A stretch of DNA of 64,000 nucleotides from an uncultured Actinomycetota bacterium. GTDB lineage: Bacteria; Actinomycetota; Thermoleophilia; RBG-16-64-13. How positions within the stretch are numbered: position 1 is the stretch's first letter; each line of letters begins with the position of its first letter. Positions 1 to 64,000 of this stretch are shown here, in pieces. The notes under the pieces were generated by a model. It was not told the origin of the DNA, ran no database searches, and saw only the letters and a list, made by a program, of their open reading frames with translations. The position numbers were made by a program, and so were the translations under genes. The stretch spans positions 194,834 through 258,833 of the forward strand of contig CAVZSN010000006.1 of NCBI GenBank assembly GCA_963777945.1, read 5' to 3'.

Positions 1-832
1 GCCCGGCGCCCGTCGCCGTCTCGAGCAGGTGTTCGATGGCGGCCTCCCCCTCCGGACCGTAGTCCGTGGTGGCTTCGTTTACGTAGAGGTCGATGTGAGC
101 CTGACAGACCGCCGGATCGATCTCCTGGGAATGCGCCGCCACATACTCCCGTGATGCGTCGGGGTGGACCCGGGCATAGGCGACGCTCTCAGAGACCGCC
201 TTCTCCACGCGTCCCTGCAGGCCGCGGCTGAGAGCACGTGAGACTGCGATCCCTCCGAGGGGGATAGGAAGGCCGGTGGTCCCCTCCCACCACTCCCCCA
301 GGTCGATCAGACGCCTCAACCCGAGCGCCCCGTAGGTGAATCGGCCCTCATGGATGATGACTCCGGCGTCGACTTCGCCTGCGGCGACGGCGGGCATGAT
401 GCGCTCGAACGGCATGACCAGTCGTTGTCTCGCCGCGCCGGAGAAGAGGCCGGCGAGCAGGGCGGCGGTGGTGTGTTCACCCGGGACGGCCACTCTTGCG
501 CGACTGAGGTCGTCGGCCAGCAGGGCGGCTCCCCCCGCCGAGTCAGCCGGCCGCAACAACGAGTCCTTGCGGGCTACGATCAGGGGCCCGCAGCCTCTCC
601 CCAAGGCTCCCCCGGAGTGCAGCAGAGCGTAGCGGTCTCGCAGGTACCCAAGAGCATAAAACGACACTTTGACGACATCCGCCTCTACTCCGGCCGCCAG
701 TTGGTTCAGCGTGTCTATGTCCTCGAGCCGCTCCTCCACGGCGGGAGCCCCCGGCAGCAGACCACGCACCCAGGCATGGAAGATGAAGGTGTCGTTCGGG
801 CAGGGCGAATAGGCCAGACGCAGCGGCCCCAC
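1..832 (-). CDS. mqnD: 1,4-dihydroxy-6-naphthoate synthase (futalosine pathway, MqnD-like); extreme C-terminus cut by window edge
   Basis: Absent from the ORF track because it is open at the edge. My minus-strand translation from GTG at 832 reads VGPLRLAYSPCPNDTFIFHAW...GEVDAGVIIHEGRFTY...LGEWWEGTTGLPIPLGG. This is the SPCPNDTF / IIHExRFTY signature of the MqnA/MqnD family. It lies directly downstream of mqnB. Confidence 0.75.
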   Translation of the reverse strand, partial: MGPLRLAYSPCPNDTFIFHAWVRGLLPGAPAVEERLEDIDTLNQLAAGVEADVVKVSFYALGYLRDRYALLHSGGALGRGCGPLIVARKDSLLRPADSAGGAALLADDLSRARVAVPGEHTTAALLAGLFSGAARQRLVMPFERIMPAVAAGEVDAGVIIHEGRFTYGALGLRRLIDLGEWWEGTTGLPIPLGGIAVSRALSRGLQGRVEKAVSESVAYARVHPDASREYVAAHSQEIDPAVCQAHIDLYVNEATTDYGPEGEAAIEHLLETATGAG

Positions 833-833
833 G

Positions 834-1779
834 TCATTCACCCTCCGCGAGCGCTTTCGCCGCTTCCGCACTGGTGAGAGGGAGCCGGTCCAGCGCCTCG
901 ACCAGCACCAACACGGCCCAAGAAGCGACCTCCACCGCTCTTTCCACCTCCCAGGTCCCTCGGGCCCTGTCTGCCACCAGGTTGCTGATCCCGCGGACCT
1001 CCAGGAAGGGCGTGTGGTAGAGGGCGCAGACGTGGGCGGCCGCGGCTCCTTCCATCGATTCCGCCAACGCCCCCCAACGGCCGGCCAGCTCGACGGCCCT
1101 GGTAGAGAGCCCCGTCACTTCGGAAGCCGTGATGCACGGACCGGCATGGACCCGCGGTCGTTCCGCGGCGGCGGTCTCCTCCGCCGCGGAAAGCAGCTGG
1201 AGCGCGCCCTCCACAAGGCGCTCGGCGACGGGGAACACTCCTCCCGATTCGACACCTCCGACCGTGGCAACAGGGAGTCCGAGATCTCGGGCGGAGAGCC
1301 ATCCATCCGGACTGGAGCTACCGGTGTCGGAGTAGGCTTCCTGGGTGGCGACCACCACGTCACCCACGGCTGCCCGGATCTCCCCGTCCGGACCAGGCAG
1401 AGCCCCGGCGATACCGGTCTGCAGTACGAGGCGCGGGCGGGGATCCATCGCCTGCAGCAGGCAGGTGAGCAGATGGGCCGTGTTCGCCTTGTCGCATCCG
1501 CTGATGGCCAGCGCCACCCGCCGACTCGCCCCGCGAGCGCCGGCCGGACCCTCCCTGCCGGCGCGGTCCGGGCTCACGACGTGAGCCGTCGCCGGATTCC
1601 GCGGCCGATCCCGGCGCCGCGAGCGTCCCGATCAAGACCCGCTTGGTCGCGACTTCAACGAGGTGGGGATCTTTCAGCGCCCGCCGGAGAAGAGCGGCCT
1701 CACCCTCCGTGGCCACGAGCACGACCACTTCGCAGCCGCGCGTTGCGGCACACAGCCCTTCGCCGTCGACGCATTCCAC
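834..1779 (-). CDS. mqnB: futalosine hydrolase (MTA/SAH nucleosidase fold), reading frame broken once
   Basis: ORF 834..1577 carries the nucleosidase core (RRVALAISGCDKANTAH...GAAAAHVCALYHTPFLEVRGISNLV). The expected N-terminal beta-strand (VVVLVATEGEAALL...IGTLAAPG) sits in ORF 1360..1779 in another frame. The frame change lies somewhere in about 1520-1600. Start codon is uncertain. Confidence 0.65.
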
Positions 1780-1790
1780 CGGACGTCTCC

Positions 1791-3293
1791 CTACGCGCCT
1801 TCCAGAAGCAGCAGGTCGGGATCCTCGAGATACCCCATGACCAGATTGAGGAACCGGGCCGCCTCCGCGCCGTCCACCAGTCGGTGGTCGAAGGTGAGTG
1901 CCAACGGGAGCATCAAGCGGGTGATCATCTTGCCTTCGCGGATCGCGGGTGTCTCCCTGACCCGGCCCATACCCAGGATGGCCACCTCCGGATAGTTGAT
2001 CACGGGAGTGGCGTAGAGGCTACCGATGGCGCCGTAGTTGGTGATGGTGAAGGTGCCTCCCCGGAAGCCCTGCAGATCTATCTGCCGCTCCTCGGCGCGA
2101 TCGACCAGATCGACGATCTCCTCCGCGATGCGGAATATGCTCTTGCGATCGGCATCCTTGATGTTGGGTACCATCAACCCGCTCCGCGTGTCGATGGCGA
2201 TACCGATGTTGTAGTAGCGCTTGAGCAGGAATTCGTCTCCCGATTCCTCCAGCACCGCGTTCAGACGCGGGAAGCGTTTGAGCGAGGCGGTGCAGGCCTT
2301 CACCACGAAGGCGAGATAGGTCAGGCGCACCCCGCGTTCGGCGGCGATGGTCCGCTCCTTCTCCCGGATCCGTTTGATGATGGTGACGTCGGCCTCATCC
2401 ATGGTCGTCACCTGAGCCTGTTTGGCGACGGCCTCGGCCATCCGGCGGGCCATGCTGCGGCGTACCCCTCTGAAGGGCACGCGCTCGACGGGTCCGTGAC
2501 CGTCGTTCTCGATGACACCGCCGAGAAGTGGGCAGATGGCGACTTCTTCGTCACACGGTGGCGCCTCGGCCGGAGGGACGGCGCCCGATTCCGGCGCGGC
2601 CGCGGGGGCCACGGCCGCCTGGGGAGCGGCCGCTTGTTCGGCCCGGGCGGGAACCGCGGGAGCGCCGGCCGTCCCGGTGGTGACACCCGCTGTGGGGGCG
2701 CCCGCCGCGGCGGCGGGCGGTGGAGTGACCGCCCCGTAGGCCAGGGACTGGGCCATGTCCTCCACGTCCTGCTTGAGTATCCGGCCGCCCGGTCCGGTGC
2801 CGCGTAGACCTCTCAAGTCCACTCCAAGTTGGCGAGCGAGCGCCCGAACCGAGGGCATGGCCAGTATCTGTCCCTCCTCTTCTTCCTCGGGCGCCTCCTC
2901 GAGTTGCCCGACGACGGAGCCGGTGTAGGGCACCGCTTCCGGTTCGGGTGGCGCCACGGACGGGGCCACCACCCGCGCGACGGGTTCGGGTGGCGCCGCG
3001 GCGACCGGGGGTACGGACGTCGTCGCTACGGCGGCCGAAGCCGCGGAAGGCACAGCGCCCTCCTCGATGGTCACCAGGATGTCCCCGACATTGACGATAT
3101 CCCCTTCGGCGGCATGAAGCCGGGCTATCCGCCCGGGACGCGGCGAGGGCATCTCGACAACCGCCTTGTCGGTCTCCATCTCGGCGAGAGTCTGATCCTG
3201 GGCGACCTGGTCGCCCTCCTTCACCTTCCAGGACAGCAGTTCACCCTCGGTGATGCCTTCGCCGATGTCGGGGAACCTGAACTCGTATGCCAT
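1791..3293 (-). CDS. dihydrolipoamide acyltransferase (E2) of a 2-oxoacid dehydrogenase complex
   Basis: ORF 1791..3344. I place the start at the ATG at 3293 (MAYEFRFPDIGEGITEGELLSWKV...ETDKA lipoyl domain). This is followed by an Ala/Pro linker, a peripheral-subunit-binding motif (SVRALARQLGVDL) and a C-terminal catalytic domain (LALTFDHRLVDGA). Confidence 0.9.
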   Translation of the reverse strand: MAYEFRFPDIGEGITEGELLSWKVKEGDQVAQDQTLAEMETDKAVVEMPSPRPGRIARLHAAEGDIVNVGDILVTIEEGAVPSAASAAVATTSVPPVAAAPPEPVARVVAPSVAPPEPEAVPYTGSVVGQLEEAPEEEEEGQILAMPSVRALARQLGVDLRGLRGTGPGGRILKQDVEDMAQSLAYGAVTPPPAAAAGAPTAGVTTGTAGAPAVPARAEQAAAPQAAVAPAAAPESGAVPPAEAPPCDEEVAICPLLGGVIENDGHGPVERVPFRGVRRSMARRMAEAVAKQAQVTTMDEADVTIIKRIREKERTIAAERGVRLTYLAFVVKACTASLKRFPRLNAVLEESGDEFLLKRYYNIGIAIDTRSGLMVPNIKDADRKSIFRIAEEIVDLVDRAEERQIDLQGFRGGTFTITNYGAIGSLYATPVINYPEVAILGMGRVRETPAIREGKMITRLMLPLALTFDHRLVDGAEAARFLNLVMGYLEDPDLLLLEGA

Positions 3294-3340
3294 GGCCGTG
3301 ACTCCTCGGTGCTCGCTGGTCGATCGCGCCGGTCGTTCGC

Positions 3341-4120
3341 TCACGTCTCGGTAGAGCCCGCACGCGCGTGACGGGCCACATTGCCCATCCGCAGCTTGCG
3401 GATCTGATTCCTGACCTCCTCCTCGCTCAGAAACTCATCATCCCTGGGCAGTTCTCGGTGTACCACCTCATCCAGGTGCCGCATCAGCTTGGCCGGAGGA
3501 CCTCCATCGATCGCGCTGTAGCCCACCGCCAGCAACTCGTAGACATACATGAAGTCCGGAAGGGCAAGAAGATGCTTCACCAGCCCCTGCACCCTCTCGT
3601 TCTTGACTGCCGAGACAGGCTGCGCCCCCAGTTCCAGACTATGCAGGGCAAGCCATAGATACATGAGGGCGTTGGCGAGAGACGACTCGAATATAGATTC
3701 GCCCTTCTGCCTGCAGTACCGGGCGTTCATCGGCAGACCGGCAGAGCGCCGGATGTCACCCAAGATCAGGATGTACACAGGAGCGAGAGGACAGCTGACT
3801 CTCCCCCGGCTCTCCAACGTCCACGCCGGCCCTTGCCACTCCTCCCGCGTGGCCTCGAGGACATAGAAGTCGCTCTCGATCCACTCGTCGACGATCCTCT
3901 TGACCGCGGTGCGCAGTTCGAGATCCTTGAGCACCAGGAATTCCGCGGGCTGCATGTTGAAACCGGTGGGCGCCCAGCGTGCGACCTCCAGGGCCTTGTC
4001 GATCGCTTCGTCGGCGACCGGATCCGGCCTGAGCGCCCGGACGGTCCGCCGGCTCTTCGCCAATTCGAGCAACTCGTCGTAGTACACCGGGCCCTCCCTC
4101 ACGTGGCGAACGGCGCCCAA
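3341..4120 (-). CDS. nitroreductase-superfamily protein, paralog 1
   Basis: 259 aa. RRTVRALRPDPV...ARWAPTGFNMQP is the typical nitroreductase-fold N-terminus. About 60% identical by eye to the next ORF. Confidence 0.75.
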   Translation of the reverse strand: MGAVRHVREGPVYYDELLELAKSRRTVRALRPDPVADEAIDKALEVARWAPTGFNMQPAEFLVLKDLELRTAVKRIVDEWIESDFYVLEATREEWQGPAWTLESRGRVSCPLAPVYILILGDIRRSAGLPMNARYCRQKGESIFESSLANALMYLWLALHSLELGAQPVSAVKNERVQGLVKHLLALPDFMYVYELLAVGYSAIDGGPPAKLMRHLDEVVHRELPRDDEFLSEEEVRNQIRKLRMGNVARHARAGSTET

Positions 4121-4163
4121 GGCGCCGCTCCCGTTCTGGCCTCAGCCGCCGCTCCGTCCTGCC

Positions 4164-4910
4164 TCAGTCGCCCACCTTCTCCGCCTCGACGTGGCGGGCG
4201 ACGTTCCCGGCCCGCAACTTCACGATCTGCCTGCGTAGGGCGTCGTCACTCATGAACTCGTCGTCCGCGGCCCGCTCGTAGTGGACCATCTCGTCGAGGT
4301 GACGCATGAGCTTGGCCGAGGGTCCCTCTTCCATGGCGTTGTAGCCCACCAGGAAGATGTCGTAGACGTAGATGAAATCGGGCAGATTGAGCAGGTGCTT
4401 CACCAACCCCTGTACTTTGGGGTACTTCACTCCGGAGATGGGCTGCGCGGCCAGCCCGAGGCTGTGCGCCGCCAGCCACATGTACATGAAGGCGTTGGAC
4501 AGAGACGACTCGAAGATGGAGTCCCCCTTCTGCCGGGAATAGCGCGCGGCCATAGGCAGACCGACCCGGCGCCGGGTGTCGCCCATGACGAGGATGTCGA
4601 CCGGGGCAAGGGGGCAATCCCATCTACCGTGAGTGTCCATGGCCCAGGGTGAGCCCTGCCATTCCTCGCGGGTGGCCTCGAGCGCGAAGAAATCGCTGTT
4701 CTTGTAGTCGTCGACGATCCTCTTGATGGCCAGGCGCAACTCGAGGTCCTTGACCACCAGCATCTCCAGAGGCTGCATGTTGAACCCTGTCGGCGCCCAG
4801 CGGGCGGCCTCCAGCAGCTTGTCGATCAGCTCGTCGGGGATGGGCTCCGGCTTGATCGCCCGCAGGGTGCGGCGGCCCTTCACGAACTCCAGAAACTGCT
4901 CGTATTCCAC
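4164..4910 (-). CDS. nitroreductase-superfamily protein, paralog 2
   Basis: 248 aa. RRTLRAIKPEPI...ARWAPTGFNMQP. Collinear with 3341..4120 over the full length, including the C-terminal LRxGNVARH tail. Confidence 0.75.
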   Translation of the reverse strand: MEYEQFLEFVKGRRTLRAIKPEPIPDELIDKLLEAARWAPTGFNMQPLEMLVVKDLELRLAIKRIVDDYKNSDFFALEATREEWQGSPWAMDTHGRWDCPLAPVDILVMGDTRRRVGLPMAARYSRQKGDSIFESSLSNAFMYMWLAAHSLGLAAQPISGVKYPKVQGLVKHLLNLPDFIYVYDIFLVGYNAMEEGPSAKLMRHLDEMVHYERAADDEFMSDDALRRQIVKLRAGNVARHVEAEKVGD

Positions 4911-4932
4911 GTCTCACTCCTTCGTTGTGCCG

Positions 4933-5913
4933 TCAGAACCGTAGCAGAGATCTGACTGCCTCCACCACCGTCTCGACCTCAGGCTGGTAGTAGTCCTCGA
5001 GTTTCGCCAAGGGGGGGATGGTGTCGAACCCCGTGACCCTCACCACAGGGGCCTGCAGGTGGAGTACCGCCCGCTCCATGATCTGAGCCGAGATCTCGGC
5101 ACCGAACCCGCAGGTGCGCGGCGCTTCGTGGACGATGACCGCCCGCCCTGTCTTGGTCACGCTGGCGATGACCGTCTCGTAATCGAACGGCGAGAGCGTC
5201 CGTACGTCGATGACTTCAGCGGCCGCCGCACCCTCGGCTTCGAGGTGCTGGGCGGCTTCCTTCACCGTCCTCACCTGCGCGCCCCAGGCGATCAGCGTGA
5301 CGTCCCTCCCCTCGCGCACCACCCGCGCTTTGCCCAGGGGCAACTCATAGGGTTCGTCCGGAACCTCCATCTTGATGGCGCGATACACGCGGGCCGGCTC
5401 GAAGAACACCACCGGGTCGGGTTCCTTGAGCACGGCCATCAGCAACCCCTTGGCCTCGTAGGGATCTGCCGGAATCACTACCTTGAGCCCCGGGACGTGT
5501 GCGTACACGGCCTCCATGCTCTCGGAGTGGTGCTCTAGGGCCCGGATACCCCCGCCGTACGGCATGCGCACCACCAGCGGCACGGTGAACTCACCCCGGC
5601 TCCGGTTGCGCATGCGGGCAGCATGAGAGACAAGCTGGTCGTAGGCGGGGTAGGAGAACCCCGAGAACTGGATCTCGGCGACCGGGTGGAAGCCGGCGAT
5701 GGCCATACCGATCGCCATCCCCATGATGCCCGATTCGGCTAAGGGCGTGTCGATCACGCGCTGCTCTCCGAACCGCTGTATGAGGCCGTCGGTGACCCGA
5801 AAGACGCCGCCGTCCCTGCCCACGTCCTCGCCGAGGATCACCAACGTGGGGTCGCGCTCCATGGCCTGCAGGAGCGCTTGGTCGATGGCGTCCACCATGT
5901 TGAGCCGGGCCAT
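4933..5913 (-). CDS. 2-oxoacid dehydrogenase E1 component beta subunit
   Basis: 326 aa. MARLNMVDAIDQAL...VILGEDVG..GGVFRVT..L...FG..RVIDTPLAESGI is a transketolase-like pyrimidine-binding domain. Confidence 0.9.
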   Translation of the reverse strand: MARLNMVDAIDQALLQAMERDPTLVILGEDVGRDGGVFRVTDGLIQRFGEQRVIDTPLAESGIMGMAIGMAIAGFHPVAEIQFSGFSYPAYDQLVSHAARMRNRSRGEFTVPLVVRMPYGGGIRALEHHSESMEAVYAHVPGLKVVIPADPYEAKGLLMAVLKEPDPVVFFEPARVYRAIKMEVPDEPYELPLGKARVVREGRDVTLIAWGAQVRTVKEAAQHLEAEGAAAAEVIDVRTLSPFDYETVIASVTKTGRAVIVHEAPRTCGFGAEISAQIMERAVLHLQAPVVRVTGFDTIPPLAKLEDYYQPEVETVVEAVRSLLRF

Positions 5914-5914
5914 C

Positions 5915-6994
5915 TCAGCGCCTCCTTGCCAGCCGGGACATCAACTCCGCCTCCTGCTCACGCAGCTGCGGAGTCTTCTCAGCGAACACATGGGCGAAGA
6001 TCTCCTCCGGACCGGGAGGTGCAAGAGCCTCGAACTCGGCCACCGCCGCAGCCACCTGCGCCTGGGCTTCCACCAGCACCTGCGCCTCTCCGGCGTCGTC
6101 GAGTAGGCCGTTGGCTCTCATGTAGCGGGCCAGCCGTTCGATGGGGTCCCGCTGCCGCCACTCGGCTACTTCCTCTTCCTGCCGGTAGCGGCGGGCGTCG
6201 TCGGAGGTGGTGTGGTCGGTCACCCGGTAGGTATGGGCTTCGATGAGAGTGGGCTCATGCCCGGTTCGTGCCCTCTCGAGCGCCTCGGAAACAGCCTTGT
6301 ACACGGCGAAGACGTCGTTACCGTCCACCTGTACCCCGAAGATTCCGTAGGCGAGCGCCTTCTGGGCCACGGTGGGCGCCGCGGTCTGCCGCGTGAAGGG
6401 TATCGAGATGGCGTATTGGTTGTTCTGGCAGAAGAACACCACCGGCACCTGAAAGACGCCGGCCATGTTCATGGCTTCGCTGAAATCGCCCTCGGACGTG
6501 GCCCCCTCGCCGAAGGTGGTGAGGACGGCGGCGTCCTCGCCGGCCGTCTTCATGGCCCAGGCGATGCCCACGGCATGCAGCATATGGGTGCCTACGGGGA
6601 TGGAGATGGGGAGGGTTCTAAGGGCTCGCGGGAAGGCGCCCCCTCGCTCGTCGCCGCTCCACACCTGGAGGAGCTGCACCATGGAGAGCCCGCGCAGCAG
6701 CAACGCGCCGTTCTCCCTGAAGGCCGGAACGAGCCAATCCGTGGGCCGCAGAGCGAAGGCCGCCCCTATCTGGGCTCCTTCCTGACCTGCGACCCGAGCG
6801 AAAGTGCCCAGCCGTCCTTGGCGCTGCAACGCGAACATGCGCTCGTCGAACTGGCGCGTCAGCACCATATGGCCGTAGAGTCGTTTGATGTCCCCGGGCG
6901 CGAGACCGGGCATCAGCTCCTCGTCGACGGTGCCGTCGGCGCGGAGGACCTCCAGACGGTCGATGGAGTACGAGACGAGAGGTCGGATAGGCAC
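5915..6994 (-). CDS. 2-oxoacid dehydrogenase E1 component alpha subunit (TPP-dependent)
   Basis: 359 aa. Contains the TPP motif region GEGATSEGDFSEAMNMAGVFQVPVVFFCQNNQYAIS. Ends 1 nt before the E1 beta start. Confidence 0.9.
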   Translation of the reverse strand: MPIRPLVSYSIDRLEVLRADGTVDEELMPGLAPGDIKRLYGHMVLTRQFDERMFALQRQGRLGTFARVAGQEGAQIGAAFALRPTDWLVPAFRENGALLLRGLSMVQLLQVWSGDERGGAFPRALRTLPISIPVGTHMLHAVGIAWAMKTAGEDAAVLTTFGEGATSEGDFSEAMNMAGVFQVPVVFFCQNNQYAISIPFTRQTAAPTVAQKALAYGIFGVQVDGNDVFAVYKAVSEALERARTGHEPTLIEAHTYRVTDHTTSDDARRYRQEEEVAEWRQRDPIERLARYMRANGLLDDAGEAQVLVEAQAQVAAAVAEFEALAPPGPEEIFAHVFAEKTPQLREQEAELMSRLARRR

Positions 6995-6998
6995 CCTG

Positions 6999-7991
6999 CT
7001 ACCCCCTTTCGATCATGAGGACCGCGGCGCCGCGTATGCGGCCGCCACGCAGACGCTCCAGCGCTTCGTTCGCCTGTTCCAGGGAGAACGATTCTACCTC
7101 GGTGCGCACAGGGACCTTCGGAGCCAGAGCGAGAAACTCCTGGCCGTCGCGTCTGGTGAGATTGGCCACCGATCTGATCACCCTTTCCCCCCACAGTTCC
7201 CGATAGGGAAACGACGGGATATCGCTCATGTGGATGCCCCCACAGACGACCACCCCTCCTTTCGCCACCGTCCTCAAGGCCAGCGGGACCAGTTCTCCGG
7301 CGGGGGCGAAGATGATGGCGGCATCCAGCTCCTCCGGCGGGACCGCCGCGGTATCACCCGCCCACTCGGCGCCCATCTCCCGGGCGAACGTCTGCGATGC
7401 GACGTCGCCGGGACGGGTGAAGGCGAAGACCCTGCGCCCCTGAAAGCGGGCCACCTGGGTGACGATATGGGCCGCGGCACCGTAGCCGTACAGGCCCAGA
7501 CGCTCGGCATCGCCGGTTAGCGAAAGCGAGCGATAGCCGATGAGGCCCGCGCAGAGCAGCGGGGCCGCCTGCGGCGCCGGATACCCCGCGGGAATCGGAA
7601 AGGCGTACCTGTGGTCGGCCACGGCGGACTCCGCGAAACCCCCGTCCAAGTCGTACCCCGTGAACTTGGCGTTGTCGCAGAGGTTCTCTCGGCCGCTAAG
7701 GCAGTAGCGGCAGTGCCCGCACGTCCAGCCCAGCCAGGGCACACCTACCCGCTCTCCCACCCCGGGACCGGGGACATCTTCCGCTGCGTTCTCGACCACC
7801 CCGACGATCTGATGCCCGATGATGAGGGGCCGCTTAGCGGGCGGCAACTCGCCGTCGACGATGTGCAGGTCGGTCCTGCACACACCGCAGGCCTCCACTC
7901 TGATCCTGACCTGTCCGGGGCCCGGTTCAGGGACCGGCACGTCCGCCAGGACGAGCGGTCTGCCCTCCGCCTCCAGGACCATGGCGCGCAT
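6999..7991 (-). CDS. zinc-dependent alcohol dehydrogenase family oxidoreductase
   Basis: ORF 6999..8360. Real start taken at the ATG at 7991 (MRAMVLEAEGRPL...). Catalytic-zinc motif GVCRTDLH and structural-zinc Cys cluster CGHCRYCLSGRENLC are present. The upstream 123 codons are Arg/Pro-rich and look non-coding. Confidence 0.85.
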   Translation of the reverse strand: MRAMVLEAEGRPLVLADVPVPEPGPGQVRIRVEACGVCRTDLHIVDGELPPAKRPLIIGHQIVGVVENAAEDVPGPGVGERVGVPWLGWTCGHCRYCLSGRENLCDNAKFTGYDLDGGFAESAVADHRYAFPIPAGYPAPQAAPLLCAGLIGYRSLSLTGDAERLGLYGYGAAAHIVTQVARFQGRRVFAFTRPGDVASQTFAREMGAEWAGDTAAVPPEELDAAIIFAPAGELVPLALRTVAKGGVVVCGGIHMSDIPSFPYRELWGERVIRSVANLTRRDGQEFLALAPKVPVRTEVESFSLEQANEALERLRGGRIRGAAVLMIERG

Positions 7992-8014
7992 GAGCGCCCC
8001 GCTCGAGGTGGGGC

Positions 8015-9421
8015 TCACGAGCCTCTGCTCTCCCTGCCGTCGAGGTCGAAGATCTCGTTGGGTTCGGCCACCACCACGTTGAAGTGCAGCTCTGTTTCCA
8101 GGATCCGCTCGAACTCCAGGGCGGCTTGGAGTTCGCCGTGGACGAGTATGGTGAGGCGGGGCGGCTCGAAGTGGGACGCCCAGGCCAGCAACTGCTTCTG
8201 GTCGGCGTGCGCCGATAGTCCGCTGATCTCGTCGATGTGGGCCTTGACTGCGATCTCCTCCCCGAAGATGCGCACCCGCTTGTCCCCCTCCAGGAGACGA
8301 CGTCCCAGCGTGCCCTGCGCCTGGAACCCCACGATGACGACGTGCGCTTCCGGGTGCCACAGATTGTGCTTGAGGTGGTGGCGGACCCTTCCGGCATCGG
8401 CCATGCCACTCGCCGAGATTATGACGACCCCCCGTTTTCCGTTCAGCTCCCGGGACTCGTCCGCGCTCTGCGTGTAGCGCAGCTGGGGGAAGTCGAAGAT
8501 GCCACCCGGCTCTTCCACCAGCTTCCAGGCCTCTGCATCGAAGGCCTCCCGGTGACGGCGGTAGACCTCCGTCGCCCTCGTGGCAAGCGGGCTGTCCACG
8601 TACACGGGCATGTCGAGCTTGTGCTCCTCCAGTATCTCCCTCAGGAAATATAGGAGCTCCTGGGTCCGGCCCACCGCGAAAGCGGGGATGATGACGTTGC
8701 CCCCCTCCCGCTTGGCCTGTTTGAGGATGGCGGCCAACTCGTCCTGGGGCCTGCCGTCACGCACGTGCTGTCGGTCCCCGTACGTGGATTCCATGATCAG
8801 GTAGTCGGTCCGGTCCACGGTCTCCGGATCCCGGATGATGGGCTGATCGGGCTGCCCCACGTCGCCGCTGAAGATGACCTTGACCTGCTCTCCCTGCTCT
8901 TCGAGCTCCAGCTCGAGGAAAGCCGATCCGAGGATGTGCCCGGCGTCCCGGAACTGCGCCCTCACCCCGGGAGCCAACTGCGCCGGAACCGAGTACTGCA
9001 TCGGCCGCAACAACTGGATGGTCTTGCGGGCGTCTTCCTGGTCGTACAGCGGGTCCTGGGCGCGTCGCCCGGCGCGTCGCGCTTTGCGCGTGCGCCATTC
9101 CGCCTCCATCTCCTGGATGTACGCGGAATCGAGAAGCATGATCTCGGCCAGGTCGCAGGTGGGGGCGGTGGCGTAGATCGGCCCTTTGTAGCCGGACCGC
9201 ACCAGTCGCGGCAGCCTTCCCGAGTGGTCGATATGAGCGTGGGTGAGGAGTACGAAGCTGATCTCGTCGGGGTCGAAGGGGAACGGCTCGAAGTTGAGAG
9301 CCTCCTCCCTATCGCCGCCTTGGTGCATACCGCAGTCCACAAGGAACCGGGTGCCTCCCACCTGCACGACGTAGTTGGATCCCGTCACCTCGCGAGCAGC
9401 CCCGTAGACCTGTAAGAACAT
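8015..9421 (-). CDS. MBL-fold beta-CASP family hydrolase (RNA-metabolising metallo-beta-lactamase type)
   Basis: Start at the ATG at 9421, preceded by GGAGGAGG. The HxHxDH motif (LTHAHIDHSG) is followed by beta-CASP and C-terminal motifs (ISGLSAHAD...LVHGE). Confidence 0.8.
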   Translation of the reverse strand: MFLQVYGAAREVTGSNYVVQVGGTRFLVDCGMHQGGDREEALNFEPFPFDPDEISFVLLTHAHIDHSGRLPRLVRSGYKGPIYATAPTCDLAEIMLLDSAYIQEMEAEWRTRKARRAGRRAQDPLYDQEDARKTIQLLRPMQYSVPAQLAPGVRAQFRDAGHILGSAFLELELEEQGEQVKVIFSGDVGQPDQPIIRDPETVDRTDYLIMESTYGDRQHVRDGRPQDELAAILKQAKREGGNVIIPAFAVGRTQELLYFLREILEEHKLDMPVYVDSPLATRATEVYRRHREAFDAEAWKLVEEPGGIFDFPQLRYTQSADESRELNGKRGVVIISASGMADAGRVRHHLKHNLWHPEAHVVIVGFQAQGTLGRRLLEGDKRVRIFGEEIAVKAHIDEISGLSAHADQKQLLAWASHFEPPRLTILVHGELQAALEFERILETELHFNVVVAEPNEIFDLDGRESRGS

Positions 9422-9721
9422 GCGTCCTCCTCCGAGTTTTCCGCCACCTGGGGAGTACCCCCAGCGGGGACTCAATAGACGTCTGTGTTATTCTACGCTC
9501 GAGCGCCCAAAGGCTGCCAAGGACTGACTCTTTGCCGCCGGCGCGCTGGGCACGCATAAAGCCAAGACCGGGGGGACACTCGCCGCGGCGGCATGGCTGC
9601 GACGAGGGCTACGCATGGCGTTGTCCATCGCGATCCGGTAGCCGAGATATCGTCTTCTAGCAGCCTGTTATCCGGGCCGAAGGCCCAGCAGCACATAGGA
9701 CAACGAAGAAAACGGAGGAAG

Positions 9722-11686
9722 ATGGTGGCGAACGAATCTCTCGACGAGAAGATCTTCGACGTTCCGGCCGAGTTCAGGAAGACCGCCTGGATCTCGAGCA
9801 TGGAACAGTACGAAGACATGTACCGGCGTTCTTTGGACGACGCCGATGCCTTCTGGGGGGAGGAGGCGGAGAAACGTCTGCACTGGTTCAAGAAGTGGGA
9901 CTACGTGCAGAATCACGACTTCAGCAAGGCCAAGATCCGTTGGTTCGAGGGTGGCAAGCTGAACGTTTCTTACAACTGCCTCGATCGCCATGTCGAAGCC
10001 GGAAAAGGCGACAAGGTAGCCTACTACTTCGAGGGTGACTCTCCGGAGTCCACCCGGACCATCACCTACAAGCAACTGTGGGAAGAAGTCACCAAGTTCG
10101 CCAACGTCCTCAAGAAGAAGGGCGTCAAGCGTGGCGACCGAGTGGTCATCTATCTGCCCATGATCCCGTCGCTCCCCGTGGCCATGCTGGCCTGCGCCCG
10201 CATCGGCGCTATCCACTGCGTCGTCTTCGGCGGCTTCTCGGCCGAGGCCCTGCGCGACCGCATCCTGAACGCGGGCGCCACCCTCATGATCACCGCCGAC
10301 ACCGGCCTCCGTGGCGGCCGGCCCACCCCGCTCAAGACCGCTGCCGACGCGGCCATGACGGAGTGCCCCGATATCAAGACCTGCATCGTGGTCAAGCATA
10401 CCGGTAACGAGATCCCCTGGACCGAGGGCCGCGACACCTGGTTCGAAGACGAGATGGCGGCTCCGGATATCACCACCGACTGCCCGTGCGAAGAGATGGA
10501 CGCCGAGGACCCGCTGTTCATCCTCTACACCTCGGGCTCTACGGGCAAACCCAAGGGTGTCATGCACACCACGGCGGGTTACCTGCTCTACGGCAGCATG
10601 ACCCACGAGCTCATCTTCGACTACCATCCCGAGCAGGTCTACTGGTGCACCGCCGACATCGGCTGGGTCACCGGACACACCTACATCGTGTACGGCCCGC
10701 TCGCCAACGCGGCGACCGGCATCCTCTTCGAAGGTGTCCCCAGCTACCCGACGCCGGACCGCTTCTGGACCGTGGTGGAGAAATACAAGGCCAGCATCTT
10801 CTACACCGCCCCCACCGCCCTGCGCTCCATCGCGCGCGAAGGCGACGACTGGGTCAAGAAGCACGATCTGTCGTCCCTCCGTGTTCTGGGCACCGTGGGC
10901 GAGCCCATCAACCCCGAAGTGTGGCTCTGGTATCACGACCTCATCGGTGGCGGCAACTGCCCCATCGTCGACACGTGGTGGCAGACCGAGACCGGCGGCA
11001 TCCTGATCACCCCGCTGCCGGGCGCCATGAAGATCAAACCGGGTTCGGCCACGCTGCCGTTCTTCGGTGTCGAGCCGACCATCGTCGACGAAGACGGCCG
11101 CGAGATCACCGGTCCGGGCGTCGGCAACCTCTGCATCAAACGCCCCTGGCCGGGCATGATGCGCGGCGTGTACGGCGAGTCTGAGCGTTTCTACGAGACC
11201 TACTTCGTCCAGTACCCGGGCTTCTACTTCACCGGCGACGGCTGCCGGCGCGACGAAGACGGCTACCACTGGATCACCGGCCGCGTGGACGACGTCATCA
11301 ACGTCTCCGGCCACCGCATGGGTACCGCCGAAGTCGAATCCGCTCTGGTCAGCCATCCGGCTGTGGCCGAAGCGGCCGTCGTGGGCATGCCTCATCCCAT
11401 CAAGGGTCAGGGTATCTATGCCTACGTCACCCTGAACGCCGACCAGGAACCCTCGGACGACCTGCGCAAGGCCCTGGTGGTCCACGTGCGCAAGGAGATC
11501 GGCCCCATCGCCACTCCGGACGTCATCCAGTGGGCTCCCGGTCTGCCGAAGACCCGCTCGGGCAAGATCATGCGCCGTATCCTCAAGAAGATCGCGGCCA
11601 ACGAGATCGGCGACCTGGGCGACACCTCCACCCTGGCCGACCCGAGCGTGGTCGACAACCTGGTGGAGCACCGCGCGAACAAGTAA
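9722..11686 (+). CDS. acs: acetyl-CoA synthetase (AMP-forming)
   Basis: ORF 9593..11686. Start taken at the ATG at 9722, after AACGGAGGAAG. AMP-binding motifs [20 protein letters not shown] and the C-terminal [17 protein letters not shown] are present. Confidence 0.95.
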
Positions 11687-11744
11687 GTCTCGATCTGAGC
11701 CCGGTCGCCCGCTGCGAGCGACCGGCCGACGGACATGAGATGCG

Positions 11745-11772
11745 AAGGGGGCGGCCGCAAGGCCGCCCCCTT
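11745..11772 (+). terminator. GC-rich hairpin downstream of acs
   Basis: aagggggcggcc-gcaa-ggccgccccctt forms a perfect 12-bp stem, 60 nt after the acs stop. The trailing T tract is weak (cttct). Confidence 0.55.
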
Positions 11773-11786
11773 CTGCAGCGGCCTAC

Positions 11787-11896
11787 TCGACGTCGCGCCC
11801 TACCCCCTGGGCACGTACTCGACGCCTGGAATGTCCGCGAAGTCCGGCATCCTGAGTCCAGCAGTGCCGCCCCCACCGACCGAGCGACGGCCAGCA
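11787..11896. repeat. direct repeat copy 1 (vapC 3' end plus flank)
   Basis: About 110 bp, matching 12490..12597. The first ~75 bp are identical except for one extra c (agtccggc here versus agtcggc in copy 2); the remainder is roughly 85% identical. Confidence 0.85.
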
Positions 11897-12115
11897 TGAT
11901 GCTGTCCGCCATGGGAAGCTTGAGTTCCAAGCTCAGCCGAGCGGCGGCTAGAGCCGTCGTCGAATCAGATACATCCAGATCGAGCACCTCGCCCTGCATC
12001 ATGACCGCAGCGGACCGCCCGCAGTCGGCCCAGCCTCGATGGCTCCTGCGAAGGACTCGGCGTTGGGGCCGTCGGCGAAGTACTCCAGCCACCCGCACGA
12101 ATCGACTACGTTCAT
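11800..12115 (-). pseudogene. vapC: PIN-domain toxin VapC, reading frame broken about 3 times
   Basis: The N-terminus MNVVDSCGWLEYFADGPNAE, the middle LSLELKLPMADSIMLAVARSVGA and the tail WTQDA / DFADIPGVEYVPRG-stop lie in different frames. The start ATG overlaps the vapB stop (ATGA at 12112-12115). Confidence 0.6.
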
Positions 12116-12318
12116 GCGCGATCCTGTTCCCTGGGCACGTCGGTGTCGATTCCCCGCAGGAAGCCCCGAGTCCCGCGGGCGTCCTCCAACGGGATGAGTT
12201 CCACCCGGCCCTCGTAGAGCACGGCCTTCACTTTCTGACCGGGCAGGAGGCCGGCCCGCTCCCTGATCTCCTTGGGGATCACGACCTGGTACTTGGGCGA
12301 GATGGTGACGATGGTCAT
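12112..12318 (-). CDS. vapB: AbrB/SpoVT-type antitoxin VapB
   Basis: Start at the ATG at 12318, after GGAGGCGGA. MTIVTISPKYQVVIPKEIRERAGLLPGQKVKAV is the SpoVT/AbrB swapped-hairpin motif. Confidence 0.7.
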   Translation of the reverse strand: MTIVTISPKYQVVIPKEIRERAGLLPGQKVKAVLYEGRVELIPLEDARGTRGFLRGIDTDVPREQDRA

Positions 12319-12489
12319 ATCCGCCTCCGCACATCGATAGCTACTGCGTATTACGAGTGTAGCATCGATAGCACCACCATCGTATCGCGGACGACCGCTC
12401 ATTCAGTGGTTGTAGCACCGCGCCGGCTCTCTGGGCGTGAGACCTTGGTTGCCCCCTTCTTCGCCCGCCGAGGCCCCCCGACCTCACGA

Positions 12490-12597
12490 TCGACGTCGCG
12501 CCCTACCCCCTGGGCACGTACTCGACGCCTGGAATGTCCGCGAAGTCGGCATCCTGAGTCCAGAGTGACGCCCCGACCGACCGAGCGGCGGCCAGCA
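12490..12597. repeat. direct repeat copy 2: orphan 3' fragment of a second vapC-like gene
   Basis: The minus strand reads ...VLAAARSVGASLWTQDADFADIPGVEYVPRG-stop in one intact frame. No upstream PIN N-terminus is present. It abuts the leuS stop at 12604. Confidence 0.85.
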
Positions 12598-12603
12598 CTT
12601 CGG

Positions 12604-15220
12604 CTACTTCACCACCAGGCTGACCAGCCGCCCCGGTACCACCACTTCCTTGACCAGAGCCTGGCCCTCCAGATACTTCGCCACTCCTGGCAGGCCTTTG
12701 GCCGCGGCCAGGACTTCGGCGGCCGTCGCGTCCCGGCCGACCACCACCCGGTCGCGGACCTTGCCGTTGATCTGAACCGCCAACTCCACTGTCTCCGAGG
12801 CCAGAAAGCGAGGGTCAGGCTCCGGCCAGGGTGCATCCCAGATATCCTTCCGACCCATGAGGTCCCAAAGCTCCGCCCCCATATGCGGGGCAAACGGCTC
12901 GAGCAGACGGACCATGGTCTTCAGGGCGTGGGCAAGGACGGTCTTACCGGTGGCGGTGGCCGCCAGGCCGGAGGCCCGGGCGGCCCCGATGTCGTTGCTC
13001 AGTTCCATGATGGCGGCGAGCGCCGTGTTGAAGTGAAAGCGCCGGCCGATGTCCGCCGTGGTCTTCTGCACCACCTGATTCGTCTTGACCAGCAACGCGC
13101 GCTCAGGAACGGTCAGGGCAGCCTCGCCCACGGTCGCCTCGTCTATAGCTGCGTCGCCGACGGCTGCCTCCGTGGAGGCGACGGTCAGCAGCCCTTCATC
13201 GAGGGCTTCGGTCACCTGCCGCCACACCCTTCCCAGGAAGCGGTAGATGCCTTCGACGCCTTGATCGTTCCACTCGGCGTCGCTCTCGGCCGGGCCAATG
13301 AAGAGGACGTAGCTGCGCACCGAGTCGGCCCCGTACTTGGCCACCATCTGGTCGGGGCTGACCACGTTCCCCTTGCTCTTGGACATCTTGGCGCCCTTGT
13401 AGTAGATCATGCCCTGGGTGAAGAGATTCTTGAACGGCTCCTCGAAGCCGACCAGGCCCAGGTCGTAGAGCACCTTGGTGAAGAAACGTGAGTACATCAG
13501 GTGGAGGATGGCGTGCTCCACCCCACCGATGTACTGGTCGACAGGAAGCCAGTAGTCCACCGCGTCCCGGTCGAAGGCGACGTCGGCACGCCAGGGCGAC
13601 GCGTAGCGCAGGTAGTACCAGGACGAGTCCACGAAGGTGTCCATGGTGTCGCTCTCCCGGCGGGCCGGGCCCCCGCACGCGGGACAGGTGGTGTTGATCC
13701 AGTGTTCAGCGGCCGCCAAGGGCGACTTGCCCTTGGGTGCGTAATCGGTGATCGCCGGCAGCAGCACGGGAAGCTGATCCTCCGGGACGGGCACTTCTCC
13801 ACACCTCTCGCAGTAGACGATAGGGATGGGAGCGCCCCAGTAGCGCTGACGCGAGACCAGCCAGTCACGCAGCTTGTAGTTGACGGCGAAGTCGGCCTTG
13901 CCCTGGCCTTTGAGCCACTCGGTCACCTCGACGACGGCGTCCCCCTTGGCGAGCCCATCGAAGCGACCGCTGTTGACCAGCACTCCGTCGCCGCTGTAAG
14001 CCTGGAGGAGATTGCCCTCGCAGTCTTTGTACTCGTCGGGGCTGGCGATGACCTCTATCACCTCCAGGCCGTACTTCTTGGCGAACGCGAAATCGCGCTC
14101 GTCGTGCCCGGGGACGGCCATGATGGCGCCGGTCCCGTAGTCCATCAGCACGTAATCGGCCACGTAGATGGGGATCCGGCCCCCGGTCACCGGGTTGACG
14201 GCGTAGCGGCCGGTGAAGACCCCTGTCTTCTCCTTCTCGATGCTCGCCCGTTCGATGGCCGAGGTAGCCATGGCCTTGGCCACGTACCGCTTGACCTCCG
14301 CCTCGTGGGGAAGGCCGGCGACCAACTCGTCCACCAGCGGATGTTCCGGAGCCAGGATGAAGAAGGTCGCCCCGAACAGAGTGTCGGGCCGGGTGGTGAA
14401 GACGGTGACCTCGGTCGCGGCGGCTCCGCGCGCCGCGGCGTCGTCGCCCGCCCCCGCGGGCGCGGCGCGCGGCACCGTCTACCGGGGCGATGGCAAAGAC
14501 CACGTCGGCGCCGGTGGACTTGCCTATCCAGTTGCGCTGCATGGTAAGCACCCGCTCCGGCCACGATTCGAGCTTGTCGAAGTCCTCCAGCAGCCGCTCC
14601 GCGTAGTCGGTGATCCGGAAGAACCACTGGGTCAGCTTCTTCGCCTCCACCACCGTATCGCAGCGCTCACACGCGCCTTCCACGACCTGCTCGTTGGCCA
14701 AGACCGTCTGACACGACGGACACCAGTTGACCGGAGCCTCCTTCTTGTAAGCGAGCCCCTTCTTGTACAACTGGAGGAACAGCCACTGCGTCCACTTGTA
14801 GTACTCGGGGCGGGAGGTGACCACTTCCCGCGTCCAGTCGATGGAGACGCCCAGCCTCCGCAGTTGGCGGTTGATGGTGGTTATGGCCTCTTCCGTGAAC
14901 GTGGCGGGCGGTTCTCCGGTCTTGATGGCCATGTTCTCCGAGTTCAGCCCGAAGGCGTCGTAGCCCATGGGATGAAGGACGCGCTGCCCCTGGTGGCGGC
15001 GGAACCGGGCGATGACGTCGCCCATGGTGTAGTTCTTGACGTGACCCATGTGCGCGCTGCCCGAAGGGTAGGGGAACATCTCGAGTACGTAGGTGGCGTC
15101 CCTGCCCTTGCCCCCCGGCTGCGAGCCCGGCTCGGGGTTGGACGCGACGAAGGTGTCCCGTTCCATCCAGACCTTCTGCCACTTGGTCTCGATCCCCTCG
15201 GGATCGTACATGCGCGCCAT
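12604..15220 (-). CDS. leuS: leucyl-tRNA synthetase, one frame change
   Basis: ORF 13865..15220 gives the N-terminus, with the HIGH-type motif [12 protein letters not shown] and the Zn-binding CPSCQ...CERC. ORF 12604..14475 gives the rest, with [11 protein letters not shown] and KMSKS. The frames join near 14460-14490. Confidence 0.9.
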
Positions 15221-15296
15221 GGTCGTCCTTCCGCTGTCTCGGTCCGATCTAGTAGCTCACGGCGATGCGCCTACGTCGGCGCGCCGGACCAGGCGA

Positions 15297-16563
15297 TTAT
15301 CCCAGCCCGTCTCCTGCTCGCCAAATCGAAGTCCGACCGGATCCGCGGCGCCAACCTGGAGCACGGAGGAAGCAGAGGGTAACTGCACCGATCAGCAGAA
15401 GCACACCGAAGATCAGGAAGGCCAGATCGTAACCGCCCGTAGTATCGAAGATGTACCCGGCCAGAAATGGTCCCGCAATGGCGCCGACCGAGAAGGCCAG
15501 AGCCGCGAGCCCCAGCAAGGTCCCGATGGCCTTGAGCCCGAAAAGAGGAGGGGTCACCCCCATCCTGACCGGGACGGCTGCGCTGAAAGCGAAGCCCACA
15601 AGCACCGACAGCAGGTAGAACACCCACGCGCTCCCGGCAAAGATGAACAGCAGCAGGGCGACCGCGTTGAGGGCCGTGAGAAGCACCAGGGTCCACCGGT
15701 AGCCCAGCTTCCCGGCGATCATCCAGGCGAGCAGCGTGCCGGCCGTCGCCCCGATGCTGCTCACGGTCATGATGAGAGCGGCGGTCGTGGCGGAGATACC
15801 CACATCGGTGGCGTAGGGCACTACGTGGGCAGCGAAGGCGTAGTAGCCGAGACCCAGCATCGCGCCGGCGAACACCAGGATCCAGAAGGCCGATGTCTTC
15901 GCAGCTTCCCCGGCGGACAGCCCCCTTCGGCGCCGTCGGATCATCCCCACTTCCCGAGATCTCGGGCGCGCCCGCCGCACCGCCCGCCTCCGGCTTCCTA
16001 CCGATGAGGACGAGCGCGGGCAGACCGCACACGAAGGCCACCACCCCCAGGACCACCCAGGCGGTGCGCCACCCGCTGCCTTCTATCACCGCCGAGACCA
16101 CCGGCGACAGCACCATCTGCCCGACGATGATGCCCAGCAGCGCGATACCGATGGCCATCGTCCGTCGCCCGGCGTCGAACCACTTGGAGATGGTGGTGAC
16201 GCTCGGCGTGTAGCCGCAACCGGCCAGGATCCCACCGCCCACGCCGAACAGAACGTAGAACTGCCAGAGAGCATCTATGCGCGACATCAGCACGAACGAG
16301 GCGGCGCCGACGACGACCCCCGGGGCGATCGCCGTCCGGGGACCCCATCGGTCCGTCACTCTCCCCACGATTACCCCCACGAGCCCGGAGACGGCCATCA
16401 GCAGGGACATTCCGACCGACACCGCCGCCCGCGACCACCCGAACTCCTCCGCCAAGGGCTTCAGGAACAGCCCGAAGCACAACTGGGTACCGAACGACCC
16501 CACCAGCAGCAGGAACGAGACGGCGACGATGACCCAGCCGTATGACGGGCGGCTGTTCTTCAT
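15297..16563 (-). CDS. MFS transporter (oxalate/formate-antiporter-like), one frame change
   Basis: N-terminal half comes from ORF 15271..16593 (start ATG at 16563, MKNSRPSYGWVIVAVSFLLL...). C-terminal half comes from ORF 15297..15980. The frame change is at a C5 run, 15921-15925. Confidence 0.8.
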
Positions 16564-16806
16564 GCCCGGTCCTTGGTGACGGGCGGCAGGCAAGACACTC
16601 CTTCGCTCCGAACGATTACGTGCAAGATCGGACCTCCGCCCAGACTGCGGGCATCACTCGCAATGGTGTGGAGCGACTGTATCGGCTACGCGGGCCTTGG
16701 TCAAATGGAAATACCGATGGATGACGATGCGGCCGCCCCATCGGGGCGGCCGCGACATACCGTCACAGCCCGACTGTGGCGCCGGGCCCCAAGGCCCGGC
16801 GCGGTG

Positions 16807-18111
16807 TCAATACGTCACGAAACTCGGGAGCCAGGTGGCCAATTCCGGGAATACCAGAAGCAGCCCCGCCAGTACGATCATCCCGACCAGAAAGGCCATC
16901 GCGCCCCTGAATATCTTCCCCATGGGCACGTCCGGAGCGACTCCCTTGATGATGTAGACGTTGATCCCCACGGGAGGCGTGATCACGCCCATCTCCACCA
17001 CCAGCACTATGATGACTCCGAACCAGATGGGATCGAAACCCAGGGCCACGACTGTCGGATAGAGTATCGGAACGGTCAGGGTCACCATGGCCAGCGAGTC
17101 CATGAAGCACCCGGCTATCAGGTACATGACCAGAATCAGGATCATGACCACCGTCGGCGGGACGGGAAGGCTCCCGAGGAAGTCGGACGCCGCGCTCGGT
17201 ATGCCGGTCACGGCCATGAAGTGACCGAAGACGGTCGCGCCGGCTACGATCATCATGATCATGGCGGTGATCAGCAGGGTGTCCTTGATCGAAAGCCAGA
17301 ATCTCCGCAGATCGAACTGCCTTCTGACCACGCCGATGAAGATGGCTGCCGCCGTTCCGACCGCGGCCGCCTGCGTGGGGCTGAAGAGCCCGGCGAAGAG
17401 TCCGCCGAGCACCAGTACAAAGAGGAACAGCATCTCGAGGAGCCCGGTCATCCCGAGAAGTTTCTGCCTGAGGGTGGTCGCTCCCCCGGCCGGAGCAGAG
17501 GTGGGATGGAATCGAGCCCAGATGTAGACCGCGATGCAGAACAACGTGGCCAGGATCAGGCCGGGTACCACCCCGGCGACGAACAACTTGCCTATCGACT
17601 GCTCCGAGAGGATGCCGTAGATGATGAAGATCGTGCTGGGCGGGATCATGATCCCCAGACTCCCCGCTGCCGCCATGCAGCCGCAGGCCAGCCCGGGATC
17701 GTAGCCGTGACGGCGCATCTCCGGGATCGCCACCTTGCCCATCGCCGCGGCAGTCGCACTGGTGGAGCCGCAGATGGCCGAGAACCCGGCGGTGGCTACG
17801 ATGGTGGCCATGGCCAGCCCCCCGCGCCACTTGCCGAATATCGTGTAGGCGGCGTCGTACAACCTCCCGCTCATGCCCGCGTAGAAAGCCACCGATCCCA
17901 TGAAGACGAACATCGGGATCACGGTGAGGTTGTAGCTGGTCCAGATCTCCCAGAAGTCGCGGGCCAGTATGCTGACCCCGGCGGTCCATCCCTTCGTGGC
18001 GATGAACCCCACCGTGCCGACGAAGGCCATGGTGAAACCTACGGGCATGCCCAGGAGGAACAGAACAACGAGGACCGCGACGCCGATGATGCCGATCGTC
18101 ACCGGGTCCAC
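16807..18111 (-). CDS. dctM: TRAP transporter large permease
   Basis: 434 aa, highly hydrophobic, typical DctM-family length and sequence. Overlaps the dctQ end by 13 nt. Confidence 0.9.
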   Translation of the reverse strand: MDPVTIGIIGVAVLVVLFLLGMPVGFTMAFVGTVGFIATKGWTAGVSILARDFWEIWTSYNLTVIPMFVFMGSVAFYAGMSGRLYDAAYTIFGKWRGGLAMATIVATAGFSAICGSTSATAAAMGKVAIPEMRRHGYDPGLACGCMAAAGSLGIMIPPSTIFIIYGILSEQSIGKLFVAGVVPGLILATLFCIAVYIWARFHPTSAPAGGATTLRQKLLGMTGLLEMLFLFVLVLGGLFAGLFSPTQAAAVGTAAAIFIGVVRRQFDLRRFWLSIKDTLLITAMIMMIVAGATVFGHFMAVTGIPSAASDFLGSLPVPPTVVMILILVMYLIAGCFMDSLAMVTLTVPILYPTVVALGFDPIWFGVIIVLVVEMGVITPPVGINVYIIKGVAPDVPMGKIFRGAMAFLVGMIVLAGLLLVFPELATWLPSFVTY

Positions 18112-18662
18112 GTCTGGACCGCCTTGATGATCGATTTGACGAGATCCAAGATCAGGACCAACAGTAGAGCGAGTACACTGACCGCCATCCCATAGACGAA
18201 GGGATAGAAGGGGATCTTCTGGGTCATCGAGACTTCCCCGGACGCCCTCAGTTGTCCGGCGTATTTGAAGCTGTAGTAGGTCAGCAACGCGAACACGCAG
18301 ACACTGAGAAAGGTGGTAAGAGCGTCGATGATCCCTTTGGCGCGTGGAGGAAAGTGTTCGATGATGAAATCCACCGCCACGTGTCCCCGCATCACCTGGG
18401 TGAACGGGACCGCGAAGGCTATGGCCACCACCGAAAGGAACGAGACGTACTCGATGCCTCCCGGAACCGGCCTCGACAGGATCTTGATCCCGATGACGTC
18501 GGCCACGATAAGCACGAGCATCCCGACAAGACCGATGCCCGCAATGTAGAACAGGAACTTCGTACCCAACGCGATATACCTGTCGAGCTTGGGTACGATG
18601 CCTTTTTGCGGTCCGGCCTCCCGGAGCGGGAGAGGCTCCTGATCGGGTGCGATCATCTCCAT
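18099..18662 (-). CDS. dctQ: TRAP transporter small permease
   Basis: 187 aa with four predicted TM segments, positioned between the dctP and dctM homologs. Confidence 0.8.
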   Translation of the reverse strand: MEMIAPDQEPLPLREAGPQKGIVPKLDRYIALGTKFLFYIAGIGLVGMLVLIVADVIGIKILSRPVPGGIEYVSFLSVVAIAFAVPFTQVMRGHVAVDFIIEHFPPRAKGIIDALTTFLSVCVFALLTYYSFKYAGQLRASGEVSMTQKIPFYPFVYGMAVSVLALLLVLILDLVKSIIKAVQTWTR

Positions 18663-18773
18663 AGGACCACCTCCTTGCCCAACCCCTCGCTTATGGATAG
18701 AGGCGGAGCAGACGCCCCGCCTCTATCCCGCTATTGTCCACTGTCTCGCTGACGTCCTGTCGTGCTGCGACCT

Positions 18774-19973
18774 CTACTGGGCCGACGGGGACTTGACGTT
18801 CTCGGCCACCCAGGCCGCGCAGTCGGCGTCAGAGACCACGTTCTGCTGCCAGTACGCGATCCGACTATCGATGAAGGCGTCGAAATCGTCCGTTAGCCCG
18901 GCACTTGTAAGTTCGCCCTTCTTCTTGTCGATCATGGGCACGACGGCCTCCGCCCATTTGGTAGCCTCTTCAGGTGAGAGGTCGACGATCTCCCGGCCTG
19001 GTTGCTGCTTGAGAAGCTCTACCCCGGCAGCATCGAGGGCCGATGCGACTTTCGCCCAGTACTCGACATACTCGGTGCTCACGTCCGTGAAGACCTGCTG
19101 GATATCCGGTGGCAGCGAACTCCACTTGTCGTTGTTCATGATGATGTACATGGAACTGACGGAGCCCACCGAGAAGCAGTTGGTGACGTAGTTGACGACC
19201 TCAGCCTGCTTCCAACCGGCCAGCACTTCCCGGGGAGCGAGGCTTCCGTCGACGACACCTTTCGACATGAGCTCGTATGCCTCATTCTGTGGAGCTGCAT
19301 ATCCTTCGGCCCCCAAGGCCGTGGCGATCGCCGCGCCCACGCCTGTCGAGCGGATGACCAGCCCCTTCATATCCTCGAGAGTCTTGACCGGGTTCTTGAC
19401 AGCCAACACGACCTGAGGCCCGGTGCCATAGAACATCAAGGCATGGACCTTCTCGAGCTCTGCAGGTTTGAATTGCTGGTAGTAGTCGTTGACCACATGT
19501 GTGGCCACATACCCTGCCGGATACCCGTGCGGGTAGTCGAGCAGATCCATCACGGGGAAGATACCCGGAGTGTAGGCGAACACCGAGAGCCCGAGGTCGG
19601 AAATGCCGGTGGTCACACCGTCATACACTTTGTTGGCGGGGGTGAGCGAGGCTCCCGGGAGGTACTCGAACTCGACCGCCCCATTGGTCCTCTTGGTGAT
19701 CTCCGCCATCCACATCTCAGCCGTGATGGCGATCTTGTTGGTCGCTGGGAAGAACGAGTTGAATGTGAACTTCCAGTTGCCGGCCGGATAGGTCGAGACC
19801 GTCGAGGCCGCGGTGGTCGTCGGCCCTGCCGTAGTGGCCGGTCCGGCGGTGGTAGCCGGTCCAGCCGTGGTCGGAGGCGCCGTGGTCGTCGTCTCCTCGC
19901 CCTCGCCGCACGCAACAAGAACCATCCCCAGCGCGAGCGCAAACACCAACCCTAGAATCAACGCCTTCCTCAT
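18774..19973 (-). CDS. dctP: TRAP transporter substrate-binding lipoprotein (DctP family)
   Basis: Start at the ATG at 19973 (MRKALILGLVFALALGMVLVAC, lipobox LVAC). This is followed by a TTTTAPPTTAGPATTAGPATTAGPTTTA linker and then a DctP-like domain. Confidence 0.85.
   Translation of the reverse strand: MRKALILGLVFALALGMVLVACGEGEETTTTAPPTTAGPATTAGPATTAGPTTTAASTVSTYPAGNWKFTFNSFFPATNKIAITAEMWMAEITKRTNGAVEFEYLPGASLTPANKVYDGVTTGISDLGLSVFAYTPGIFPVMDLLDYPHGYPAGYVATHVVNDYYQQFKPAELEKVHALMFYGTGPQVVLAVKNPVKTLEDMKGLVIRSTGVGAAIATALGAEGYAAPQNEAYELMSKGVVDGSLAPREVLAGWKQAEVVNYVTNCFSVGSVSSMYIIMNNDKWSSLPPDIQQVFTDVSTEYVEYWAKVASALDAAGVELLKQQPGREIVDLSPEEATKWAEAVVPMIDKKKGELTSAGLTDDFDAFIDSRIAYWQQNVVSDADCAAWVAENVKSPSAQ
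19797..19892 (-). repeat. coding low-complexity Thr/Ala/Pro linker repeat in dctP
   Basis: Degenerate PATTAG hexapeptide repeats, read directly from the ORF translation. Confidence 0.7.
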
Positions 19974-20211
19974 TGCACGCCCTCCCTTTGCGGTCCTCGG
20001 CGACTTCCCCATGAGTCCGCCGGTTAGCCTAAAGAGCACACTCCATGAATGTATCAAATGGGGTATGAATAACGCTAATCATGTGTGGTTCGCATGGATG
20101 TTGCCCTCGGCTTTCTCGGCGCCGCAGCGCAGGAATGGTAGCGCCCAGGATTGCCGGATCTGCTAAGACCTTCGTTGCAGACCGGCCCGATGTGACCACG
20201 CGCCGGTCCCG

Positions 20212-22287
<2,076 letters not shown>

Positions 22288-22290
22288 CGG

Positions 22291-22911
22291 CTACCCCTTG
22301 GACGTGACAAAGGCGTCCGGGTGGACCTTCTGGTAGATAGCCTTGTAGCGCTCCACTCTGCGGACGAACTCCTGTGTCTCGGGATAGGGAATGTCCTCGA
22401 TACCGAAGGCTTTGCTGCCCCCCGCCTTCTCTATCCACCCGCGCACGGCGTTCTGCCCGGCGTTGTACGCGGCGATCGCCGCGGTGGGGTCATCCAGGAT
22501 GCGGTGCAGGTAGGCGAGGTAGCAGGCGCCCAGTTCCAGGCTGTCTTGCGGGTTGGTGAGCGCAGGATTGTCGGGTCCCTTCCAGCTATCGAGCGAGGTG
22601 ACCCACTCGGCCGTCTTGGGCAGGAGTTGCATGAGTCCCACTGCGCCGGCGTGCGAACGGGCGTCGGGGTCGAAACCGCTTTCGGTCCGCGCCACAGCGG
22701 CCACCAAGTAGGGGTCCAGATCGTACTTCTCGGCCACCGCAGCGATCTCGTCTTCATACACAAGCGGGTAGACCCGGTCCGAGACGACGGGGACCACCAT
22801 CCGACCCGTCAGCGCCGAGAACCCCACCCCCACGATCGCTGCAACCACGACCACCAGCACGACCACAGCCAGTAGCGCCCGGCGGCGACGTCGGCGCCGG
22901 CGCGCGCTCAT
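22291..22911 (-). CDS. membrane-anchored lytic transglycosylase (SLT domain)
   Basis: Start at the ATG at 22911 (MSARRRRRRRRALLAVVVLVVVV). SLT catalytic region ARTESGFDPDARSHAGAVGLMQL...AYNAG. Confidence 0.8.
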   Translation of the reverse strand: MSARRRRRRRRALLAVVVLVVVVAAIVGVGFSALTGRMVVPVVSDRVYPLVYEDEIAAVAEKYDLDPYLVAAVARTESGFDPDARSHAGAVGLMQLLPKTAEWVTSLDSWKGPDNPALTNPQDSLELGACYLAYLHRILDDPTAAIAAYNAGQNAVRGWIEKAGGSKAFGIEDIPYPETQEFVRRVERYKAIYQKVHPDAFVTSKG

Positions 22912-23554
22912 CTCGCTTCCTCGGTGAGGCGACGCGCGCATTCGTACGCCTCGCGCACGAATGCGCGCAAATCTTCTGCGGCGCCGTCGTTGACGAACAC
23001 CAGGTCGCTCCCCCCACCCGTTGCTCGCTCGAGGCCTGCATAGCCTCGAACTCGCCGAACATATCGAGATCGAACTGGTGGGTCGAGCGCTCGCGTCGGC
23101 GGTCGCTTCCCGCTTCGATAGTGACGACCAGGTCGAAGAGGTCCTGCATCCCCGTTTCGAACAGCAGTGGCACTTCGCAGACCACCACGGACCCTGCCGG
23201 AGCCTCACTGATGAACCGCGCCATCTCCTCCCCCACCAGAGGATGGATAAGTGCTTCGAGCCAGCGGAGTCGCTCCGGATGCCCCCGCACCGCCTCCGCC
23301 AAGCGCCGCCGGTCCACTACGTGGTCGACATCAACGACTTCGGCGCTGAAGTAGCCCTGTAGCGCCTGCCGGACATCGTCCCGCGCATAGAGAGTGTGCA
23401 CGACCTCGTCCGCCGACAGGGTGAGCGCGCCCGAATCCGCGAAGAAGCGCAGGGCTGTGGTCTTGCCGGCCCCGATACCTCCGGTGAGGGCCACAGCCAC
23501 CACCTCTGGTCTCAACTGCGTCAAGCCGCCTCCACAAAGACAGGGAGCGCCCAT
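22908..23554 (-). CDS. coaE: dephospho-CoA kinase, one frame change at a homopolymer
   Basis: P-loop LTGGIGAGKTT. The C-terminus SDLVFVNDGAAEDLRAFVREAYECARRLTEEAR-stop is only read after adding one base at the C6 run 22990-22995. The corrected stop overlaps the next gene's ATG (ATGA). Start codon is uncertain. Confidence 0.8.
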
Positions 23555-23564
23555 AGGCGCCCCC
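23543..23564 (-). terminator. hairpin downstream of rpsA
   Basis: On the minus strand, gggggcgcc-tatg-ggcgctccc is followed by tgtctttgtgg. It lies about 25 nt after the reconstructed rpsA stop. Confidence 0.5.
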
Positions 23565-23589
23565 TCATGATGCCCTATGCACAGGACGG

Positions 23590-25185
23590 TCAGTCTTCTT
23601 CTTTCGCCTCGGGAGTCTCGACGGCTTCCTCAACGGACGCCTCTTCGTCGGCTTCGGCGGCCACCTCGGCCTCGGCCGATTCGGCCTCTGCCGGCTCAGT
23701 CTCTGCCGGTTCGGGATCCGCGACCACTACCACTTCGGCGGCCTCAGGCTCCGCAAGCTCGGTCTCGGCCGCAGGTTCGGTGTCGGCCTCGGGCTCGGCT
23801 GCTCGGGCTCGGCTTCCGCAGTCGGCTCGGCCTCAATGGCAGGTTCGGCTTCCGTCGGCTCGGGCTCCGCAGTCGGCTCGGCCTCCACCGCAGGCTCGGC
23901 CTCGATGGCAGGTTCAGCGTCGGCCGCAGGCTCGACCTCGACCGCCTCGCCGCTCTCCACGACTGCCTCTTCGACGTCGCCTTCCTCCGTCAGCTTCCTC
24001 GAACTCTTCGCCTTCTTCGCCTTCCTCGAGGGCTTCATCAGCAAAGGCGTCCTCGTGGATGCGGTACTCGGGCTCGAGACGTTTGAGGCTCAGCGAGAGA
24101 CGGCGACGTTCCGGATCGATCTCGATGATCTTGACGTTGACCTCTTGGCCCGGTCGCACGATCTCGGACGGATCTTCCACATGATGCTGCGCCAGTTCGG
24201 AGATATGGATCAGGCCCTCGACCCCCTCCTCGATCTCGACGAAGGCGCCGAAGGAGACGAGCTTGGTCACGCGGCCGTGCACGATCTCGTTGACCTGGCG
24301 GTTCTCGAACACCTGCTGCCAGGGATCCTTCTGGGTCTGCTTGAGGCCGAGGGAGATGCGCTGCCGGTCGCGGTCGATGTCGAGCACTCGCACCTCGACC
24401 TTCTGGGCGATGGTGAGTACTTCGGAAGGATGGTTGACGTGGCTCCAGGAGAGCTCCGAGATATGGATGAGCCCGTCGATGCCGTCCAGGTCGACGAACG
24501 CACCGAAGTCCACGATGTTGGAGATGGTGCCGGTGACCAGGTCGCCAACGTTCATCCGGTCGAGGATCTGCTCGCGGGCGCCGCGGCGCTCCTCTTCGAG
24601 TACGGCGCGCCGGCTGAGCACCACGTTGTTACGGAAGCGGTTGAGCTCGATCACCCGACACTCGAGGGTCTGACCCAGGAACTCGTCCAGGTCCGCCACC
24701 CGGCGGATGTCGACGAGCGATGCAGGCAGGAAGCCGCGCACGCCCAAGTCGAGGATGAGACCGCCCTTGACCACCTCGATGACCGACCCGGTGACGGGCG
24801 TGCCCTCCTCGGCGGCCTTCTCGATCCGCTGCCAGGCACGTTCGAACCGTGCCCGCTTGCGGGAGAGGATGAGCCGACCGTCGGCGTCTTCTTTGGTGAG
24901 CACGAGGGCGTCGACGATGTCGCCCACCGAGACCTCTTCAGCAGGATCGACCGACTTTCTTATGGACAGCTCGTTGGCGGGGACCACCCCTTCGCTCTTG
25001 TAGCCGATGTCAACGAGGACTTCGTCCTTGTCCACCCGGACCACCGTCCCGGTGACTATGTCCCCCTCCTCGAAAGTCAAGATCGTCGCGTCGTAGTTGG
25101 GAACCATCTTCCCATCCACTTCGATCATGAGATCTTGGCCACCCTGTAGTGTTTGCTCGTTGTCGTCGGTGTGTTCGTCTGGCAT
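23590..25185 (-). CDS. rpsA: 30S ribosomal protein S1 with a long acidic C-terminal extension; two frame changes in the tail
   Basis: Start at the ATG at 25185 (MPDEHTDD...). Four S1 domains are present (GDIVTGTVVRVD, GTPVTGSVIEVVKGG, GDLVTGTISNIVDFGAFV, EIVHGRVTKLVSFGAFV). The Glu/Ala/Pro tail is read across frames near 23995-24000 and 23798-23803 and ends ...ETPEAKEED-stop at 23590. Confidence 0.9.
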
Positions 25186-25318
25186 GTAGTTTCCGCTTCC
25201 CTTTCCAAAACAATGCACAATTGAGCCATGCCCCCGCATGGCTCACGTGCGGGGTAGTATACGCAGGCGCGGGGGAAAAGCAACCTAGGCGGACGAGGCC
25301 TGTTGCCGCTCCGCAAGC

Positions 25319-28099
25319 CTACTTTGCGGCCAGCCAGTCCGGCCCGATCCCCGCGTCCACACGCAAAGGCGGGTCCATGGGATAGGCGTCGATCATCTCC
25401 TGCACCATCGCCGTCCGCACCGCAGGGGCCTCGCCCTCCGGGACTTCGATGACCAGTTCGTCGTGCACCTGCAGCACCAGCCGGGAGGCGGGGAACTCCT
25501 GTTGGAGCCGGTCGAAACAGTGGATCATCGCCACCTTGATGATATCGGCGGCGCTGCCCTGGATGACTGAGTTGACGGCCAGCCTCTCCCCCAAAGAGCG
25601 CTCGGTGAAACTGGCTGAGGTCAGCTCCGGGATGGGCCGGCGGCGTCCGAACACCGTCGTCGCATAGCCCTGGCGCCGCGCTGTCTCGATGGTGGCCTCG
25701 ATGAAGGCCTTCACGCGCGGAAGGCGCTCGAAGTACTTCTGGATATAGGCTGCCGCCTCCTCCCGTTCGATACCCAGGTTCTGGCTGAGCCCGAACGCGG
25801 AGATCCCGTACATAATGCCGAAGTTGACCGCCTTCGCATACCGGCGGTGGACGGAGTCGACCTGGTCGGGAGACAGACCGAAGACCTCAGCCGCAGTGCG
25901 ATTGTGGATGTCCTCTCCCCGGGCGAGCGCCTCCAGCAGGGCGGGTTCGCCGGACAAGTGGGCCATGATGTGCAGTTCGATCTGAGAGTAGTCGGCTACA
26001 ACGAGCAGGTGGCCCGGCTCGGCGGTGAAGCACTGCCTGATCTGAGCTCCCAGTGCTGTGCGAACGGGGATGTTCTGCAGATTCGGATCGCTCGACGACA
26101 ATCGCCCGGTGGCCGCGACCGTCTGGTGGAAGGTCGTGTGCAGCCTGCCGGTGACCGGATCCACCGCCTGCGGCAGCGCCAGCAGATAGGTCGACATGAG
26201 CTTTGATAGCTCGCGGTGGGTCAAGAGGTGCCCCACGATGGGATGCCGGTCGCGCAGGCTTTCCAGGGTCTTGGCATCGGTGGAGTAGCCGGTCTTCGTC
26301 TTGCGCTGCCGCGCCAAGCCCAGGCGCTCGAAGAGGACGTGGCCGAGTTGCTGAGGCGAGCCGAGGTTGAACGTCTCGCCCGCCAGCTCGTATATGCAGG
26401 CCTCCAACCCCTCCAGTTGGTCCTCGATCTTGCCGGTGATCTCCCCCAACCGGTAGCAGTCGAGGAAGATCCCGGCCGCCTCCATCTCGATCAGGACCCG
26501 GGTGAGCGGCAGCTCGATCTCCTGAAACAGATCCCACATGCCCTGGTCTCGGAGGGCCTCTTGCTGCCCCGCTGCTACAAGGAGGGTGAGCGCCGCGGCG
26601 GCTGAGCCGTCCGCGCCGGACCGGCAGGAGGGAGGCACGACCCCGGCTTCTCGGGCCAGATCGTACAATCCGTACTCTCTCCGGCCCGGGGCAAGCAGGT
26701 AGCCCGCGATGTAGGTGTCGTGCGCCGCACGGGGCGCCAGCGCGTGAAGCGGGGATGACGACTTGAAGTCGTGGCAGGTCACGCCCGTATCCCCGAGGAG
26801 CTCCATCAGCAGGGGCGATGACCGGTCGCGCGCCCCGATCTCGGCCACAGTGAAGGCGGCGTAGTCGGTCGGGTCCGTCACCGGAGCCTGCGCCAGCCAG
26901 AGACTACCGCCGCCGCCCAGCCTGGCACCCTCGGACACGCCGGCCACGGCCCTGTCGCCGACTAAGTCTGCCGCCACGGTCGCGGCCCCGTCCGCGACCA
27001 GACTGGCCGCTGCAGTCGCAGCCGGGTCAGCGGCCACCGCCAAGGGCCTGGAACGGTCGAAGAGGCGCGCCGCCTGCTCCTCCGTCACCGGCCACCGGAC
27101 CGGGATGGGGAGCGCGGGGGCCGCTGGCGACTCGTCCGCTTCTGCTCCCGGGGCAGCGGGCAGCGGCTCGAGCGCCGCCACCCGCTCCAGGAGAGTGTGG
27201 AACTCCAGGCGGGCGAAGATCTCTTCCAGCCGCTCTCTTTGGAGCCTGTGAGGAAGTAGTTCGGTCGTGCGGATGTCGATGGGTGCGTCCTGGTCGAGAC
27301 ACGCCAGCCTTCGGGATAGGAGGGCGAGTTCTCTGTTCTCGCGCAGCAACTCCTGCCTCTTGGGCCCGGCGACCTGGTCGATGTGGTCAAGGACTCCGTC
27401 CAGATCCCCGAACTGTACAAGGAGTTGCGCCGCGGTCTTCTCCCCTATCCCGGGCACACCGGGGATGTTGTCGGACGTGTCCCCTTTCAAGCCGATCAGG
27501 TCGGGGATCAGCCTCGGAGGAACTCCGAACCGCTCTTCCACCGCGGCAGGGTCGTAGATCTTGACCTCTGTGACTCCTCGGGTGTTGGCCATGATGCTGA
27601 CATTGCGCCCTGCCAGTTGCAGGGCGTCACGGTCGCCGGTCACGATATAGGTCTGCCTGCCTTCGGCTTCCGCCTGCCGCGCCAGCGTGGCGAGGATATC
27701 GTCGGCCTCGAAGCCGGGCACCGACAGGTTGACGAAGCCAAAGGCCTCTGCCAGCTCCGGCAGATAGGGCCACTGCTGCGATAGCAGATCGGGCATGGGC
27801 TTGCGCTGCGCCTTGTACTCCTCGAACTCGCCGTGTCTGAAGGTCTTCTCGGGGGAGTCCCAGGCGACGATGACAGCGCCGGGGCGATACTCGGCGAGGA
27901 TCTTGATCACCATCGCGCAGAAGCCGTAGAGGGCGTTGGTGGGAAGCCCGTCGGAGGTGGCTATCTCCTGCGGAAGGGCGAAAAAAGCTCGGTAGGCGAT
28001 ATTGTTCCCGTCCAGCAGGAAGAGGGGTCCCGCGGCAGCAGAGGCTGAAGAGCAGGCCTGCTCCATGTCTCCTACTGTGTGCCCCTCGGGCGGACTCAC
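25319..28099 (-). CDS. polA: DNA polymerase I
   Basis: 926 aa, intact. 5'-nuclease domain (LLDGNNIAYRAFFAL), polymerase motifs (DYSQIELHIMAHLSG, QVHDELV). Start may instead be the internal MEQ at 28066. Confidence 0.97.
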   Translation of the reverse strand: MSPPEGHTVGDMEQACSSASAAAGPLFLLDGNNIAYRAFFALPQEIATSDGLPTNALYGFCAMVIKILAEYRPGAVIVAWDSPEKTFRHGEFEEYKAQRKPMPDLLSQQWPYLPELAEAFGFVNLSVPGFEADDILATLARQAEAEGRQTYIVTGDRDALQLAGRNVSIMANTRGVTEVKIYDPAAVEERFGVPPRLIPDLIGLKGDTSDNIPGVPGIGEKTAAQLLVQFGDLDGVLDHIDQVAGPKRQELLRENRELALLSRRLACLDQDAPIDIRTTELLPHRLQRERLEEIFARLEFHTLLERVAALEPLPAAPGAEADESPAAPALPIPVRWPVTEEQAARLFDRSRPLAVAADPAATAAASLVADGAATVAADLVGDRAVAGVSEGARLGGGGSLWLAQAPVTDPTDYAAFTVAEIGARDRSSPLLMELLGDTGVTCHDFKSSSPLHALAPRAAHDTYIAGYLLAPGRREYGLYDLAREAGVVPPSCRSGADGSAAAALTLLVAAGQQEALRDQGMWDLFQEIELPLTRVLIEMEAAGIFLDCYRLGEITGKIEDQLEGLEACIYELAGETFNLGSPQQLGHVLFERLGLARQRKTKTGYSTDAKTLESLRDRHPIVGHLLTHRELSKLMSTYLLALPQAVDPVTGRLHTTFHQTVAATGRLSSSDPNLQNIPVRTALGAQIRQCFTAEPGHLLVVADYSQIELHIMAHLSGEPALLEALARGEDIHNRTAAEVFGLSPDQVDSVHRRYAKAVNFGIMYGISAFGLSQNLGIEREEAAAYIQKYFERLPRVKAFIEATIETARRQGYATTVFGRRRPIPELTSASFTERSLGERLAVNSVIQGSAADIIKVAMIHCFDRLQQEFPASRLVLQVHDELVIEVPEGEAPAVRTAMVQEMIDAYPMDPPLRVDAGIGPDWLAAK

Positions 28100-29229
28100 G
28101 CCAGCCGGGTCTCTACGCCCGTCTCCGAGACCTCATAGCCGCCCAGTGCGGTGAGTGCCTCGCGGAAGTGAGACGAGGCCACGATCGACCGGAGAGCGTC
28201 GAACGAACCGTCGTCCCAGTGCCGGGCGGATACCACCAGGTCGTAGCGCTCCTCGCCCAGTCGGACAAAATCGAGTCCGTATGCACTGGCCGCTGCCTGG
28301 ATGCCAAGTCCGACCGTGGCCTCGCCTTCGGCGACTGCCCGGGCGACCCCCATGTGGGTGGTCTCTTCCCGGTCGTAACCCGCGACCGATCCGGCATCGA
28401 CACCGGCCCGCTTGAGCTGGACATCCAGCCACACCCTCGTACCCGAACCGGCTTGACGGTTGACGAAGGTGACCCCAGGCCGCGAAAGATCGGCGACCGC
28501 CTGCAGCTTCATGGGATTGCCGGGCGGGACGATGAGCCCCTGCAGGCGCTTGGCCAGGTTGACCACGACCACGGGACGGTTGGGCAGGATGCGCTCCACG
28601 AACGGGAGGTTGTACAGACCCGATGCCTCGTCCCACAGATGCGATCCGGCGATATCTGCCTCGCCCCGGGCCAAGGCCATGAGCCCCCCGAGACTCCCGA
28701 TGAAGTCGGTGGTGAGTGTCACCGGGGGAGCGGCTTCGGCCAGCGAGCGGGCCAGGAGTTCCACCGAAAGGTCGTGGCTGCCCGCAAAGCGAATCGTGGT
28801 CGACAGCAGGCGATCTGCATCCGCGTCCGCTGCACGCGGCATCGTCTTTCGCACCTCCTGCCAGCGGCCTATGGCTGCGGCGAGGGCGGCTTCCGCGTGC
28901 GCAGGACTATGACCCAGCCCTATCGCTTCGAGCAGGTAACTCTCCGCACGATTCACAAGGTCGGCCCACTGCCACTCCGGGGGCGCAAGAAGACCGGAGG
29001 CGCCTCCGGGCATGGCGACTCGTGTGCCGCCTCCGCGGTGGGCGACAACGAGTCCTTCACGTCCCAGGAGGGAATAGGCTCGACTGACGGTGTTGGGGGT
29101 GCACTTCCAGCGCTCGGCCATCACTCGTACGGGCGGCAGACGCTCACCCGGTGACAACTCACCCGAGATGATGAGCCGTCGCATCGTCTCAGCGATCTCT
29201 AGATAGACGAAGTTCTCGCGTTCGGCCAT
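28096..29229 (-). CDS. GntR-type winged-helix regulator fused to a PBP-like (molybdate/tungstate-binding-protein-like) sensor domain
   Basis: The N-terminus has a GntR HTH (LPPVRVMAERWKCTPNTVSRAYSLLGREGLV). The C-terminal ~250 aa resemble the type-2 periplasmic-binding fold found in COG1910-like proteins. The stop overlaps the polA start by 4 nt. Confidence 0.7.
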   Translation of the reverse strand: MAERENFVYLEIAETMRRLIISGELSPGERLPPVRVMAERWKCTPNTVSRAYSLLGREGLVVAHRGGGTRVAMPGGASGLLAPPEWQWADLVNRAESYLLEAIGLGHSPAHAEAALAAAIGRWQEVRKTMPRAADADADRLLSTTIRFAGSHDLSVELLARSLAEAAPPVTLTTDFIGSLGGLMALARGEADIAGSHLWDEASGLYNLPFVERILPNRPVVVVNLAKRLQGLIVPPGNPMKLQAVADLSRPGVTFVNRQAGSGTRVWLDVQLKRAGVDAGSVAGYDREETTHMGVARAVAEGEATVGLGIQAAASAYGLDFVRLGEERYDLVVSARHWDDGSFDALRSIVASSHFREALTALGGYEVSETGVETRLA

Positions 29230-29256
29230 AAGAACCCCGCCTGACAGCGCGGTGGG

Positions 29257-29550
29257 TTACTCGGTCTTGGGAGTCTCAGGACCCGCGTCGACCGCTTCGG
29301 TCTCGGGAGCCTCAGGACCCACGTCGACCGTTTCGGTCTTGGTCGTCGCGGTGTCGCTGACATCCGTGGCCTCTTTGACCTCGGCCATGGTCTCCTTGAG
29401 CTCGTCCTGGCCTTCCTTCATACCCTTCTTGAAGCCCCGAATGGACTTGCCGAGCGAGGATCCGAGTTCGGGCAGCTTGCGGGGACCGAAGATGAGCAGC
29501 ACCAGCACCAAGACGATGGCGATCTCCCAGGGTCCGATCCAGCTGGGCAT
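29257..29550 (-). CDS. tatA: twin-arginine translocase subunit TatA/E
   Basis: MPSWIGPWEIAIVLVLVLLIFGPRKLPELGSSLGKSIRGFKKG is the canonical TatA TM segment plus amphipathic helix. An acidic tail follows. Confidence 0.85.
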   Translation of the reverse strand: MPSWIGPWEIAIVLVLVLLIFGPRKLPELGSSLGKSIRGFKKGMKEGQDELKETMAEVKEATDVSDTATTKTETVDVGPEAPETEAVDAGPETPKTE

Positions 29551-29756
29551 CAGTCAACTCCTTCTTGCCGTCTGCATGCAGCCACCAGAGCGCGCGTGTG
29601 CAGACACGACGTAGCCACGACCTTATTAAACCACACTCCCCTGTGGCGGGTCCTCCCCCCAGGGCGGCTCGGGGCCCAGGTTGACACTCCCCCGGGAGCA
29701 CTCACTATCATTGCCGCCCGTCTGCACTGCGCCGAGGAGAACGGATTGGCGAGACC

Positions 29757-30794
29757 TTGAGACTGCCTCCCTCACAGCCCCTTTCCCGGACCGTCGACCG
29801 GCTGAAGAACACCACTCTCGAGGGGCTCACCGGACTGTCGCACGAGAGCCTCACCGGCATGTTCCGACGGATGAGCCTCATCAGGGAGTTCGAGGAGCAG
29901 TCCGCGGCGCTCTACCGCTCAGGGACCATCCGAGGGGTCACCCACACGTATCAGGGCCAGGAAGCGGTGGCCGTCGGGGCCGTCTGGGCTCTGCGGTCCG
30001 AGGACTATATCTCCTCCACGCATCGCGGCCATGCGCACGTGCTGGCGAAGGGCGCCGACGAGAAGACCTGCATGGCCGAGCTCATGGGCAAAGCCACCGG
30101 CTACTGCAAGGGGCGTGGCGGTTCCATGCACATCGCCGACATGAGCAGGGGCATCCTGGGAGCCAACGGCATCGTGGGGGGAGGGGTCGGCATCGCCGCC
30201 GGGTCGGCGCTTGCGTCGCAGATGCTGGGGAACGGCAGGGTCACCCTGTGCTTTTTCGGCGACGGGGCCCTGAACGAGGGCATCCTCCACGAGGTATCGA
30301 ATCTTGCTGCCATCTGGAGGCTGCCGTGCGTGTTCCTCTGCGAGAACAATCAATACGGCATGAGCGGTTCGGTGGACCAGATGTCGGCCCTTGGGGAGGA
30401 AGGCTTCCTCGGCCGCCCGGCGGGGTACGGGATCCCAGGACTTGAGTGCGACGGCATGGACGTGGTCGACGTGTTTCTCGGCGTGAGAGAGGGCGTGGAG
30501 CGAGCGCGCCGTGGTGAAGGTCCCACCTATGTGGTCGCCCACACCTACCGCTTTCTCGGCCACCACGTCGGCGACCCCCTCACCTACCGGGACAAGGAGG
30601 AGCCCACCCTCTGGAGGGCGCTGGACCCCATACCCAGCTACGGACGACTGCTCGCGGAACAGGGCCTGGCCTCGGCGCAAGACCTGGAGCGGTGGACGGA
30701 TGAGGCGGTCGCAGCCATGAGGGTAGCCGTCGACTTCGCCGAGTCGAGCCCCGATCCAGACCCGGGCACCGTGATGGAGGGGCTGTTCTCGTGA
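29757..30794 (+). CDS. pyruvate/acetoin-type dehydrogenase E1 alpha subunit (TPP-dependent)
   Basis: 345 aa from a TTG start (uncertain). Motifs YRSGTIRGVTHTYQGQEAVAVG and GDGALNEGILHEVSNLAAIWRLPCVFLCENNQYGMS. Confidence 0.85.
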   Translation: MRLPPSQPLSRTVDRLKNTTLEGLTGLSHESLTGMFRRMSLIREFEEQSAALYRSGTIRGVTHTYQGQEAVAVGAVWALRSEDYISSTHRGHAHVLAKGADEKTCMAELMGKATGYCKGRGGSMHIADMSRGILGANGIVGGGVGIAAGSALASQMLGNGRVTLCFFGDGALNEGILHEVSNLAAIWRLPCVFLCENNQYGMSGSVDQMSALGEEGFLGRPAGYGIPGLECDGMDVVDVFLGVREGVERARRGEGPTYVVAHTYRFLGHHVGDPLTYRDKEEPTLWRALDPIPSYGRLLAEQGLASAQDLERWTDEAVAAMRVAVDFAESSPDPDPGTVMEGLFS

Positions 30795-31810
30795 GTGGAC
30801 AGCGGTCGCTGACGTATGCGCAGGCTCTGAACGAGGCTCTCCGCGAGGAGATGCAGCGCGACCCCACCGTGATGCTGTTGGGTGAGGACATAGCCGTGTG
30901 GGGCGGCGGAGGCGTCTTTGGCGTCACCAGGGGACTGCTCGAAGAGTTCGGCCCGGCGCGGGTGCGGGACACTCCCATCTCCGAGGCGGGGTTCACCGGA
31001 ATCGGCCTCGGCGCCGCGCTTGCGGGCCTTCGTCCGGTGGTCGAATACATGTACGTGGACTTCGCCATGCTCGCCATGGACCAGATCTGCAACCAGGCGG
31101 CCAAGATCCGCTGGATGCTCGGCGGTGACGTGGATGTGCCTCTGGTCATCCGCACGCAGCAGGGAGCCGGTAGAGGCAACGGACCCCAGCATTCCCAGAG
31201 CCTGGAGGCGTGGTTCGCTCACACCCCCGGCCTCATCGTGGCTCTCCCCAGTACCCCATATGACGCCAAGGGGTTGCTCAAGACCGCCATCCGGAGCAAC
31301 GATCCCGTGGTGTTCCTGGAACACAAGCTGTTGTATGGCGTGAGCGGACCCGTTCCCGAGACCGACTACACGGTGCCCTTCGGCCAGGCTGCGATCGTTC
31401 GTCAAGGCAGGCATGTCACCTGCGTCGCTGTGTCGCTGATGTGCCAGAAGGCTCTCGAAGCGGCCGCCATCCTCGCCTCCGAAGGCATCGAACTCGAAGT
31501 GATCGATCCCCGGACCTTGGTCCCCTACGACCGACGCACGGTGGCCCGCTCGATCATGAAGACCGGGAGGCTGTTGGTGACCCATCAGTCGCCGGAGAGG
31601 GCCGGCGTGGGGGCCGAGGTGGTCAATTGCGCGCTGGAGGACGCCTTCGACTACTTCGACGCTCCGCCGATAAGGGTCTGCGGTAAGAACGTCCCCATCC
31701 CCTACAACCTAAGCCTCGAGGCTGCGGTGGTCCCGCAGACCGAGGACATAGTGGATGCCGCCCGACGCCTGGTGCGCGGGACGCCCCCCGCAGGAGGAGG
31801 AAGCCCGTGA
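30791..31810 (+). CDS. pyruvate/acetoin-type dehydrogenase E1 beta subunit
   Basis: 339 aa. LLGEDIAVWGGGGVFGVTRGLLEEFGPARVRDTPISEAG. 4-nt overlaps with both neighbours. Confidence 0.9.
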   Translation: MSGQRSLTYAQALNEALREEMQRDPTVMLLGEDIAVWGGGGVFGVTRGLLEEFGPARVRDTPISEAGFTGIGLGAALAGLRPVVEYMYVDFAMLAMDQICNQAAKIRWMLGGDVDVPLVIRTQQGAGRGNGPQHSQSLEAWFAHTPGLIVALPSTPYDAKGLLKTAIRSNDPVVFLEHKLLYGVSGPVPETDYTVPFGQAAIVRQGRHVTCVAVSLMCQKALEAAAILASEGIELEVIDPRTLVPYDRRTVARSIMKTGRLLVTHQSPERAGVGAEVVNCALEDAFDYFDAPPIRVCGKNVPIPYNLSLEAAVVPQTEDIVDAARRLVRGTPPAGGGSP

Positions 31811-33024
31811 TCATCGAGGTGACGATGCCGGTCCTCGGACTGACGATGGAACGGGGCACGATCGTGGCCTGGCTCAAGGAGGTGGGCGAAGAGGTGGCTA
31901 CCGGCGATCCGCTCTTCCTCGTCGAGACCGACAAGGCCACGTCGGACGCGCCCTCCCCCGGCCGCGGAGTCCTAGCCCGGGTCGTCGCGGACGAGGGAGA
32001 GACGGTCGAGGTCGGCTCCCTCGTCGCCTATCTCGCGGAGACCGCGGAGGATCTCAAGGACCTCGAGGATCTCGAGGATCTCGAGCGCGTCCCCCGATCG
32101 GTGGACGTCCCCGGGCCGGTGCCAACCTTGCCCGCCGCCGCCCAACTCGCCGGCGCGCCGAGCACAGTGGATCCGGCGATCGCCGACCCCGCACCGACAC
32201 CCGGATCGGACCGGGTAGTGGCTTCACCACGGGCACGAGCCCGGGCCCGAAGTCTGGGTATCGACCTCAGCACAACGGTTCCCGGCCCCACGCGTCTCAC
32301 CGAAAAGGATGTGATTGCGATGTCGGACGTCAAACCGTTGAGCCGGACCCGGCGCATCATCGCCGAGCGTATGACCCTGTCCGCGACTACGATCCCTCAG
32401 GTGACGTACCGGGTCCGCTGCGACGTTACCGATGCCATGGCTCTTCGGCGGGATCTGAAGACGGGAGACGGTGGCAAGAGGATGGCCGTGTCGTTCGACG
32501 CGCTCGTGGTGCGTGCGGCGGCGCTCGCGCTCGCGGCGATGCCGCAGGTGAACTCCCAATGGGTGGAGGCCCAGGGGATACGCATCCTCCCCCAGATCAA
32601 TATCGCCGTGGCCGTCGATCTCGAGGAGCGCGGCCTGGTCATTCCGGTGGTGCACGACGCCGACCGGCTCGATATCAGAGCCACGGCGGCGGAACTCGAC
32701 CGGCTGGTGGCAGGTGCGCGCGCGGGCAGACTGGGCCCCGACGACTACGCGGGCGCCAGCTTCAGCATCACCAGCTTGGCGGCGCTGGGAGTGGAGAGCT
32801 TCGACCCCCTCATCGTTCCGCCGCAGGCGGCTATCCTGGGAGTCGGGGCGATCCTTCCGGTCCCCATCTTCCAGCAGGACAAGCTGGTCAAGCGCCGCAT
32901 GATCTCGTTGTCGCTCACCACCGATCACCGCATCTTGGATGGAGCGCCCTCCGCGCGCTTCCTCGGCAAAGTCCGCGACCTCCTGGAACGACCCGCGGCG
33001 CTGGCCGAGGGCGCGACGGCCTGA
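31807..33024 (+). CDS. dihydrolipoamide acetyltransferase (E2)
   Basis: 405 aa. Lipoyl domain (VETDKATSD), subunit-binding motif (SPRARARARSLGIDL), catalytic tail (SLTTDHRILDGA). Confidence 0.85.
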   Translation: MIIEVTMPVLGLTMERGTIVAWLKEVGEEVATGDPLFLVETDKATSDAPSPGRGVLARVVADEGETVEVGSLVAYLAETAEDLKDLEDLEDLERVPRSVDVPGPVPTLPAAAQLAGAPSTVDPAIADPAPTPGSDRVVASPRARARARSLGIDLSTTVPGPTRLTEKDVIAMSDVKPLSRTRRIIAERMTLSATTIPQVTYRVRCDVTDAMALRRDLKTGDGGKRMAVSFDALVVRAAALALAAMPQVNSQWVEAQGIRILPQINIAVAVDLEERGLVIPVVHDADRLDIRATAAELDRLVAGARAGRLGPDDYAGASFSITSLAALGVESFDPLIVPPQAAILGVGAILPVPIFQQDKLVKRRMISLSLTTDHRILDGAPSARFLGKVRDLLERPAALAEGATA

Positions 33025-33072
33025 CCGAGCCGGCCGGGCCGCGACCGACTACTCACCCGCCGGACGTCGGAT

Positions 33073-33894
33073 TCACCCGCCGGAAGTCGAGTCCTCGGCT
33101 AGGTAGCCCAATCGGCGCGACAGCTCCTCGCCGAGTTCCATCACGCTCCGGATGAGGCCGGGCAGCCGCTCCGCCGAGAAGCGTTGGACGATGCCGGAGA
33201 TACTCACCGCAGCCACCACTTCACCCGTCGAGTCGCGCACGGGGGTACCAAGAGCGCCCGCATGGAGGGTGACGTCCTCCCAGCTCACCGAATACCCTCG
33301 CTCTCGGATCTCGCGCCGGTCGCGCTCGAGTTCGTCCCTGCTCACCAGCGAGTACTGGGTCATCCGGCGAACGTGTCCGCCCACCACCTCTTCCCACTGG
33401 GCGTCGGGCAGGTGAGCCAGAAGCACGCGTTGCGCCGCCCCACAGTTGAAGGCCGAGTGTTTTCCGGGCTCGAGGTATAGGACCCGCACCTGGTGGCTCC
33501 CGTCGAAGCGGCGCAGGCACAGCGCCTCGCTGCCATCGGCCACGACCAGGAAGGAGGTCTCGCTTGTTTCTTCGGCCATGGCCCGCAGAAGCGGATCGGC
33601 CTGCTTGACCAGTTCCATGCCCTTCGCCACGATGCTGCCGAGTCTGAAGGTCTTCAGCCCCAGTCGGTAGTGGGCGGTCTTCCTCTCGAATTCGACCATC
33701 TCGGTGGCTTCGAGCGTGCTCAGAAGTCGGTGCGTCGTGCTCTTGCTCAGCCCTATTCCCGTGCTTATCTCGGTCAGGTTGAGCTCCGGCCGCTCCAAGG
33801 TGAACTGCTCGAGGATCGACACGGCCCGCACCACAGCTCGAACGTTCAGGTCACCTTCATCCGACTTATCGTGAAGGTCCGCGGCTCGCGTCAC
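33073..33894 (-). CDS. IclR-family transcriptional regulator
   Basis: 273 aa. N-terminal wHTH (VRAVSILEQFTLERPELNLTEISTGIGLSKSTTHRLLSTL) plus an IclR effector domain. Confidence 0.85.
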   Translation of the reverse strand: MTRAADLHDKSDEGDLNVRAVVRAVSILEQFTLERPELNLTEISTGIGLSKSTTHRLLSTLEATEMVEFERKTAHYRLGLKTFRLGSIVAKGMELVKQADPLLRAMAEETSETSFLVVADGSEALCLRRFDGSHQVRVLYLEPGKHSAFNCGAAQRVLLAHLPDAQWEEVVGGHVRRMTQYSLVSRDELERDRREIRERGYSVSWEDVTLHAGALGTPVRDSTGEVVAAVSISGIVQRFSAERLPGLIRSVMELGEELSRRLGYLAEDSTSGG

Positions 33895-34079
33895 GATATC
33901 CCCCCAGCTGCGACAGTGGCTGTGGTCCGGCGACGGCTACGAGAGTCATCGCTCGGATCGCTGTGTTTCCCATGCTACGGAACGGCACACCGTTCTGTGG
34001 CGACCTGCACACGATAGCACCCGATCTCGAGCGATGGCAACCGTCAGGCGGCTGCAAAGCAGCCGCGGCCGCAAAAGGA

Positions 34080-34103
34080 GGGGCCGCCCCGAAGGGCGGC
34101 CCC
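34080..34103 (-). terminator. intrinsic terminator after the liv-type operon
   Basis: ggggccgccc-cgaa-gggcggcccc is a perfect 10-bp stem. On the minus strand it is followed by tccttttgc. It lies about 50 nt downstream of the livM-like stop. Confidence 0.6.
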
Positions 34104-34151
34104 GGTTGGTCTGAGCTTCGCGCGGTGTCGCGCGAAATCACGAACTCATCG

Positions 34152-35238
34152 CTAGGCTTCCGCCTTCGCGGCGACCTCCTGGGGGGGCTCCTGCCCCGAG
34201 ACCGCAGCCAGCCTCAACTTGCGTTGGAGCGGGAACACGAAGAAGTTGGTCTTCCTTACGATGAACCCGTAGATGCCGGCCGGGCTCCAGACCGTCACGA
34301 CGATGGCCAGGAGACCCAGCACGATGAAGTACCACGTCGCCGTACTTGCTGGTCGTCTCTCGCAGGATGAAGTAGATGATGGTCCCGATGATCGGGCCCT
34401 TCGATCGTGCCGATGCCGCCGATGACCGTGATGAAGATCAGATAGGCGGTCCAGTTGACGCTGAAGGCCGCCGCCGGCTGCACCCGGAGGAGGTGGATGG
34501 CCACGATGGCGCCGACCAGCGCGCAGCCTGCGCCGGCGATGACGTAGGTGTAGAGCTTGGATGCGCCAGAGGTTGACGCCGCTACTCTCGGCCGCCAGGT
34601 CGTTGTCGCGCATGGCCTTCGAGACGCCAGACCGGTGCGGGACCGGAGCAGGAGGTAGGTGAACCGCGATGGCGATGAGGGCCGAGCCCAGGGCCCACCA
34701 GTACGCTGCCCGGCACCCGCACCTCGGTGCCCAACTTGGCTGGCCGCCTGGATCGTGATACCGGATCCACCGCCGGTTCTCTTGATGTTGGCCACGATCA
34801 GGCGAAGGATCTCCGCGATGACCCAGGTCCCGATGGCCAGATAGCCACCCTTGAGCCTGAACACCAGAGCCGCGGCCGGCAGGGCGATGATCGCACCGCC
34901 GATGGCCGCGAAGATCACCGCCGATGAAGGGGTTGATGTGCAAGACGTCGGAAAAGAGCCACAGGGTGTACGACGCCGATGCCGATGAAGCCCTGCTGCC
35001 CCACCGAGATGAGGCCGGCGTAGCCGAGCATGAGGTTCCAGAACTGGGCCAGCGCCAGCAGGGAGAAGAAGTCGACCAGCCGCCGGGTCCACGGCGTGCC
35101 CGCCGAAGAACGGGAACAGCGCGAGCACGATGAGCGATCAGCGACCCGAAAGCAAGGATCATGAGGTTGGTCCGGTTGGCCACCGAGACCGGAGTAGCTG
35201 CTTGCCGTCCCGGTGGCCGTGGTTGCAGTCGTTTTCAT
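34152..35238 (-). pseudogene. livM: branched-chain-type ABC transporter permease (LivM family), about 12 frame changes
   Basis: Recognisable permease segments alternate among all three minus frames. Examples: FFSLLALAQFWNLMLGYAGLISVGQQGF; AVIFAAIGGAIIALPAAALVFRLKGGYLAIGTWVIAEI; KLYTYVIAGAGCALVGAIVAIH; WYFIVLGLLAIVVTVW. They are found in ORFs 34152..35183, 34295..35128, 34915..35526, 34582..34770 and 34138..34335. Start ATG at 35238 overlaps the livH stop. Confidence 0.7.
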
Positions 35239-36111
35239 GCCGTCACCGTCTTCGCCAGGAAGCCCTGCGGTCTCAGGGCGAGGATGATGATGAAGACCAC
35301 GTGGCCCACGAGGATCTGCCACGCCGAGCCGAAGGCCTGGGCCCCGAGGGTCTGGGCCAGGCCCAGGATGACCCCGCCCAGCAGCGTGCCCCAAGCTGGA
35401 GCCCATGCCTCCGATGATGACCGCCTCGAACGCGAAGATGAGGCGGTCGCTACCGAGCAGCGGGTCGAACGTGGTGCGGATGCCCATCATCACGCCGCCG
35501 ATGGCTGACGATGAGCAGGGCCACACCCATGGCCACCGCCCAGATGTGCTTGGTGTTGATGCCCATCAGGCGAGCGGCTTCCTGGTCGTCGGACACCGCG
35601 CGGAAAGCCCGGCCCATCTTGGTGCGGCCCATGTACATCTGCAGGACGGTGATGACCACCACCGACATGATGAAGATGATCAGCGGCAGCCAGCCGACGG
35701 CCAGCCTGTCGTTGATGGTGATGCTCAGGTTCTCGACCTGGCCGGCGTCCAGACCCTGCGAGTTGGCGGTGAAGCCCTGCAGCAGGGCGTTCAGGATGAC
35801 GATCGAGATACCGAAGGTCACGATCACCCCGGCGACGTCCCCCTGACCTCACCACGAAGTTCAGCAGCCCGCGCTGCAGCAGATAGCCGAACGACGAACA
35901 TGATCACCATGGTGATCGGGATGGAATAGAACGGGTTGAACTGGAGGGCGTTGACGATCATGAGGGCCACGTAGGCCGGAAGGATGGTCAAGTCGCCGTG
36001 AGCGAGGTTGACCAGGCGCATGGTGCCGAACACGAGCGAGAGACCGACCGCGAACAGGGCGTAGAGGCCGCCCAGGAGGATGCCTTGAACAGCTGCGTTT
36101 ATCCAGTCCAT
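35235..36111 (-). pseudogene. livH: branched-chain-type ABC transporter permease (LivH family), about 4 frame changes
   Basis: The segments MDWINAAVQGILLGGLYALFAVGLSLVFG..., GYLLQRGLLNFVV, VIVTFGISIVILNALLQ...MGRAFRAVSDDQEAARLMGIN, AIGGVMMG...FEAVIIGGMGS and the tail ...ALRPQGFLAKTVTA lie in successive frames. Confidence 0.7.
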
Positions 36112-36113
36112 GT

Positions 36114-36814
36114 CTACACCCCGAAGTAGGCCGCGGTTATCTGGTCATTGGTCAGCTCGCTCGGGCCTCCCTGCAGGGCGATCCGCCCTTCGAGGAAGCA
36201 GGCCACGTGAGTGGCCACGGTGAGCACGTGCTGCACGTCCTGCTCCACCACGAGGATGGTGCAGCCGTTCTCGAGCAGGGTGGGGAAGGCCTCGTAGATG
36301 CGCTTGATGACCACCGGCGCCAGACCCAGGGAGACCTCGTCCATGAGGATGAGCCGGGGATTGGCCATGAGCGCGCGGCCGATCGCCAGCGCCTGCTGCT
36401 CGCCGCCGGAGAGACCGGAGGCCTGCCGCTTCTTGAGGGGCTGCAGCAGCGGGAACAGCTCGTAGACGGCGTCGGTGGTCCAGGGGCCCTTGCGGTTCCG
36501 ATAGGCGCCGATGAGGAGGTTCTCGTGCACCGTGAGACTGGGGAACACCCGGCGGCCTTCGGGCACAGAAGAGATGCCCATCTCCACCCGCTTGTAGGGG
36601 GGCATGTGGTCGATCGGGCTGACCGTCGAACAGGATGCGCCCGCGGCGAGGAACGAGGACTCCCGGCCACCGTCTTGAGCATGGTGCTCTTGCCGGCGCC
36701 GTTGGCGCCGATGCAGGCGAAGATCTCGCCCTCTTCGATCTTGATGTTGATGTCGTAGAGCGCCTGGAAGTCCTCGTAGTAGACGCTGGTGTTCTCGATC
36801 TCGAGCAGGCTCAT
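36114..36814 (-). pseudogene. livF: ABC transporter ATP-binding protein (LivF family), about 2 frame changes
   Basis: Walker A GANGAGKST is in ORF 36152..36814. The signature LSGGEQQALAIGRAL and Walker B LILMDE are in ORF 36114..36605. A short bridging segment (GVLVPRRGRILFDGQP) is in the third frame. Confidence 0.75.
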
Positions 36815-37538
36815 GCCGGCGTCCCTCCCATGTAGCAGGCCTGGACTTCCTGGCTGTTCATGACCTCGCGCGGGTCACCCTCGCACAGCTTGCGGCCGAA
36901 CTGGATGACCATGATGCGGTCGACCACGGCCAGCAGTGCGTGCACGATGTGCTCGATCCAGACGATGGTGATGCCGGTCTCGCGGAGCTTCTTGATCTCT
37001 TCGATGAAGATCCTCGACCTCGGCCTCGGTGAGGCCACCGGCGATCTCGTCCAGGAGCAGCAGCTTCGGGTCGGTGGCCAGAGCCCGAGCGAGTTCCAGA
37101 CGCTTGCGGTCGAGGAGCGTGAGCGACCCGGCCAGGACGTTCGCCTTCTGGTCCAGGCCGGTGATCTCGAGGATCTCCACGCAATGCTCGTACGAGGCCC
37201 GCTCCCCCATGTTCCGGCCGTGGGTGGCGCCCACCAGAACGTTCTCGAACACGGTCATGCCCGAGAAGGGCTTGGGTATCTGGAAGGTGCGGCCGATGCC
37301 CTGGCGGCACCGCTCGTGTCTGGAGAGGTGGGTGATGTCCTTGCCTTCGAAGATCACCTTGCCGGCATCGGCGTGCACCGCGCCGGTGATGAGGTTGAAC
37401 CAGGTGGTCTTGCCCGCCCCGTTGGGACCGACGATGCCCGAGCGCCTCGCCTTCGTCGACGCTGATGCTCAGATCGTCGATGACCAAGACCCCTCCGAAC
37501 GACTTTCGAAGGCCTTGGGTTTCAAGAGCTACCGTCAA
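36811..37538 (-). pseudogene. livG: ABC transporter ATP-binding protein (LivG family), 2 frame changes
   Basis: MTVALETQGLRKSFGG... / IVGPNGAGKTTWFNLITG...LLLLDEIAGGL / ...IFIEEIKKLRETGITIVWIEHIVHAL are split over ORFs 36858..37538, 36875..37378 and 36811..37038. One extra c is seen at about 37436. Confidence 0.75.
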
Positions 37539-37769
37539 GTGGAACCACCTCCGTGCATCATCCCAGTCCCCCTTCCTTCCCTGTGTGTAGTTTTACCTCG
37601 CAGGGCCCAGCCCGGAATGGTCCCAGCATGCAGCAACTCAGGATGTCACACAGGACGCCCCCAGGTCAAGGAAAAACCGCTTCAATAGCTCGCAAAACGC
37701 CCCTATGCACTGCAAGAGAGCGGCTGCCGCGCGGTAACCCGCGCGGCAGCCGGCCAACAGAGTCCGCGA

Positions 37770-39259
37770 CTACGAGCGAGACTCCTCTAGACGTAGCTCT
37801 TGCACCTTGTCCTGCACCGGGATGCCAAGGTCCGGGCAGCCGCCGTGCTGACGATGGTGAGTTCGAACGGATACTTGGTTCCCGTCCGCCACTGACCGCC
37901 GACGAGCGGAGTCTTGTAGACGTTCTCCACGATGTGGCACGGGCCCACCTGGAACGGCGGGGTCGCGCCTACGACCGGAGCGGTGAAGTCGATCGGCCCA
38001 CCGATGGTGTCGAGCTTCGTGCGTCTTGACAGCCGCGATGATGGCTTCCTTGTCGTCCACGCTGGTCGCCCGCTTGAGGGCGTCCACCGCCATCTCGAAG
38101 ACGATGAAGTGGAGCAGGGGCTGAGTCCACTGGGCGCCGTCGTTGGCGGCGGTGAACTTGTCGGCGAACTGCTGGCAGGTCTCACCCAACAGCGACGAGG
38201 TGAACGGGTGGCTGGGAGTCCACCAGACCTCGGTGGTGAGGTCGTTGGCAATATCGCCCAGCGCTTCCACCGACTGCGGGAATAGCAGGGCCTTGGCGTA
38301 GGTGGCCAGCTTGGGCTTCCACCCCTGCTGGATGGCCTGCTTCCAGAAGTTGGTGAAATCCGGCGGGATGAAGACGCCCATGCCGATCTCGGCAGCCGGC
38401 CTTCTTGAACTCGGAGATCTGGACGGTGAAGTCCTCGGTGCCCGACCTGGTACTGGCTGGGGACCACGGCAGTGAGCCCTGCCGGCTGATAGACGGGTTC
38501 CCAGCCGGGTAGCCAGGCGTTGCCGTCGGCGTCGTTCGGGAACATTGCGCCCACGACTTTGTTGTTGGGCACCTGGCTCCACATGTCGAGGAACGTCGCT
38601 TGGACGTCCTCGAGACCCCAGAACGTGTGATAGGTCCACTTGAAGACGGCGTTCAGGTCGCCGGCGCTGCGCCCGCCCACGTATGGCTGCCACGGGCAGT
38701 CGTTGGTGACACAGGGCGTTCCGCCCGCCTCGGCCTGGTCGGCCACCGGGTTCACGGTGTCGGGAGTGGAAGCCGCTGTGACGATGTCGACCTTGTCGTT
38801 GTTGATGAGGTCGCCCGTCACCTGGGCGGCGCGGGCCCCGTCGGACTGGCTGTCCTTGGTGATGATGGTGACCGGGTGCTTCAGGCCGTCACCGCAGACG
38901 ATGCCATCGCCGATAGCTTCCTGCGCTCTTTCGACGCAGTACTTATCCGGCACGCCGAAGGAGGCCAGACCACCGGTCTGGGGGGTCACGAAGCCGATCT
39001 TGACTTCGCGCCCCACTTCGGCGCCGGCGCTCACCGTGGTGGTAGAACCGGCTGCCGCCGTCGTGGTGGTAGCGCCAGCTGCCGTGGTAGTGGTGGCGCC
39101 CGCTGCGGTGGTAGTGGTCTCCTCGGCCTCGCCGCAGGCGGCGAGCACACCGCTCAGACCGGCGCCGACACCGATGGTCGCGCCGGCGACACCCGCTACC
39201 TTGAGAAACTGCCGGCGGCTTACGCCGGATCCGAGCGTACGTTCTTCCTTGTCAGACAT
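37770..39259 (-). pseudogene. ABC transporter substrate-binding lipoprotein (Leu/Ile/Val-binding-protein fold) with Tat signal, about 4 frame changes
   Basis: The N-terminus has SRRQFLK, lipobox LAAC and a TTTTAAGA-repeat linker. The first ~275 aa are in ORF 37787..39259. The remainder alternates with ORF 37770..38693 (GMGVFIPPDFTNFWKQAIQQGWKPKLATYAKALLFPQ...). The exact C-terminal end (37770 or 37787) is unresolved. Confidence 0.75.
39029..39118 (-). repeat. coding Thr/Ala linker repeat (TTTTAAGA x3)
   Basis: Read from the translation TTTTAAGATTTTAAGATTTTAAAGSTTT. The DNA shows the matching ~24-nt periodic repeat. Confidence 0.7.
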
Positions 39260-39474
39260 TACCCCTCCTTGAAGAGTTCACACACGCAAAAAGTGCGCCG
39301 AGCCCGTGCCGGCGCGGCGCTATCCAGCAATGCTCCAGTAGCGCTCCCCCTTTCCTGCATCCACGGATCCGCGAGCAGGCCCTCGGACCCTGTCCGCCCA
39401 TATACTAGGCTGACTATCTTTGTTTCGACAATCCCCTGCAACTACCTCGTCTTGCCGCACACGGGACCCGCAGC

Positions 39475-40275
39475 TCAATCGACCGGCAAACCGAAGAAGT
39501 CCCTCGGATTCTGGTAGCAGACCTTGTCGATGGTGGCCTTGTCGAGCCCGAACAGCTTCATGGCGAGGATCACCCGCGGGACCATGAAGTAGTCGTTGCC
39601 TTCCCCTCCGAGCTCGGAATTGATAATGATCTTGTCGCGCATCTCCGGGTGATCGATGACGTAACGAGCCGCGGGTTCCGGAGGCATCTTGTCCCAGCAT
39701 ATGGACAGCCCGACCATGCCCCCGGTCGTGGCCCGGTAGTCCAGCGTCTCCTCGCCCGCATGGTCGAAGACGCATCTCTCCACGGGGAAACCCTCTTCCT
39801 TGATGATCTCGAACACCTGTGGGAGCACGGTCTTACCCTGGGGTGCCAAGCGGATGGGGGTGTGGAGGATGACGGGAAGGTCATGCTTCTTGGCGAGCCG
39901 CAGATGCTCGCGGAACAGATCCTTCTCGTACTCGGTCGCGGTGTCGAGGCCGATCTCGCCGAGGGCGACCACCCGGTCTTCTCTGAGGAACTCGGGCAGC
40001 TTCGCCAGGCATTTCTCGGTGTCGGCACGGTTGACCCCGAAGAAGGGCACCGAGAGACTGGTGAAGAGCTCGAAACCCAGGGTCTTGGCTGTAGTGGTCT
40101 CCATGCCGAGAAAGCGCTCCCACAAGAGCTGAACGGCATCGGCATCACGACTGCCGAGGAACATGTGCGGGCTGGGGACTACCGCCGCCTCCATGCCCAT
40201 CATCACCAGCTTCTGCAGCTGCTTGTCCTCGATCATGTCGGTGTGCAGGTGGGCGTCGATAAAACGCATGGTCAC
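39475..40275 (-). CDS. TatD-like metal-dependent hydrolase (amidohydrolase superfamily)
   Basis: 266 aa, intact. N-terminal FIDAHLHTD (HxH metal motif), GEIGLD and ILHTP motifs. Confidence 0.7.
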   Translation of the reverse strand: MTMRFIDAHLHTDMIEDKQLQKLVMMGMEAAVVPSPHMFLGSRDADAVQLLWERFLGMETTTAKTLGFELFTSLSVPFFGVNRADTEKCLAKLPEFLREDRVVALGEIGLDTATEYEKDLFREHLRLAKKHDLPVILHTPIRLAPQGKTVLPQVFEIIKEEGFPVERCVFDHAGEETLDYRATTGGMVGLSICWDKMPPEPAARYVIDHPEMRDKIIINSELGGEGNDYFMVPRVILAMKLFGLDKATIDKVCYQNPRDFFGLPVD

Positions 40276-40278
40276 TCC

Positions 40279-40707
40279 TTATTCGTCCACGACGGCGATG
40301 GCGTCGATCTCGACCAGGCAGCGCGGATCCGTCGCCAGCCGCTGCACCTGGACGGTGGTGGAGGTGGGTTTGTATGCGCCCATGTACTCGTTCCACACCC
40401 TGTTCAGGTCGTCCTGGAGATCGAGGTCGGTGAGAAAGCGCTTGCAGTGGACCACGTTCTGGAGCGTCCCGCCGGCCGCTTCGACCGACCTCTTGAGGTT
40501 CTCCATGGTCATGCGGGCTTGGCTCAGCATGTCCGGGGGGATGCTGTCGAACTCGGCGGGCACGTGAGGATGACTGTGATACACCGGAGCCGCAGTGACC
40601 CCGGCGAAGAAGATGATGCTTCCCCCCGTCACCTTGATGGCCGGCGCATAGGGCATCATCACATCAGGGCGGTCCGGCCATTCGATGGGTTCGATCTTGA
40701 CGGTCAT
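40279..40707 (-). CDS. RidA/YjgF/L-PSP family protein
   Basis: 142 aa. ...IIFFAGVTA...ENLKRSVEAAGGTLQNVVHCKRFLTD...VQVQRLATDPRCLVEIDAIAV is the typical RidA-fold C-terminus. Confidence 0.8.
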   Translation of the reverse strand: MTVKIEPIEWPDRPDVMMPYAPAIKVTGGSIIFFAGVTAAPVYHSHPHVPAEFDSIPPDMLSQARMTMENLKRSVEAAGGTLQNVVHCKRFLTDLDLQDDLNRVWNEYMGAYKPTSTTVQVQRLATDPRCLVEIDAIAVVDE

Positions 40708-40826
40708 CGTTGCGCTCCTTTGCTCATCGTCCTCGGTCCGTGGCGAGGCTGGGACCCGCCCCCCGCAGGGGACAGGTCCCAGCCGTCGTGCGTCTTCAGC
40801 GAGACCTCACTCCGGACTCGCGAGGC

Positions 40827-41664
40827 TCACGCCTTCCAGATGGCGATGTCGCCGACGTTGATGTCTTTCGCGGTGATATCCACCGGACCGAACTTCTGGG
40901 TCAGGTAGCCGGGCTTCTCGATGAGCAGCGTGTAGACGCCGTCCTTGAGATCCCGCAGCCAGAAGTCGCCGTAGCTGTCGGAGGTCGCCTTGGCCTTCTC
41001 GCCGGTGGCGTTGTTGGTGGCGGTAACGGTCGCTCCTTCGGCGCACTCGTCCGCTTCCTGGTCGAACACCGCGCCGGCGATGAACTTCTTGGGTAGCCCG
41101 ATGTAGTACACCCTGGGCTTGACCTTGGCCAGAGCCGGCTTGAGCGGCTCGGCCTTGGCGATGAGGTCCTTGATCTTGGGATCGTCCTCGTCCCCGAAGG
41201 TGAAGGCTCCGGTCGGGACAGGCGTCCGCGCAGCGGGGCTCGCTCCAGCCGTCATCGAGAAGGTGCGCGCAGAACGTGCACTTCTGAGCGATGTTGAGAG
41301 CATCGTTGAAGTAGATGACGTTCTCGTACGGACAGGCCGCCAGGCACATCTGATTGCCGCGGCACTTGTCGGGGTCGATGATGACGATCCCGTCGGCGCG
41401 CTTGTAGATGGCGTGCGCGTTACAGGCCTCGATGCACGGAGCATCGTCGCAGTGCTGACAGATGCTGTGCTCGTACGTGACCTTGACCTTGGGCACCTGG
41501 CCGCGGACGTTGTCATGCACCTTGTTCCAGAACTGCCCGGTGTCGGGCTGCGGCTTGGCGATGGGCGACCAATCGTTGGCCACATGCTCGTCCTTGCACG
41601 AGACCTGGCAGTTGTAGCAGCCGTTGCAGATGTCGTAATTGATGACGAGTACCTTGCCCATCAT
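40827..41664 (-). CDS. 4Fe-4S beta subunit of a transhydroxylase-like molybdoenzyme (beta1), one frame change
   Basis: Ferredoxin Cys motifs CNGCYNCQVSC, CQHCDDAPCIEAC, CRGNQMCLAACP and CTFC...CADACP. The C-terminal Ig/carboxypeptidase-regulatory-like domain (ECAEGATVTATN...YGDFWLRDLKDGVYTLLIEKPGY) is in ORF 40827..41585. The frame change is at the G3 run 41225-41227. The ATG overlaps the alpha1 stop. Confidence 0.8.
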
Positions 41665-44286
41665 TCACCACCTATCAGGACGCACGCGTCTATACCGGGA
41701 CCCGCGCAGGGGTGGAAGGGCCGTGCGAAGGCTTCGGGGTACTTGGCTTTGAGGGCTTCCATGTCGGTCTTCTCGATGTCGACCAGGAACCCGCTCACCG
41801 CGTGGCCCACCGCGTTCTTGGACGTGGTGTGGCCGGGGACGATGGTGTTGATGGCTCCGCCGCGGTCGATGACGCCGGGTTCGATGGGATCCCATTTGGC
41901 GCCATGGTCGATGTAGACGACGTCGGGCATGATCCGCTCGGTTATGTACGCCCCGGCAAGAACAGTGCCACGCTCATTGAAGATGGACACGACGTCACCG
42001 TTCTTGATTCCGCGGGCCTCGGCCAGCGACGGGTGCAGCCAGACCGGATGGTACTGATAGCCGTCCGGACCGGTGATTTTGCAGGTCTCGATCTCCCTGA
42101 GCCAGGTGATGTCCTCGTGCTGGGAGTGGACGCTCCACCGCGGATGGTTGGAGCAGACCAGCAGGGGGTACTTGTTGGCGCGCTCGGTGCCCAGCGTCTC
42201 TTCGTGGCTGATGCCTTTGGCGACCCATTTGGGGACCGGCGGCCGTTCCAAGTCGTTGGGGAAGTTCTCCTTGAGACCGGTGGATTCGAACTCGAGTTTA
42301 CCGGTCGGAGTCGTCAGGGGATTCGCTTTCGGGTCTTCGTAGAAGCGCTGGAAGCCTGCCGGCTCATCCTCCCAGTTGTCCGCGGTGGGGATGACCAAGT
42401 AGCCCTTGTCGTTCAGGTCTTCCCAGCTGATGAGATCCGCGCAGCGGGAGGTCTCGTAGCCGTACTTGATGAGCTGCGGGATGGTCTTGCCACCCGTGTA
42501 CTCTTCCAACAGGCCCAGACGCTCGGCCATCATGCACGACGATCTCGTAGTCGCTGAAGGACTCGCCCAAGGGCTCGATGCACTTGTGCTCGGGAAAGAG
42601 CAGGTTGTACTGCCCGCTGAAGATGTCGCCGGCGATGTCGTCTTCTTCCAGCTTGGTGTTGACCGGAAGGATGATGTCGGCCAGCAGCGCGTCGTTCTCC
42701 AGCCAGGGATGCTGCGCCCACATGAACTCGATGTCGGTATGCTGCATGGCCCGGACGTACTCGTTCCCCGCGTTCCAGCAGGTGATCCACGACGGGGAGT
42801 CGGTCCACACCGCGTGGATCTTGGAGCAGCCCTCAGCGGGATAGAAGCGGTGGACGAACTGATCCTCGCGCGGAGCGGTCTCGGACTCGCAGCCCCACCA
42901 GTCACACTCACCCTCGAGGATAGCTTTAGGCACGTAGGTCTTGGGCAGCGAGGGGTGGTTGAGGTCGGAGGGATGGCCGCCGGTGTAGGCCGTCCGCAGA
43001 TTGGGCACCCGGAACGGCTTGGGCTGGGCATACTGATCGGGGAAGTCGAAGAGGCCCCACTCGATCATCTTGACCTGGTTGATACCGGGCTTGCCCAGAC
43101 CCTGCATGGCGAGGCAGATGTTCTGCAGGCGGGCGGGCTCGGTGGCGTACGGGCCGCGGATGCCGGGGCCGCCGTTGCCGATGACCACGCTGGTGCGTTT
43201 GGACGCCCACTCCTTGGCCAGCGCCTTGATGACCCGGGCCGACACTCCGCAGATGGGAGCCGCCCATTCCGGCGTCTTGGGGATGCCGTCTTCCTCGCCC
43301 ATGACGTAGGCCTCGTAGGCCTCGACGCCGATCGCGTGGGTCTTGAGATAGTCCTTGTCGTAGGTGCCGTCCTTGAACCACTGGTAGGTGATGGCGAGGT
43401 AGAGAGCCGCGTCCGTGTTGGGGAGGACGGGGATCCACCGGTCGGCGTGCACGGCCGCCGCGTAGTTGAGGTCCGGGCACACGTAGATCTGCTTGATGCC
43501 CAGCTCGGTGTACCAGTAGGAGAGCCGGCTGGGGAGCTGACCTTGCCAGCCCCACGGCGTGGTCTCCTGGTCGCAGCCCCAGAACAGAAGCAGTTCGCAG
43601 TTCTTGGCCACATCGTAGAGGAGGTTGCTCTGCTTGCCCTGGCCCACGGGCTCGCATCCCCAGAAGTGCTTGCTGCCCCACCACCAGCCTTCCCAGCTGT
43701 CGGGCTGACGGATCTGAAGGGTGTAGCCGCCCCACAGCGGAAGGAGCTTGCGCCCAGCGCCGTGGCAGGCCTGGACCACCTTGTTCTCGCCGTGCTGGTC
43801 GCACTGGTACAGGATGGCGGTCGGGCCATACGTCTCTTTGATCCGGTTCATCTCGCCGACGATAGTGTCGAGCGCTTCGTCCCAGGAGATGCGCACGTAC
43901 TTGCTCTTGCCCCGGTTCTGAGTATTGCGTCCGCCGGGCCCGGTGGAGCCGGGCGCGCCGCTCGGATCCCAGTCCACCCTCTTCATGGGGTAGCGGATTC
44001 GGGCCGGCGAGTAGACACGCTTCTTGTAGGCGATGGAATACGGTGGGATGAGGGTCTTCATGCTCGGCTCGAAGACCGATCCCCGCACTTCCATCTTCCA
44101 CGGGTTCATGTGCTTCTGGGGATCGTACTTCCAGTCGTAGTGCATCGGACGGATGCGGACTATCTTCCCGTCCTTCACATCCACCATCGAGGCGTTCGAC
44201 CCGTTCTCGGGGACCCCGCAGAAGCTGATGTCCCTGATGAGTGTCTTCTCGCCCGACTTACCGTTCGGGGCTCGATCTTCTGCCAT
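41661..44286 (-). CDS. molybdopterin (bis-MGD) oxidoreductase alpha subunit, pyrogallol-phloroglucinol transhydroxylase / resorcinol hydroxylase-like (alpha1), one frame change
   Basis: Start at the ATG at 44286, after GGAAGGAGG. N-terminal part is from ORF 42364..44307 and C-terminal part from ORF 41661..43031, joined near 42537 (SFSDYEIV|CMMAERLG by comparison with alpha2). About 875 aa. No RR Tat signal and no N-terminal Cys cluster. Confidence 0.8.
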
Positions 44287-44307
44287 CCTACCTCCTTCCG
44301 TATCCAA

Positions 44308-44337
44308 GCTATTCCGCTCAATGGAATAGCTATTCCG
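44308..44337. promoter_or_regulatory. candidate operator: inverted repeat plus extra half-site upstream of alpha1
   Basis: gctattcc-gctcaat-ggaatagc is a perfect 8-bp inverted repeat, immediately followed by tattccg. It lies 22-50 nt upstream of the alpha1 ATG and downstream of the IclR gene. Confidence 0.3.
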
Positions 44338-44448
44338 TCATTGCGGCCTACTAAGTGTGGCACGCGCCACCGGCGCGCGTCAATCCTCGGCTCCCGTCTC
44401 CGGGGCTTGATGGCCGCCGCGACCGCTGCCGGCCGGCTATCGCCTCCC

Positions 44449-45285
44449 CTAGAGCGACGTCCTGTCGGCAATCGAGGTACTGCGAAAGTAGGCGGTCATT
44501 TCCGCGGCCTTATTCTTGACGGCATCCGCATTCCTCCCGCGGGCCTCCGCACCGAAACGGTCTGACGGGGCCACCACGGTCAGCACAGCGAGCACGTCGC
44601 CGCCGGGTCCGAAGACCGGGGCCGAGACCGCGCAGACGCCCACGTCCTGCTCTTCCAGGTCGAACGCCACTCCCTCGCCGGCGGCCCGGTCGAGCATCGC
44701 CGCCAGCTCCGCCGGGTCGGTGGTCGTGTGAGGTGTGAACTTGAGTTGCGGCTCACGTAGCAGCCGCGCCTTCTCTTCGTCGGGCCTCGTCGCCACCCAC
44801 ATCCGGACGGCGGAGTTGGCCATGTTCGCGAGGATCCGACCGGTCGGCAGGTTGGGCTTGAACGGGTGGGAGGTGGCCACTTGATCGACGACCACGGCGC
44901 CCTGAGCGCTCTCCACCGTCAACTCGACCGTCTCCCCGGTGGCCTTCGCGAGATCCTCCAGGAACGGATGGGTGTAGCGGACGAAGCTGACATAGGAGAG
45001 GGCCAAGTAGGCCCCGGGGATCATGGCCCTGCCGAGGTGATAGCGTTCGGTATCGGGGTCGAAGGCCACGAACTCCTTCCACTCGAGGGTGCGGAGCACC
45101 CGGTAGGCCGTGGTCTTCGATATGCCGGTCCGTCGGCAGATCTCGTCGAGGCTCCACTCCGGGTGTTCCACATCGAAGAGCGCGAGGATGGAGAGCCCGC
45201 GAGCGAGCGCCTGCACATAAAGGTCGCTCTCCTCCTCCGAGCGCCCCGCCAGGGACGCGCGCGGCCGTCCTCCCGCCCTAGCCAT
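44449..45285 (-). CDS. IclR-family transcriptional regulator embedded in the molybdoenzyme cluster
   Basis: ORF 44449..45339. Start taken at the ATG at 45285 (MARAGGRPRASL...). wHTH ALARGLSILALFDVEHPEWSLDEICRRTGISKTTAYRVLRTL plus an IclR effector domain. Confidence 0.85.
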   Translation of the reverse strand: MARAGGRPRASLAGRSEEESDLYVQALARGLSILALFDVEHPEWSLDEICRRTGISKTTAYRVLRTLEWKEFVAFDPDTERYHLGRAMIPGAYLALSYVSFVRYTHPFLEDLAKATGETVELTVESAQGAVVVDQVATSHPFKPNLPTGRILANMANSAVRMWVATRPDEEKARLLREPQLKFTPHTTTDPAELAAMLDRAAGEGVAFDLEEQDVGVCAVSAPVFGPGGDVLAVLTVVAPSDRFGAEARGRNADAVKNKAAEMTAYFRSTSIADRTSL

Positions 45286-47900
45286 CCACCTTCTCCATCG
45301 AGTACGCCCGCGATGCACGGACCCGCGTCGGCGTGGCACTCCCGCTCGAACGCCTCCGGATAGCGACGGCGAAGGCCTTCCAGGTCGATCTTCTCCACCT
45401 CGGCCAGAAAACCGGACACCACCATCCCCACAGCGTTTTTGGAGGTCGTGTTCCGCGGCACGATGGTGTTGATGGCACCACCACGGTCAATCTCCCCTGG
45501 GACCACGGGATCGTACTTGGCCCCGTGGTCGATACCTACCACACCGGGCATGATGCGCTCGGTCAGATAGGCGCCGGCCAGTACCGTCCCGCGTTCGTTG
45601 AAGATGCTGACCACATCGCCGTGCATGACCCCCCGCGCCCGGGCGTCGGCAGGATTGATCCACAGCGGGTGGTAGTGGTATCCATCGGCGCCCCTCACCT
45701 TGCAGGTCTCGATCTCGCGGAACCAGGTGACATCGTCATGCTGGGAGTGGACTCCCCATCTGGGGTGGTTGCTCATCACGAGCAGCGGATACTTCTTGCT
45801 TCGCTCCGTACCTAGGGTTTCCGCATGAGTCGAGCCTTGCGCGATCCACTTCGGCACCGGTCCCCGTTCGTCGTCGCCGGGGAAATGCTCGGCCAGACCG
45901 GTAGCGTAGAATTCGAGCTTGCCGGTGGGGGTGGTGAGCGGATGTCCCTCCGGATCTTCGTAGAACTCGATCATCCCGGCCGGGATCCTGTCCCAGTCGG
46001 GATCGGGCGAGACCACGTAGTAGCCCTTCTCGTTCAACTCTTCCCAGCTGATCAGATGAGCGGCCCCCGAGCGTTCGTACCCAGCGCGGATCAGTTCCGA
46101 TACCGTCTTCCCGCCGGTATATGCCTCAAGCAGCCCTAGACGGTCGGCAATCTTGCAGACGATCTCGTAGTCGCTGAACGACTCACCCAGAGGCTCCACA
46201 CAGCGCGTCTCCGGAAACAGCAGGTTCATCTGCCCGCCGAACACATCGTTGGCGATATCGTCCTCCTCGAGCTTGGTGTTGACCGGCAGGAGGACGTCGG
46301 CAAAGAGGGCATCATTCTCCAGCCACGGGTGCTGGCAGAAAATGAACTCTATCGAATCGTCCCGCATGGCCTGGATGAAGTGGTTCCCTTCGTTCCAGCA
46401 CGTGATCCAGGAAGGGGAATCGGTCCAGATCATGTGGATGCGAGAGGCGCCTTCGACCGGATACTGGTAGTGGACGAACTGGTTCTCCCGGGGGGCGAAC
46501 TCCTCCTCCGCACCCCACCAGTCGACCGAACCCTCCAGAATGGCTCTCGGCACCAGGCTCTTGGGAACGAAGTTCGGATGAGTGTCGCCCGGCGTGCCTC
46601 CTGTGTAGCCAGCAAGCACGCTCGTGAACACCGAGGGCGCAGGAGGGGACATCTGCTCGTAATCGTGGTGCAGACCCCACTCGATCATCTTGGACTGATT
46701 GCATCCTGGCTTCCCGAGGCCCTGCATCGCTAGGCACAAGACCTGCAGCCGAGCAGGCTCCGTGGAGTACGGGCCGCGGATGCCCGGGCCGCCGTTGCCG
46801 ATGACGACCGTGGTCCGTTTCGACGCCCATTCGGCGGCGAGGGCCTTGATGATGCGGGCTGGGACTCCGGTGATCGGCTCGGCCCACTCCGGGCTCTTCG
46901 GCACACCGTCCTCCCGCCCCATCACGTAGGCCTCGAACATGTCGACGCCGTAGGCGTGAGTCTCGAGATACGCCTCGTCGTACGTGCCGTCCTTGAACCA
47001 CTGGTAGGTGATGGCTAGGTAGAGCGCGGCATCGGTGTTGGGCAGTACGGGGATCCACTTGTCGGCGTGGACAGCATTGGCGTAGTTGCAGTCGGGCGCT
47101 ATGTAGATCTGCCTGATGCCGAGCTCCGTCCACCAGAAGCTCAGCCGGCTGGGAAGTTGCCCTCCCCAACCCCAGGTGGTGGTCTCCTGGTCACAGCCCC
47201 AGAACAAGAGAAGTTCCGCGTTCCTGGAGATGTCGAGAAGTAGGTTCTTCTGCGGCATCTGCTGACCCACCGGTTCGCAGCCCCACACGTGCTTGGCGCC
47301 CCACCACCAGCCTTCCCAGCTATCGGGCTGGCGCGCCTGGAGTGTGTACCCGCCGAACAGACGCAAGAGCTTGCGCCCGCACCCGTGCGGACCGTGGACC
47401 ACCTTGTTCTCACCGTGCTGGTCCGACTGATACAGGATGGCCTCCGGTCCGTATCGCTCCTTCATCCGCAGCATCTCGCTGGTGACGATGTCGAGCGCCT
47501 CGTCCCAGGAGATGCGCACGTACTTGCTCACCCCACGGTTCTGGATGTTGCGCCCACCCGGACCGGCGGAGCCGGGCGCGCCCGCCGGGTCGAAGTCCAC
47601 CCGCTTCATCGGGAACCGGATGCGGGCGGGTGAGTACACGCGCTTCTTGTACGCCAAACTGATGGGTCCGATGAGGCTCTTGTCGCTTGGCTCGAAGGTC
47701 TTGCCCCGAGCGTGCATCACCCAGGGCTTCACTTCCTCCCGGGTGTACCGCTCGTAGTACCGGGCCGGACGGATGCGGATGATCTTCCCGTCCTTGACGT
47801 CCACCATGGCCGCGTTCGCCCCTGCCCCCACGCCGCACCAGCTGAGGTCGCGGACGATGGTCCGCTCTCCCTGTGTCGCGCGTTCGTTGCTCTCCCGCAT
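45021..47900 (-). CDS. transhydroxylase-like molybdoenzyme alpha subunit (alpha2), no adjacent beta; ORF lacks a stop at the expected end (~45291)
   Basis: Start at the ATG at 47900, after GAGGGGG. Collinear with alpha1 at roughly 70% identity by eye, as far as ...YPEAFERECHADAGPCIAGVLDGE. The last ~90 codons are Arg-rich and run out of frame through the IclR gene, so they are probably not real protein. Confidence 0.8.
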   Translation of the reverse strand: MRESNERATQGERTIVRDLSWCGVGAGANAAMVDVKDGKIIRIRPARYYERYTREEVKPWVMHARGKTFEPSDKSLIGPISLAYKKRVYSPARIRFPMKRVDFDPAGAPGSAGPGGRNIQNRGVSKYVRISWDEALDIVTSEMLRMKERYGPEAILYQSDQHGENKVVHGPHGCGRKLLRLFGGYTLQARQPDSWEGWWWGAKHVWGCEPVGQQMPQKNLLLDISRNAELLLFWGCDQETTTWGWGGQLPSRLSFWWTELGIRQIYIAPDCNYANAVHADKWIPVLPNTDAALYLAITYQWFKDGTYDEAYLETHAYGVDMFEAYVMGREDGVPKSPEWAEPITGVPARIIKALAAEWASKRTTVVIGNGGPGIRGPYSTEPARLQVLCLAMQGLGKPGCNQSKMIEWGLHHDYEQMSPPAPSVFTSVLAGYTGGTPGDTHPNFVPKSLVPRAILEGSVDWWGAEEEFAPRENQFVHYQYPVEGASRIHMIWTDSPSWITCWNEGNHFIQAMRDDSIEFIFCQHPWLENDALFADVLLPVNTKLEEDDIANDVFGGQMNLLFPETRCVEPLGESFSDYEIVCKIADRLGLLEAYTGGKTVSELIRAGYERSGAAHLISWEELNEKGYYVVSPDPDWDRIPAGMIEFYEDPEGHPLTTPTGKLEFYATGLAEHFPGDDERGPVPKWIAQGSTHAETLGTERSKKYPLLVMSNHPRWGVHSQHDDVTWFREIETCKVRGADGYHYHPLWINPADARARGVMHGDVVSIFNERGTVLAGAYLTERIMPGVVGIDHGAKYDPVVPGEIDRGGAINTIVPRNTTSKNAVGMVVSGFLAEVEKIDLEGLRRRYPEAFERECHADAGPCIAGVLDGEGGWLGREDGRARPWRGARRRRATFMCRRSLAGSPSSRSSMWNTRSGASTRSADGPAYRRPRPTGCSAPSSGRSSWPSTPIPNAITSAGP

Positions 47901-48055
47901 GTCGCCCCCTCGGGAGAGCTCGCAGGCCGGCCGGCGGTCACCGACGCCGCCGCCCACCAGCATAACTCCCCCCGGCCCGCGGGCGTGCCCCTTATTGCGA
48001 GCGCGGCTGTCAGAGGACGGGCTGTGGCAGACCGCTACCCGCGAGCGAAAAGAAA

Positions 48056-48079
48056 GGGGCCCGTCGCATGACGGGCCCC
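48056..48079 (-). terminator. intrinsic terminator between beta3 and alpha2
   Basis: On the minus strand, ggggcccgtc-atgc-gacgggcccc (10-bp stem) is followed by tttcttttcg. It lies about 35 nt after the beta3 stop. Confidence 0.7.
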
Positions 48080-48112
48080 GATCGTCAGACTACGTCGTTT
48101 GCGTCGGGCCGG

Positions 48113-48951
48113 CTACGCCCTATCGAGCATCACGAGACCCAGGTTGAGGCTCTCGTCGAGCGTAACGGTCCTGGACACGGCCTTGTAGCCCTCGGCCGCG
48201 ATGGTCACGTCGTAGCTCTTGCCGGGCTCGAGATGGTCGACTACGAACTCGCCGTAGTTGTTGACCATACCTTCGCCGACGACGGCGCCTGCAGCAGAGA
48301 CGGTGACTTTCGCGCCCTCGGCACACTCATCGGTGTCCTTGAAGGCGACGCTGCCGAAGCGAACACCTTGGTCCACCGGTGCAGGTTCTTGTACCAGACG
48401 CGGGGCTTGGCGCCCAGTTCGGGCCTGAGGACTTCCAGGCCGTCTGCCGCGACCAGACCGGCCATCTCGGCGTCGTCGGTAAGAACCAACTTGATCGCCT
48501 CGGTGGGACACACCATGCTGCACCGGGTCTCGGTCCATCCGGCGTCGAGCAGATGCGCACATCCGGTGCACTTCTGCGCCAGTTGCAGCTCTTCATTCCA
48601 GTAGATGACCTCGTACGGGCAGGTCTTGACGATCTCCGGATGTCCCTTGGCCTTCTCCGGATCGATGATGACGAGACCGTCTTCGCGCTTGTACACCGTG
48701 CCCGCGGGCGAATCCTTGATGCAGGGGGCGTCATCGCATTGCAGACAGGGGGTGGGCCGGAACACCGGCTGGACGATGGGGTGCTGGCCCCGCTCTTTGC
48801 GTTCGATGTTCATCCAGCGATGCCCCGTCCACGGCTGAGCCAGGGAGTAGGGCGGGAAGTCGTTACCGACGAACTCGTCCTTGTCGGAGAGGAAGCAGTC
48901 GTTGCAGTCGTGGCAACGAGCCAGGTCGATCACCATGTTCCACTTCTTCAT
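48113..48951 (-). CDS. 4Fe-4S beta subunit (beta3), one frame change
   Basis: Start at the ATG at 48951, overlapping the alpha3 stop (ATGA). Cys motifs CHDCNDCFLS, CLQCDDAPCI, CPYEVIYWN and CTGCAHLL...CSMVCP. The C-terminal Ig-like domain (ECAEGAKVTVS...YGEFVVDHLEPGKSYDVTIAAEGY) is in ORF 48113..48571. The shift is near 48366-48375. Confidence 0.8.
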
Positions 48952-51543
48952 TTGGCCTTGCCCTCCCATTTCTCCACCTGGATGAGGCACGAGTTGTTGG
49001 CCATTGAGGTAGAAGTCGGTGTGATGTAGCGTTTGGGTGCGAGAATATTGACACATCCCGAGGTATCCGGGGAGTAGCCGGGCTCACCCAGCGGCAGGTA
49101 GTCCGCGCACGATTCGTAGGAGTGCACCGTCCCGGCGGGCACGCGCTCGCTGATGGCGGCGGCCAGAATGACCGACCCCCGATCGTTGTAAGCCTGGATC
49201 AGGTCGTGGTGCTTGATGCCGCGCGCTTCGGCGTCTTTGGTGTTGATGCGCATGACCCAGTACTTGTGGCCGTCGATCAGAACGCGGTGGTCCTTGACGT
49301 CGTTGAGCCAGCTCTCCTTGGAGTCACCCATGGTGTGGAAGCTGAACCGCGGGTGCGGCGACACCATCTGCAGCGGGTAGGTGCTGTAGCTCGGCGTCCG
49401 GTGGCCTTCCCAAGAGGGGATGTATTGGGGGCCCATGACCGGCCGTTCGGGATCGATGTTGCCGCCCTCCTCGAACCGCCTCAGGCTGCTCGACACGAAC
49501 TCGATCTTGCCTGTGGGGTCTGCAGGCCCTTCGAGCGCGACGGTGTCGGCAGGGTGCGGACCCCAGTCGGGAGTGTCCTTCTCCCGGCCCTCCGCGAACC
49601 AGCGCATGGCCGGGGTGGACTTGTGGTCTTTCGGGAAGGGGACGACGACGTAGCCCTTCTTCTCGAACTCCTCCCAGGTGGTGATCTTGGGGAGGTCGGT
49701 GGCGTAGAAGTATTCCTTCACCCACTGCAGCTCGTCCTTGCCACCCATGGTGAAGATCGGCCCGATGCCCAGCCGCTCCGCGAACATGCGGAAGATCTCG
49801 TAGTCGGATTTCGACTCACCCAGCGGCTCGATGCACTTCTTCTGCAGCACGATCATACGGTGATTCACCTGTGCGCCCGTATGCGGGATGTAGCCCGAGC
49901 AGTTGGCGAACTCGCTGATGTCCCAGCGCTCGAAGTTGGTGCAGGCGGGAAGGATGATGTCGGCGAAGCGGGCCTCACCCTCGAACCAGATGCACTGGTT
50001 GACGACCATTCCGATCTTGCCTTCCCGGTACGCCCGGACGTAGCGGTTGGTCTCGGTCATGGTGCCGATGAAGGAGGTGCCGTACTTCCAGTACATCTGC
50101 ACGTGCGGGTAGCCGGGGGCCGGATACTCGTACTTCTGAAATTGTGACTCGATCGAGGAGCCGCAGAAGCCCTTGCCGTGCCAGCGCACCTTCTCGTGCA
50201 TCATGGCTTCGGGGATATTGATCCTGGGAATGGTCTGCCCCTCGGTGGAGTGGTGGGCAGTCCGGGTCGCGCCCCGCTTGTTCGCGAACATGCGGTACAC
50301 GAACTCGTATCCGGCGGCCGAGTTGTCGACGTCACCGGAGATGCCACCCTCGGCGTAGCCGGGGAAGAAGAACGACTCGTCGCTGGGAGCTCCCTGCGAG
50401 GTGCCCCAGATGTTGCTGCCCGGCTTGCCGTAGCCCTGCATGGCGGCGAGAGCGATCATGACCCGGGCCCACTCGTTGCCGGTGGCGGAACGGCAGGCAC
50501 CGCCCCAACCGCCAAGACCTCCAGCGGCCAGCATGGTCTTCTTGCTGCCCCATTCGCGAGCCAGAGCCCGGATCTCGCGCGCCGGGATCCCACACTCGGT
50601 CTCGGCCCACTCGGCGGACTTGGCCACGCCGTCGGTCTTGCCGAGCACGTAGTCTTTCCACTCGTCGAAGCCGTGGGTGCGAGCAGCCACGTATTCCTTG
50701 TCGTAGAGGTCCTCGGTCAGCCAGGTGTGCGCGACACCAAGACCGAACGCCACATCGGTGCCGAGCCGAGGCGAGAACCACTTGTCGGCGAACAGGGTCG
50801 CCGTCGGATTGTAGTAGGGATCGACGAACACCATCTTGATCCCGAGTTCCTTGCATCCAGAAACGGCGTGGTGTGCTCTCGAAAGCGGAGTAGATGCCGC
50901 CGCCGGTGGTCTCCGGGTCGGATGACCAGAAGACGACCATCTCGGTGTGCTTGAGAGCGTCTTCCAGGAGGTCGTACTGTTCGGGGATGCCGAGGCGGTG
51001 GCTGTTGCCCCACATGTGGATCCCGCCCCAGTGCCAACCTTCCCAGCTGTCGGGGTTGTGTTCACCGTAGGTGAAACCGACGAGGTTCATGAAGCGGAAA
51101 TAGGTGCTGTGCCGGTAGCCCACGTTCCCCCACAGGTGGTGCGAACCAGGGGTGGACAGGATCGCGGCGGGGCCGACTTCCCTCTTGAGCCGGATGATCT
51201 CGTCGCACACGATGTCGAGCGCCTCGTCCCAGCTGATCGGCTCGTACCCGGAAACGCCGCGGTTCTGGATGTTACGCTCGCCCTTGGGATCGAAGTCCAC
51301 CCTCTTCAGAGGCGTGAGAACGCGCTTGGGCGAATAGACCATGGACCTCTGCGCCACCGCGTGCGGGGACAGGGTCGTCCGGCGTTTGGGCTTGAATGTT
51401 CGACCCCGAGCTTGGATGGTCCAACCTTCGGGATCACTCTCTTGCAGGTCGATGGGGAACATGCGGATGATCTTGCCGTCCTCCACATCCACGAAGAGTG
51501 GCCCCCCGGTCGTTCCATTTGTGAATCTCTCGACTTTTCCCAT
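48948..51543 (-). CDS. transhydroxylase-like molybdoenzyme alpha subunit (alpha3, more divergent), one frame change
   Basis: N-terminus from ORF 50332..51543 (MGKVERFTNGTTGGPLFVDVEDGKIIRMFP...PDSWEGWHWGG) and the rest from ORF 48948..51065, joined near 50853. About 865 aa. No Tat signal and no N-terminal Cys cluster. Confidence 0.8.
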
Positions 51544-51738
51544 ATTGTCCCGACCTCCGCTCGCTCAAGTTGACCGCGGTCTTGTTCGTTGTGCGCATTC
51601 CATGATTGTAGGGCTGCTGCCCCCCATAATCTACGGCACCGGTACCTCGCCCAGAGGCGAATGGCCGCCGCATCCCCCAACTATCCCAACAGACGGAACC
51701 GGCTGCCGCTACGCGGTCCACCAGTGGCCGATCGTAGA

Positions 51739-51772
51739 GAGCCCCCCGCCGGCCGACGCCGGCGGGGGGCTC
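51739..51772 (-). terminator. strong GC hairpin downstream of the cyclase-family gene
   Basis: gagccccccgccggc-cgac-gccggcggggggctc is a perfect 15-bp stem, about 60 nt after the stop at 51832. There is no clear U tract, so it could be a terminator or a processing/stability element. Confidence 0.5.
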
Positions 51773-51831
51773 CGAACGGCCTGCTGAGCCGGACCGCCTC
51801 ACTCGCCTTGCTGCGAGCGGGAGCGGGCAGC

Positions 51832-52820
51832 CTACTTCAGCGGGTAGATGTCGTAGCGTTCCTTCTCGGCGGCCGGGCCGTAACCGGTACCGCAGTAGGT
51901 GTAGGTACGATCCGGAACGCCCTTGTTGACCTGATCTTCGTCGATCTCGGCCACGCAGCGGACCATCGAGCCGTCGCCCATGTACCAGCGGATCGGGAAG
52001 CAGTAGAACCGGAAGCGCTTGCCGGCCACCTTGTCCAGGTCTCCGCCGAGGTTCTCAACGCCGACGATGCCATGACCCAGCATCTGCTTGTGGCAGGGTT
52101 CCCACGTTCCCCATTCGCCGAGCGCTTCGAGCTCGCCGTATCTGGCGTCGTAGGCCTCCTTGCCGTGCAGCTTGATGTAGAGCTCGCGGTCGAATTCGGC
52201 ATAGGCCTCTTCACCGAACTGCTCGGCGTATTCTTCAGTGATCGTCCTGCCGGATTTGCCGAGCAGGTTCATCCGCGGCGGCCCGTTGTTGCCCATGGCC
52301 GTGTGAAGCGGATGGTCAAGCGCCTGCGAATCCATGGCAACGCACTTGGGCCCGTACTTGACGAACCATTTGCCGGCTTCGAGACCGGTACCGCATGCGT
52401 AGTGGTAGTAGTCCTTGGAGTCGTCGAACAGGCGATGCATGCCGGTGTTGAGGCACACGACCATGCCCTTGAGTTCGGTCGGTTTGATGTTCGCCCGCTC
52501 GCAGGCGTCTTCGAGATGCGGCGGGCACGGATCAGGCCCCACTGGTGGATCTTGATCTCGAGGCAGACCGCGTCGCCCGTGTAGGCGTCAACGGGCATCT
52601 CGTGGGTGTAGCGAGCCCTTTTGCCGTTGAATTCCCGCTCCATGACGTGACGGGGGGCGTCGGCGTGGGTGCCGGTGTGCTGGACACAGTCGACCCTCTG
52701 CGTGAGGACGCCGCCCTTGGCCATGGTGTGCATCGAATCGATGACCGGTTTCACGAAATACGGCCAGCGAGGGATCTCTGCACTAAATGGATGTGTCAGA
52801 TCGACCCATACTTTCCCCAT
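51832..52820 (-). CDS. cyclase-family (kynurenine formamidase / isatin hydrolase fold) metal hydrolase; candidate dihydrophloroglucinol cyclohydrolase; one frame change
   Basis: N-terminus from ORF 52269..52820 (MGKVWVDLTHPFSAEIPRWP...HTGTHADAPRH, the cyclase-family His motif). C-terminus from ORF 51832..52542. The shift is at the C4 run 52537-52540. Confidence 0.75.
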
Positions 52821-52926
52821 AGTCCCTACTCATCTCCTTTGCTCGTTGCCTTATGACTGACGGGCGCACGATGCGTCCGATCTGTCCTCTATTTGCACCG
52901 GCGGTCTGCCGGTGTCTCCCATTCTC

Positions 52927-53892
52927 CTAGCTGCCGGCCTCCGCCTCGTTCATCTCGCGCACTGCCTTGGTCAAGTAGCCGAGCAGACGGCTGCGAAGCG
53001 CTTTCTGCTCCTCGGGCGTCCAGGTCTGGTAACCGACGCCGCCCGTCTTGAAGCCCAGTTCGTTCTTGGCCACCTTCTCCTTGAGGAGCGGCGAAGGCTC
53101 GTGCGAGTCCTCCAGGTATTTGAGCACGTAGTTGTGTATGGACAGCGTGAGGTCGAGCCCGACCATGTCGGCGTTCTCGCACGGAGCGAGCACCGGCAGG
53201 CGCAGCCCTGGCCCGTACTTGAGGCTCTCGTCCACGGTCTTGGGATCAGCGATGCCCCGCTCGACGATGGACAGAGCCTCTCGCCACAAGGCGTGCTGCA
53301 GCCGGTTGGCGATGAAGCCCGGGACGTCCTTCTTGCAGTGCACCGGCCGCTTGCCGATGGCCTTGTGCAGCTCCATGGTGACATCGATGACCCAGGCCGG
53401 CGTCTCTTCGGTCTGGACCACCTCGACCAACGGGATGAGGAACGGCGGGTTCCACCAGTGAGTCCCGATTATCCTGTCGCGCTTCTGGGACTTGCTGCCG
53501 ATCTCCGTCGGGCTCATCACCGAGGTGTTGGTCGCCAGGATGGCGTCCGGCTTACACATCTGATCGAGCTTCTGGAAGGTGTCCTGCTTGAGGCCCATAT
53601 CCTCGGCCACGCATTCGAGCACGAAATCCGCGTCGGCCGCAGCCTCCGCCATGTCCTGGGTGGTGCTGACCCGGGCCATGGTAGGCTCGACGTCTTCCAG
53701 CGTGCCCAGGCCGCGCTCGGCCAGGAACGTCAGGTCGCTCCGCATCGCCTCGATGCCCTTCTCCAAGGTCTCCGCTCTGCGGCTGTACATGCCGACCGGA
53801 TAGCCGGCAGCCGCGAAGACCATGGCGCAGCCGTGCCCCATGCTGCCACCACCGACGATCGCGATCTTCTTGACGTCCTCCAGTTTCATCAT
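52927..53892 (-). CDS. 3-hydroxyacyl-CoA dehydrogenase-family NAD-dependent dehydrogenase (carnitine / gulonate 3-dehydrogenase-like); candidate 3-hydroxy-5-oxohexanoate dehydrogenase
   Basis: 321 aa, intact. Rossmann IAIVGGGSMGHG, and the family core NTSVMSPTEIG...HWWNPPFLIPLVEVV. Confidence 0.8.
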   Translation of the reverse strand: MMKLEDVKKIAIVGGGSMGHGCAMVFAAAGYPVGMYSRRAETLEKGIEAMRSDLTFLAERGLGTLEDVEPTMARVSTTQDMAEAAADADFVLECVAEDMGLKQDTFQKLDQMCKPDAILATNTSVMSPTEIGSKSQKRDRIIGTHWWNPPFLIPLVEVVQTEETPAWVIDVTMELHKAIGKRPVHCKKDVPGFIANRLQHALWREALSIVERGIADPKTVDESLKYGPGLRLPVLAPCENADMVGLDLTLSIHNYVLKYLEDSHEPSPLLKEKVAKNELGFKTGGVGYQTWTPEEQKALRSRLLGYLTKAVREMNEAEAGS

Positions 53893-54695
53893 CCGGCCAC
53901 CGCCCCGCCGTCCACAGAGAGGATGAGGCCGGTCACGTAGTCAGACGCCGGAGAGGAGAGGTAGACGCAGGCGCCGATGAAGTCGTCCAGTTCGGCGGCC
54001 CGGCCCATGGGGATGCGTGCCATGAAGATCTTGACCATCTCCGGGTTGTCGCGGACCTGCTGGGTGAGCGGAGTCCAGAAGATGGAGGGGGCGATGGCGT
54101 TGACGTTGATCCTGTACTTGGCCCACTCGGTCGCCAGCTGTTTGGTGAGCAGGTGGACGGCCCCCTTGGAGGTGCCATAGGCCGCATATCCGCCGGGATG
54201 GCCGAGGAACCCGCGCACTGAACCGATGGTGATGACCTTGCCGCCGTCGCCCTGCTTGATGTATTCGGCGCCGGCATACTTCGCGCACAGCAGAGTGCCA
54301 CGGACGTTGACGTTCATGACCTTCTGCCACTCTTCGATGTCGAACGTCTCAGCGGGCTGGCGGTTGCCGGCGGTGCCGGCCACCGTGACCATGATGTTGA
54401 CCTTGCCGAAGTCCTTGACCACGCCCTCCATGGCGGCCTTGACACTGTCGTCCGAGGTCACGTCGACGGCGGAGGCGGTGGCGTTCTTGCCCAGGCCTTT
54501 GATGTCGGCCACTACATCGTCCATGATGTCGGTCTTGATGTCCCAGCACGCCACGTCGGCACCGAAGACCGCGAGTCCTTTGGCAAGCGCATGACCCAGG
54601 GTGCCGCCCGCGCCGGTCACTACCGCCACCTTGCCGGAGAGATCGAAGATCTTCCTGAGTTCCTCGACCGACTTTCTTGGTGTTTCTTCAGCCAT
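53889..54695 (-). CDS. short-chain dehydrogenase/reductase; candidate phloroglucinol reductase
   Basis: 268 aa, intact. TGAGGTLG cofactor motif and YGTSK catalytic motif. 4-nt overlap with the downstream gene. Confidence 0.85.
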   Translation of the reverse strand: MAEETPRKSVEELRKIFDLSGKVAVVTGAGGTLGHALAKGLAVFGADVACWDIKTDIMDDVVADIKGLGKNATASAVDVTSDDSVKAAMEGVVKDFGKVNIMVTVAGTAGNRQPAETFDIEEWQKVMNVNVRGTLLCAKYAGAEYIKQGDGGKVITIGSVRGFLGHPGGYAAYGTSKGAVHLLTKQLATEWAKYRINVNAIAPSIFWTPLTQQVRDNPEMVKIFMARIPMGRAAELDDFIGACVYLSSPASDYVTGLILSVDGGAVAG

Positions 54696-54738
54696 TCCCT
54701 TACCTCCCGATCAGCTTTGTCGTCTTCGCTCCGCCGGC

Positions 54739-55089
54739 CTAGGCTTCCTTGGGCATGCCCAGGATCACCATCATGCTCGCCGGGTACTGGGTCTTGTTCT
54801 TTATCGAACGGCCTTCGTCACCGGCGATGAAGATGGAGTCGTGAGCCTCAAGGACTATGTCTTTGCCATCTTTGTCGGTGATGGTGATCTCGCCGTCGAT
54901 GCAGAGATAGATAGTGTCGAACGGCCTTCCTGGGCTGAAATCGGCTCCGCCACCCGGCAGGAAGTGCGTGCAGCCCAGAGAGAACTGGGTGGTCCCCGTC
55001 TCTTCCTTGCCCTGCAGCCTGAAGCAGGCGCAGTCATTGTGCGCGGGAGGGAAATACCGCACTGCGTCACTGATCGAAACCTTCTTCAT
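54739..55089 (-). CDS. cupin-domain protein
   Basis: 116 aa. Small beta-barrel-type sequence (FLPGGGADFSPG...YLCIDGEITITDKDGKDIVLEAHDSIFIAGDE). Function unknown. Confidence 0.6.
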   Translation of the reverse strand: MKKVSISDAVRYFPPAHNDCACFRLQGKEETGTTQFSLGCTHFLPGGGADFSPGRPFDTIYLCIDGEITITDKDGKDIVLEAHDSIFIAGDEGRSIKNKTQYPASMMVILGMPKEA

Positions 55090-55098
55090 TCCTCACTC

Positions 55099-56034
55099 CT
55101 ACATCCGGCGACCATGGTCGCATTGCCGGCCACAGAGCCCGTTCTGACCACTCCGGCGAACGCGCTCGCTCTTTCGGCCGGGCTGACGCCCGACCGGACG
55201 ATGCCTTACTTCTTGGGAGAGCAGGCCCAGGATCTGCCGGGCCTCGGCCGGGCTGGCGACCGGACGACCGAACTCCTTGGCCAGACGCTGCACCTTCTCG
55301 ACGAACTCGAAGTTGTGCTGCGCGAGCACACCCTTGCTCAGGTAGACGTTGTCTTCCATGCCCACCCGCACATGGCCGCCCATGTTGATGGCCATGGCCA
55401 TGATGAGGTTAGCCGTGGGGCCGCAGCCGAACGCCGACCAAGTCGATCCCTCCGGCAGCGAGTCCACCAGGTGGACCAGGTTGCGCGCCGAGCCTTCCAT
55501 CCCACCGTGCACATGCATGCAGCACTGCCAGTGGATGGGCGCCTTGAGGAACCCGTCGGCCAGGAGACGTTTGGCGTTCCACACCATGCCGGCATCGAAC
55601 ACTTCCACTTCGGGCTTGATGCCGTGTTCGATATAGGCCGCACCCAGCTTCTCCAGGAACAGCGGGCTGTTCTGGAAGACACCTTTGTAGAAGTTCATGG
55701 TGCCGGCATCGAAGGTGCCCATGTCGGGCTTGAGTATCGTGTGAGGGTGGATGCGCTCTTCGTCGCTGAAACCCAGACCGCCGGAGGAGGTCATGTTGAG
55801 GACGATATCGGGGCACTTCTCGCGGACCAGGCTGACGGTCTTCTCGAACCTGTCGACTGCCATGGTGGCCTTGCCCTCTTCGGTGCGTACGTGGATATGG
55901 GCAATAGCGGCCCCGGCCTGGTACGCGCCGTACACCTCCTCGGCGATCTCCTCGGGCTGAGTCGGCAGATGGGGCGTGTTCTCTTTGGTGGTCATCGCCC
56001 CGGTCGTCGCCACGGTGATGATGAGCTTCTCCAT
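55099..56034 (-). CDS. beta-keto acid cleavage enzyme (BKACE / DUF849 family); candidate triacetate acetoacetate-lyase
   Basis: Start at the ATG at 56034, after GGAGGTCGAAC (MEKLIITVATTGAMTTKENTPHLPTQPEEIA...AAIAHIHVR...HVRVGMEDN, BKACE TIM-barrel motifs). The last ~35 codons are Arg/Gly-rich. A PKK-stop in another frame near 55200 suggests the true end may be there. Confidence 0.8.
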   Translation of the reverse strand: MEKLIITVATTGAMTTKENTPHLPTQPEEIAEEVYGAYQAGAAIAHIHVRTEEGKATMAVDRFEKTVSLVREKCPDIVLNMTSSGGLGFSDEERIHPHTILKPDMGTFDAGTMNFYKGVFQNSPLFLEKLGAAYIEHGIKPEVEVFDAGMVWNAKRLLADGFLKAPIHWQCCMHVHGGMEGSARNLVHLVDSLPEGSTWSAFGCGPTANLIMAMAINMGGHVRVGMEDNVYLSKGVLAQHNFEFVEKVQRLAKEFGRPVASPAEARQILGLLSQEVRHRPVGRQPGRKSERVRRSGQNGLCGRQCDHGRRM

Positions 56035-56321
56035 AAGTTCGACCTCCACGTCTTGTTGTCGATGCGACTCAGATACGGGGCATCGATCGGCGTCAAATCT
56101 CCCCGACGAGCAGCACTGGAAAACCACACGGCAGCCCGGATAACGACCCCACTTGAGGGCGAGGGTTCGGCAACTACTCTACACCATTCCGTTACCTGGC
56201 AGCCGACAGCTTAGTCGTTGCGGACCCGCCCTCCGATGAATACCGCAGAACGGTATGGCAATCCATCTTACGGTACAGTCCTGGTCTCCGGAAGCGCCGC
56301 CCGCAGCGGTTTCCCTTCGAC

Positions 56322-56327
56322 TATAAT
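56322..56327 (+). promoter_or_regulatory. candidate -10 box for the tRNA-Leu gene
   Basis: A perfect TATAAT lies 18 nt upstream of the mature tRNA 5' end, in a high-GC context. No convincing -35 element. Confidence 0.35.
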
Positions 56328-56345
56328 ACCCCCGATCGTCAGGGA

Positions 56346-56431
56346 GCCGAAGTGGCGGAATTGGCAGACGCGCTGGACTCAAACTCCAGTGAGGCTCACA
56401 CCTCGTGCGGGTTCGACCCCCGCCTTCGGCA
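56346..56431 (+). tRNA. tRNA-Leu (anticodon CAA)
   Basis: Folded by hand. Acceptor stem GCCGAAG/CTTCGGC; D arm GCG-GAATTGGCAGA-CGC; anticodon stem CTGGA/TCCAG with loop CTCAAAC. Long variable arm (TGAGGCTCACACCTC); T arm GCGGG-TTCGACC-CCCGC; discriminator A. 86 nt. CCA is not encoded. Confidence 0.9.
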
Positions 56432-56642
56432 CCTCCTGGAATTGCCACTGTCGTCGCTGCTTTCACCACTTGTATGGCTATGCAAAGGCGCTTGTCTCCA
56501 TGGCTGTGTCCGGACCGGCTTCCTTCGTGGATCATGTGAACCGTAACGGTGAAGGATTTCTGCCCCACAAAGCGAAAATCTGCGTTCGGAATAGAAAAGT
56601 TCCCATAGATTTCGTGCAGTGAGGCTGCTACACTTTTTGGAC

Positions 56643-57143
56643 ATGGATCAGCGCCAGCAGGACAACGAGAAACGTTATGCGGAGATGGTCGGCGAAAGGC
56701 TTCGCCGGCTCCGTCAAGACCGCGGTCTCAGCCTGCAAGAGGTGTGCGACCGTTCCGGGGACTCGTTCGTGGTCTCCACTCTCAGCGCTTACGAGCGCGG
56801 CAAACGCAGCCTAAGCCTCGAACGGCTATACGAGTTGGCGACCATCTATGGGCAGTCGCCCATGTCGATCCTCGACGTCGAGGATGAGCCCGAGTTCCAG
56901 CGCACGCTCAGCAAGGGTGCTCCGCTTCGCATCCGACTCGACCTTCTCGATCGTCTCACGCCCGAAGAGCGGCGTCCCCTCGAGACCTATCTGGCCTTTC
57001 TGCGTAAGCTCCGCGACGATCCGTCTCAGGAGCTCCTTACCATCCGCAAGGATGACCTCACCTATCTCTCCGGGCTCTACGGCATCCGGCCGCAGGCACT
57101 CAAGGACTACCTCGAAAAAGAGGGCGTCCTCATCAGCCACTGA
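56643..57143 (+). CDS. XRE-family helix-turn-helix transcriptional regulator
   Basis: ORF 56619..57143. HTH region MVGERLRRLRQDRGLSLQEVCDRSG...LSAYERGKRSLSLERLYELATIYG. I favour the ATG at 56643, but the TTG/ATG choice is uncertain. Confidence 0.7.
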   Translation: MDQRQQDNEKRYAEMVGERLRRLRQDRGLSLQEVCDRSGDSFVVSTLSAYERGKRSLSLERLYELATIYGQSPMSILDVEDEPEFQRTLSKGAPLRIRLDLLDRLTPEERRPLETYLAFLRKLRDDPSQELLTIRKDDLTYLSGLYGIRPQALKDYLEKEGVLISH

Positions 57144-57164
57144 CGTTCCGCGTCGTCGGCTCTC

Positions 57165-57966
57165 CTATCGCCGCGCCTTCTCCACGGTCTTCGCAGCCTC
57201 GGTCAGAAACGACCGCAGCCCAGTCAGCGCGGCCTCCCGGCTGTCGCTCCCGGCGACCAGGTCGACCAGCCGGCTCCCGATGATCACCCCATCGGCATAG
57301 CGAGCGATGTCCCCCGCCTGGTCGGGGTGGAGACACCGAAGCCCACGGCGAGCGGAAGGTCGGTATGCCGCCTCACGCGTTCCACGAACTCCGGAAGATC
57401 CGCCCGAAGCGCCGCCCTCGTCCCCGTCACCCCGGTCGTCGACACGCAGTAGATGAATCCCGACGCCGCGGCCGCGATGCGGGCCAGCCTGGATTCCGTG
57501 CTCGTGGGGGCGGCAAGTAGGATGATATCCACATCATGGGCCTGCGCGCTCAGCTGCAGGTCGGCCGCTTCCTCCACCGGCACGTCCGGCACCACCACTC
57601 CCGCCACGCCCCGCGCACGACAGCGGGCGAAGAACCGGTCCGCACCGTACGCGAGGATCGTGTTGAGATAGCTGAGGAGAACCACCGGCGAGCCGGAGAG
57701 GGCCGCTTCCCCCGCCATGTCGAGCACGTGGGTCGGGCGGATGCCTCCCCGTAGGGCTGCCTGAGATGCCGCCTGAATGACCGGCCCGTCGGCGAGCGGG
57801 TCGGAGAAAGGTATGCCGATCTCGACGATCCCTGCTCCGCAGTCCGCGTAGACTCTGAGGATCTCCAGGCAGGCAGCGGTGTCCGGGTAACCTCCCACCG
57901 CATACGGGATCAGCAGGGGATGGGCGGCTTCCCGGAATGTCTGCGTAAGACGGCTCTCGCGCCGGT

Positions 57967-57970
<4 letters not shown>
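57165..57970 (-). CDS. trpA: tryptophan synthase alpha chain, one frame change
   Basis: ORF 57284..57970 gives [11 protein letters not shown]...[17 protein letters not shown]...[12 protein letters not shown]. The tail [21 protein letters not shown]...KTVEKARR-stop is read only after adding one base near 57320-57326. Confidence 0.85.
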
Positions 57971-59156
<1,186 letters not shown>

Positions 59157-59160
<4 letters not shown>

Positions 59161-59912
59161 TTCAGTGATCCTTCCGTTCGTGAGCGGGGCGCAGCGAGAG
59201 AGGCGAACAGAGCGCGCAGCGACTCATGGTCCTTCAGGCCGGGTGCAGCCTCCACCCCGCTCGAAACGTCGACACCCCAGGCCCCTGAACTCTCCAACGC
59301 GTCGTGGGCATTCTCGGGACCGATCCCCCCCGCCACCAGATAGGGCGTCCCTTCGGCCGCAGCCCGAGCCACTTCCCAAGGAAAGGTGAGCCCCGTGCCG
59401 CCCGACCTGCCGCCCCATGCGGTGTCGAACAACAGGAGGTCGGCTACTGCCCGCGCTGCGGCGACGGCGTCCCTGATCGCCCCCGGATCGACTGCATCGA
59501 TCGGCACAGCGATCGTCTTGATGAGGAGTACCTCCCGCTCGCCGCCGGCCAGCGCTCTCTTGACCGCGGAGACGTCGGGCTCTGCTCCGTGCAGCTGCAC
59601 GGCTCCCAGCCCCGCCTCGGCCACCACGGCAACGATGATCTCAGCGGAGGTGTCGCCGAAGACGCCCACGGCCAGCGGGGCCACGGCGGCCGGCGGGTCC
59701 GCAGTGGTCGGCGAGGCCGCAGTGGTCAGCGGGCCCGCCGCCGGCAGCATCAGACGCCGGGCCGCGTCGGGCGTCACCATACGTGGGCTGGGCGCGAAGA
59801 TGAAGCCCACCGCCCAGGCCCCCAGCATCGCCGCCAGTTCCACGTCCTCTACCCGGGTGAGGCCGCACACCTTGACGAGCGGCCGGACAGGCTTGGTGAG
59901 CGCAGCGGTCAC
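59157..59912 (-). CDS. trpF: phosphoribosylanthranilate isomerase
   Basis: 251 aa. [12 protein letters not shown]...VQLHGAEP...[18 protein letters not shown]...[11 protein letters not shown]...GVDVSSGVE. Confidence 0.85.
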
Positions 59913-60746
59913 GGGACGAGAAGGACGGGAAGCGAAACGGAGCGCATCAGTTGCTCGGCGGTGCTGCCAAGGATCAGGTCGTGGAGCACGGAGTGACCCC
60001 GCATCCCCATGATCACGACGTCCACCGGTTGTTTCGACAGTAACGAGGAGGCCGCCTTGGCGGCTCTGCCGGGAAGCACGGCGTACTCCGCCTGCAGACC
60101 CAGAGGACCTAGATATGCCGTGGCTTCCGCCTGAGTGGCGGCGCCCTTGGCCGCGTCATCGTCGACCGTGAGTATCTTGAGCGCGATCCCGGTCTTGACG
60201 GCGAGGTCGGCCGCCAGCTTGAGCGCCCTGTTGGCCGGATTGCTGCCGTCGAACATGACCAAGGCCTTGGCAAGTGGACGGTACGACGGACTCGACCAGG
60301 AGCACGGGCGTGGCCGAGCGCCGGGCGACGTTCTCCGCCGTCGAGCCAAGCAGGTCCCTCCCCCACTTGGCGTGTTCACCCCGCTTGCCCATGATGATGA
60401 GATCGTGGGCCTTCCCCATGTCGGCGATCACCTGACTGGGCACGCCCTCCTCGGTGCGGGTCTCTACGGACAGTCCCGCCGCACCCACGAACTCCTGCAG
60501 ATCGCTGAGGATCCGCTCGCTCTTGACCCGAAAACTCTCCATGACGTCGAGCGGGGCGAGGGTGGGCGGAACCGCCTCGAACGTGTAGGAGTAGTCCACG
60601 TACGGCGGCATCTCGACATAACGGATATCGAGCACGTAGAGTCCCGTGACCCTGGCCTGATAGGCCCTGCTCAGCGCGACCGCGTGTTCCAGCGAAGTGC
60701 GCGCGTACGCCGACGAATCCACCGCCACCAGAAGAGATGTGATCAT
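59909..60746 (-). CDS. tandem-domain universal stress protein (UspA family), one frame change
   Basis: Domain 1 is from ORF 60156..60746 ([11 protein letters not shown]...LIIMGKRGEH...LLGSTAENVARRSATPVLLV). Domain 2 is from ORF 59909..60379 (ALVMFDGSNPA...VVIMGMRGHS...ILGSTAEQLMRSVSLPVLLV). The shift is within 60270-60300. 4-nt overlaps with trpC and trpF. Confidence 0.75.
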
Positions 60747-61581
60747 CGTCCCCCCTCTCTGTCCGTCACTCCATCAGCCCACCGGGGGGGCACCTGCACG
60801 TAACGTGCCAGTTCGGCGACCGCCCCTTTGACGTCCTCCGTTCGAAGGAGGCTTTCCCCCACAAGCACCGCGTCTACACCGACAGCGGCCAATCGCTCCA
60901 CGTCGGCCCGGTCTCTGATCCCGCTCTCGGCCACCAGCAGCCTATCGGGCGGCACCAGCGCGGCCAGCCGCACGCTCGTCTCGAGCGACACCTCGAAGGT
61001 GCGCAGGTCACGGCTGTTGATGCCTATCACCACGTCTTCCAGGGCAAGCGCGCGGGTCATCTCTCCCACGTCGTGCACCTCCAGGAGCACATCGAGGCCC
61101 GACTCCGCGGCCAAGGCCGCCAGCCGGGCGAGCTCGAGCCGTCGTCGATGATCGCTGCGATGAGCAGCACCGCCGACGCGCCGAAAGTTCGGGCCTCGAG
61201 GATCTGATAGGGGTCGATGACGAAGTCCTTGCGAAGCAGAGGCAACGACGTGGCCGCAGCCACCTCCTGCAGGTCGCCGAGACTACCGCCGAAGTGGTCG
61301 GTCTCGGTGAGCACGGAGATGGCGGCGGCGCCGCCCGCCTCGTATAGGCGCGCGAGCTCAGCGGCGTCGAGATCCGGCCGTATCGGACCCTTGCTGGGAG
61401 AAAAGCGCTTGATCTCGGCGATCAGCGACACTCCGGGGGACCGGAGCGCCGCTGCAAACGAAAGACGAGGGCCCAGATCCGGGAGGCTGAGCAGTTCGGC
61501 CTCGGGGATGCGCGCCTTGCGCTCCCCCAAGCGCCGCCGCACATCGGGAAGGATGGCGTCCAGGTAGGACGGACGACTCAC
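60743..61581 (-). CDS. trpC: indole-3-glycerol phosphate synthase, one frame change
   Basis: The GTG at 61581 overlaps the trpD stop (GTGA). The N-terminus ([13 protein letters not shown]...[12 protein letters not shown]...[12 protein letters not shown]) is in the 61057..63096 frame. The C-terminus (LLEVHD...[13 protein letters not shown]) is in ORF 60743..61114. The shift is near 61140-61146. Confidence 0.85.
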
Positions 61582-62739
61582 GCCGTCCCACCGCCTGCGG
61601 CAGGCCTGACGGCGCCGCTGCCATCGATCCCCCCGGGGCCGGGTCGGGCATCGTGCCGGCCCAGCCGGTTGGTCACCCGGATCATCTGTTCCAGCACATC
61701 GAGAGCCCGCCCCGAATCGATCGACGAGCGGGCCAGCCCAACTCCCGCAGGCAGCGAAGAAGCCAGACCGGCAACGTAGAGTGCGGCCCCCGCGTTCAGA
61801 AGCACGGCGTCGCGAGGCCCTCCGGCGACACCTGTCAAGCACGTCGCGGGTGATGGCCGCATTGGTCTGGGCGTCTCCGCCGGCCAGGGTAGATAGAGGA
61901 TGCCGGGCGAGTCCGCACTCCTCCGGCTCGATCTGGAAAGAGCGGCTCACGGCCCCCGATCTCACCTCCACCAGGAGTGATGGACCGGTGACCGACAGCT
62001 CGTCCATCCCCGGATCTCCGCAGACCACGAGGCCATGCTCGCAGCCCATGCGGGCGAGGGCATCGCCCAGCAATCGGAGATGCGCGGGACTGCTCACCCC
62101 GATGAGTTGCCGCCCGGCTCCCGCAGGGTTGGTGAGCGGCCCCAGCAGGTTGAAGACGGTGCGTATGCCGAGGGCCCGGCGTACGCCGGCCACTCTGCCC
62201 GCCGCCGGATGATGCGCTGCGGCGAACATGAACCCCATGCCGACCTCATCAAGGCAACGGGCCACTTCCTCGGGACCCAGACCGATCTCGATGCCGAGGG
62301 CCTCCAGCACATCGGCCGAGCCGCACGGCGAGCTCGCCGCCCGGTTGCCGTGTTTGGCCACCTTCGCCCCTGCCCCCACGGCGACGAAAGCCGCGGTCGT
62401 GGAGATGTTGAACGTCCCCAGATCATCGCCGCCGGTGCCTACGATATCGAGAAGGGCCTTTCGATGAGCGGTGTGGACGACCACCGCGGCCCGCCGCATG
62501 CCGTCCGCGAGCCCGGCGATCTCATCCGCCGTCTCTCCCTTCACCCGGAGTCCCATGAGGAAGGCGGCCACCTGCACGTCATCGAGTCCTCCCGCGGCTA
62601 TCTGATCGAGGACGGAGGCAGCCTCTTCCCGGGTGAGGTCCCGTCCCTCGGCCAGCGTCTTGAGGACGTCGGCAAGAGAGCGGGGGCAAGCGCGGTCGGT
62701 CCGCCGGCCGGATTGCGGACCGGTCTGCACGGTGCTCAC
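61578..62739 (-). CDS. trpD: anthranilate phosphoribosyltransferase, one frame change
   Basis: The GTG at 62739 overlaps the trpG stop. Motifs [22 protein letters not shown] and KHGNRAASS. The C-terminal [21 protein letters not shown]... is in ORF 61578..61862. There is an extra base near 61836. Confidence 0.85.
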
Positions 62740-63476
62740 CGCAGGGCCTTCCGGTTGCTTAGGAAGTTGCGCAGCAGTTCCTTGCCCACCGCCGTCAGGA
62801 GGCTCTCGGGATGGAACTGCACGCCCTCCACGTTGAACTCCCGATGCCGGACCCCCATGATCACCCCGTCCTGAGTCCAGGCCGAGCATTCGAGCTCCGG
62901 CGGAAGATCGCGGTCGATGACGAGAGAGTGATAGCGGGTGGCGACGAAAGGCTGCGCGATACCGGCGAAGATGGTCCGTCGGTCGTGGTGGATGAGGGAG
63001 GTCTTCCCATGGACCGGCGCCTCGCCCCGGATCACCCGGCCTCCGTACGTCTGTCCTATCGACTGGTGTCCCAGGCAGACTCCCAGGACAGGACACACGC
63101 CGCCGAAGGCTGCGACGGCCTCAAGGCTCACTCCTGCCTCATCCGGGGTGCAAGGGCCGGGGGATATCACCAGATGGGTGAGACCGTGCCGGCGGATACC
63201 GTCCACGGTGACCTCGTCGTTGCGGAACACGTGGATCCTCGTGCCCGAGATCTCCGCCAGGTACTGCACCAAGTTGTAGGTGAAGGAGTCGTAGTTATCG
63301 ATCATGAGGATGCGTAGATCGCTAAGCCCCGGAGCAGGGAAGCCCGCCCGATTCTCCCCCAGGCTGAAGCTCTGCTTGAGCTCTATGCCTGCCGGCGTGC
63401 CGGATCGCATGCCGCCGGGTGCGGCCGTCGTGATCTGATCTTGTCCGGTGTTCATCATCATCAGACCTACTCCCAT
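62736..63476 (-). CDS. trpG: anthranilate synthase component II (glutamine amidotransferase)
   Basis: [18 protein letters not shown]...GVCLGHQ...[10 protein letters not shown] (Cys-His-Glu triad context). The N-terminal ~45 aa may not be translated; start is uncertain. Confidence 0.9.
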
Positions 63477-64000
63477 TCTTCCTGAGCGGTCGCCAGTTCG
63501 ATGGCCCGGAACATCGCCCGGGCTTTGTTCTCGGTCTCGCGGAACTCCTGCTCGGGCTCCGAGTCCGCCACGATGCCGGCTCCGGCCTGCACGTAGGCCA
63601 CTCCGTCGCGCACCAGCACGGTCCGGATGTAGATGCAGGAGTCGAGGTCGCCGGAGTAGCTGAGATACCCGATCGCGCCCGCGTACGGACCTCTCCGGAG
63701 CGGTTCGAGTTCGTCGATGATCTCCATGGCCCGCACTTTCGGCGCGCCCGAGACGGTGCCCGCAGGGAAGACGGCCCGCAGCGCGTCGGTGGCGCCGACA
63801 CCGTCCTCCAACTCCCCGGTGACCGACGAGACCATGTGCATCACGTGGCTGTATCGCTCGACCTCGGCGAACGTCTCCACCTGGACCGTGCCCGGACGGC
63901 AGACTCGTCCCAGGTCGTTGCGGCCCAGGTCGACCAGCATGACGTGCTCGGCCTTCTCCTTCTCGTCGTTCAGCATCTCCGAGGCCAGCCTGTGGTCCTC
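63467..64000 (-). CDS. trpE: anthranilate synthase component I, N-terminal part beyond window edge
   Basis: ORF 63467..63976 and onward. Chorismate-binding C-terminal motifs [40 protein letters not shown] and AGAGIVADS. Confidence 0.9.

Follow-up and report, generated by a model that had tools for sequence, protein, structure and literature searches.

The 64,000-nt window analysed here probably carries a chromosomal locus for the catabolism of hydroxylated benzenes, built of three modules, in an uncultured soil actinobacterium of the Thermoleophilia/Gaiellales type (its nearest relatives by genome matches are Thermoleophilia/Gaiellales MAGs, in agreement with the actinobacterial backbone proposed in the original prediction). 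Homology, conserved residues, gene order, cis elements and co-occurrence were computed for the features listed in Table 1. All 13 genes of that prediction are on the minus strand, in the order and with the family assignments given to them, and its hairpin and terminator are both real. The conserved block is wider than was proposed, running from 33073 to about 56100, which brings in an ABC importer and another IclR gene. Calling it an island is not supported, as the GC composition is 63% in the locus against 65-66% in the flanks and the junction TrpA / HTH / tRNA-Leu / BKACE is kept in 7 relatives. Nor is the arrangement rare: the gene order is identical in two relatives (L003 and L007), others carry 4-5 alphas, and Chloroflexi MAGs had earlier been described as having 'pyrogallol hydroxytransferase' operons with several copies (PMC3971608, PMC4959651).

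Table 1. Features of the conserved block and its edge, in window positions
Feature	Position	Strand	Evidence
IclR2, second IclR-family regulator, far end of conserved block	33073..33894	-	Pfam HTH_IclR and IclR_C
Two LivH/LivM-type permease genes and two ABC ATPase genes	34100..37700	-	BPD_transp_2 and ABC_tran fragments
Substrate-binding protein, Peripla_BP_6, LivK type	37770..39259	-	Pfam matches on two overlapping ORFs, one per domain half
Weak terminator-like stem-loop 3' of TatD-like gene	39295..39315	-	fold z -1.7 only
TatD-like / amidohydrolase-superfamily metal hydrolase	39475..40275	-	PF01026 at 2.9e-14, weak PF04909
RidA/YjgF-family protein	40279..40707	-	PF01042 at 1.7e-19
beta1, Fe-S subunit, 15 Cys, C-terminal Ig-like domain	40827..41664	-	162 bits to BthL
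alpha1, Mo-bisMGD subunit, sister clade of transhydroxylase	41661..44286	-	440 bits, 38% identity to AthL
Candidate IclR operator	44307..44336	.	palindrome GGAATAGCTATTCC 44323-44336 and third half-site 44307-44315; conserved
IclR-family regulator	44449..45285	-	Pfam match
alpha2, second sister-clade member, without beta gene of its own	45278..47900	-	432 bits to AthL
Intrinsic terminator after beta3	48056..48079	-	10-bp G+C stem then UUUCUUUUCG; z -4.1
beta3, transhydroxylase small subunit, three Fe-S clusters and Ig-like domain	48113..48951	-	267 bits, 48% identity to BthL
alpha3, pyrogallol-phloroglucinol transhydroxylase large subunit	48948..51543	-	1268 bits, 63% identity to AthL, full length
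Very stable hairpin between cyclase gene and alpha3	51739..51772	-	-53.7 kcal/mol, z -6.2
Dihydrophloroglucinol cyclohydrolase, DPGC, cyclase family	51832..52820	-	83% identity to characterised CsDPGC
(S)-3-hydroxy-5-oxohexanoate dehydrogenase, TfD, 3HCDH family	52927..53892	-	Pfam 3HCDH_N and 3HCDH
SDR, putative phloroglucinol reductase (PGR)	53889..54695	-	Pfam match; role from family and operon position only
Small cupin inside operon	54739..55089	-	Cupin_2 just under Pfam cut-off
BKACE-family enzyme, putative triacetate acetoacetate-lyase (TAL)	55206..56034	-	PF05853, 339 bits
tRNA-Leu(CAA), locus edge	56346..56433	+	ARAGORN and Rfam; position common to 7 relatives

Judged by its sequence, alpha3/beta3 is a genuine pyrogallol-phloroglucinol transhydroxylase and a clear ortholog of the Pelobacter enzyme. 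All nine AthL pocket residues that were checked (H144, Y152, R153, D174, S175, W354, Y404, F468 and Y560) are kept in alpha3; their roles are those reported for AthL by Messerschmidt et al. 2004. In beta3 an Asp stands in place of BthL Cys23, and the same Asp is found in the relative L001. The pair would be a cytoplasmic Mo-bisMGD enzyme whose Mo is ligated by a serine, moving a hydroxyl between pyrogallol and 1,2,3,5-tetrahydroxybenzene, its cosubstrate, to give phloroglucinol with no net redox change. The hairpin ahead of alpha3 has 15-nt perfect arms (51739-51753 and 51758-51772), with no U tract at it.

The genes upstream fit a route by which phloroglucinol would be reduced and opened. DPGC keeps the metal-binding motifs HTGTHxDAP and GHGIVGVENL, and TfD is 51% identical both to the characterised CsTfD and to ErTfD, which are themselves 52.5% identical to one another. 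The stop codon of the SDR gene overlaps the TfD start, which amounts to translational coupling, and loci of Actinomycetota and Chloroflexota have an SDR in synteny with DPGC and TfD; the SDR here is 36.5% identical to 5G4K (presumably the clostridial phloroglucinol reductase), no closer than to KduD-type or unrelated SDRs. The BKACE enzyme may be TAL by its family and operon position, its closest NCBIfam model being Kce, under the cut-off. The cupin lies between BKACE and SDR or TfD in relatives including Chloroflexota (42-93% identity). The sequences support the lower module as the phloroglucinol pathway (PGR/DPGC/TfD/TAL) that Zhou et al. 2023 describe (PMC10470551), whose supplement supplied the reference sequences for the DPGC and TfD comparison, and the ring-reduction and cleavage module that had been predicted is thereby supported. 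The SDR would reduce phloroglucinol to dihydrophloroglucinol, DPGC would open the ring hydrolytically to (S)-3-hydroxy-5-oxohexanoate, TfD would oxidise this to triacetate, and the BKACE enzyme would convert triacetate and acetyl-CoA to acetoacetate and acetoacetyl-CoA. The word 'anaerobically' in the original prediction says more than the data show; the chemistry is O2-independent, and the cluster occurs in facultative aerobes (Zhou et al., PMC10470551). The five genes from BKACE to DPGC may be co-transcribed with, or just ahead of, alpha3/beta3, in a unit that would end at the terminator after beta3.

For each of the three alphas and two betas the best solved relative is, as expected, the transhydroxylase of Pelobacter acidigallici (AthL/BthL), but only alpha3/beta3 has a transhydroxylase active site. 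Alpha1 and alpha2 stand apart in a sister clade whose pocket is remodelled and are, on residues and tree, not transhydroxylase isoenzymes, and beta1 is of another Fe-S type. Alpha2 is 38% identical to AthL and 71% to alpha1, and in the tree a long branch divides the alpha1/alpha2 clade from the transhydroxylase clade. In 129 members of the sister family S175, D174, H144 and W176 are invariant, whereas R153 is replaced by Cys or Pro, Y152 by Ala or Gly and W354 by Gly, and the loops of Y404 and Y560 are deleted. Both enzymes keep the catalytic Mo-Ser/Asp/His core, but the residues and loops that would bind pyrogallol and the tetrol cosubstrate are missing. An AhtL-like first domain (PF21423) is present on alpha2 and on the listed relatives of alpha1 and alpha2, and neither a twin-arginine signal nor an N-terminal Fe-S motif is found in any of the three alphas. 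Relatives of alpha1 occur across phyla at 80-93% identity, and between phyla the alpha1/beta1 type is better conserved than the transhydroxylase. The ATG of beta1 overlaps the alpha1 stop, and the extra cysteines of this type (C80, C101 and C107) align with cluster ligands of PsrB, so that beta1 probably holds three 4Fe-4S clusters and one 3Fe-4S cluster, the fourth cluster having been either regained or never lost. From this we infer the substrates and the direction of electron flow: instead of shuffling hydroxyls, alpha1/beta1 may be a redox-active hydroxylase or dehydroxylase that would turn a different imported hydroxy-aromatic into pyrogallol, phloroglucinol or the tetrol for the first two modules. 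No electron-transfer partner is encoded near the locus.

The surroundings of alpha1/beta1 recur with it. The type is often accompanied by an IclR gene, a LivK-type ABC importer and a conserved palindrome of 14 bp. The IclR-alpha1-beta1-ABC set, probably a mobile module, is seen both in Actinomycetota and in an Oscillospiraceae MAG from the gut, in which its GC stands apart from the background. There is an overlap of 8 nt between the ATG of the IclR gene and the corrected stop of alpha2, and IclR matches (54-88% identity) adjoin alpha1-type genes in relatives. The candidate operator lies 50 nt upstream of the alpha1 ATG; its palindrome is found in 22 of 52 alpha1-type loci, mostly at -47 to -53 and with an IclR match in all 22, the Oscillospiraceae MAG (L073) included, which suggests that the IclR protein controls alpha1/beta1 through it. 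The permease and ATPase genes are all frame-disrupted here, with Pfam fragments in different frames, but their order is kept in at least 17 relatives and they are intact in L049. The LivK-type binding protein has a Thr/Ala-rich linker and two frameshifts, and is downstream of alpha1/beta1 in relatives too, while IclR2 is 3' of the ABC genes in 9 listed relatives (68-87% identity). RidA is beside beta1 also in L003, L004, L007, L065 and L071, and the TatD-like hydrolase, whose best solved relative is AF_1765, adjoins beta1 in the closest relatives only. A second transcription unit may be drawn as alpha2-IclR-alpha1-beta1-RidA-TatD, followed by the importer and IclR2. On dividing the loci by content, the transhydroxylase was within 10 kb in 22 of 33 long alpha1-type loci and DPGC in 11 of 33; in roughly one third of alpha1-type loci neither a transhydroxylase nor phloroglucinol genes lie within 10 kb, and some consist of the pair alone. 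Neither transhydroxylase nor DPGC is beside any of 15 alpha2-only loci. In compact Chloroflexota clusters (L046, L052 and L068) alpha1/beta1 stands together with the transhydroxylase and the entire lower pathway.

An importer of the LivK type could carry an aromatic acid, and a four-cluster beta subunit would suit net redox chemistry; both agree with alpha1/beta1 being the ortholog of RhLS (Azoarcus anaerobius) or DbhLS (Thauera aromatica AR-1) and feeding a hydroxyhydroquinone rather than the phloroglucinol route. Net redox hydroxylation is carried out by the resorcinol hydroxylase RhLS and the 3,5-dihydroxybenzoate hydroxylase DbhLS, the remaining described members of the RhL/PgtL family (PMC10100899). 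Yet the locus showed no hydroxyhydroquinone-pathway genes, the consistent neighbours are transhydroxylase and phloroglucinol genes, and none of the 80 best genome matches is from the nitrate-reducing Betaproteobacteria in which the two enzymes were described, which leaves this reading unlikely. It is still less probable that alpha1/beta1 and alpha2 are redundant transhydroxylase copies, as the original prediction implied. Their best solved relatives, equal size and domain order, their lack of an export signal and the AhtL-like first domain of alpha2 and the listed relatives all fit such copies, as does the true transhydroxylase adjoining in many genomes, and similar copies have been so annotated (PMC3971608, PMC4959651). 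Against this stand the low identity to AthL (only 38%), the loss of Arg153, Tyr152, Trp354 and the Tyr404/Tyr560 loops in 129 of 129 members, the four-cluster cysteine pattern of the beta subunit, and a clade on a long branch that is better conserved across phyla than the transhydroxylase. Names that JGI gives to relatives ('trimethylamine-N-oxide reductase', 'S/N-oxide reductase-like') and the best NCBIfam models (bisC_fam, dmsA and torA) would make the alphas S-/N-oxide reductases of the TMAO, DMSO or biotin sulfoxide type. This is hardly credible, as the NCBIfam scores are about 260-330 bits against cut-offs of 778-1465, the Tat signal is absent, and translational coupling ties alpha1 and alpha3 each to a BthL-like beta with an Ig-like domain. 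AthL scores highest for alpha3, alpha1 and alpha2 (1268, 440 and 432 bits), almost twice any DMSO/TMAO reductase (DMSO reductases about 233-248), with the thiosulfate/polysulfide reductase type at 67-79; the scores therefore give no sign that the alphas fall in another DMSO-reductase subfamily, which would have refuted the original prediction.

It may also be asked if the locus is alive, as seven of the 13 genes have no intact ORF as written. On calling indels against 3-4 independent relatives, nine were mapped (seven insertions and two deletions), eight in these seven genes and one in TrpA, and each broken gene is mended by one or two single-base corrections. Inserted bases are found in BKACE near 55220 (the ORF as written runs on to 55099; corrected to 275 aa against 274 aa in relatives), twice in the cyclase gene near 52520-52527 (328 aa), in alpha3 at 50853 (864 aa), in alpha2 near 45299, where the stop codon is lost as written (873 aa, the length of its closest relatives), in alpha1 at 42537 (874 aa) and in beta1 at 41214 (278 aa), and beta3 has a deleted base near 48358 (279 aa). 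The corrected lengths are near those of intact relatives. Because seven genes need such corrections, the predicted subunit sizes of about 875 aa and about 275 aa hold only after stitching, and not in the sequence as it stands. If real, eight single-base indels in 7 of 13 genes, at positions with no obvious homopolymer runs, would make the locus a decaying pseudogene set, mostly dead, with the pathway no longer functional in this organism. We consider this very improbable: similar indels occur outside the pathway in LeuS, TrpA and the genes of the ABC importer, in-frame stops and large deletions are absent, protein identity to intact relatives is 85-93% on both sides of every shift, and other related long-read MAGs show split matches in different genes. 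The indels are most likely assembly or sequencing errors, because the essential LeuS and TrpA are also affected and relatives (L001 and L002) are intact.

The transhydroxylase and the ring-opening parts represent known chemistry, and the new interest lies in an uncharacterised, very widespread molybdenum enzyme present here in two copies. Gene context and taxonomy set alpha1/beta1 apart from RhLS/DbhLS, though it may be the ortholog of one of them. Its beta1-type subunits share a C-x5-C-x3-C-P group with EbdB.

The 13 genes between 39475 and 56034 lie on the minus strand in the order of the original prediction, and Pfam confirmed the family of each one (BKACE, Cupin_2, SDR, 3HCDH, cyclase, three molybdopterin subunits, two Fe-S subunits, IclR, RidA and TatD-like). 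The predicted hairpin and terminator are also present, as seen from the arms and fold energy of the one and the stem and tail of the other. The extent given for the block held the right genes and missed an ABC importer and a second IclR gene, with which the conserved block continues down to 33073. Pattern scans for sigma-70-like promoters gave no match and an Rfam scan matched a tRNA alone. It should be added that a seven-state frame HMM misplaced strands in this high-GC sequence (TatD/RidA and BKACE/cupin were called on the plus strand), and homology to relatives was used instead.

Coordinates of RNA elements, palindrome and further conserved genes at the locus
Feature	Position	Strand	Description
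Second IclR gene	33073-33894	-	After the ABC importer
LivK-type ABC importer and second IclR gene	33073-39259	-	Directly after TatD; binding protein, two ATPases, two permeases
Palindrome GGAATAGCTATTCC	44307-44336		14 bp plus a third half-site; 50 nt upstream of the alpha1 ATG
Terminator	48079-48056		10-bp G+C stem, then UUUCUUUUCG
Hairpin	51739-51772		15-nt perfect arms; -53.7 kcal/mol, z -6.2; without U tract
tRNA-Leu(CAA)	56346-56433	+	Flanked by BKACE and a BldD-like HTH gene; position shared by 7 relatives

Seven of the 13 genes are broken in the sequence as written, which had gone unmentioned. The molybdopterin subunits alpha1 and alpha3, their Fe-S partners beta1 and beta3, and the cyclase are each spread across two frames, while BKACE and the remaining molybdopterin subunit, alpha2, have no stop codon as written. 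Alignment against several independent relatives placed seven insertions and two deletions, all of a single base; eight of these nine indels lie in the seven locus genes and one in TrpA. On their removal the seven proteins come to 275, 328, 864, 279, 873, 874 and 278 aa, near the lengths of intact relatives. Such lesions could mean that the locus is a real pseudogene cluster, but LeuS and TrpA carry indels as well: comparable lesions split these essential genes and the adjoining ABC transporter genes, and protein identity to relatives is 85-93% on either side of every frameshift. Related MAGs also give split matches, but in other genes; from their names and contig labels we assume that the relatives are long-read MAGs. 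Because LeuS, TrpA and the ABC genes are damaged in the same way, identity is kept and related MAGs show split matches, the locus indels are most likely assembly errors, and pseudogenisation is unlikely, with a small probability kept for it. The split of LeuS (12604-15220, minus strand) into two overlapping frames, one (13865-15220) holding the N-terminal catalytic part and the other (12604-14475) the editing and C-terminal parts, implies that single-base indels occur window-wide. TrpA (57165-57970, minus strand) has 228 aa as written, and with one base inserted near 57326 it reaches 268 aa, the length in relatives.

The corrected alpha3 aligns end-to-end with AthL, the alpha subunit of the Pelobacter acidigallici transhydroxylase (PDB 4V4C), at 1268 bits and 63% identity, where the best DMSO reductase reaches about 247 bits, and beta3 aligns with the partner subunit BthL at 267 bits and 48% identity, where the runner-up has 93 bits. 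Residues His144, Tyr152, Arg153, Asp174, Ser175, Trp354, Tyr404, Phe468 and Tyr560 (AthL numbering) are identical in alpha3 and in a relative (L001_a865); in AthL these residues belong to the Mo site or the substrate/cosubstrate pocket. The beta3 start codon overlaps the alpha3 stop, 11 of the 12 BthL cysteines are present in beta3 and the Ig-like part aligns. The exception is BthL Cys23, which is Asp in beta3 (48113-48951, minus strand, residue 23) and in the same relative, so that this cluster may be Asp-ligated or 3Fe-4S in the transhydroxylase of this lineage. With full-length similarity to AthL/BthL, identical pocket residues and Cys23 as the sole deviation, alpha3/beta3 is, as judged from its sequence, a true ortholog of pyrogallol-phloroglucinol transhydroxylase. 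Scores, identity and pocket residues thus bear out this part of the prediction.

The anaerobic phloroglucinol pathway runs through an SDR (PGR), a Mn-dependent cyclase-family enzyme (DPGC), a 3HCDH-family enzyme (TfD) and a BKACE-family enzyme (TAL) (Zhou et al. 2023, PMC10470551). The cyclase of the window has 83% identity to CsDPGC and 72% to FpDPGC, both characterised reference proteins; the former value exceeds the identity of the two references to each other. The stretches HTGTHADAP and GHGIVGVENL, including the metal-binding H-x-G-T-H-x-D, are kept in it. Identity of the 3HCDH gene to CsTfD and to ErTfD is about 51%, and these two have about 52.5% between themselves; the reference DPGC and TfD sequences came from the supplement of PMC10470551 and were OCR-derived, so these TfD identities are approximate. 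The BKACE gene scores 339 bits on Pfam BKACE, and on NCBIfam 321 bits on the Kce model (cut-off 382) and 199 bits on the 3,5-dioxohexanoate model (cut-off 430); by its family it is a putative TAL. The SDR has 36.5% identity to 5G4K, which we take to be the solved clostridial phloroglucinol reductase, as against 39.6% to a KduD-type SDR, and it is a putative PGR on the strength of its place in the operon, its translational coupling to TfD and the synteny. A search of PDB sequences returned only kynurenine formamidase-type fragments for DPGC and was non-discriminating for the SDR. No NCBIfam model reached its cut-off for any protein of the locus, and therefore NCBIfam yields no names here. The predicted phloroglucinol reduction and cleavage module was right, with DPGC and TfD assigned by identity and, putatively, BKACE by family and the SDR by position. 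The operon also contains a small cupin, as do its counterparts in Chloroflexota relatives; this gene goes unmentioned in Zhou et al. (PMC10470551). The best NCBIfam match of the cupin (54739-55089, minus strand) is a model whose name refers to a Mycobacterium tuberculosis 'beta-D-galactosidase' of 113 aa, at 83 bits and below cut-off.

For alpha1 and alpha2 the picture is a different one. Each of the three alphas has AthL as its top match, with a lead of about 190 bits or more, which fits them into the broad RhL/PgtL family (Ser-coordinating MopB; Wells et al. 2023), and AthL is the best solved relative of alpha1 (440 bits) and alpha2 (432 bits). The alternative named along with the prediction, an affinity to polysulfide, tetrathionate or nitrate reductases, was checked and is thereby ruled out for these two. 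Yet they have 38% identity to AthL as against 71% to each other. An alignment of 132 sequences was used, comprising 129 of the alpha1/alpha2 family (14 alpha1-type and 115 alpha2-type) and three of the transhydroxylase clade. All 129 keep Ser175, Asp174, His144 and Trp176 unchanged. In place of Arg153 the alpha1 type has Cys and the alpha2 type has Pro; Tyr152 has become Ala or Gly, Trp354 has become Gly, and the Tyr404 and Tyr560 loops are deleted throughout the family. PF21423 (AhtL-like first domain) matches alpha2 and, with few exceptions, the listed alpha1/alpha2 relatives, and neither an RRxFLK motif nor an N-terminal Cys motif was found in alpha1/alpha2 sequences. In a neighbour-joining tree rooted on AthL, with DorA, DmsA and BisC left out as outgroups, a long branch parts the alpha1/alpha2 family from the transhydroxylase clade, the alpha1 type forms a tight group nested within many alpha2-like lineages, and alpha3 pairs with its ortholog beside AthL. 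Proteins of the beta1 type have 15 cysteines, three beyond BthL, and the extra ones align with the PsrB ligands for the cluster that is missing in BthL; the pattern C-x2-C-x4-C-x3-C ... C-x5-C-x3-C-P is also that of EbdB. These two observations point to three 4Fe-4S and one 3Fe-4S cluster in beta1, probably a real electron wire, which a transhydroxylase does not need. No beta gene of its own accompanies alpha2. By alignment and tree, alpha1 and alpha2 belong to a clade distinct from the transhydroxylase, with a remodelled pocket, RhLS and DbhLS being compared by description only. The prediction of three transhydroxylase-type alphas therefore stands for alpha3/beta3 and is too simple for alpha1 and alpha2, where pocket residues are lost, and for beta1 with its 15 cysteines.

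This family is large and poorly named. At 80% identity or above, over 120 clusters match alpha1, and over 120 match alpha2 at 70% or above; the names on these relatives are generic or wrong. Among the genome matches listed, the species-representative genomes carrying it are mostly Thermoleophilia/Gaiellales and other Actinomycetota; further carriers among the matches listed are Chloroflexota/Dehalococcoidia, Oscillospiraceae (with bins of Flavonifractor and Ruthenibacterium among them), Desulfobacterota, Acidobacteriota and one 'Proteobacteria' bin. A synteny map was made of 78 loci, of which 48 are of at least 20 kb and 33 of these have an alpha1-type gene. The exact gene order of the window recurs in two loci (L003 and L007). 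Among the 33 long alpha1-type loci a transhydroxylase lies within 10 kb in 22, DPGC in 11 and both in 8, as compared with 0 of the 15 alpha2-only long loci with either. Three Chloroflexota loci (L046, L052 and L068) have alpha1/beta1, transhydroxylase and the whole lower pathway packed together. Some alpha1/beta1 pairs are solitary, one adjoining an integrase gene. Four or five alphas occur in the close relatives L001 (10001-18056) and L002 (10001-22390), three or four of them alpha2/alpha1-type and in tandem after the transhydroxylase, which indicates that alpha copy number at the locus varies between species.

The ABC/IclR tail is kept in at least 17 relatives, and all the importer genes in the window are frame-damaged. 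In the ABC binding protein a Thr/Ala-rich linker follows the signal or lipoprotein region. An intact series of IclR, alpha1, beta1, binding protein, ATPases and permeases is found in a gut Oscillospiraceae MAG (L049, 8595-18725) at 60-62% GC against a background of 53-55%, a contrast that suggests horizontal transfer of the module. The palindrome upstream of alpha1 occurs once in the window as against 0.02 expected. It is found in 22 of 52 alpha1-type loci, mostly at -47 to -53, all 22 having an IclR match and one being from Oscillospiraceae, so that two phyla are represented; it is a strong candidate for the IclR operator. As regards the word 'island', the rest of the window (PolA, UvrB, RpsA, LeuS, TrpAB, 2-oxoacid dehydrogenases) is ordinary chromosome. 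A recent genomic island at the tRNA-Leu was considered and rejected, since 7 relatives share the junction and GC differs little (63% in the locus, 65-66% outside). On these grounds the locus is, as far as the comparison of relatives goes, a stable feature of the lineage, and the claim of an island is unproven. An ORF at 56179-56568 (minus strand) covers the tRNA-Leu and was discarded as spurious. TRAP transporter genes DctM and DctP (16807-20057, minus strand) are found about 20 kb from the locus.

Taken by homology, alpha3/beta3 would convert pyrogallol to phloroglucinol with 1,2,3,5-tetrahydroxybenzene as cosubstrate; phloroglucinol would then be reduced, DPGC would open the ring, TfD would oxidise the product and the BKACE enzyme would cleave triacetate to acetoacetate and acetoacetyl-CoA. 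The role proposed for alpha1/beta1 is that of a redox hydroxylase or dehydroxylase whose substrate, a different hydroxy-aromatic, would come in through the ABC system, and alpha2 may do the same with a borrowed beta subunit. The product of alpha1/beta1 would feed the pathway in the form of pyrogallol, phloroglucinol or the tetrol cosubstrate; this compound would be the one sensed by IclR, which would act at the palindrome. Candidate substrates are resorcinol, catechol, hydroxyhydroquinone, pyrogallol (giving the tetrol) and hydroxybenzoates such as gallate. A role of the TatD-like protein as hydroxybenzoate decarboxylase was dropped, the PF04909 match (E 1.6e-4) being weak and too thin. The overall interpretation originally offered therefore holds for alpha3/beta3 and the lower module and is too simple for alpha1 and alpha2, with 'anaerobic' as well as 'island' unproven.

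The transhydroxylase and the phloroglucinol pathway are established, and the interest of the locus comes mainly from the abundant, uncharacterised alpha1/beta1 family. Our boldest reading, which we hold to be rather improbable, is that alpha1/beta1 represents a new and environmentally abundant class of cytoplasmic Mo-bisMGD hydroxylase/dehydroxylase, the natural partner of the transhydroxylase, with electrons passing through the four-cluster beta. As one option, the pair could make or regenerate the unstable 1,2,3,5-tetrahydroxybenzene from pyrogallol; as another, it could turn an imported hydroxy-aromatic, such as resorcinol, hydroxyhydroquinone, gallate or another hydroxybenzoate, into a substrate of the transhydroxylase or the phloroglucinol pathway. 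If true, this would explain the source of the cosubstrate in vivo, to our knowledge open since the transhydroxylase was first described, and also the 'extra transhydroxylases' of many uncultured soil, sediment and gut bacteria. Phloroglucinol is a hub for the O2-free mineralisation of tannins and flavonoids in peat, sediments and guts. Abundant uncultured Thermoleophilia/Gaiellales are predicted to encode every step from pyrogallol to acetoacetate within a single regulated block, and a second molybdoenzyme is tightly linked to the phloroglucinol route in at least 4 phyla. Its substrate could reveal an unrecognised entry reaction to that pathway. Genes of the alpha1/beta1 type today bear names such as 'TMAO reductase' or 'selenocysteine-containing dehydrogenase', and MAG papers take them for another pyrogallol transhydroxylase; because CAMPER-type pipelines and MAG studies count such genes, the identity of the substrate would correct the annotation of polyphenol metabolism. 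The conserved IclR, the palindrome and the dedicated binding protein are direct experimental handles on it.

The RhL/PgtL family is already recognised; its members, RhLS and DbhLS included, are cytoplasmic Mo enzymes with two subunits and a Ser ligand, and they act on hydroxybenzenes (PMC10100899). The main caveat to a new class is that alpha1/beta1 may be orthologous to RhLS or DbhLS. In favour of this, RhLS of Azoarcus anaerobius and DbhLS of Thauera aromatica AR-1 carry out a net redox hydroxylation, as the four-cluster beta1 would suggest, a likeness drawn by description only. Against it, their genomic partners (the hydroxyhydroquinone pathway) are absent from the window locus, and the taxa with alpha1-type genes among the matches listed (Actinomycetota, Chloroflexota, Oscillospiraceae, Desulfobacterota, Acidobacteriota) differ from their hosts. 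Multi-copy 'pyrogallol hydroxytransferase' operons have been described in the Chloroflexi MAGs RBG-2 and RBG-1351 and the single cell DEH-C11 (PMC3971608, PMC4959651), with two or three AthL/BthL-like pairs per genome read as polyphenol catabolism; the same pairs appear in L046, L052 and L068. Those reports left the two clades unseparated, predate the lower pathway and are without the linkage to DPGC, TfD, TAL, IclR and the ABC importer. In our literature search no member of the alpha1/alpha2 clade turned up as characterised and none was linked to Thermoleophilia; nor did we find a described split into a transhydroxylase clade and a clade with remodelled pocket and four-cluster beta, or a described linkage of the alpha1-type clade to transhydroxylase, DPGC, IclR, operator or ABC importer.

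Compared with AthL/BthL, alpha3/beta3 has in common the Mo-Ser ligand, the pocket residues, a beta with C-terminal Ig-like domain and probably three clusters, and the lack of an export signal, and differs in the Asp in place of BthL Cys23. Alpha1 and alpha2 have no more than the fold and the Ser/Asp/His core in common with AthL, and beta1 adds three cluster-ligand cysteines. Among the four-cluster betas EbdB (ethylbenzene dehydrogenase), NarH and PsrB, EbdB shares the group II C-x2-C-x4-C-x3-C and group III C-x5-C-x3-C-P of beta1. However, beta1 is closer overall to BthL (162 bits, compared with 105 and 82) and retains a C-terminal Ig-like domain of the BthL type, and its alpha partner is without the FS0 cluster, unlike type II systems of the DMSO reductase family. 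The PGR-DPGC-TfD-TAL cluster of Clostridium scatologenes (PMC10470551) has the same four enzyme families in one operon. The window differs from it in host, a Thermoleophilia-type actinobacterium absent from the taxa in Data set S4 of that paper, in gene order, in the added conserved cupin and in an SDR distant from the clostridial reductase (36.5%, 5G4K). Unlike the C. scatologenes cluster, the window operon is fused to a transhydroxylase and a second molybdoenzyme module.

Follow-up and report, generated by a model that had tools for sequence, protein, structure and literature searches.

Three AthL-like catalytic subunits with two Fe–S small subunits in a putative polyphenol catabolic island of an uncultured Thermoleophilia bacterium

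Why should three molybdopterin catalytic subunits (alphas) related to AthL be encoded together with only two Fe–S small subunits (betas), and how could the alpha that is left without a beta work? The question is raised by a region (positions 40827–51543) of a 64,000-nt stretch of DNA, hereafter the window. The host is an uncultured anaerobic Thermoleophilia metagenome-assembled genome (MAG), a soil actinobacterium. It is most closely related to Microflora Danica (MFD) MAGs, which are probably long-read assemblies, and to genomes that bear the labels RBG_16_64_13 or Chersky_299. Pfam placed the three AthL-like alphas, the two betas and one IclR-family gene on the minus strand, on which all features described below lie. 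Probably, three units make up the region, a composite island for the catabolism of trihydroxybenzenes and polyphenols, in which the small subunit of alpha2 (beta2) was lost, alpha2 is functional and the broken reading frames are errors of assembly. Taken as a whole, the island departs only modestly from a system already known.

Gene content and broken reading frames

All three alphas passed the Pfam cut-offs for the AhtL-like N-terminal domain (PF21423), followed by Molybdopterin and Molydop_binding; both betas matched Fer4_11 and CarboxypepD_reg, the latter at the C-terminus, and the regulator matched HTH_IclR and IclR_C. The gene content given in an earlier note on this DNA thus holds. Alpha1 (41661–44286) and beta1 (40827–41664) overlap by ATGA at 41661–41664, and alpha3 (48948–51543) and beta3 (48113–48951) at 48948–48951, as had been claimed. 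Alpha1 and alpha3 therefore each have an adjacent small subunit with Fe–S clusters and a C-terminal beta-barrel domain, while alpha2 (45278–47900) has none and is followed by iclR (44449–45285), which had also been seen correctly.

Alignment to intact orthologs in sister genomes revealed single-base indels in five of the six genes. The frame of alpha1 is split near 42537 by one extra base (compared with G003 and G004), that of alpha3 near 50853 by one base too many, that of beta1 near 41214 by one extra base and that of beta3 near 48354 by one missing base (compared with G003); the Pfam domains of each of these genes are distributed over two frames. Alpha1 and alpha3, which had been given as continuous reading frames, are therefore each interrupted. 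In alpha2, the ancestral stop, TAG (45278–45280), is lost through an extra base 20 nt ahead of it, at 45300, so that the open reading frame reaches 45021. The ATG of iclR (45285) overlaps the ancestral stop by 8 nt. A fusion of alpha2 with IclR was considered and rejected, because the run-on is out of frame with IclR. The frame errors had escaped the earlier note.

The five breaks are very probably single-base assembly errors and not pseudogenisation, because the orthologs in the sister genomes are intact and because rpoB of the same assembly (2.57 Mb, 11 contigs, completeness estimated at 59%) lies in three frames. If the breaks were genuine, the island (alpha1, alpha3, beta1, beta3 and the stop of alpha2) would be decaying in this strain. 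For such decay it can be said that five single-base indels are packed into 10.7 kb, that insertions make up four of the five, whereas the usual nanopore error pattern is homopolymer deletion, and that short homopolymers occur only at the beta3 break and possibly at the beta1 break. We nevertheless regard it as highly improbable. The essential gene rpoB is broken twice; of the 14 alpha paralogs in the genome, about half have broken frames, in one case at four points; the breaks occur about once per 2–3 kb across paralogs on six contigs; unrelated neighbours (PBP, ABC ATPase and cyclase genes) are split as well; and in the sister MAGs G003 and G004 the breaks fall in other genes of this island. 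Moreover, the indels apart, the sequences show neither stops nor an excess of amino-acid changes, and alpha1 is 94% identical to its ortholog at locus L078. In an assembly with about one indel per 2–3 kb, frames need to be corrected before pseudogenes are inferred from gene calls.

An AthL-type transhydroxylase and two divergent paralogs

The D-S-W motif of AthL (D174-S175-W176), whose Ser is the Mo ligand, was kept in alpha1, alpha2, alpha3 and all of the 14 other alphas aligned. The N-termini of the three island alphas lacked CxxC and CX2CX3C motifs, an RR in a signal-peptide context and any hydrophobic stretch (hydropathy maximum ≤1.16 over the first 70 residues), and no in-frame TGA was present in the three genes. 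The absence of a Tat motif, of a Cys cluster motif at the N-terminus and of an in-frame TGA, as reported earlier, was thus borne out, and the cytoplasmic location deduced from it is supported; it is not new, however, because it was already known for the family. The RhL/PgtL (AthL) family is defined as cytoplasmic, Ser-ligated and without the FS0 cluster (PMC10100899), and the missing export and Fe–S signatures are the norm of this family. The island alphas, predicted to be cytoplasmic and without FS0, resemble AthL/BthL in this respect. Two candidates were examined and dismissed. A cryptic Tat signal on alpha2 was suggested by "DRRP" in an upstream extension of its reading frame (47901–47963), but no hydrophobic stretch follows, and the extension is not conserved in G003, whereas the RBS-ATG at 47900 is. 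Selenocysteine-containing paralogs were suggested by single TGA or TAG codons flagged within many alphas of ~40% identity; in the one that was checked (contig C11) the codon is the natural stop, which the match had run past at its end, and we assume the same of the remaining ones.

Alpha3 is clearly the most divergent of the three, as had been noted, with 35–36% amino-acid identity to alpha1 and alpha2. Once reconstructed, it is 63% identical to AthL of Pelobacter acidigallici (AthL/BthL or PgtL; PDB 4V4C), an ortholog-grade relationship (Pfam AhtL-like_1st, 6.6e-26), and its intact ortholog in G003 scored 1270 bits against 4v4c_A (HMMER). The alignment of active-site residues with AthL that the earlier note had proposed was carried out for nine positions. 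Six of these (H144, Y152, R153, W354, Y404 and Y560) we take to be pocket residues of AthL, with positions verified by the residue numbers of 4v4c_A. Alpha3 keeps all nine, D174, S175 and W176 included. Alpha1 and alpha2 keep only H144, D174, S175 and W176; they lack Y152, R153, W354, Y404 and Y560, and the loops bearing Y404 and Y560 are deleted. Although they share with AthL the fold (TM 0.82) and the AhtL-like N-terminal domain, they belong to a divergent clade with a remodelled pocket, 36–37% identical to AthL, and were not filed as AthL orthologs, because H144 alone is kept of the six pocket residues. The close paralogy of alpha1 and alpha2 was confirmed (70% amino-acid identity), while their DNA identity, judged by eye to be 75–80%, was slightly lower when measured (72.6% over 2523 nt). 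The view that the paralogs differ in substrate is supported for alpha3 compared with the other two (nine residues kept against four), but between alpha1 and alpha2 just two checked pocket positions differ.

Because of the 63% identity to AthL, the retained pocket and the adjoining BKACE, SDR, 3HCDH and cyclase genes, alpha3–beta3 is, as judged from its sequence, a genuine pyrogallol–phloroglucinol transhydroxylase. This type of molybdenum enzyme rearranges trihydroxybenzenes of plant origin, turning pyrogallol into phloroglucinol, and uses 1,2,3,5-tetrahydroxybenzene as its cosubstrate. Beta3 has a Cys pattern of the three-cluster type (Cys groups aligned with BthL) and the C-terminal barrel domain, and it differs from BthL by an Asp that replaces the fourth Cys of group I. 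The product of alpha3–beta3 would feed a four-gene phloroglucinol pathway encoded directly upstream on one strand, with genes identified by Pfam at the family level: a cyclase (51832–52542, its N-terminus in another frame), a 3-hydroxyacyl-CoA-dehydrogenase-type (3HCDH) gene (52927–53892), an SDR (53889–54695) and a BKACE (55099–56127). The same four families make up the phloroglucinol cluster of Clostridium scatologenes, which encodes PGR, DPGC, 3-hydroxy-5-oxohexanoate dehydrogenase and TAL (PMC10470551). The likeness is at the family level, with SDR corresponding to PGR, cyclase to DPGC and BKACE to TAL, and it differs in that the four genes are here joined to three transhydroxylase-like alphas. 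Directly 3' of beta3, the terminator scan found a GC-rich hairpin (48056–48079; 10 bp, nine GC pairs, T-rich tail), which is likely a terminator or attenuator separating alpha3–beta3 from alpha2; an equivalent hairpin occurs in G003, G001 and L021, with the T-tail only in this window.

Alpha1 belongs to the widely distributed clade A in a tree of 104 alphas, and a beta is present in every member of this clade with a readable 3' flank. The G003 ortholog of beta1 scored 170 bits against 4v4c_B (HMMER), and beta1 contains extra Cys residues compared with BthL, a pattern that would allow a fourth cluster. In 17 loci, L062 from Oscillospiraceae among them, a homolog of the IclR regulator (55–88% identity) immediately precedes an alpha1-type gene. 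The regulator is therefore the conserved upstream gene of the alpha1–beta1 module. The unit iclR–alpha1–beta1, after which come RidA, a TatD-like gene and a Liv-type ABC transporter, is a module common to several phyla. Because the pocket is remodelled and the Cys pattern of beta1 permits an extra cluster, alpha1–beta1 would be a hydroxylase or dehydroxylase with another phenolic substrate. RhLS of Azoarcus anaerobius (resorcinol hydroxylase) and DbhLS of Thauera aromatica AR-1 (3,5-dihydroxybenzoate hydroxylase), which consist of a large Mo and a small Fe–S subunit and act on phenolic rings, belong to the same Ser-ligated RhL/PgtL branch of MopB (PMC10100899); we liken them to the island enzymes by description. 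A net hydroxylase of this type would need an electron path, and the Cys pattern of beta1 suggests one. RhLS and DbhLS function in Proteobacteria that respire nitrate; the present host, by contrast, is an anaerobic actinobacterium, with about 14–20 paralogs per genome.

The catalytic subunit without a small subunit

Alpha2 matched 4v4c_A over its full length (432 bits, E 3.5e-128, residues 31–839; HMMER), and its AF2 model had a pTM of 0.83 and a TM of 0.82 to 4v4c_A. An element GGAGTTATGCT (47959–47969), ~60 nt upstream of the ATG, and the ribosome-binding site AAGGGGGCGAC-ATG are conserved in the window, G003, G004 and G001, and the element persists in G004 despite a different upstream gene. 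It may be the -10 region of a promoter of alpha2's own; the promoter scan found no sigma-70 consensus site. Alpha2 thus seems to be transcribed from a promoter of its own and to have its own RBS, and it is translationally coupled to iclR. Against six orthologs, with dS of about 1, its dN/dS was 0.06–0.09, which speaks against a decaying copy, a possibility that the earlier note had kept in view. As far as sequences can tell, alpha2 is functional and under strong purifying selection, and its conserved positions are not eroded.

How did alpha2 come to stand without a beta? In the tree it falls in clade B (support 99), which is specific to Actinomycetota and also has beta-linked subclades. All seven members of the alpha2 clade are without a beta; the next gene is iclR in five and another alpha in two, and an alpha2 ortholog with an adjacent beta2, which the earlier note had envisaged, was found in none of them. 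Most likely, beta2 was deleted in the alpha2 lineage and a pre-existing iclR was left abutting alpha2. We favour deletion because relatives L035 and L026 carry the order alphaB–betaB–IclR–alpha1–beta1, in which alphaB is 76–78% identical to alpha2. Replacement of beta2 by iclR, as suggested earlier, does not agree with the position of IclR upstream of alpha1-type genes in the 17 loci, some of which have no alpha2. The deletion is read from synteny and from a tree whose fork between the alpha2 clade and the beta-linked subclades of clade B has no resolution. This polytomy leaves the sister of the alpha2 clade undefined, and it would also accommodate an alpha-only duplicate that never had a beta, a redundant spare of alpha1 with the same substrate; the 70% identity of the two and their common retention of H144, D174, S175 and W176 point in the same direction. 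Such an origin is improbable all the same. Alpha1 lies in clade A and alpha2 in clade B, a split with 99% support that is older than the dispersal of clade A among phyla, L035 and L026 have an alpha with its own beta at the syntenic position, and purifying selection at dS of about 1 disfavours redundancy.

The earlier note had concluded that alpha2 must either borrow a beta or work alone, which is a fair statement of the alternatives for a gene that is not decaying and whose clade is beta-less throughout. Our preferred reading, which we hold tentatively, is that alpha2 relies on a beta1-type subunit supplied in trans by the operon next to it. Tandem alpha–alpha–beta arrays occur in L021, L023 and contig C8 of this genome, which suggests that one beta can be shared and counts against an alpha2 that acts alone. 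On the other hand, the translational coupling of alpha1 and beta1 implies a 1:1 ratio, with no obvious surplus of beta1 for alpha2. It is almost as likely, in our view, that alpha2 became a single-subunit molybdoenzyme after the loss of beta2 and needs no Fe–S partner, either because moving a hydroxyl group from one phenol to another involves no overall redox change or because it has some other redox partner. The FS0 cluster is absent from AthL-type alphas, and the structures closest to the alpha2 model, AthL itself apart, are those of the single-subunit enzymes DorA, MtsZ and TorA (TM 0.75). These and BisC, single-subunit members of the type III DMSO reductase family, are like alpha2 Ser-ligated and without FS0 and work without an Fe–S subunit, which provides a precedent; they differ in that they are only 24–25% identical to alpha2, lack the AhtL-like N-terminal domain and are mostly periplasmic, Tat-exported S- or N-oxide reductases. 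Alphas without a beta are also found beyond the alpha2 clade: in a 14-member sister clade the 6 kb to each side of the alpha contain no beta, and in five of the 14 a nitroreductase-family gene lies directly downstream; this genome has other beta-less AthL-type alphas (C9:51875–54535 and C11:86037–91251). The conserved positions argue the other way, if not decisively. A search for an eroded beta-docking surface in the beta-less clades, made on the sequences, found changes at just 28 of the 867 positions conserved in beta-linked alphas, and these were scattered, as expected if the docking surface were still used. Nor do we know of any characterised AthL-family member that works without its small subunit.

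Expansion of the family in the lineage

Orphan alphas are general in this Thermoleophilia lineage. The host genome has 14 alphas and eight AthL-type betas, and the relatives have 13–21 alphas and 9–15 betas. With 14–21 paralogs in a genome of roughly 3 Mb, the family has expanded greatly, and our search of the full-text literature turned up no account of AthL-like subunits without a beta, nor of this expansion. To our knowledge, the role of the Fe–S clusters in the small subunit of transhydroxylase is unexplained, since the overall reaction moves no net electrons. Alphas that lost their beta gene and are still under strong purifying selection offer a natural test of the need for a beta; candidates are alpha2, the 14-member orphan clade and the AthL-type orphans at other places in this genome. 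That about one third of the 14–21 AthL-family alphas of the lineage, alpha2 included, work without an Fe–S beta or with a nitroreductase-family flavoprotein seems to us unlikely; if it were true, it would be a natural demonstration that the beta is dispensable for hydroxyl-transfer chemistry on phenols.

The genus names RBG-16-64-13 and Chersky-299 are carried by the records of two relatives. Both genera were reported to express catechin-degradation genes in peat (10.1101/2024.10.22.619724). Together with this report, the expansion of the paralogs identifies the lineage as one that specialises in the anaerobic turnover of polyphenols.

Gene content and reading frames of the island

The gene content proposed in the earlier note was borne out by Pfam and by the open reading frames. 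The island encodes three proteins of the pyrogallol hydroxytransferase large-subunit family (alpha1, 41661-44286; alpha2, 45278-47900; alpha3, 48948-51543) with the domains AhtL-like_1st, Molybdopterin and Molydop_binding, two Fe-S subunits (beta1, 40827-41664; beta3, 48113-48951), each with a C-terminal CarboxypepD_reg-like domain, and one IclR regulator (44449-45285), all on the minus strand. The alpha1/beta1 and alpha3/beta3 junctions are both ATGA overlaps, as described there. Alpha1 and alpha2 are indeed close paralogs (protein identity 70%; DNA identity 72.6% over 2523 nt), and alpha3 is divergent (35-36% identity to either). The reported lack of export and Fe-S signatures also held: no twin-arginine in a signal-peptide context, hydrophobic stretch or CxxC-type motif was present in the N-termini of the three alphas, and none of the three contained an in-frame TGA. 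No cryptic signal peptide appeared that would contradict a cytoplasmic location. Since the literature lists the family (RhL/PgtL, AthL-like) as cytoplasmic and Ser-ligated (PMC10100899), these absences are its known state.

The alpha coordinates stood as gene content, but they left out that alpha1, alpha3, beta1 and beta3 are each broken into two reading frames, and that the alpha2 frame overruns its expected end by 90 codons, crossing the IclR gene in a different frame. DNA alignment with intact orthologs of two sister genomes located the indels, and every break was one base. One base is extra in alpha1 (~42537), alpha2 (45300, 20 nt before the ancestral TAG), alpha3 (~50853) and beta1 (~41214), and one is missing in beta3 (~48354). 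Outside the window, the essential rpoB of the same genome (G000:C11:55980-59452) lies in three frames with at least two frameshifts, next to an intact rpoC, and the assembly (2.57 Mb, 11 contigs) has a completeness score of only 59%; these point to assembly-wide single-base indel errors. About half of the genome's 14 AthL-like alpha paralogs have broken frames, with four breaks in one of them, at an indel rate of about 1 per 3 kb. Unrelated neighbours (a binding protein, an ABC ATPase and a cyclase gene) are split too. The genome's closest relatives are MAGs of Microflora Danica ('MFD'), which we take to be probably long-read assemblies; as the IclR gene is broken in G003 and alpha3 in G004, the broken genes of the island differ from one sister MAG to another. 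Taken together, these observations argue strongly that the five frame breaks are assembly errors.

The IclR ortholog of G003 (L014:9352-10230) turns into Arg/Gly-rich nonsense after 'TTTDP', indicating a frameshift, and the alpha3 ortholog of G004 (L013:2259-4911) appears as two overlapping ORFs. Around the island, the ORF of a DPGC-type cyclase gene (51832-52820) aligns with its Pfam profile over the C-terminal half only; in the region 36152-39259, a Tat-signal binding protein is spread over 37787-39259 and 37770-38693, and only 35 profile positions are covered by the ORF of an ABC ATPase. These defects are further frame errors.

Two kinds of AthL-like enzyme

The reference for alpha3 is AthL (4v4c_A), the large subunit of the Pelobacter acidigallici pyrogallol-phloroglucinol transhydroxylase, against which the G003 ortholog of alpha3 scored 1270 bits and the reconstructed alpha3 is 63% identical. 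Alpha3 retains the Mo-ligand motif D174-S175-W176 and all pocket residues checked (H144, Y152, R153, W354, Y404 and Y560). Directly upstream lie genes of the BKACE, SDR, 3-hydroxyacyl-CoA-dehydrogenase type and cyclase families, the four families of the anaerobic phloroglucinol pathway (PMC10470551). On account of this similarity, the motif and pocket, and these neighbours, alpha3/beta3 is read as a genuine pyrogallol-phloroglucinol transhydroxylase, and together with the pathway it amounts to an already known system, now in a new host. Beta3 matches the small subunit BthL (three-cluster type) in Cys groups II-IV, but has Asp at the fourth-Cys position of group I.

Alpha1 and alpha2 share only 36-37% identity with AthL. 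Both retain H144, D174, S175 and W176, but lack Y152, R153 and W354 and the loops bearing Y404 and Y560. The AlphaFold model of alpha2 (pLDDT 79, pTM 0.83) matched 4v4c_A best (TM 0.82), and single-subunit DMSO and TMAO reductases came below it (TM 0.75). They thus share the fold and metal site of AthL, with a different substrate pocket. The Cys patterns of beta1 and beta3 differ: in beta1, group II includes its fourth Cys, and group III (C-x2-N-x2-C-x3-CP) could leave room for an extra [3Fe-4S] cluster. All four groups are complete in three other betas of the genome (C5 33932, C5 37592 and C11 37348).

Probable loss of beta2 and the possible partner of alpha2

Alpha2 is no decaying copy: its dN/dS is 0.06-0.09 at dS ~1 against six orthologs, and only 28 of the 867 positions with a conservation of at least 90% among beta-linked alphas are changed in either beta-less clade. 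Its ribosome-binding site and upstream GGAGTTATGCT element are conserved across the genus, even with a different upstream gene, and the sequence just after beta3 holds a strong hairpin, both in the window and in three relatives. Because of these features, alpha2 looks like a functional gene forming its own unit with iclR.

We collected 79 related loci and computed a phylogeny for 104 alphas, each labelled by its next gene. Alpha1 falls in clade A (53 rows; Thermoleophilia, Dehalococcoidia, Oscillospiraceae, Desulfobacteraceae and Acidobacteriota), where a beta is present wherever the 3' flank of a member can be read. Alpha2 belongs to clade B (33 rows, support 99), whose source records are all labelled Actinomycetota and which comprises beta-linked subclades, the alpha2 clade (7 rows) and an orphan clade (14 rows) without any beta within 6 kb. 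No beta2 was found beside an alpha2 ortholog, the next gene in the alpha2 clade being IclR (5/7) or another alpha (2/7). The possibility that the IclR gene had replaced beta2 did not hold. In 17 loci, IclR homologs (55-88% identity) immediately precede alpha1-type genes, and one of these, an Oscillospiraceae locus (IclR-alpha-beta-Liv transporter), has no alpha2; IclR is not a replacement. Moreover, L035 (from G012) and L026, of other genera, carry the order alphaB-betaB-IclR-alpha1 type-beta1 type, with alphaB 76-78% identical to alpha2 and, in L035, beta3 in front. Given this order and the tie of IclR to alpha1-type genes, the most parsimonious history is likely that a beta2 originally accompanied alpha2 and was deleted, which would have brought iclR into its 8-nt overlap with the alpha2 stop; the fork between the alpha2 clade and the beta-linked subclades is a polytomy.

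The Oscillospiraceae locus (L062:4595-13732), from a Firmicutes gut MAG, mirrors 34152-45285 of the window: IclR, alpha1-type and beta1-type genes come with a Liv-type ABC transporter made up of a binding protein, two ATPases and a permease. With alpha2 as the query, the alpha of this locus showed 70% identity. The recurrence points to horizontal transfer of the IclR-alpha1-beta1-Liv module as a unit.

Whether alpha2 borrows a beta or works alone is finely balanced. Borrowing, to which we give a little less than an even chance, is favoured by alpha-alpha-beta tandem arrays in L021, L023 and contig C8 of the same genome, by the uneroded conserved positions in the beta-less clades, and by beta1 (71%-similar), encoded 3 kb away. 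The stand-alone reading, which we place slightly lower, accords with the absence of the FS0 cluster from the family, with a hydroxyl transfer between phenols that is redox-neutral overall, and with single-subunit enzymes as the nearest other structural relatives of alpha2. Solitary orphan alphas are also common: the genome has 14 alphas against 8 betas, and six good relatives have 13-21 against 9-15. A nitroreductase-family gene occupies the would-be beta position after alpha in five orphan-clade loci, and its product may serve as a redox partner, either instead or in addition. These (FMN) genes lie directly downstream of the beta-less alpha (L034:8636-9334, L044:8600-9154, L046:8580-9176, L038 and L039); in the window's own genome, a nitroreductase gene (75% identical) follows an alpha-beta pair (G000:C9:26049-26636).

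Expansion of the family

The AhtL-like N-terminal domain (PF21423) had 14 matches in the window's genome and 13-21 in 10 of the 15 same-family relatives searched; the others had 8 (a partial genome) or 0-1 (four genomes). Nine genomes from other families within the class had none; the expansion is lineage-specific. Three further alphas of the genome with a full AthL-type pocket (Y404, R153, Y560) have no beta nearby (G000:C11:86037-91251, a tandem pair between the rpoA region and rplM, and G000:C9:51875-54535). The records of two relatives bear the genus names RBG-16-64-13 and Chersky-299; both genera have been linked to catechin degradation in peat by a study that also saw wide expression of pgthAB (10.1101/2024.10.22.619724). 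Chloroflexi are reported to carry multiple AthL operons (PMC3971608). Our full-text searches of the literature turned up no account of conserved AthL-family subunits that lack a beta, nor of genomes in which the family has grown to about 20 paralogs. The headline observation is largely the norm for this family, and part of its apparent oddity is assembly error.

Follow-up and report, generated by a model that had tools for sequence, protein, structure and literature searches.

Five tightly packed genes on the minus strand of the window (the whole 64,000-nt stretch of DNA analysed), at positions 51832-56034, encode in this order a BKACE-family protein, a cupin, a short-chain dehydrogenase/reductase (SDR), a 3-hydroxyacyl-CoA-dehydrogenase-family enzyme and a cyclase-family protein. 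Judged from their sequences, they very probably constitute (we put this at roughly 85%) the TfD/TAL-dependent anaerobic pathway of phloroglucinol degradation in an uncultured Thermoleophilia-type actinobacterium. The pathway, which breaks down phloroglucinol (a building block of plant phenols) to acetyl units without oxygen, is itself already known: the TfD/TAL type and its enzyme families were defined by Zhou et al. 2023 (mBio; PMC10470551), and the module is a further instance of it. The five genes reported in a preliminary description are all present and their families are matched by Pfam (Cupin_2 just below threshold), and the four enzyme families it had named for the pathway agree with the primary paper (PMC10470551). 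Its reading of the module as this pathway is borne out by the homology of the cyclase (dihydrophloroglucinol cyclohydrolase, DPGC), the dehydrogenase (TfD) and the BKACE protein (triacetate acetoacetate-lyase, TAL) and by the conserved grouping of the genes. It had also stated that the reading would fall if the similarity to characterised enzymes did not extend beyond the superfamily level; the similarity clearly goes further for DPGC, TfD and BKACE, while the SDR is the weak point.

Predicted pathway and conservation of the module

The SDR would reduce phloroglucinol to dihydrophloroglucinol, and the Mn-dependent, cyclase-family DPGC would open the ring by retro-Claisen hydrolysis to give (S)-3-hydroxy-5-oxohexanoate. 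This free acid would be oxidised by the 3HCDH-family TfD to 3,5-dioxohexanoate (triacetate), from which TAL would transfer an acetoacetyl unit onto acetyl-CoA, yielding acetoacetyl-CoA and acetoacetate. All these catalytic activities are predictions for the module proteins, the substrate of the SDR above all. The module proteins belong to the families named, DPGC, TfD and TAL are close homologues of the pathway enzymes with diagnostic residues in place, and the synteny is conserved. Relatives of DPGC are encoded in 448 genomes, and the core genes co-occur in most of the 80 best loci. The gene set also recurs in loci found independently via the cupin and via the SDR; with SDR homologues of the same clade (clade B, see below) picked without regard to DPGC, a cupin-SDR-cyclase-HADH-BKACE cluster was present in all three cases. 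Because the same set recurs in cyclase-, cupin- and SDR-anchored loci, the grouping is far beyond chance.

Cyclase, dehydrogenase and BKACE

The DPGC gene (51832..52820, minus strand; Pfam Cyclase) encodes a product 83% identical to the biochemically characterised enzyme from Clostridium scatologenes (CsDPGC). The motif HTGTHADAPRH is present as described earlier, the metal ligands and the Trp/Tyr substrate residues are kept, and PRWPY and QHTGTHADAPRH are intact. The gene is not a single open reading frame: it is broken by a frameshift into two frames, with positions 1-80 of the Pfam domain in the ORF 52269-52820 and positions 78-142 in the ORF 51832-52542. The break lies at approximately 52519-52529, after the codons of ...WGLI and before those of HLED..., where the window has 11 nt as against 9 nt (+2) in six relatives.

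The TfD candidate, a predicted (S)-3-hydroxy-5-oxohexanoate dehydrogenase (52927..53892, minus strand; Pfam 3HCDH_N and 3HCDH), starts 4 nt inside the end of the SDR gene. It is the dehydrogenase that the preliminary description called HOHD and the primary paper TfD; it is 49% identical to CsTfD, shares its diagnostic residues and retains the catalytic Ser/His/Asn. Two CoA-contacting positions are replaced (Lys56 by Leu and Asn221 by Gly), and the cofactor motif, Y-S-R-R, is of the NADP type.

The TAL candidate (55099..56034, minus strand; Pfam BKACE, E = 1.6e-101) has Kce (2y7d, 227 bits), the BKACE of the lysine pathway, as its best PDB match. The two align over the full length of the TIM barrel, with 41% identity as against 48-54% to clostridial cluster-linked BKACEs. 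However, the window protein scores 321 bits on the NCBIfam Kce equivalog, below the cut-off of 382, and Glu14 of Kce, which binds the 5-amino group of the substrate, is replaced by Met. The window protein branches as the sister of the TAL clade linked to clostridial clusters, and its context is phloroglucinol degradation, whereas that of Kce is lysine fermentation. Alignment with two relatives (L012 and L005) revealed an extra base at approximately 55213, four codons ahead of the stop; owing to this 1-nt insertion the TAA is missed and the ORF runs on through about 37 spurious codons to 55099, the true stop being predicted near 55211.

Cupin

The gene between BKACE and SDR (54739..55089, minus strand) encodes a 116-aa single-domain cupin. 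Cupin_2 scores 26.5 bits, slightly below the gathering score of 27.2, and the fold is confirmed by an AlphaFold model (pLDDT 90.5) and Foldseek. The gene was found in 47 of the 80 loci and in Actinomycetota, Firmicutes and Desulfobacterota alike; all 47 are among the 63 loci that have two or more of the other core genes, so that about three quarters of this group carry it. Two cupin-anchored loci (L081 and L084) contain the full module. It is missing from about a quarter of the complete clusters, including those of the close relatives L010 and L021. Its neighbour is the SDR in 32 loci and TAL in 31, and adjacency does not indicate which step it serves. Homologues include Rv1717 of Mycobacterium tuberculosis and CSCA_1081 of C. 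scatologenes; the latter gene adjoins those of phloroglucinol reductase (PGR, CSCA_1082) and DPGC (CSCA_1083), and its product was represented by 10 PSMs in phloroglucinol-grown cells and never discussed. The earlier label "unexplained fifth member" is accurate and applies to the cupin family as a whole. Since the four enzymes suffice for reconstitution in vitro (PMC10470551), the cupin counts as a conserved accessory component rather than an obligatory fifth step, and for the same reason it may have no effect on flux. As a widely conserved and hitherto unexplained companion of the pathway it offers a modest lead.

TM1459 (a Mn cupin from Thermotoga), the DMSP lyase DddK and the polyketide cyclase RemF have the same single-domain barrel (TM-score ~0.82), with 16-21% identity to the window cupin. 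In the alignment with these structural neighbours the usual His metal ligands are absent from the window protein, and the invariant Arg94 stands where TM1459 and DddK have their C-terminal His ligand. The polar residues His17, Glu67, Glu92, Arg94 and Asn98 are invariant. We tentatively suggest that the cupin could be a metal-independent acid-base protein that would bind an anionic beta-dicarbonyl intermediate (the dihydrophloroglucinol enolate or triacetate) and tautomerise, isomerise or shield it by means of His17, Tyr12/Tyr61, Glu67/Glu92 and Arg94. Somewhat less probable is that the cupin is a small, non-catalytic ligand-binding protein serving as a sensor or buffer of phloroglucinol or of an intermediate, for instance together with an IclR regulator. 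The missing canonical metal site, the dispensability of the cupin in some clusters and in vitro (PMC10470551), and the IclR regulators that accompany many related clusters are consistent with such a role; however, the invariant polar set is typical of an active site, the gene lies within the enzyme operon and not beside the regulator, and no fusion or DNA-binding partner domain was found for the cupin.

Frame disruptions

As read, DPGC is split like a pseudogene and TAL lacks its stop and has an aberrant tail, and four of the five transhydroxylase-like genes of the neighbourhood and the ABC transporter genes are frame-broken too. One could therefore regard the locus as decaying and non-functional, with real mutations in DPGC, TAL, the molybdoenzymes and the transporter marking the loss of the catabolism. 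We consider this improbable. At least 15 frame switches occur between 34 and 61 kb, and they affect housekeeping genes as well (for example trpC and a universal stress protein gene). On either side of every break amino-acid identity is 80-95%, and the coding alignments of this region contain no in-frame stops or nonsense codons. Indels alone, about one per 2 kb, are the pattern typical of long-read consensus error, and similar fragmentation is seen in L002, L015, L017 and L024, related MAGs that belong to the same MFD series. Because there are at least 15 indels in the window and yet no nonsense codons, errors of the assembly most likely account for the disruptions of DPGC and TAL.

SDR

The SDR (53889..54695, minus strand; Pfam adh_short) is the positional equivalent of phloroglucinol reductase. 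YxxxK is present as YGTSK; the glycine motif, previously given as TGxxxGxG, is in fact TGAGGTLG (TGxxGxxG), and the same deviation occurs in the characterised PGRs. Identity is 34% to the crystallised reductase 5g4k and 33-38% to characterised PGRs. We take 5g4k and 5g4l, whose PDB molecule name is generic, to be the phloroglucinol reductase structures of Conradt et al. 2016. The window protein and this Clostridium sp. ATCC BAA-442 PGR are both classical SDRs with the catalytic Ser-Tyr-Lys, and they share TGxxGxxG, VT-AG instead of NNAG, S-x-R, GYxxY and P-x-x-F-[WR]; in the sequence comparison the KduD/Gno outgroups showed none of these deviations. The SDRs of the clusters form a monophyletic group, the window SDR belonging to a divergent clade B, sister to the PGR clade, with the gene position in the cluster and the motifs common to both. 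A profile HMM of the PGR clade scores it at 258 bits as against 185-203 for the outgroups (~55 bits higher). However, the cofactor-discriminating position reads T-G-R in 5g4k and W-D-I in the window SDR, where strand beta-2 ends in an NAD-type motif, W-D-I-K; as a sequence-based prediction, its Asp speaks against the dependence on NADPH by which EC 1.3.1.57 is defined. To our knowledge, no member of clade B has been assayed.

Alternatively, the module could degrade another cyclic 1,3-dione or a beta-keto acid in place of phloroglucinol, the divergent SDR then reducing a sugar acid or a different phenol. In the PDB the SDR matches KduD and gluconate (5-)dehydrogenases best, its best NCBIfam matches are sugar-acid dehydrogenases, its homologues are publicly annotated as "gluconate 5-dehydrogenase", and Trp16 of CsTAL is Met in the window TAL. 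Nevertheless, we regard this as highly unlikely: the 83% identity of DPGC and its identical substrate-contact residues leave little room for another substrate, the conserved core has no reductase other than the SDR, which carries the PGR-specific motifs, and homologues of the phloroglucinol-making transhydroxylase adjoin the module.

Related pathways

Among the closest known systems is the C. scatologenes cluster (PGR, DPGC, TfD and TAL; PMC10470551), whose four enzyme families are the same and whose core genes are likewise arranged as cupin-SDR-TfD-DPGC, with the cupin directly upstream of the reductase. The diagnostic residues of TfD and DPGC agree, whereas the SDR, from a sister clade, is only ~36-39% identical to close CsPGR relatives. 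TAL lies upstream of the cupin in the window and after DPGC in C. scatologenes, and the window module, from a high-GC actinobacterial MAG, has three transhydroxylase-like molybdoenzymes beside it instead of a thiolase or CtfAB. According to PMC13039779, which cites Li et al. 2024 (AEM), the aldolase-dependent pathway of Collinsella sp. zg1085 begins with the same two steps (PGR and DPGC); as described there, an aldolase then converts 3-hydroxy-5-oxohexanoate to acetone and malonate semialdehyde, while the window has TfD and BKACE and no aldolase.

The M. tuberculosis genes Rv1714-Rv1718 also belong to an actinomycetote, though an aerobic one, and their products other than the cupin Rv1717 are presumably an SDR, FadB3, a cyclase and a DUF849 protein. 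In profile comparison the window cupin is homologous over its full length to the Rv1717 model (NCBIfam NF050094, E = 1.7e-23), an equivalog named beta-galactosidase, but its 83 bits are far short of the model cut-off of 175, its family is tied to SDR-cyclase-HADH-BKACE clusters of strict anaerobes in several phyla, and we know of no glycoside hydrolase features in a 116-residue cupin, so that a beta-D-galactosidase only incidentally placed in the operon is most improbable. The hydrolysis of pNP-beta-galactoside reported for Rv1717, described as a cupin and beta-galactosidase (PMC7873859), involved hour-long incubations with the protein at sub-micromolar concentration, and the operon was left out of account. 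Rv1714-Rv1718 are a predicted five-gene operon (PMC2724278), and an M. tuberculosis DPGC homologue is listed by Zhou et al. within a phloroglucinol degradation cluster (PMC10470551).

Surrounding genes

Directly downstream of the module, on the same strand, lie three molybdoenzymes similar to pyrogallol transhydroxylase. The large subunit of the first (48948..51543, frameshift at ~50851) was assigned via its paralogue 2; the adjoining Fe-S small subunit (48122..49056, frameshift at ~48352) has 4v4c_B of Pelobacter acidigallici as its best PDB match (227 bits; next 94). The intact large subunit of paralogue 2 (45285..47963) matches 4v4c_A, the pyrogallol hydroxytransferase large subunit, with 432 bits (DMSO reductase: 238). 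Paralogue 3 (40807..44307) comprises a large subunit (41661-44307, frameshift at 42538) and a small subunit (40807-41664, frameshift at ~41220). The P. acidigallici pyrogallol-phloroglucinol transhydroxylase is thus the best match by a wide margin for both subunit types, with three large-subunit paralogues and two small subunits in the window and similarity at the family level only. Most likely, the three enzymes would furnish phloroglucinol, starting from pyrogallol or another trihydroxybenzene.

Further minus-strand genes in the same transcriptional direction encode a RidA/L-PSP-family protein (40279-40806) and a TatD-like metal hydrolase (39475-40275). Two IclR-family regulators (44449..45339, with NCBIfam scores of 128 bits for PcaR/PcaU/PobR and 140 bits for BhcR; and 33073-33894) and a heavily frameshifted ABC transporter (binding protein, two ATPases and permeases; within 33073..39259) would complete a catabolic island beside a tRNA-Leu(CAA) gene (56346..56433, plus strand), which marks its border upstream of TAL at a junction conserved in relatives. 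IclR genes flank related clusters as well.

The phloroglucinol gene module

The five closely packed genes of the preliminary description (51832-56034) prove to be arranged in tandem on the window's minus strand: a BKACE-family gene, the candidate triacetate acetoacetate-lyase (TAL; 55099-56034, Pfam BKACE E = 1.6e-101), a gene for a 116-aa cupin (54739-55089; Cupin_2, 26.5 bits, slightly below the gathering score), a gene for an SDR of the phloroglucinol reductase (PGR) type with a Ser-Tyr-Lys triad (53889-54695), a gene for a 3HCDH-family dehydrogenase, the candidate (S)-3-hydroxy-5-oxohexanoate dehydrogenase (TfD; 52927-53892), whose start overlaps the SDR stop, and a frame-broken cyclase-family gene for dihydrophloroglucinol cyclohydrolase (DPGC; 51832-52820). 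The genes for the PGR-type SDR, DPGC, TfD and TAL are co-located within 4.2 kb, with gaps from -4 to about 120 nt, and the same four-gene set recurs in the loci of relatives. The HTGTHADAPRH motif of the cyclase and the YxxxK motif of the SDR are both present, whereas the SDR glycine motif had been misread as TGxxxGxG; the actual sequence, TGAGGTLG, corresponds to TGxxGxxG. The first reading had also overlooked frame defects in the cyclase and BKACE genes, which are therefore not intact as read.

The anaerobic phloroglucinol pathway was defined in Clostridium scatologenes and comprises PGR (an SDR), a Mn-dependent DPGC of the cyclase family, a TfD that acts on the free acid and belongs to the 3-hydroxyacyl-CoA-dehydrogenase family, and a BKACE-type TAL (PMC10470551). 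The proposal that the module encodes this pathway is supported by the identity of its DPGC and TfD to their C. scatologenes counterparts and, for TAL and the SDR, by clade and motif evidence. Because no aldolase is present, the module represents the TfD/TAL route rather than the aldolase variant of Collinsella (as cited in PMC13039779). The pathway itself is already known and has been reported to be widespread, Actinomycetia included, so that the DPGC/TfD/TAL/SDR module adds one more instance, which extends the pathway to uncultured soil actinobacteria of the Thermoleophilia type; what is new here is the conserved and expressed cupin together with the doubtful annotation of its mycobacterial homologue, the divergent (clade-B) reductase, the predicted inversion of cofactors and the coupling to three transhydroxylase paralogues. 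None of the four pathway enzymes has an NCBIfam model in its name, and scans for promoters and terminators yielded nothing exceeding shuffled expectation.

Frame breaks

The DPGC open reading frame switches frame at about 52519-52529, after the codons for ...WGLI and before those for HLED..., where the window has 11 nt and six relatives have 9 nt (+2 nt). In the BKACE gene, one extra base near 55213, four codons ahead of the stop, causes the ORF to overrun by about 37 codons. With intact orthologues from eight related MAGs as guides, at least 15 frame switches were located in the 34-61 kb part of the window (near 61100, 60300, 55213, 52524, 50851, 48352, 42538, 41220, 37437, 37007, 36640, 35890, 35848, 35505 and 35399), and they also affect ABC transporter genes, four of the five molybdoenzyme genes, a universal stress protein gene and trpC. 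The amino-acid identity flanking each break is 80-95% on both sides, no in-frame stop codons occur within the aligned coding regions (the handful of stops that were reported sit upstream of start codons), and fragmentation is comparable in several relatives that are long-read MAGs from the same MFD series. Since the breaks are exclusively indels, appear about once per 2 kb and hit housekeeping genes too, we attribute them to consensus errors, and they are very probably an assembly artefact rather than gene decay. Programmed frameshifting in DPGC was ruled out, as all relatives are in frame and indels are found throughout the window.

DPGC, TfD and TAL

Sequences of the C. scatologenes enzymes CsDPGC and CsTfD were taken from the supplement of PMC10470551. 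The frame-stitched window DPGC is 83% identical to CsDPGC and keeps the metal ligands; PRWPY, QHTGTHADAPRH and HGIVGVEN are all present, and the Trp20/Tyr22 pair that discriminates DPGC from isatin hydrolase is also kept. The assignment of the window cyclase as a DPGC, predicted to catalyze Mn-dependent cleavage of dihydrophloroglucinol, is thereby supported. DPGC is strikingly conserved, with 82-84% amino-acid identity between the window actinobacterium and Firmicutes, against merely 31-57% for the TfD, TAL and SDR beside it in the same genomes. The best 80 loci anchored on DPGC, in which its gene lies at about 10001-10950, include 11 where none of the other core genes is found within 10 kb of DPGC (some of the contigs are short), and one MAG carries two DPGC copies (L010, L014). 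A short cyclase (253-267 aa), apparently without the ~60-residue DPGC insert, is found in cupin-SDR-cyclase-HADH-BKACE clusters of other lineages, including an Acidobacteria MAG (5181-5942 in L081, a cupin-anchored locus; 6817-7620 in L085 and 3204-4007 in L087, both reached from homologues of the window SDR); L081 is adjoined by an AhtL-like molybdoenzyme and a UbiD-type decarboxylase.

The window TfD exhibits the 3HCDH fold, is 49% identical to CsTfD and retains the catalytic Ser/His/Asn. In true hydroxybutyryl-CoA dehydrogenases Lys56 and Asn221 contact CoA, whereas the window TfD has Leu and Gly at these positions, and both residues are also lost in CsTfD.

The window BKACE is sister to the clostridial TAL clade in a neighbor-joining (NJ) distance tree and shows 48-54% identity to BKACEs of clostridial phloroglucinol clusters vs. 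41% to Kce, the BKACE of the lysine pathway; in this comparison CsTAL was represented by relatives from C. intestinale and Clostridium sp. OS1-26. It has Met at the position of the amino-binding Glu14 of Kce, where the clostridial TALs, CsTAL included, have Trp. A lysine-fermentation (Kce) reading was ruled out by the missing Glu14 and the genomic context. A 697-aa ligase of the acetyl/acetoacetyl-CoA-synthetase type (ACAS_N and AMP-binding) is encoded in the window at 9593-11686, 45 kb from the module, and a like ligase directly follows the cupin in the Dehalococcoidales contig L083; the 697-aa enzyme could serve as an activator of the acetoacetate released by TAL.

A divergent reductase and its predicted cofactor

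The cluster SDRs of the 80 DPGC-anchored loci split into two clades. Clade A is similar to the PDB entry 5g4k, which we take to be the crystal structure of phloroglucinol reductase of Conradt et al. (identity 54-85% in Firmicutes and 43-49% in Desulfobacterota), while clade B, to which the window SDR belongs, is only 33-38% identical to 5g4k and occupies the same operon slot. The window SDR, with its catalytic triad in GSVRG...YGTSK, finds KduD and gluconate dehydrogenases as the best PDB matches, with 5g4k at 34% identity, and its nearest public relatives are 90-95% identical. Five deviations are common to both clades (TGxxGxxG, VT-AG for NNAG, S-x-R following the catalytic Ser, GYxxY and P-x-x-F-[RW]); this signature, which was derived in the present analysis and does not come from a published definition, is shared by the window SDR and all other cluster-linked SDRs, whereas KduD, Gno, 4ibo and 4g81 lack it. 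The clade-A HMM scored the window SDR at 258 bits vs. 185-203 bits for the outgroups; the reverse HMM sets 5g4k apart poorly. In the NJ tree all cluster SDRs are monophyletic with respect to four outgroups, with clade B as the sister of the PGR clade, and all three clade-B homologues picked by a protein search independent of DPGC lie within cupin-SDR-cyclase-HADH-BKACE clusters. On the grounds of the operon slot, the shared motifs, the clade-A HMM, the monophyly and these independent loci, the window SDR is read as the pathway reductase and a candidate PGR (EC 1.3.1.57), predicted to reduce phloroglucinol. To our knowledge, no clade-B member has been assayed. Public annotation names the clade-B homologues "gluconate 5-dehydrogenase", and since annotation pipelines use this label for the reductase and list the cupin as a galactosidase or as a generic cupin, surveys based on similarity to PGR will under-count the pathway.

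An Asp residue at the end of β-2 marks NAD(H)-preferring classical SDRs. At this site the window SDR has W-D-I-K in place of T-G-R, and the NADPH-type basic residue is missing; W-D-[IM]-K is found in the window SDR and 19 close relatives, whereas every other cluster SDR has the NADP-type T/S-G/S-R. The subclade of the window TfD carries Y-S-R-[RK] (Y-S-R-R in the window, NADP type) where most TfDs carry Asp. In the sister MAGs L009, L027 and L031 an NAD-type SDR is paired with an NAD-type TfD. Judged by these motifs, the cofactor logic of the actinobacterial subclade looks inverted compared with Clostridium, with an NADH-type reductase and an NADP-type TfD, and the pathway would therefore double as an NADH-to-NADPH transhydrogenation. 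If the motifs keep their usual meaning, phloroglucinol reduction would be driven by NADH and NADPH would be regenerated, which is the reverse of the situation in C. scatologenes.

The cupin family

The cupin gene occurs in 47 of the 80 DPGC loci, or roughly three quarters of the loci that have two or more other core genes, and its bearers belong to Actinomycetota, Firmicutes (C. intestinale, Tissierella, Alkalibaculum, Sinanaerobacter, Lachnospiraceae) and Desulfobacterota. Among these 80 loci it neighbors the SDR in 32 and TAL in 31, so that adjacency gives no clue to its step. Searches anchored on the cupin itself recovered the same module in two of three loci, the third ending at a contig edge. 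This is a small and specific family; at E <= 1e-10 it comprises about 291 clusters (50% identity) out of 1.84 billion representatives. The window cupin matches the NCBIfam model of Rv1717 from Mycobacterium tuberculosis (NF050094) over the full length, with E = 1.7e-23 and 83 bits, below the cut-off of 175, and hence it is a homologue of Rv1717 rather than an equivalog. Rv1717 is located inside the predicted operon Rv1714-Rv1718 (PMC2724278). The C. scatologenes cupin to be compared with that of the window is CSCA_1081, which adjoins PGR (CSCA_1082) and DPGC (CSCA_1083). The products of Rv1714-Rv1718 are presumably, besides the cupin Rv1717, an SDR, FadB3, a cyclase and a DUF849 protein, and the operon context of the cupin (SDR, HADH, cyclase, BKACE) is matched for the window, Rv1714-Rv1718 and CSCA_1081-1083. 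CSCA_1081 is listed (3 peptides, 10 PSMs) in a gel-band mass-spectrometry table for phloroglucinol-grown cells and is not mentioned in the text (PMC10470551). Our literature search for a cupin together with phloroglucinol reductase or dihydrophloroglucinol found no linking paper among the searchable literature.

The AlphaFold model (pLDDT 90.5) exhibits the cupin fold, and Foldseek matched it to single-domain cupins with TM-scores near 0.82. A PDB sequence search with the cupin only returned marginal matches (best E = 0.013), the profile search and Foldseek reported generic cupin neighbors with nothing transferable on function, and the domain fusions of the family (Rosetta-stone analysis) are limited to bicupins and an SLH-anchored form, which are uninformative. 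The canonical metal ligands are missing: variable non-His residues occupy the positions of His52, His54 and His58 of TM1459, and Arg94 falls where TM1459 (His92) and DddK have their C-terminal His ligand. This Arg is invariant in the family together with Tyr12, His17, Tyr61, Glu67, Ser85, Glu92 and Asn98. Metal-free cupins such as RmlC handle enolates with a His/Tyr acid-base set plus Arg, and the substrates that the pathway would offer are a cyclic β-diketone enolate and an unstable β-keto, δ-keto acid. We speculate that a metal-independent cupin could act on or protect a β-dicarbonyl intermediate, either the dihydrophloroglucinol enolate or the unstable β-keto acid triacetate; the more specific idea of a tautomerase or isomerase acting on dihydrophloroglucinol or triacetate, or of a protein that protects them, is a tentative suggestion. 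The cupin is regarded as accessory, because the pathway runs in vitro with four enzymes and its gene is missing from some complete clusters. A role limited to non-catalytic binding appears to us rather unlikely. The sole functional claim for the family is a β-galactosidase activity of Rv1717 on a pNP substrate, made with the operon disregarded (PMC7873859), and the conserved operon context suggests that "beta-D-galactosidase" does not describe the physiological role of these proteins, for which we regard a galactosidase as highly improbable. It was on the strength of this one paper that NCBI gave NF050094 its name.

Taken jointly, the proposals that the Rv1717/CSCA_1081-type cupin is an unrecognized fifth functional component of the pathway and, independently, that the cofactor logic is inverted have, in our estimate, a probability of about 0.4. 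If this reading of the cupin is true, the β-galactosidase assignment of Rv1717, along with the NCBIfam name based on it, would be wrong as to physiological role; the conserved cupin, possibly a missing accessory function, could lead to a new annotation for a gene that has been investigated in M. tuberculosis. Six Desulfobacterota loci without the cupin encode, immediately upstream of DPGC, a 110-aa ABM-domain (antibiotic biosynthesis monooxygenase-like) protein (L029, 6077-6406; L030, 2504-2833; L032, 9604-9933; L035, 9606-9932; L036, 9608-9937; L044, 9606-9935), which may perhaps be a functional analogue of the cupin.

Genomic neighborhood

Phloroglucinol is the hub of flavonoid and tannin mineralization without oxygen in guts, peat and sediments. 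Directly downstream of the module and on the same strand (40807-51543) are transhydroxylase-like genes for three paralogous large subunits and two small ones; paralogue 2 is without its own small subunit, and an IclR gene lies among the paralogues. The pyrogallol-phloroglucinol transhydroxylase from Pelobacter acidigallici is the best PDB match of both the large subunit (432 bits; next best 238) and the small subunit (227 bits; next best 94). Both subunits are closest to AthL and BthL, and transhydroxylase activity is predicted for them. The multiplicity of these enzymes recalls the multi-step transhydroxylations reportedly proposed for hydroxyhydroquinone in Pelobacter massiliensis. Since the pathway is here physically coupled with three transhydroxylase paralogues, the locus would constitute a complete funnel from trihydroxybenzenes to acetyl-CoA.

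Besides the molybdoenzymes, the neighborhood contains two IclR regulators, including the one among the paralogues, RidA-like and TatD-like proteins and an ABC transporter. The TatD-like metal hydrolase and the RidA/L-PSP-family protein (39475-40806), encoded between the transporter and the third transhydroxylase, have no obvious role in trihydroxybenzene catabolism. A tRNA-Leu(CAA) gene (56346-56433) borders the catabolic island directly upstream, a junction conserved in related MAGs, and synteny with the closest MAGs (Actinomycetota, Thermoleophilia, Gaiellales) extends across the whole island at about 82-84% nucleotide identity. At 0.62-0.645, the island is slightly poorer in G+C than the flanks (0.65-0.69). 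Two Desulfobacterota clusters encode a protein that weakly matches the DAPG/phloretin-hydrolase family (L044, 15049-15696, beside an MFS transporter; L046, 9141-9815), which points to an upstream feed of phloretin-type substrates, unlike the transhydroxylases of the window.
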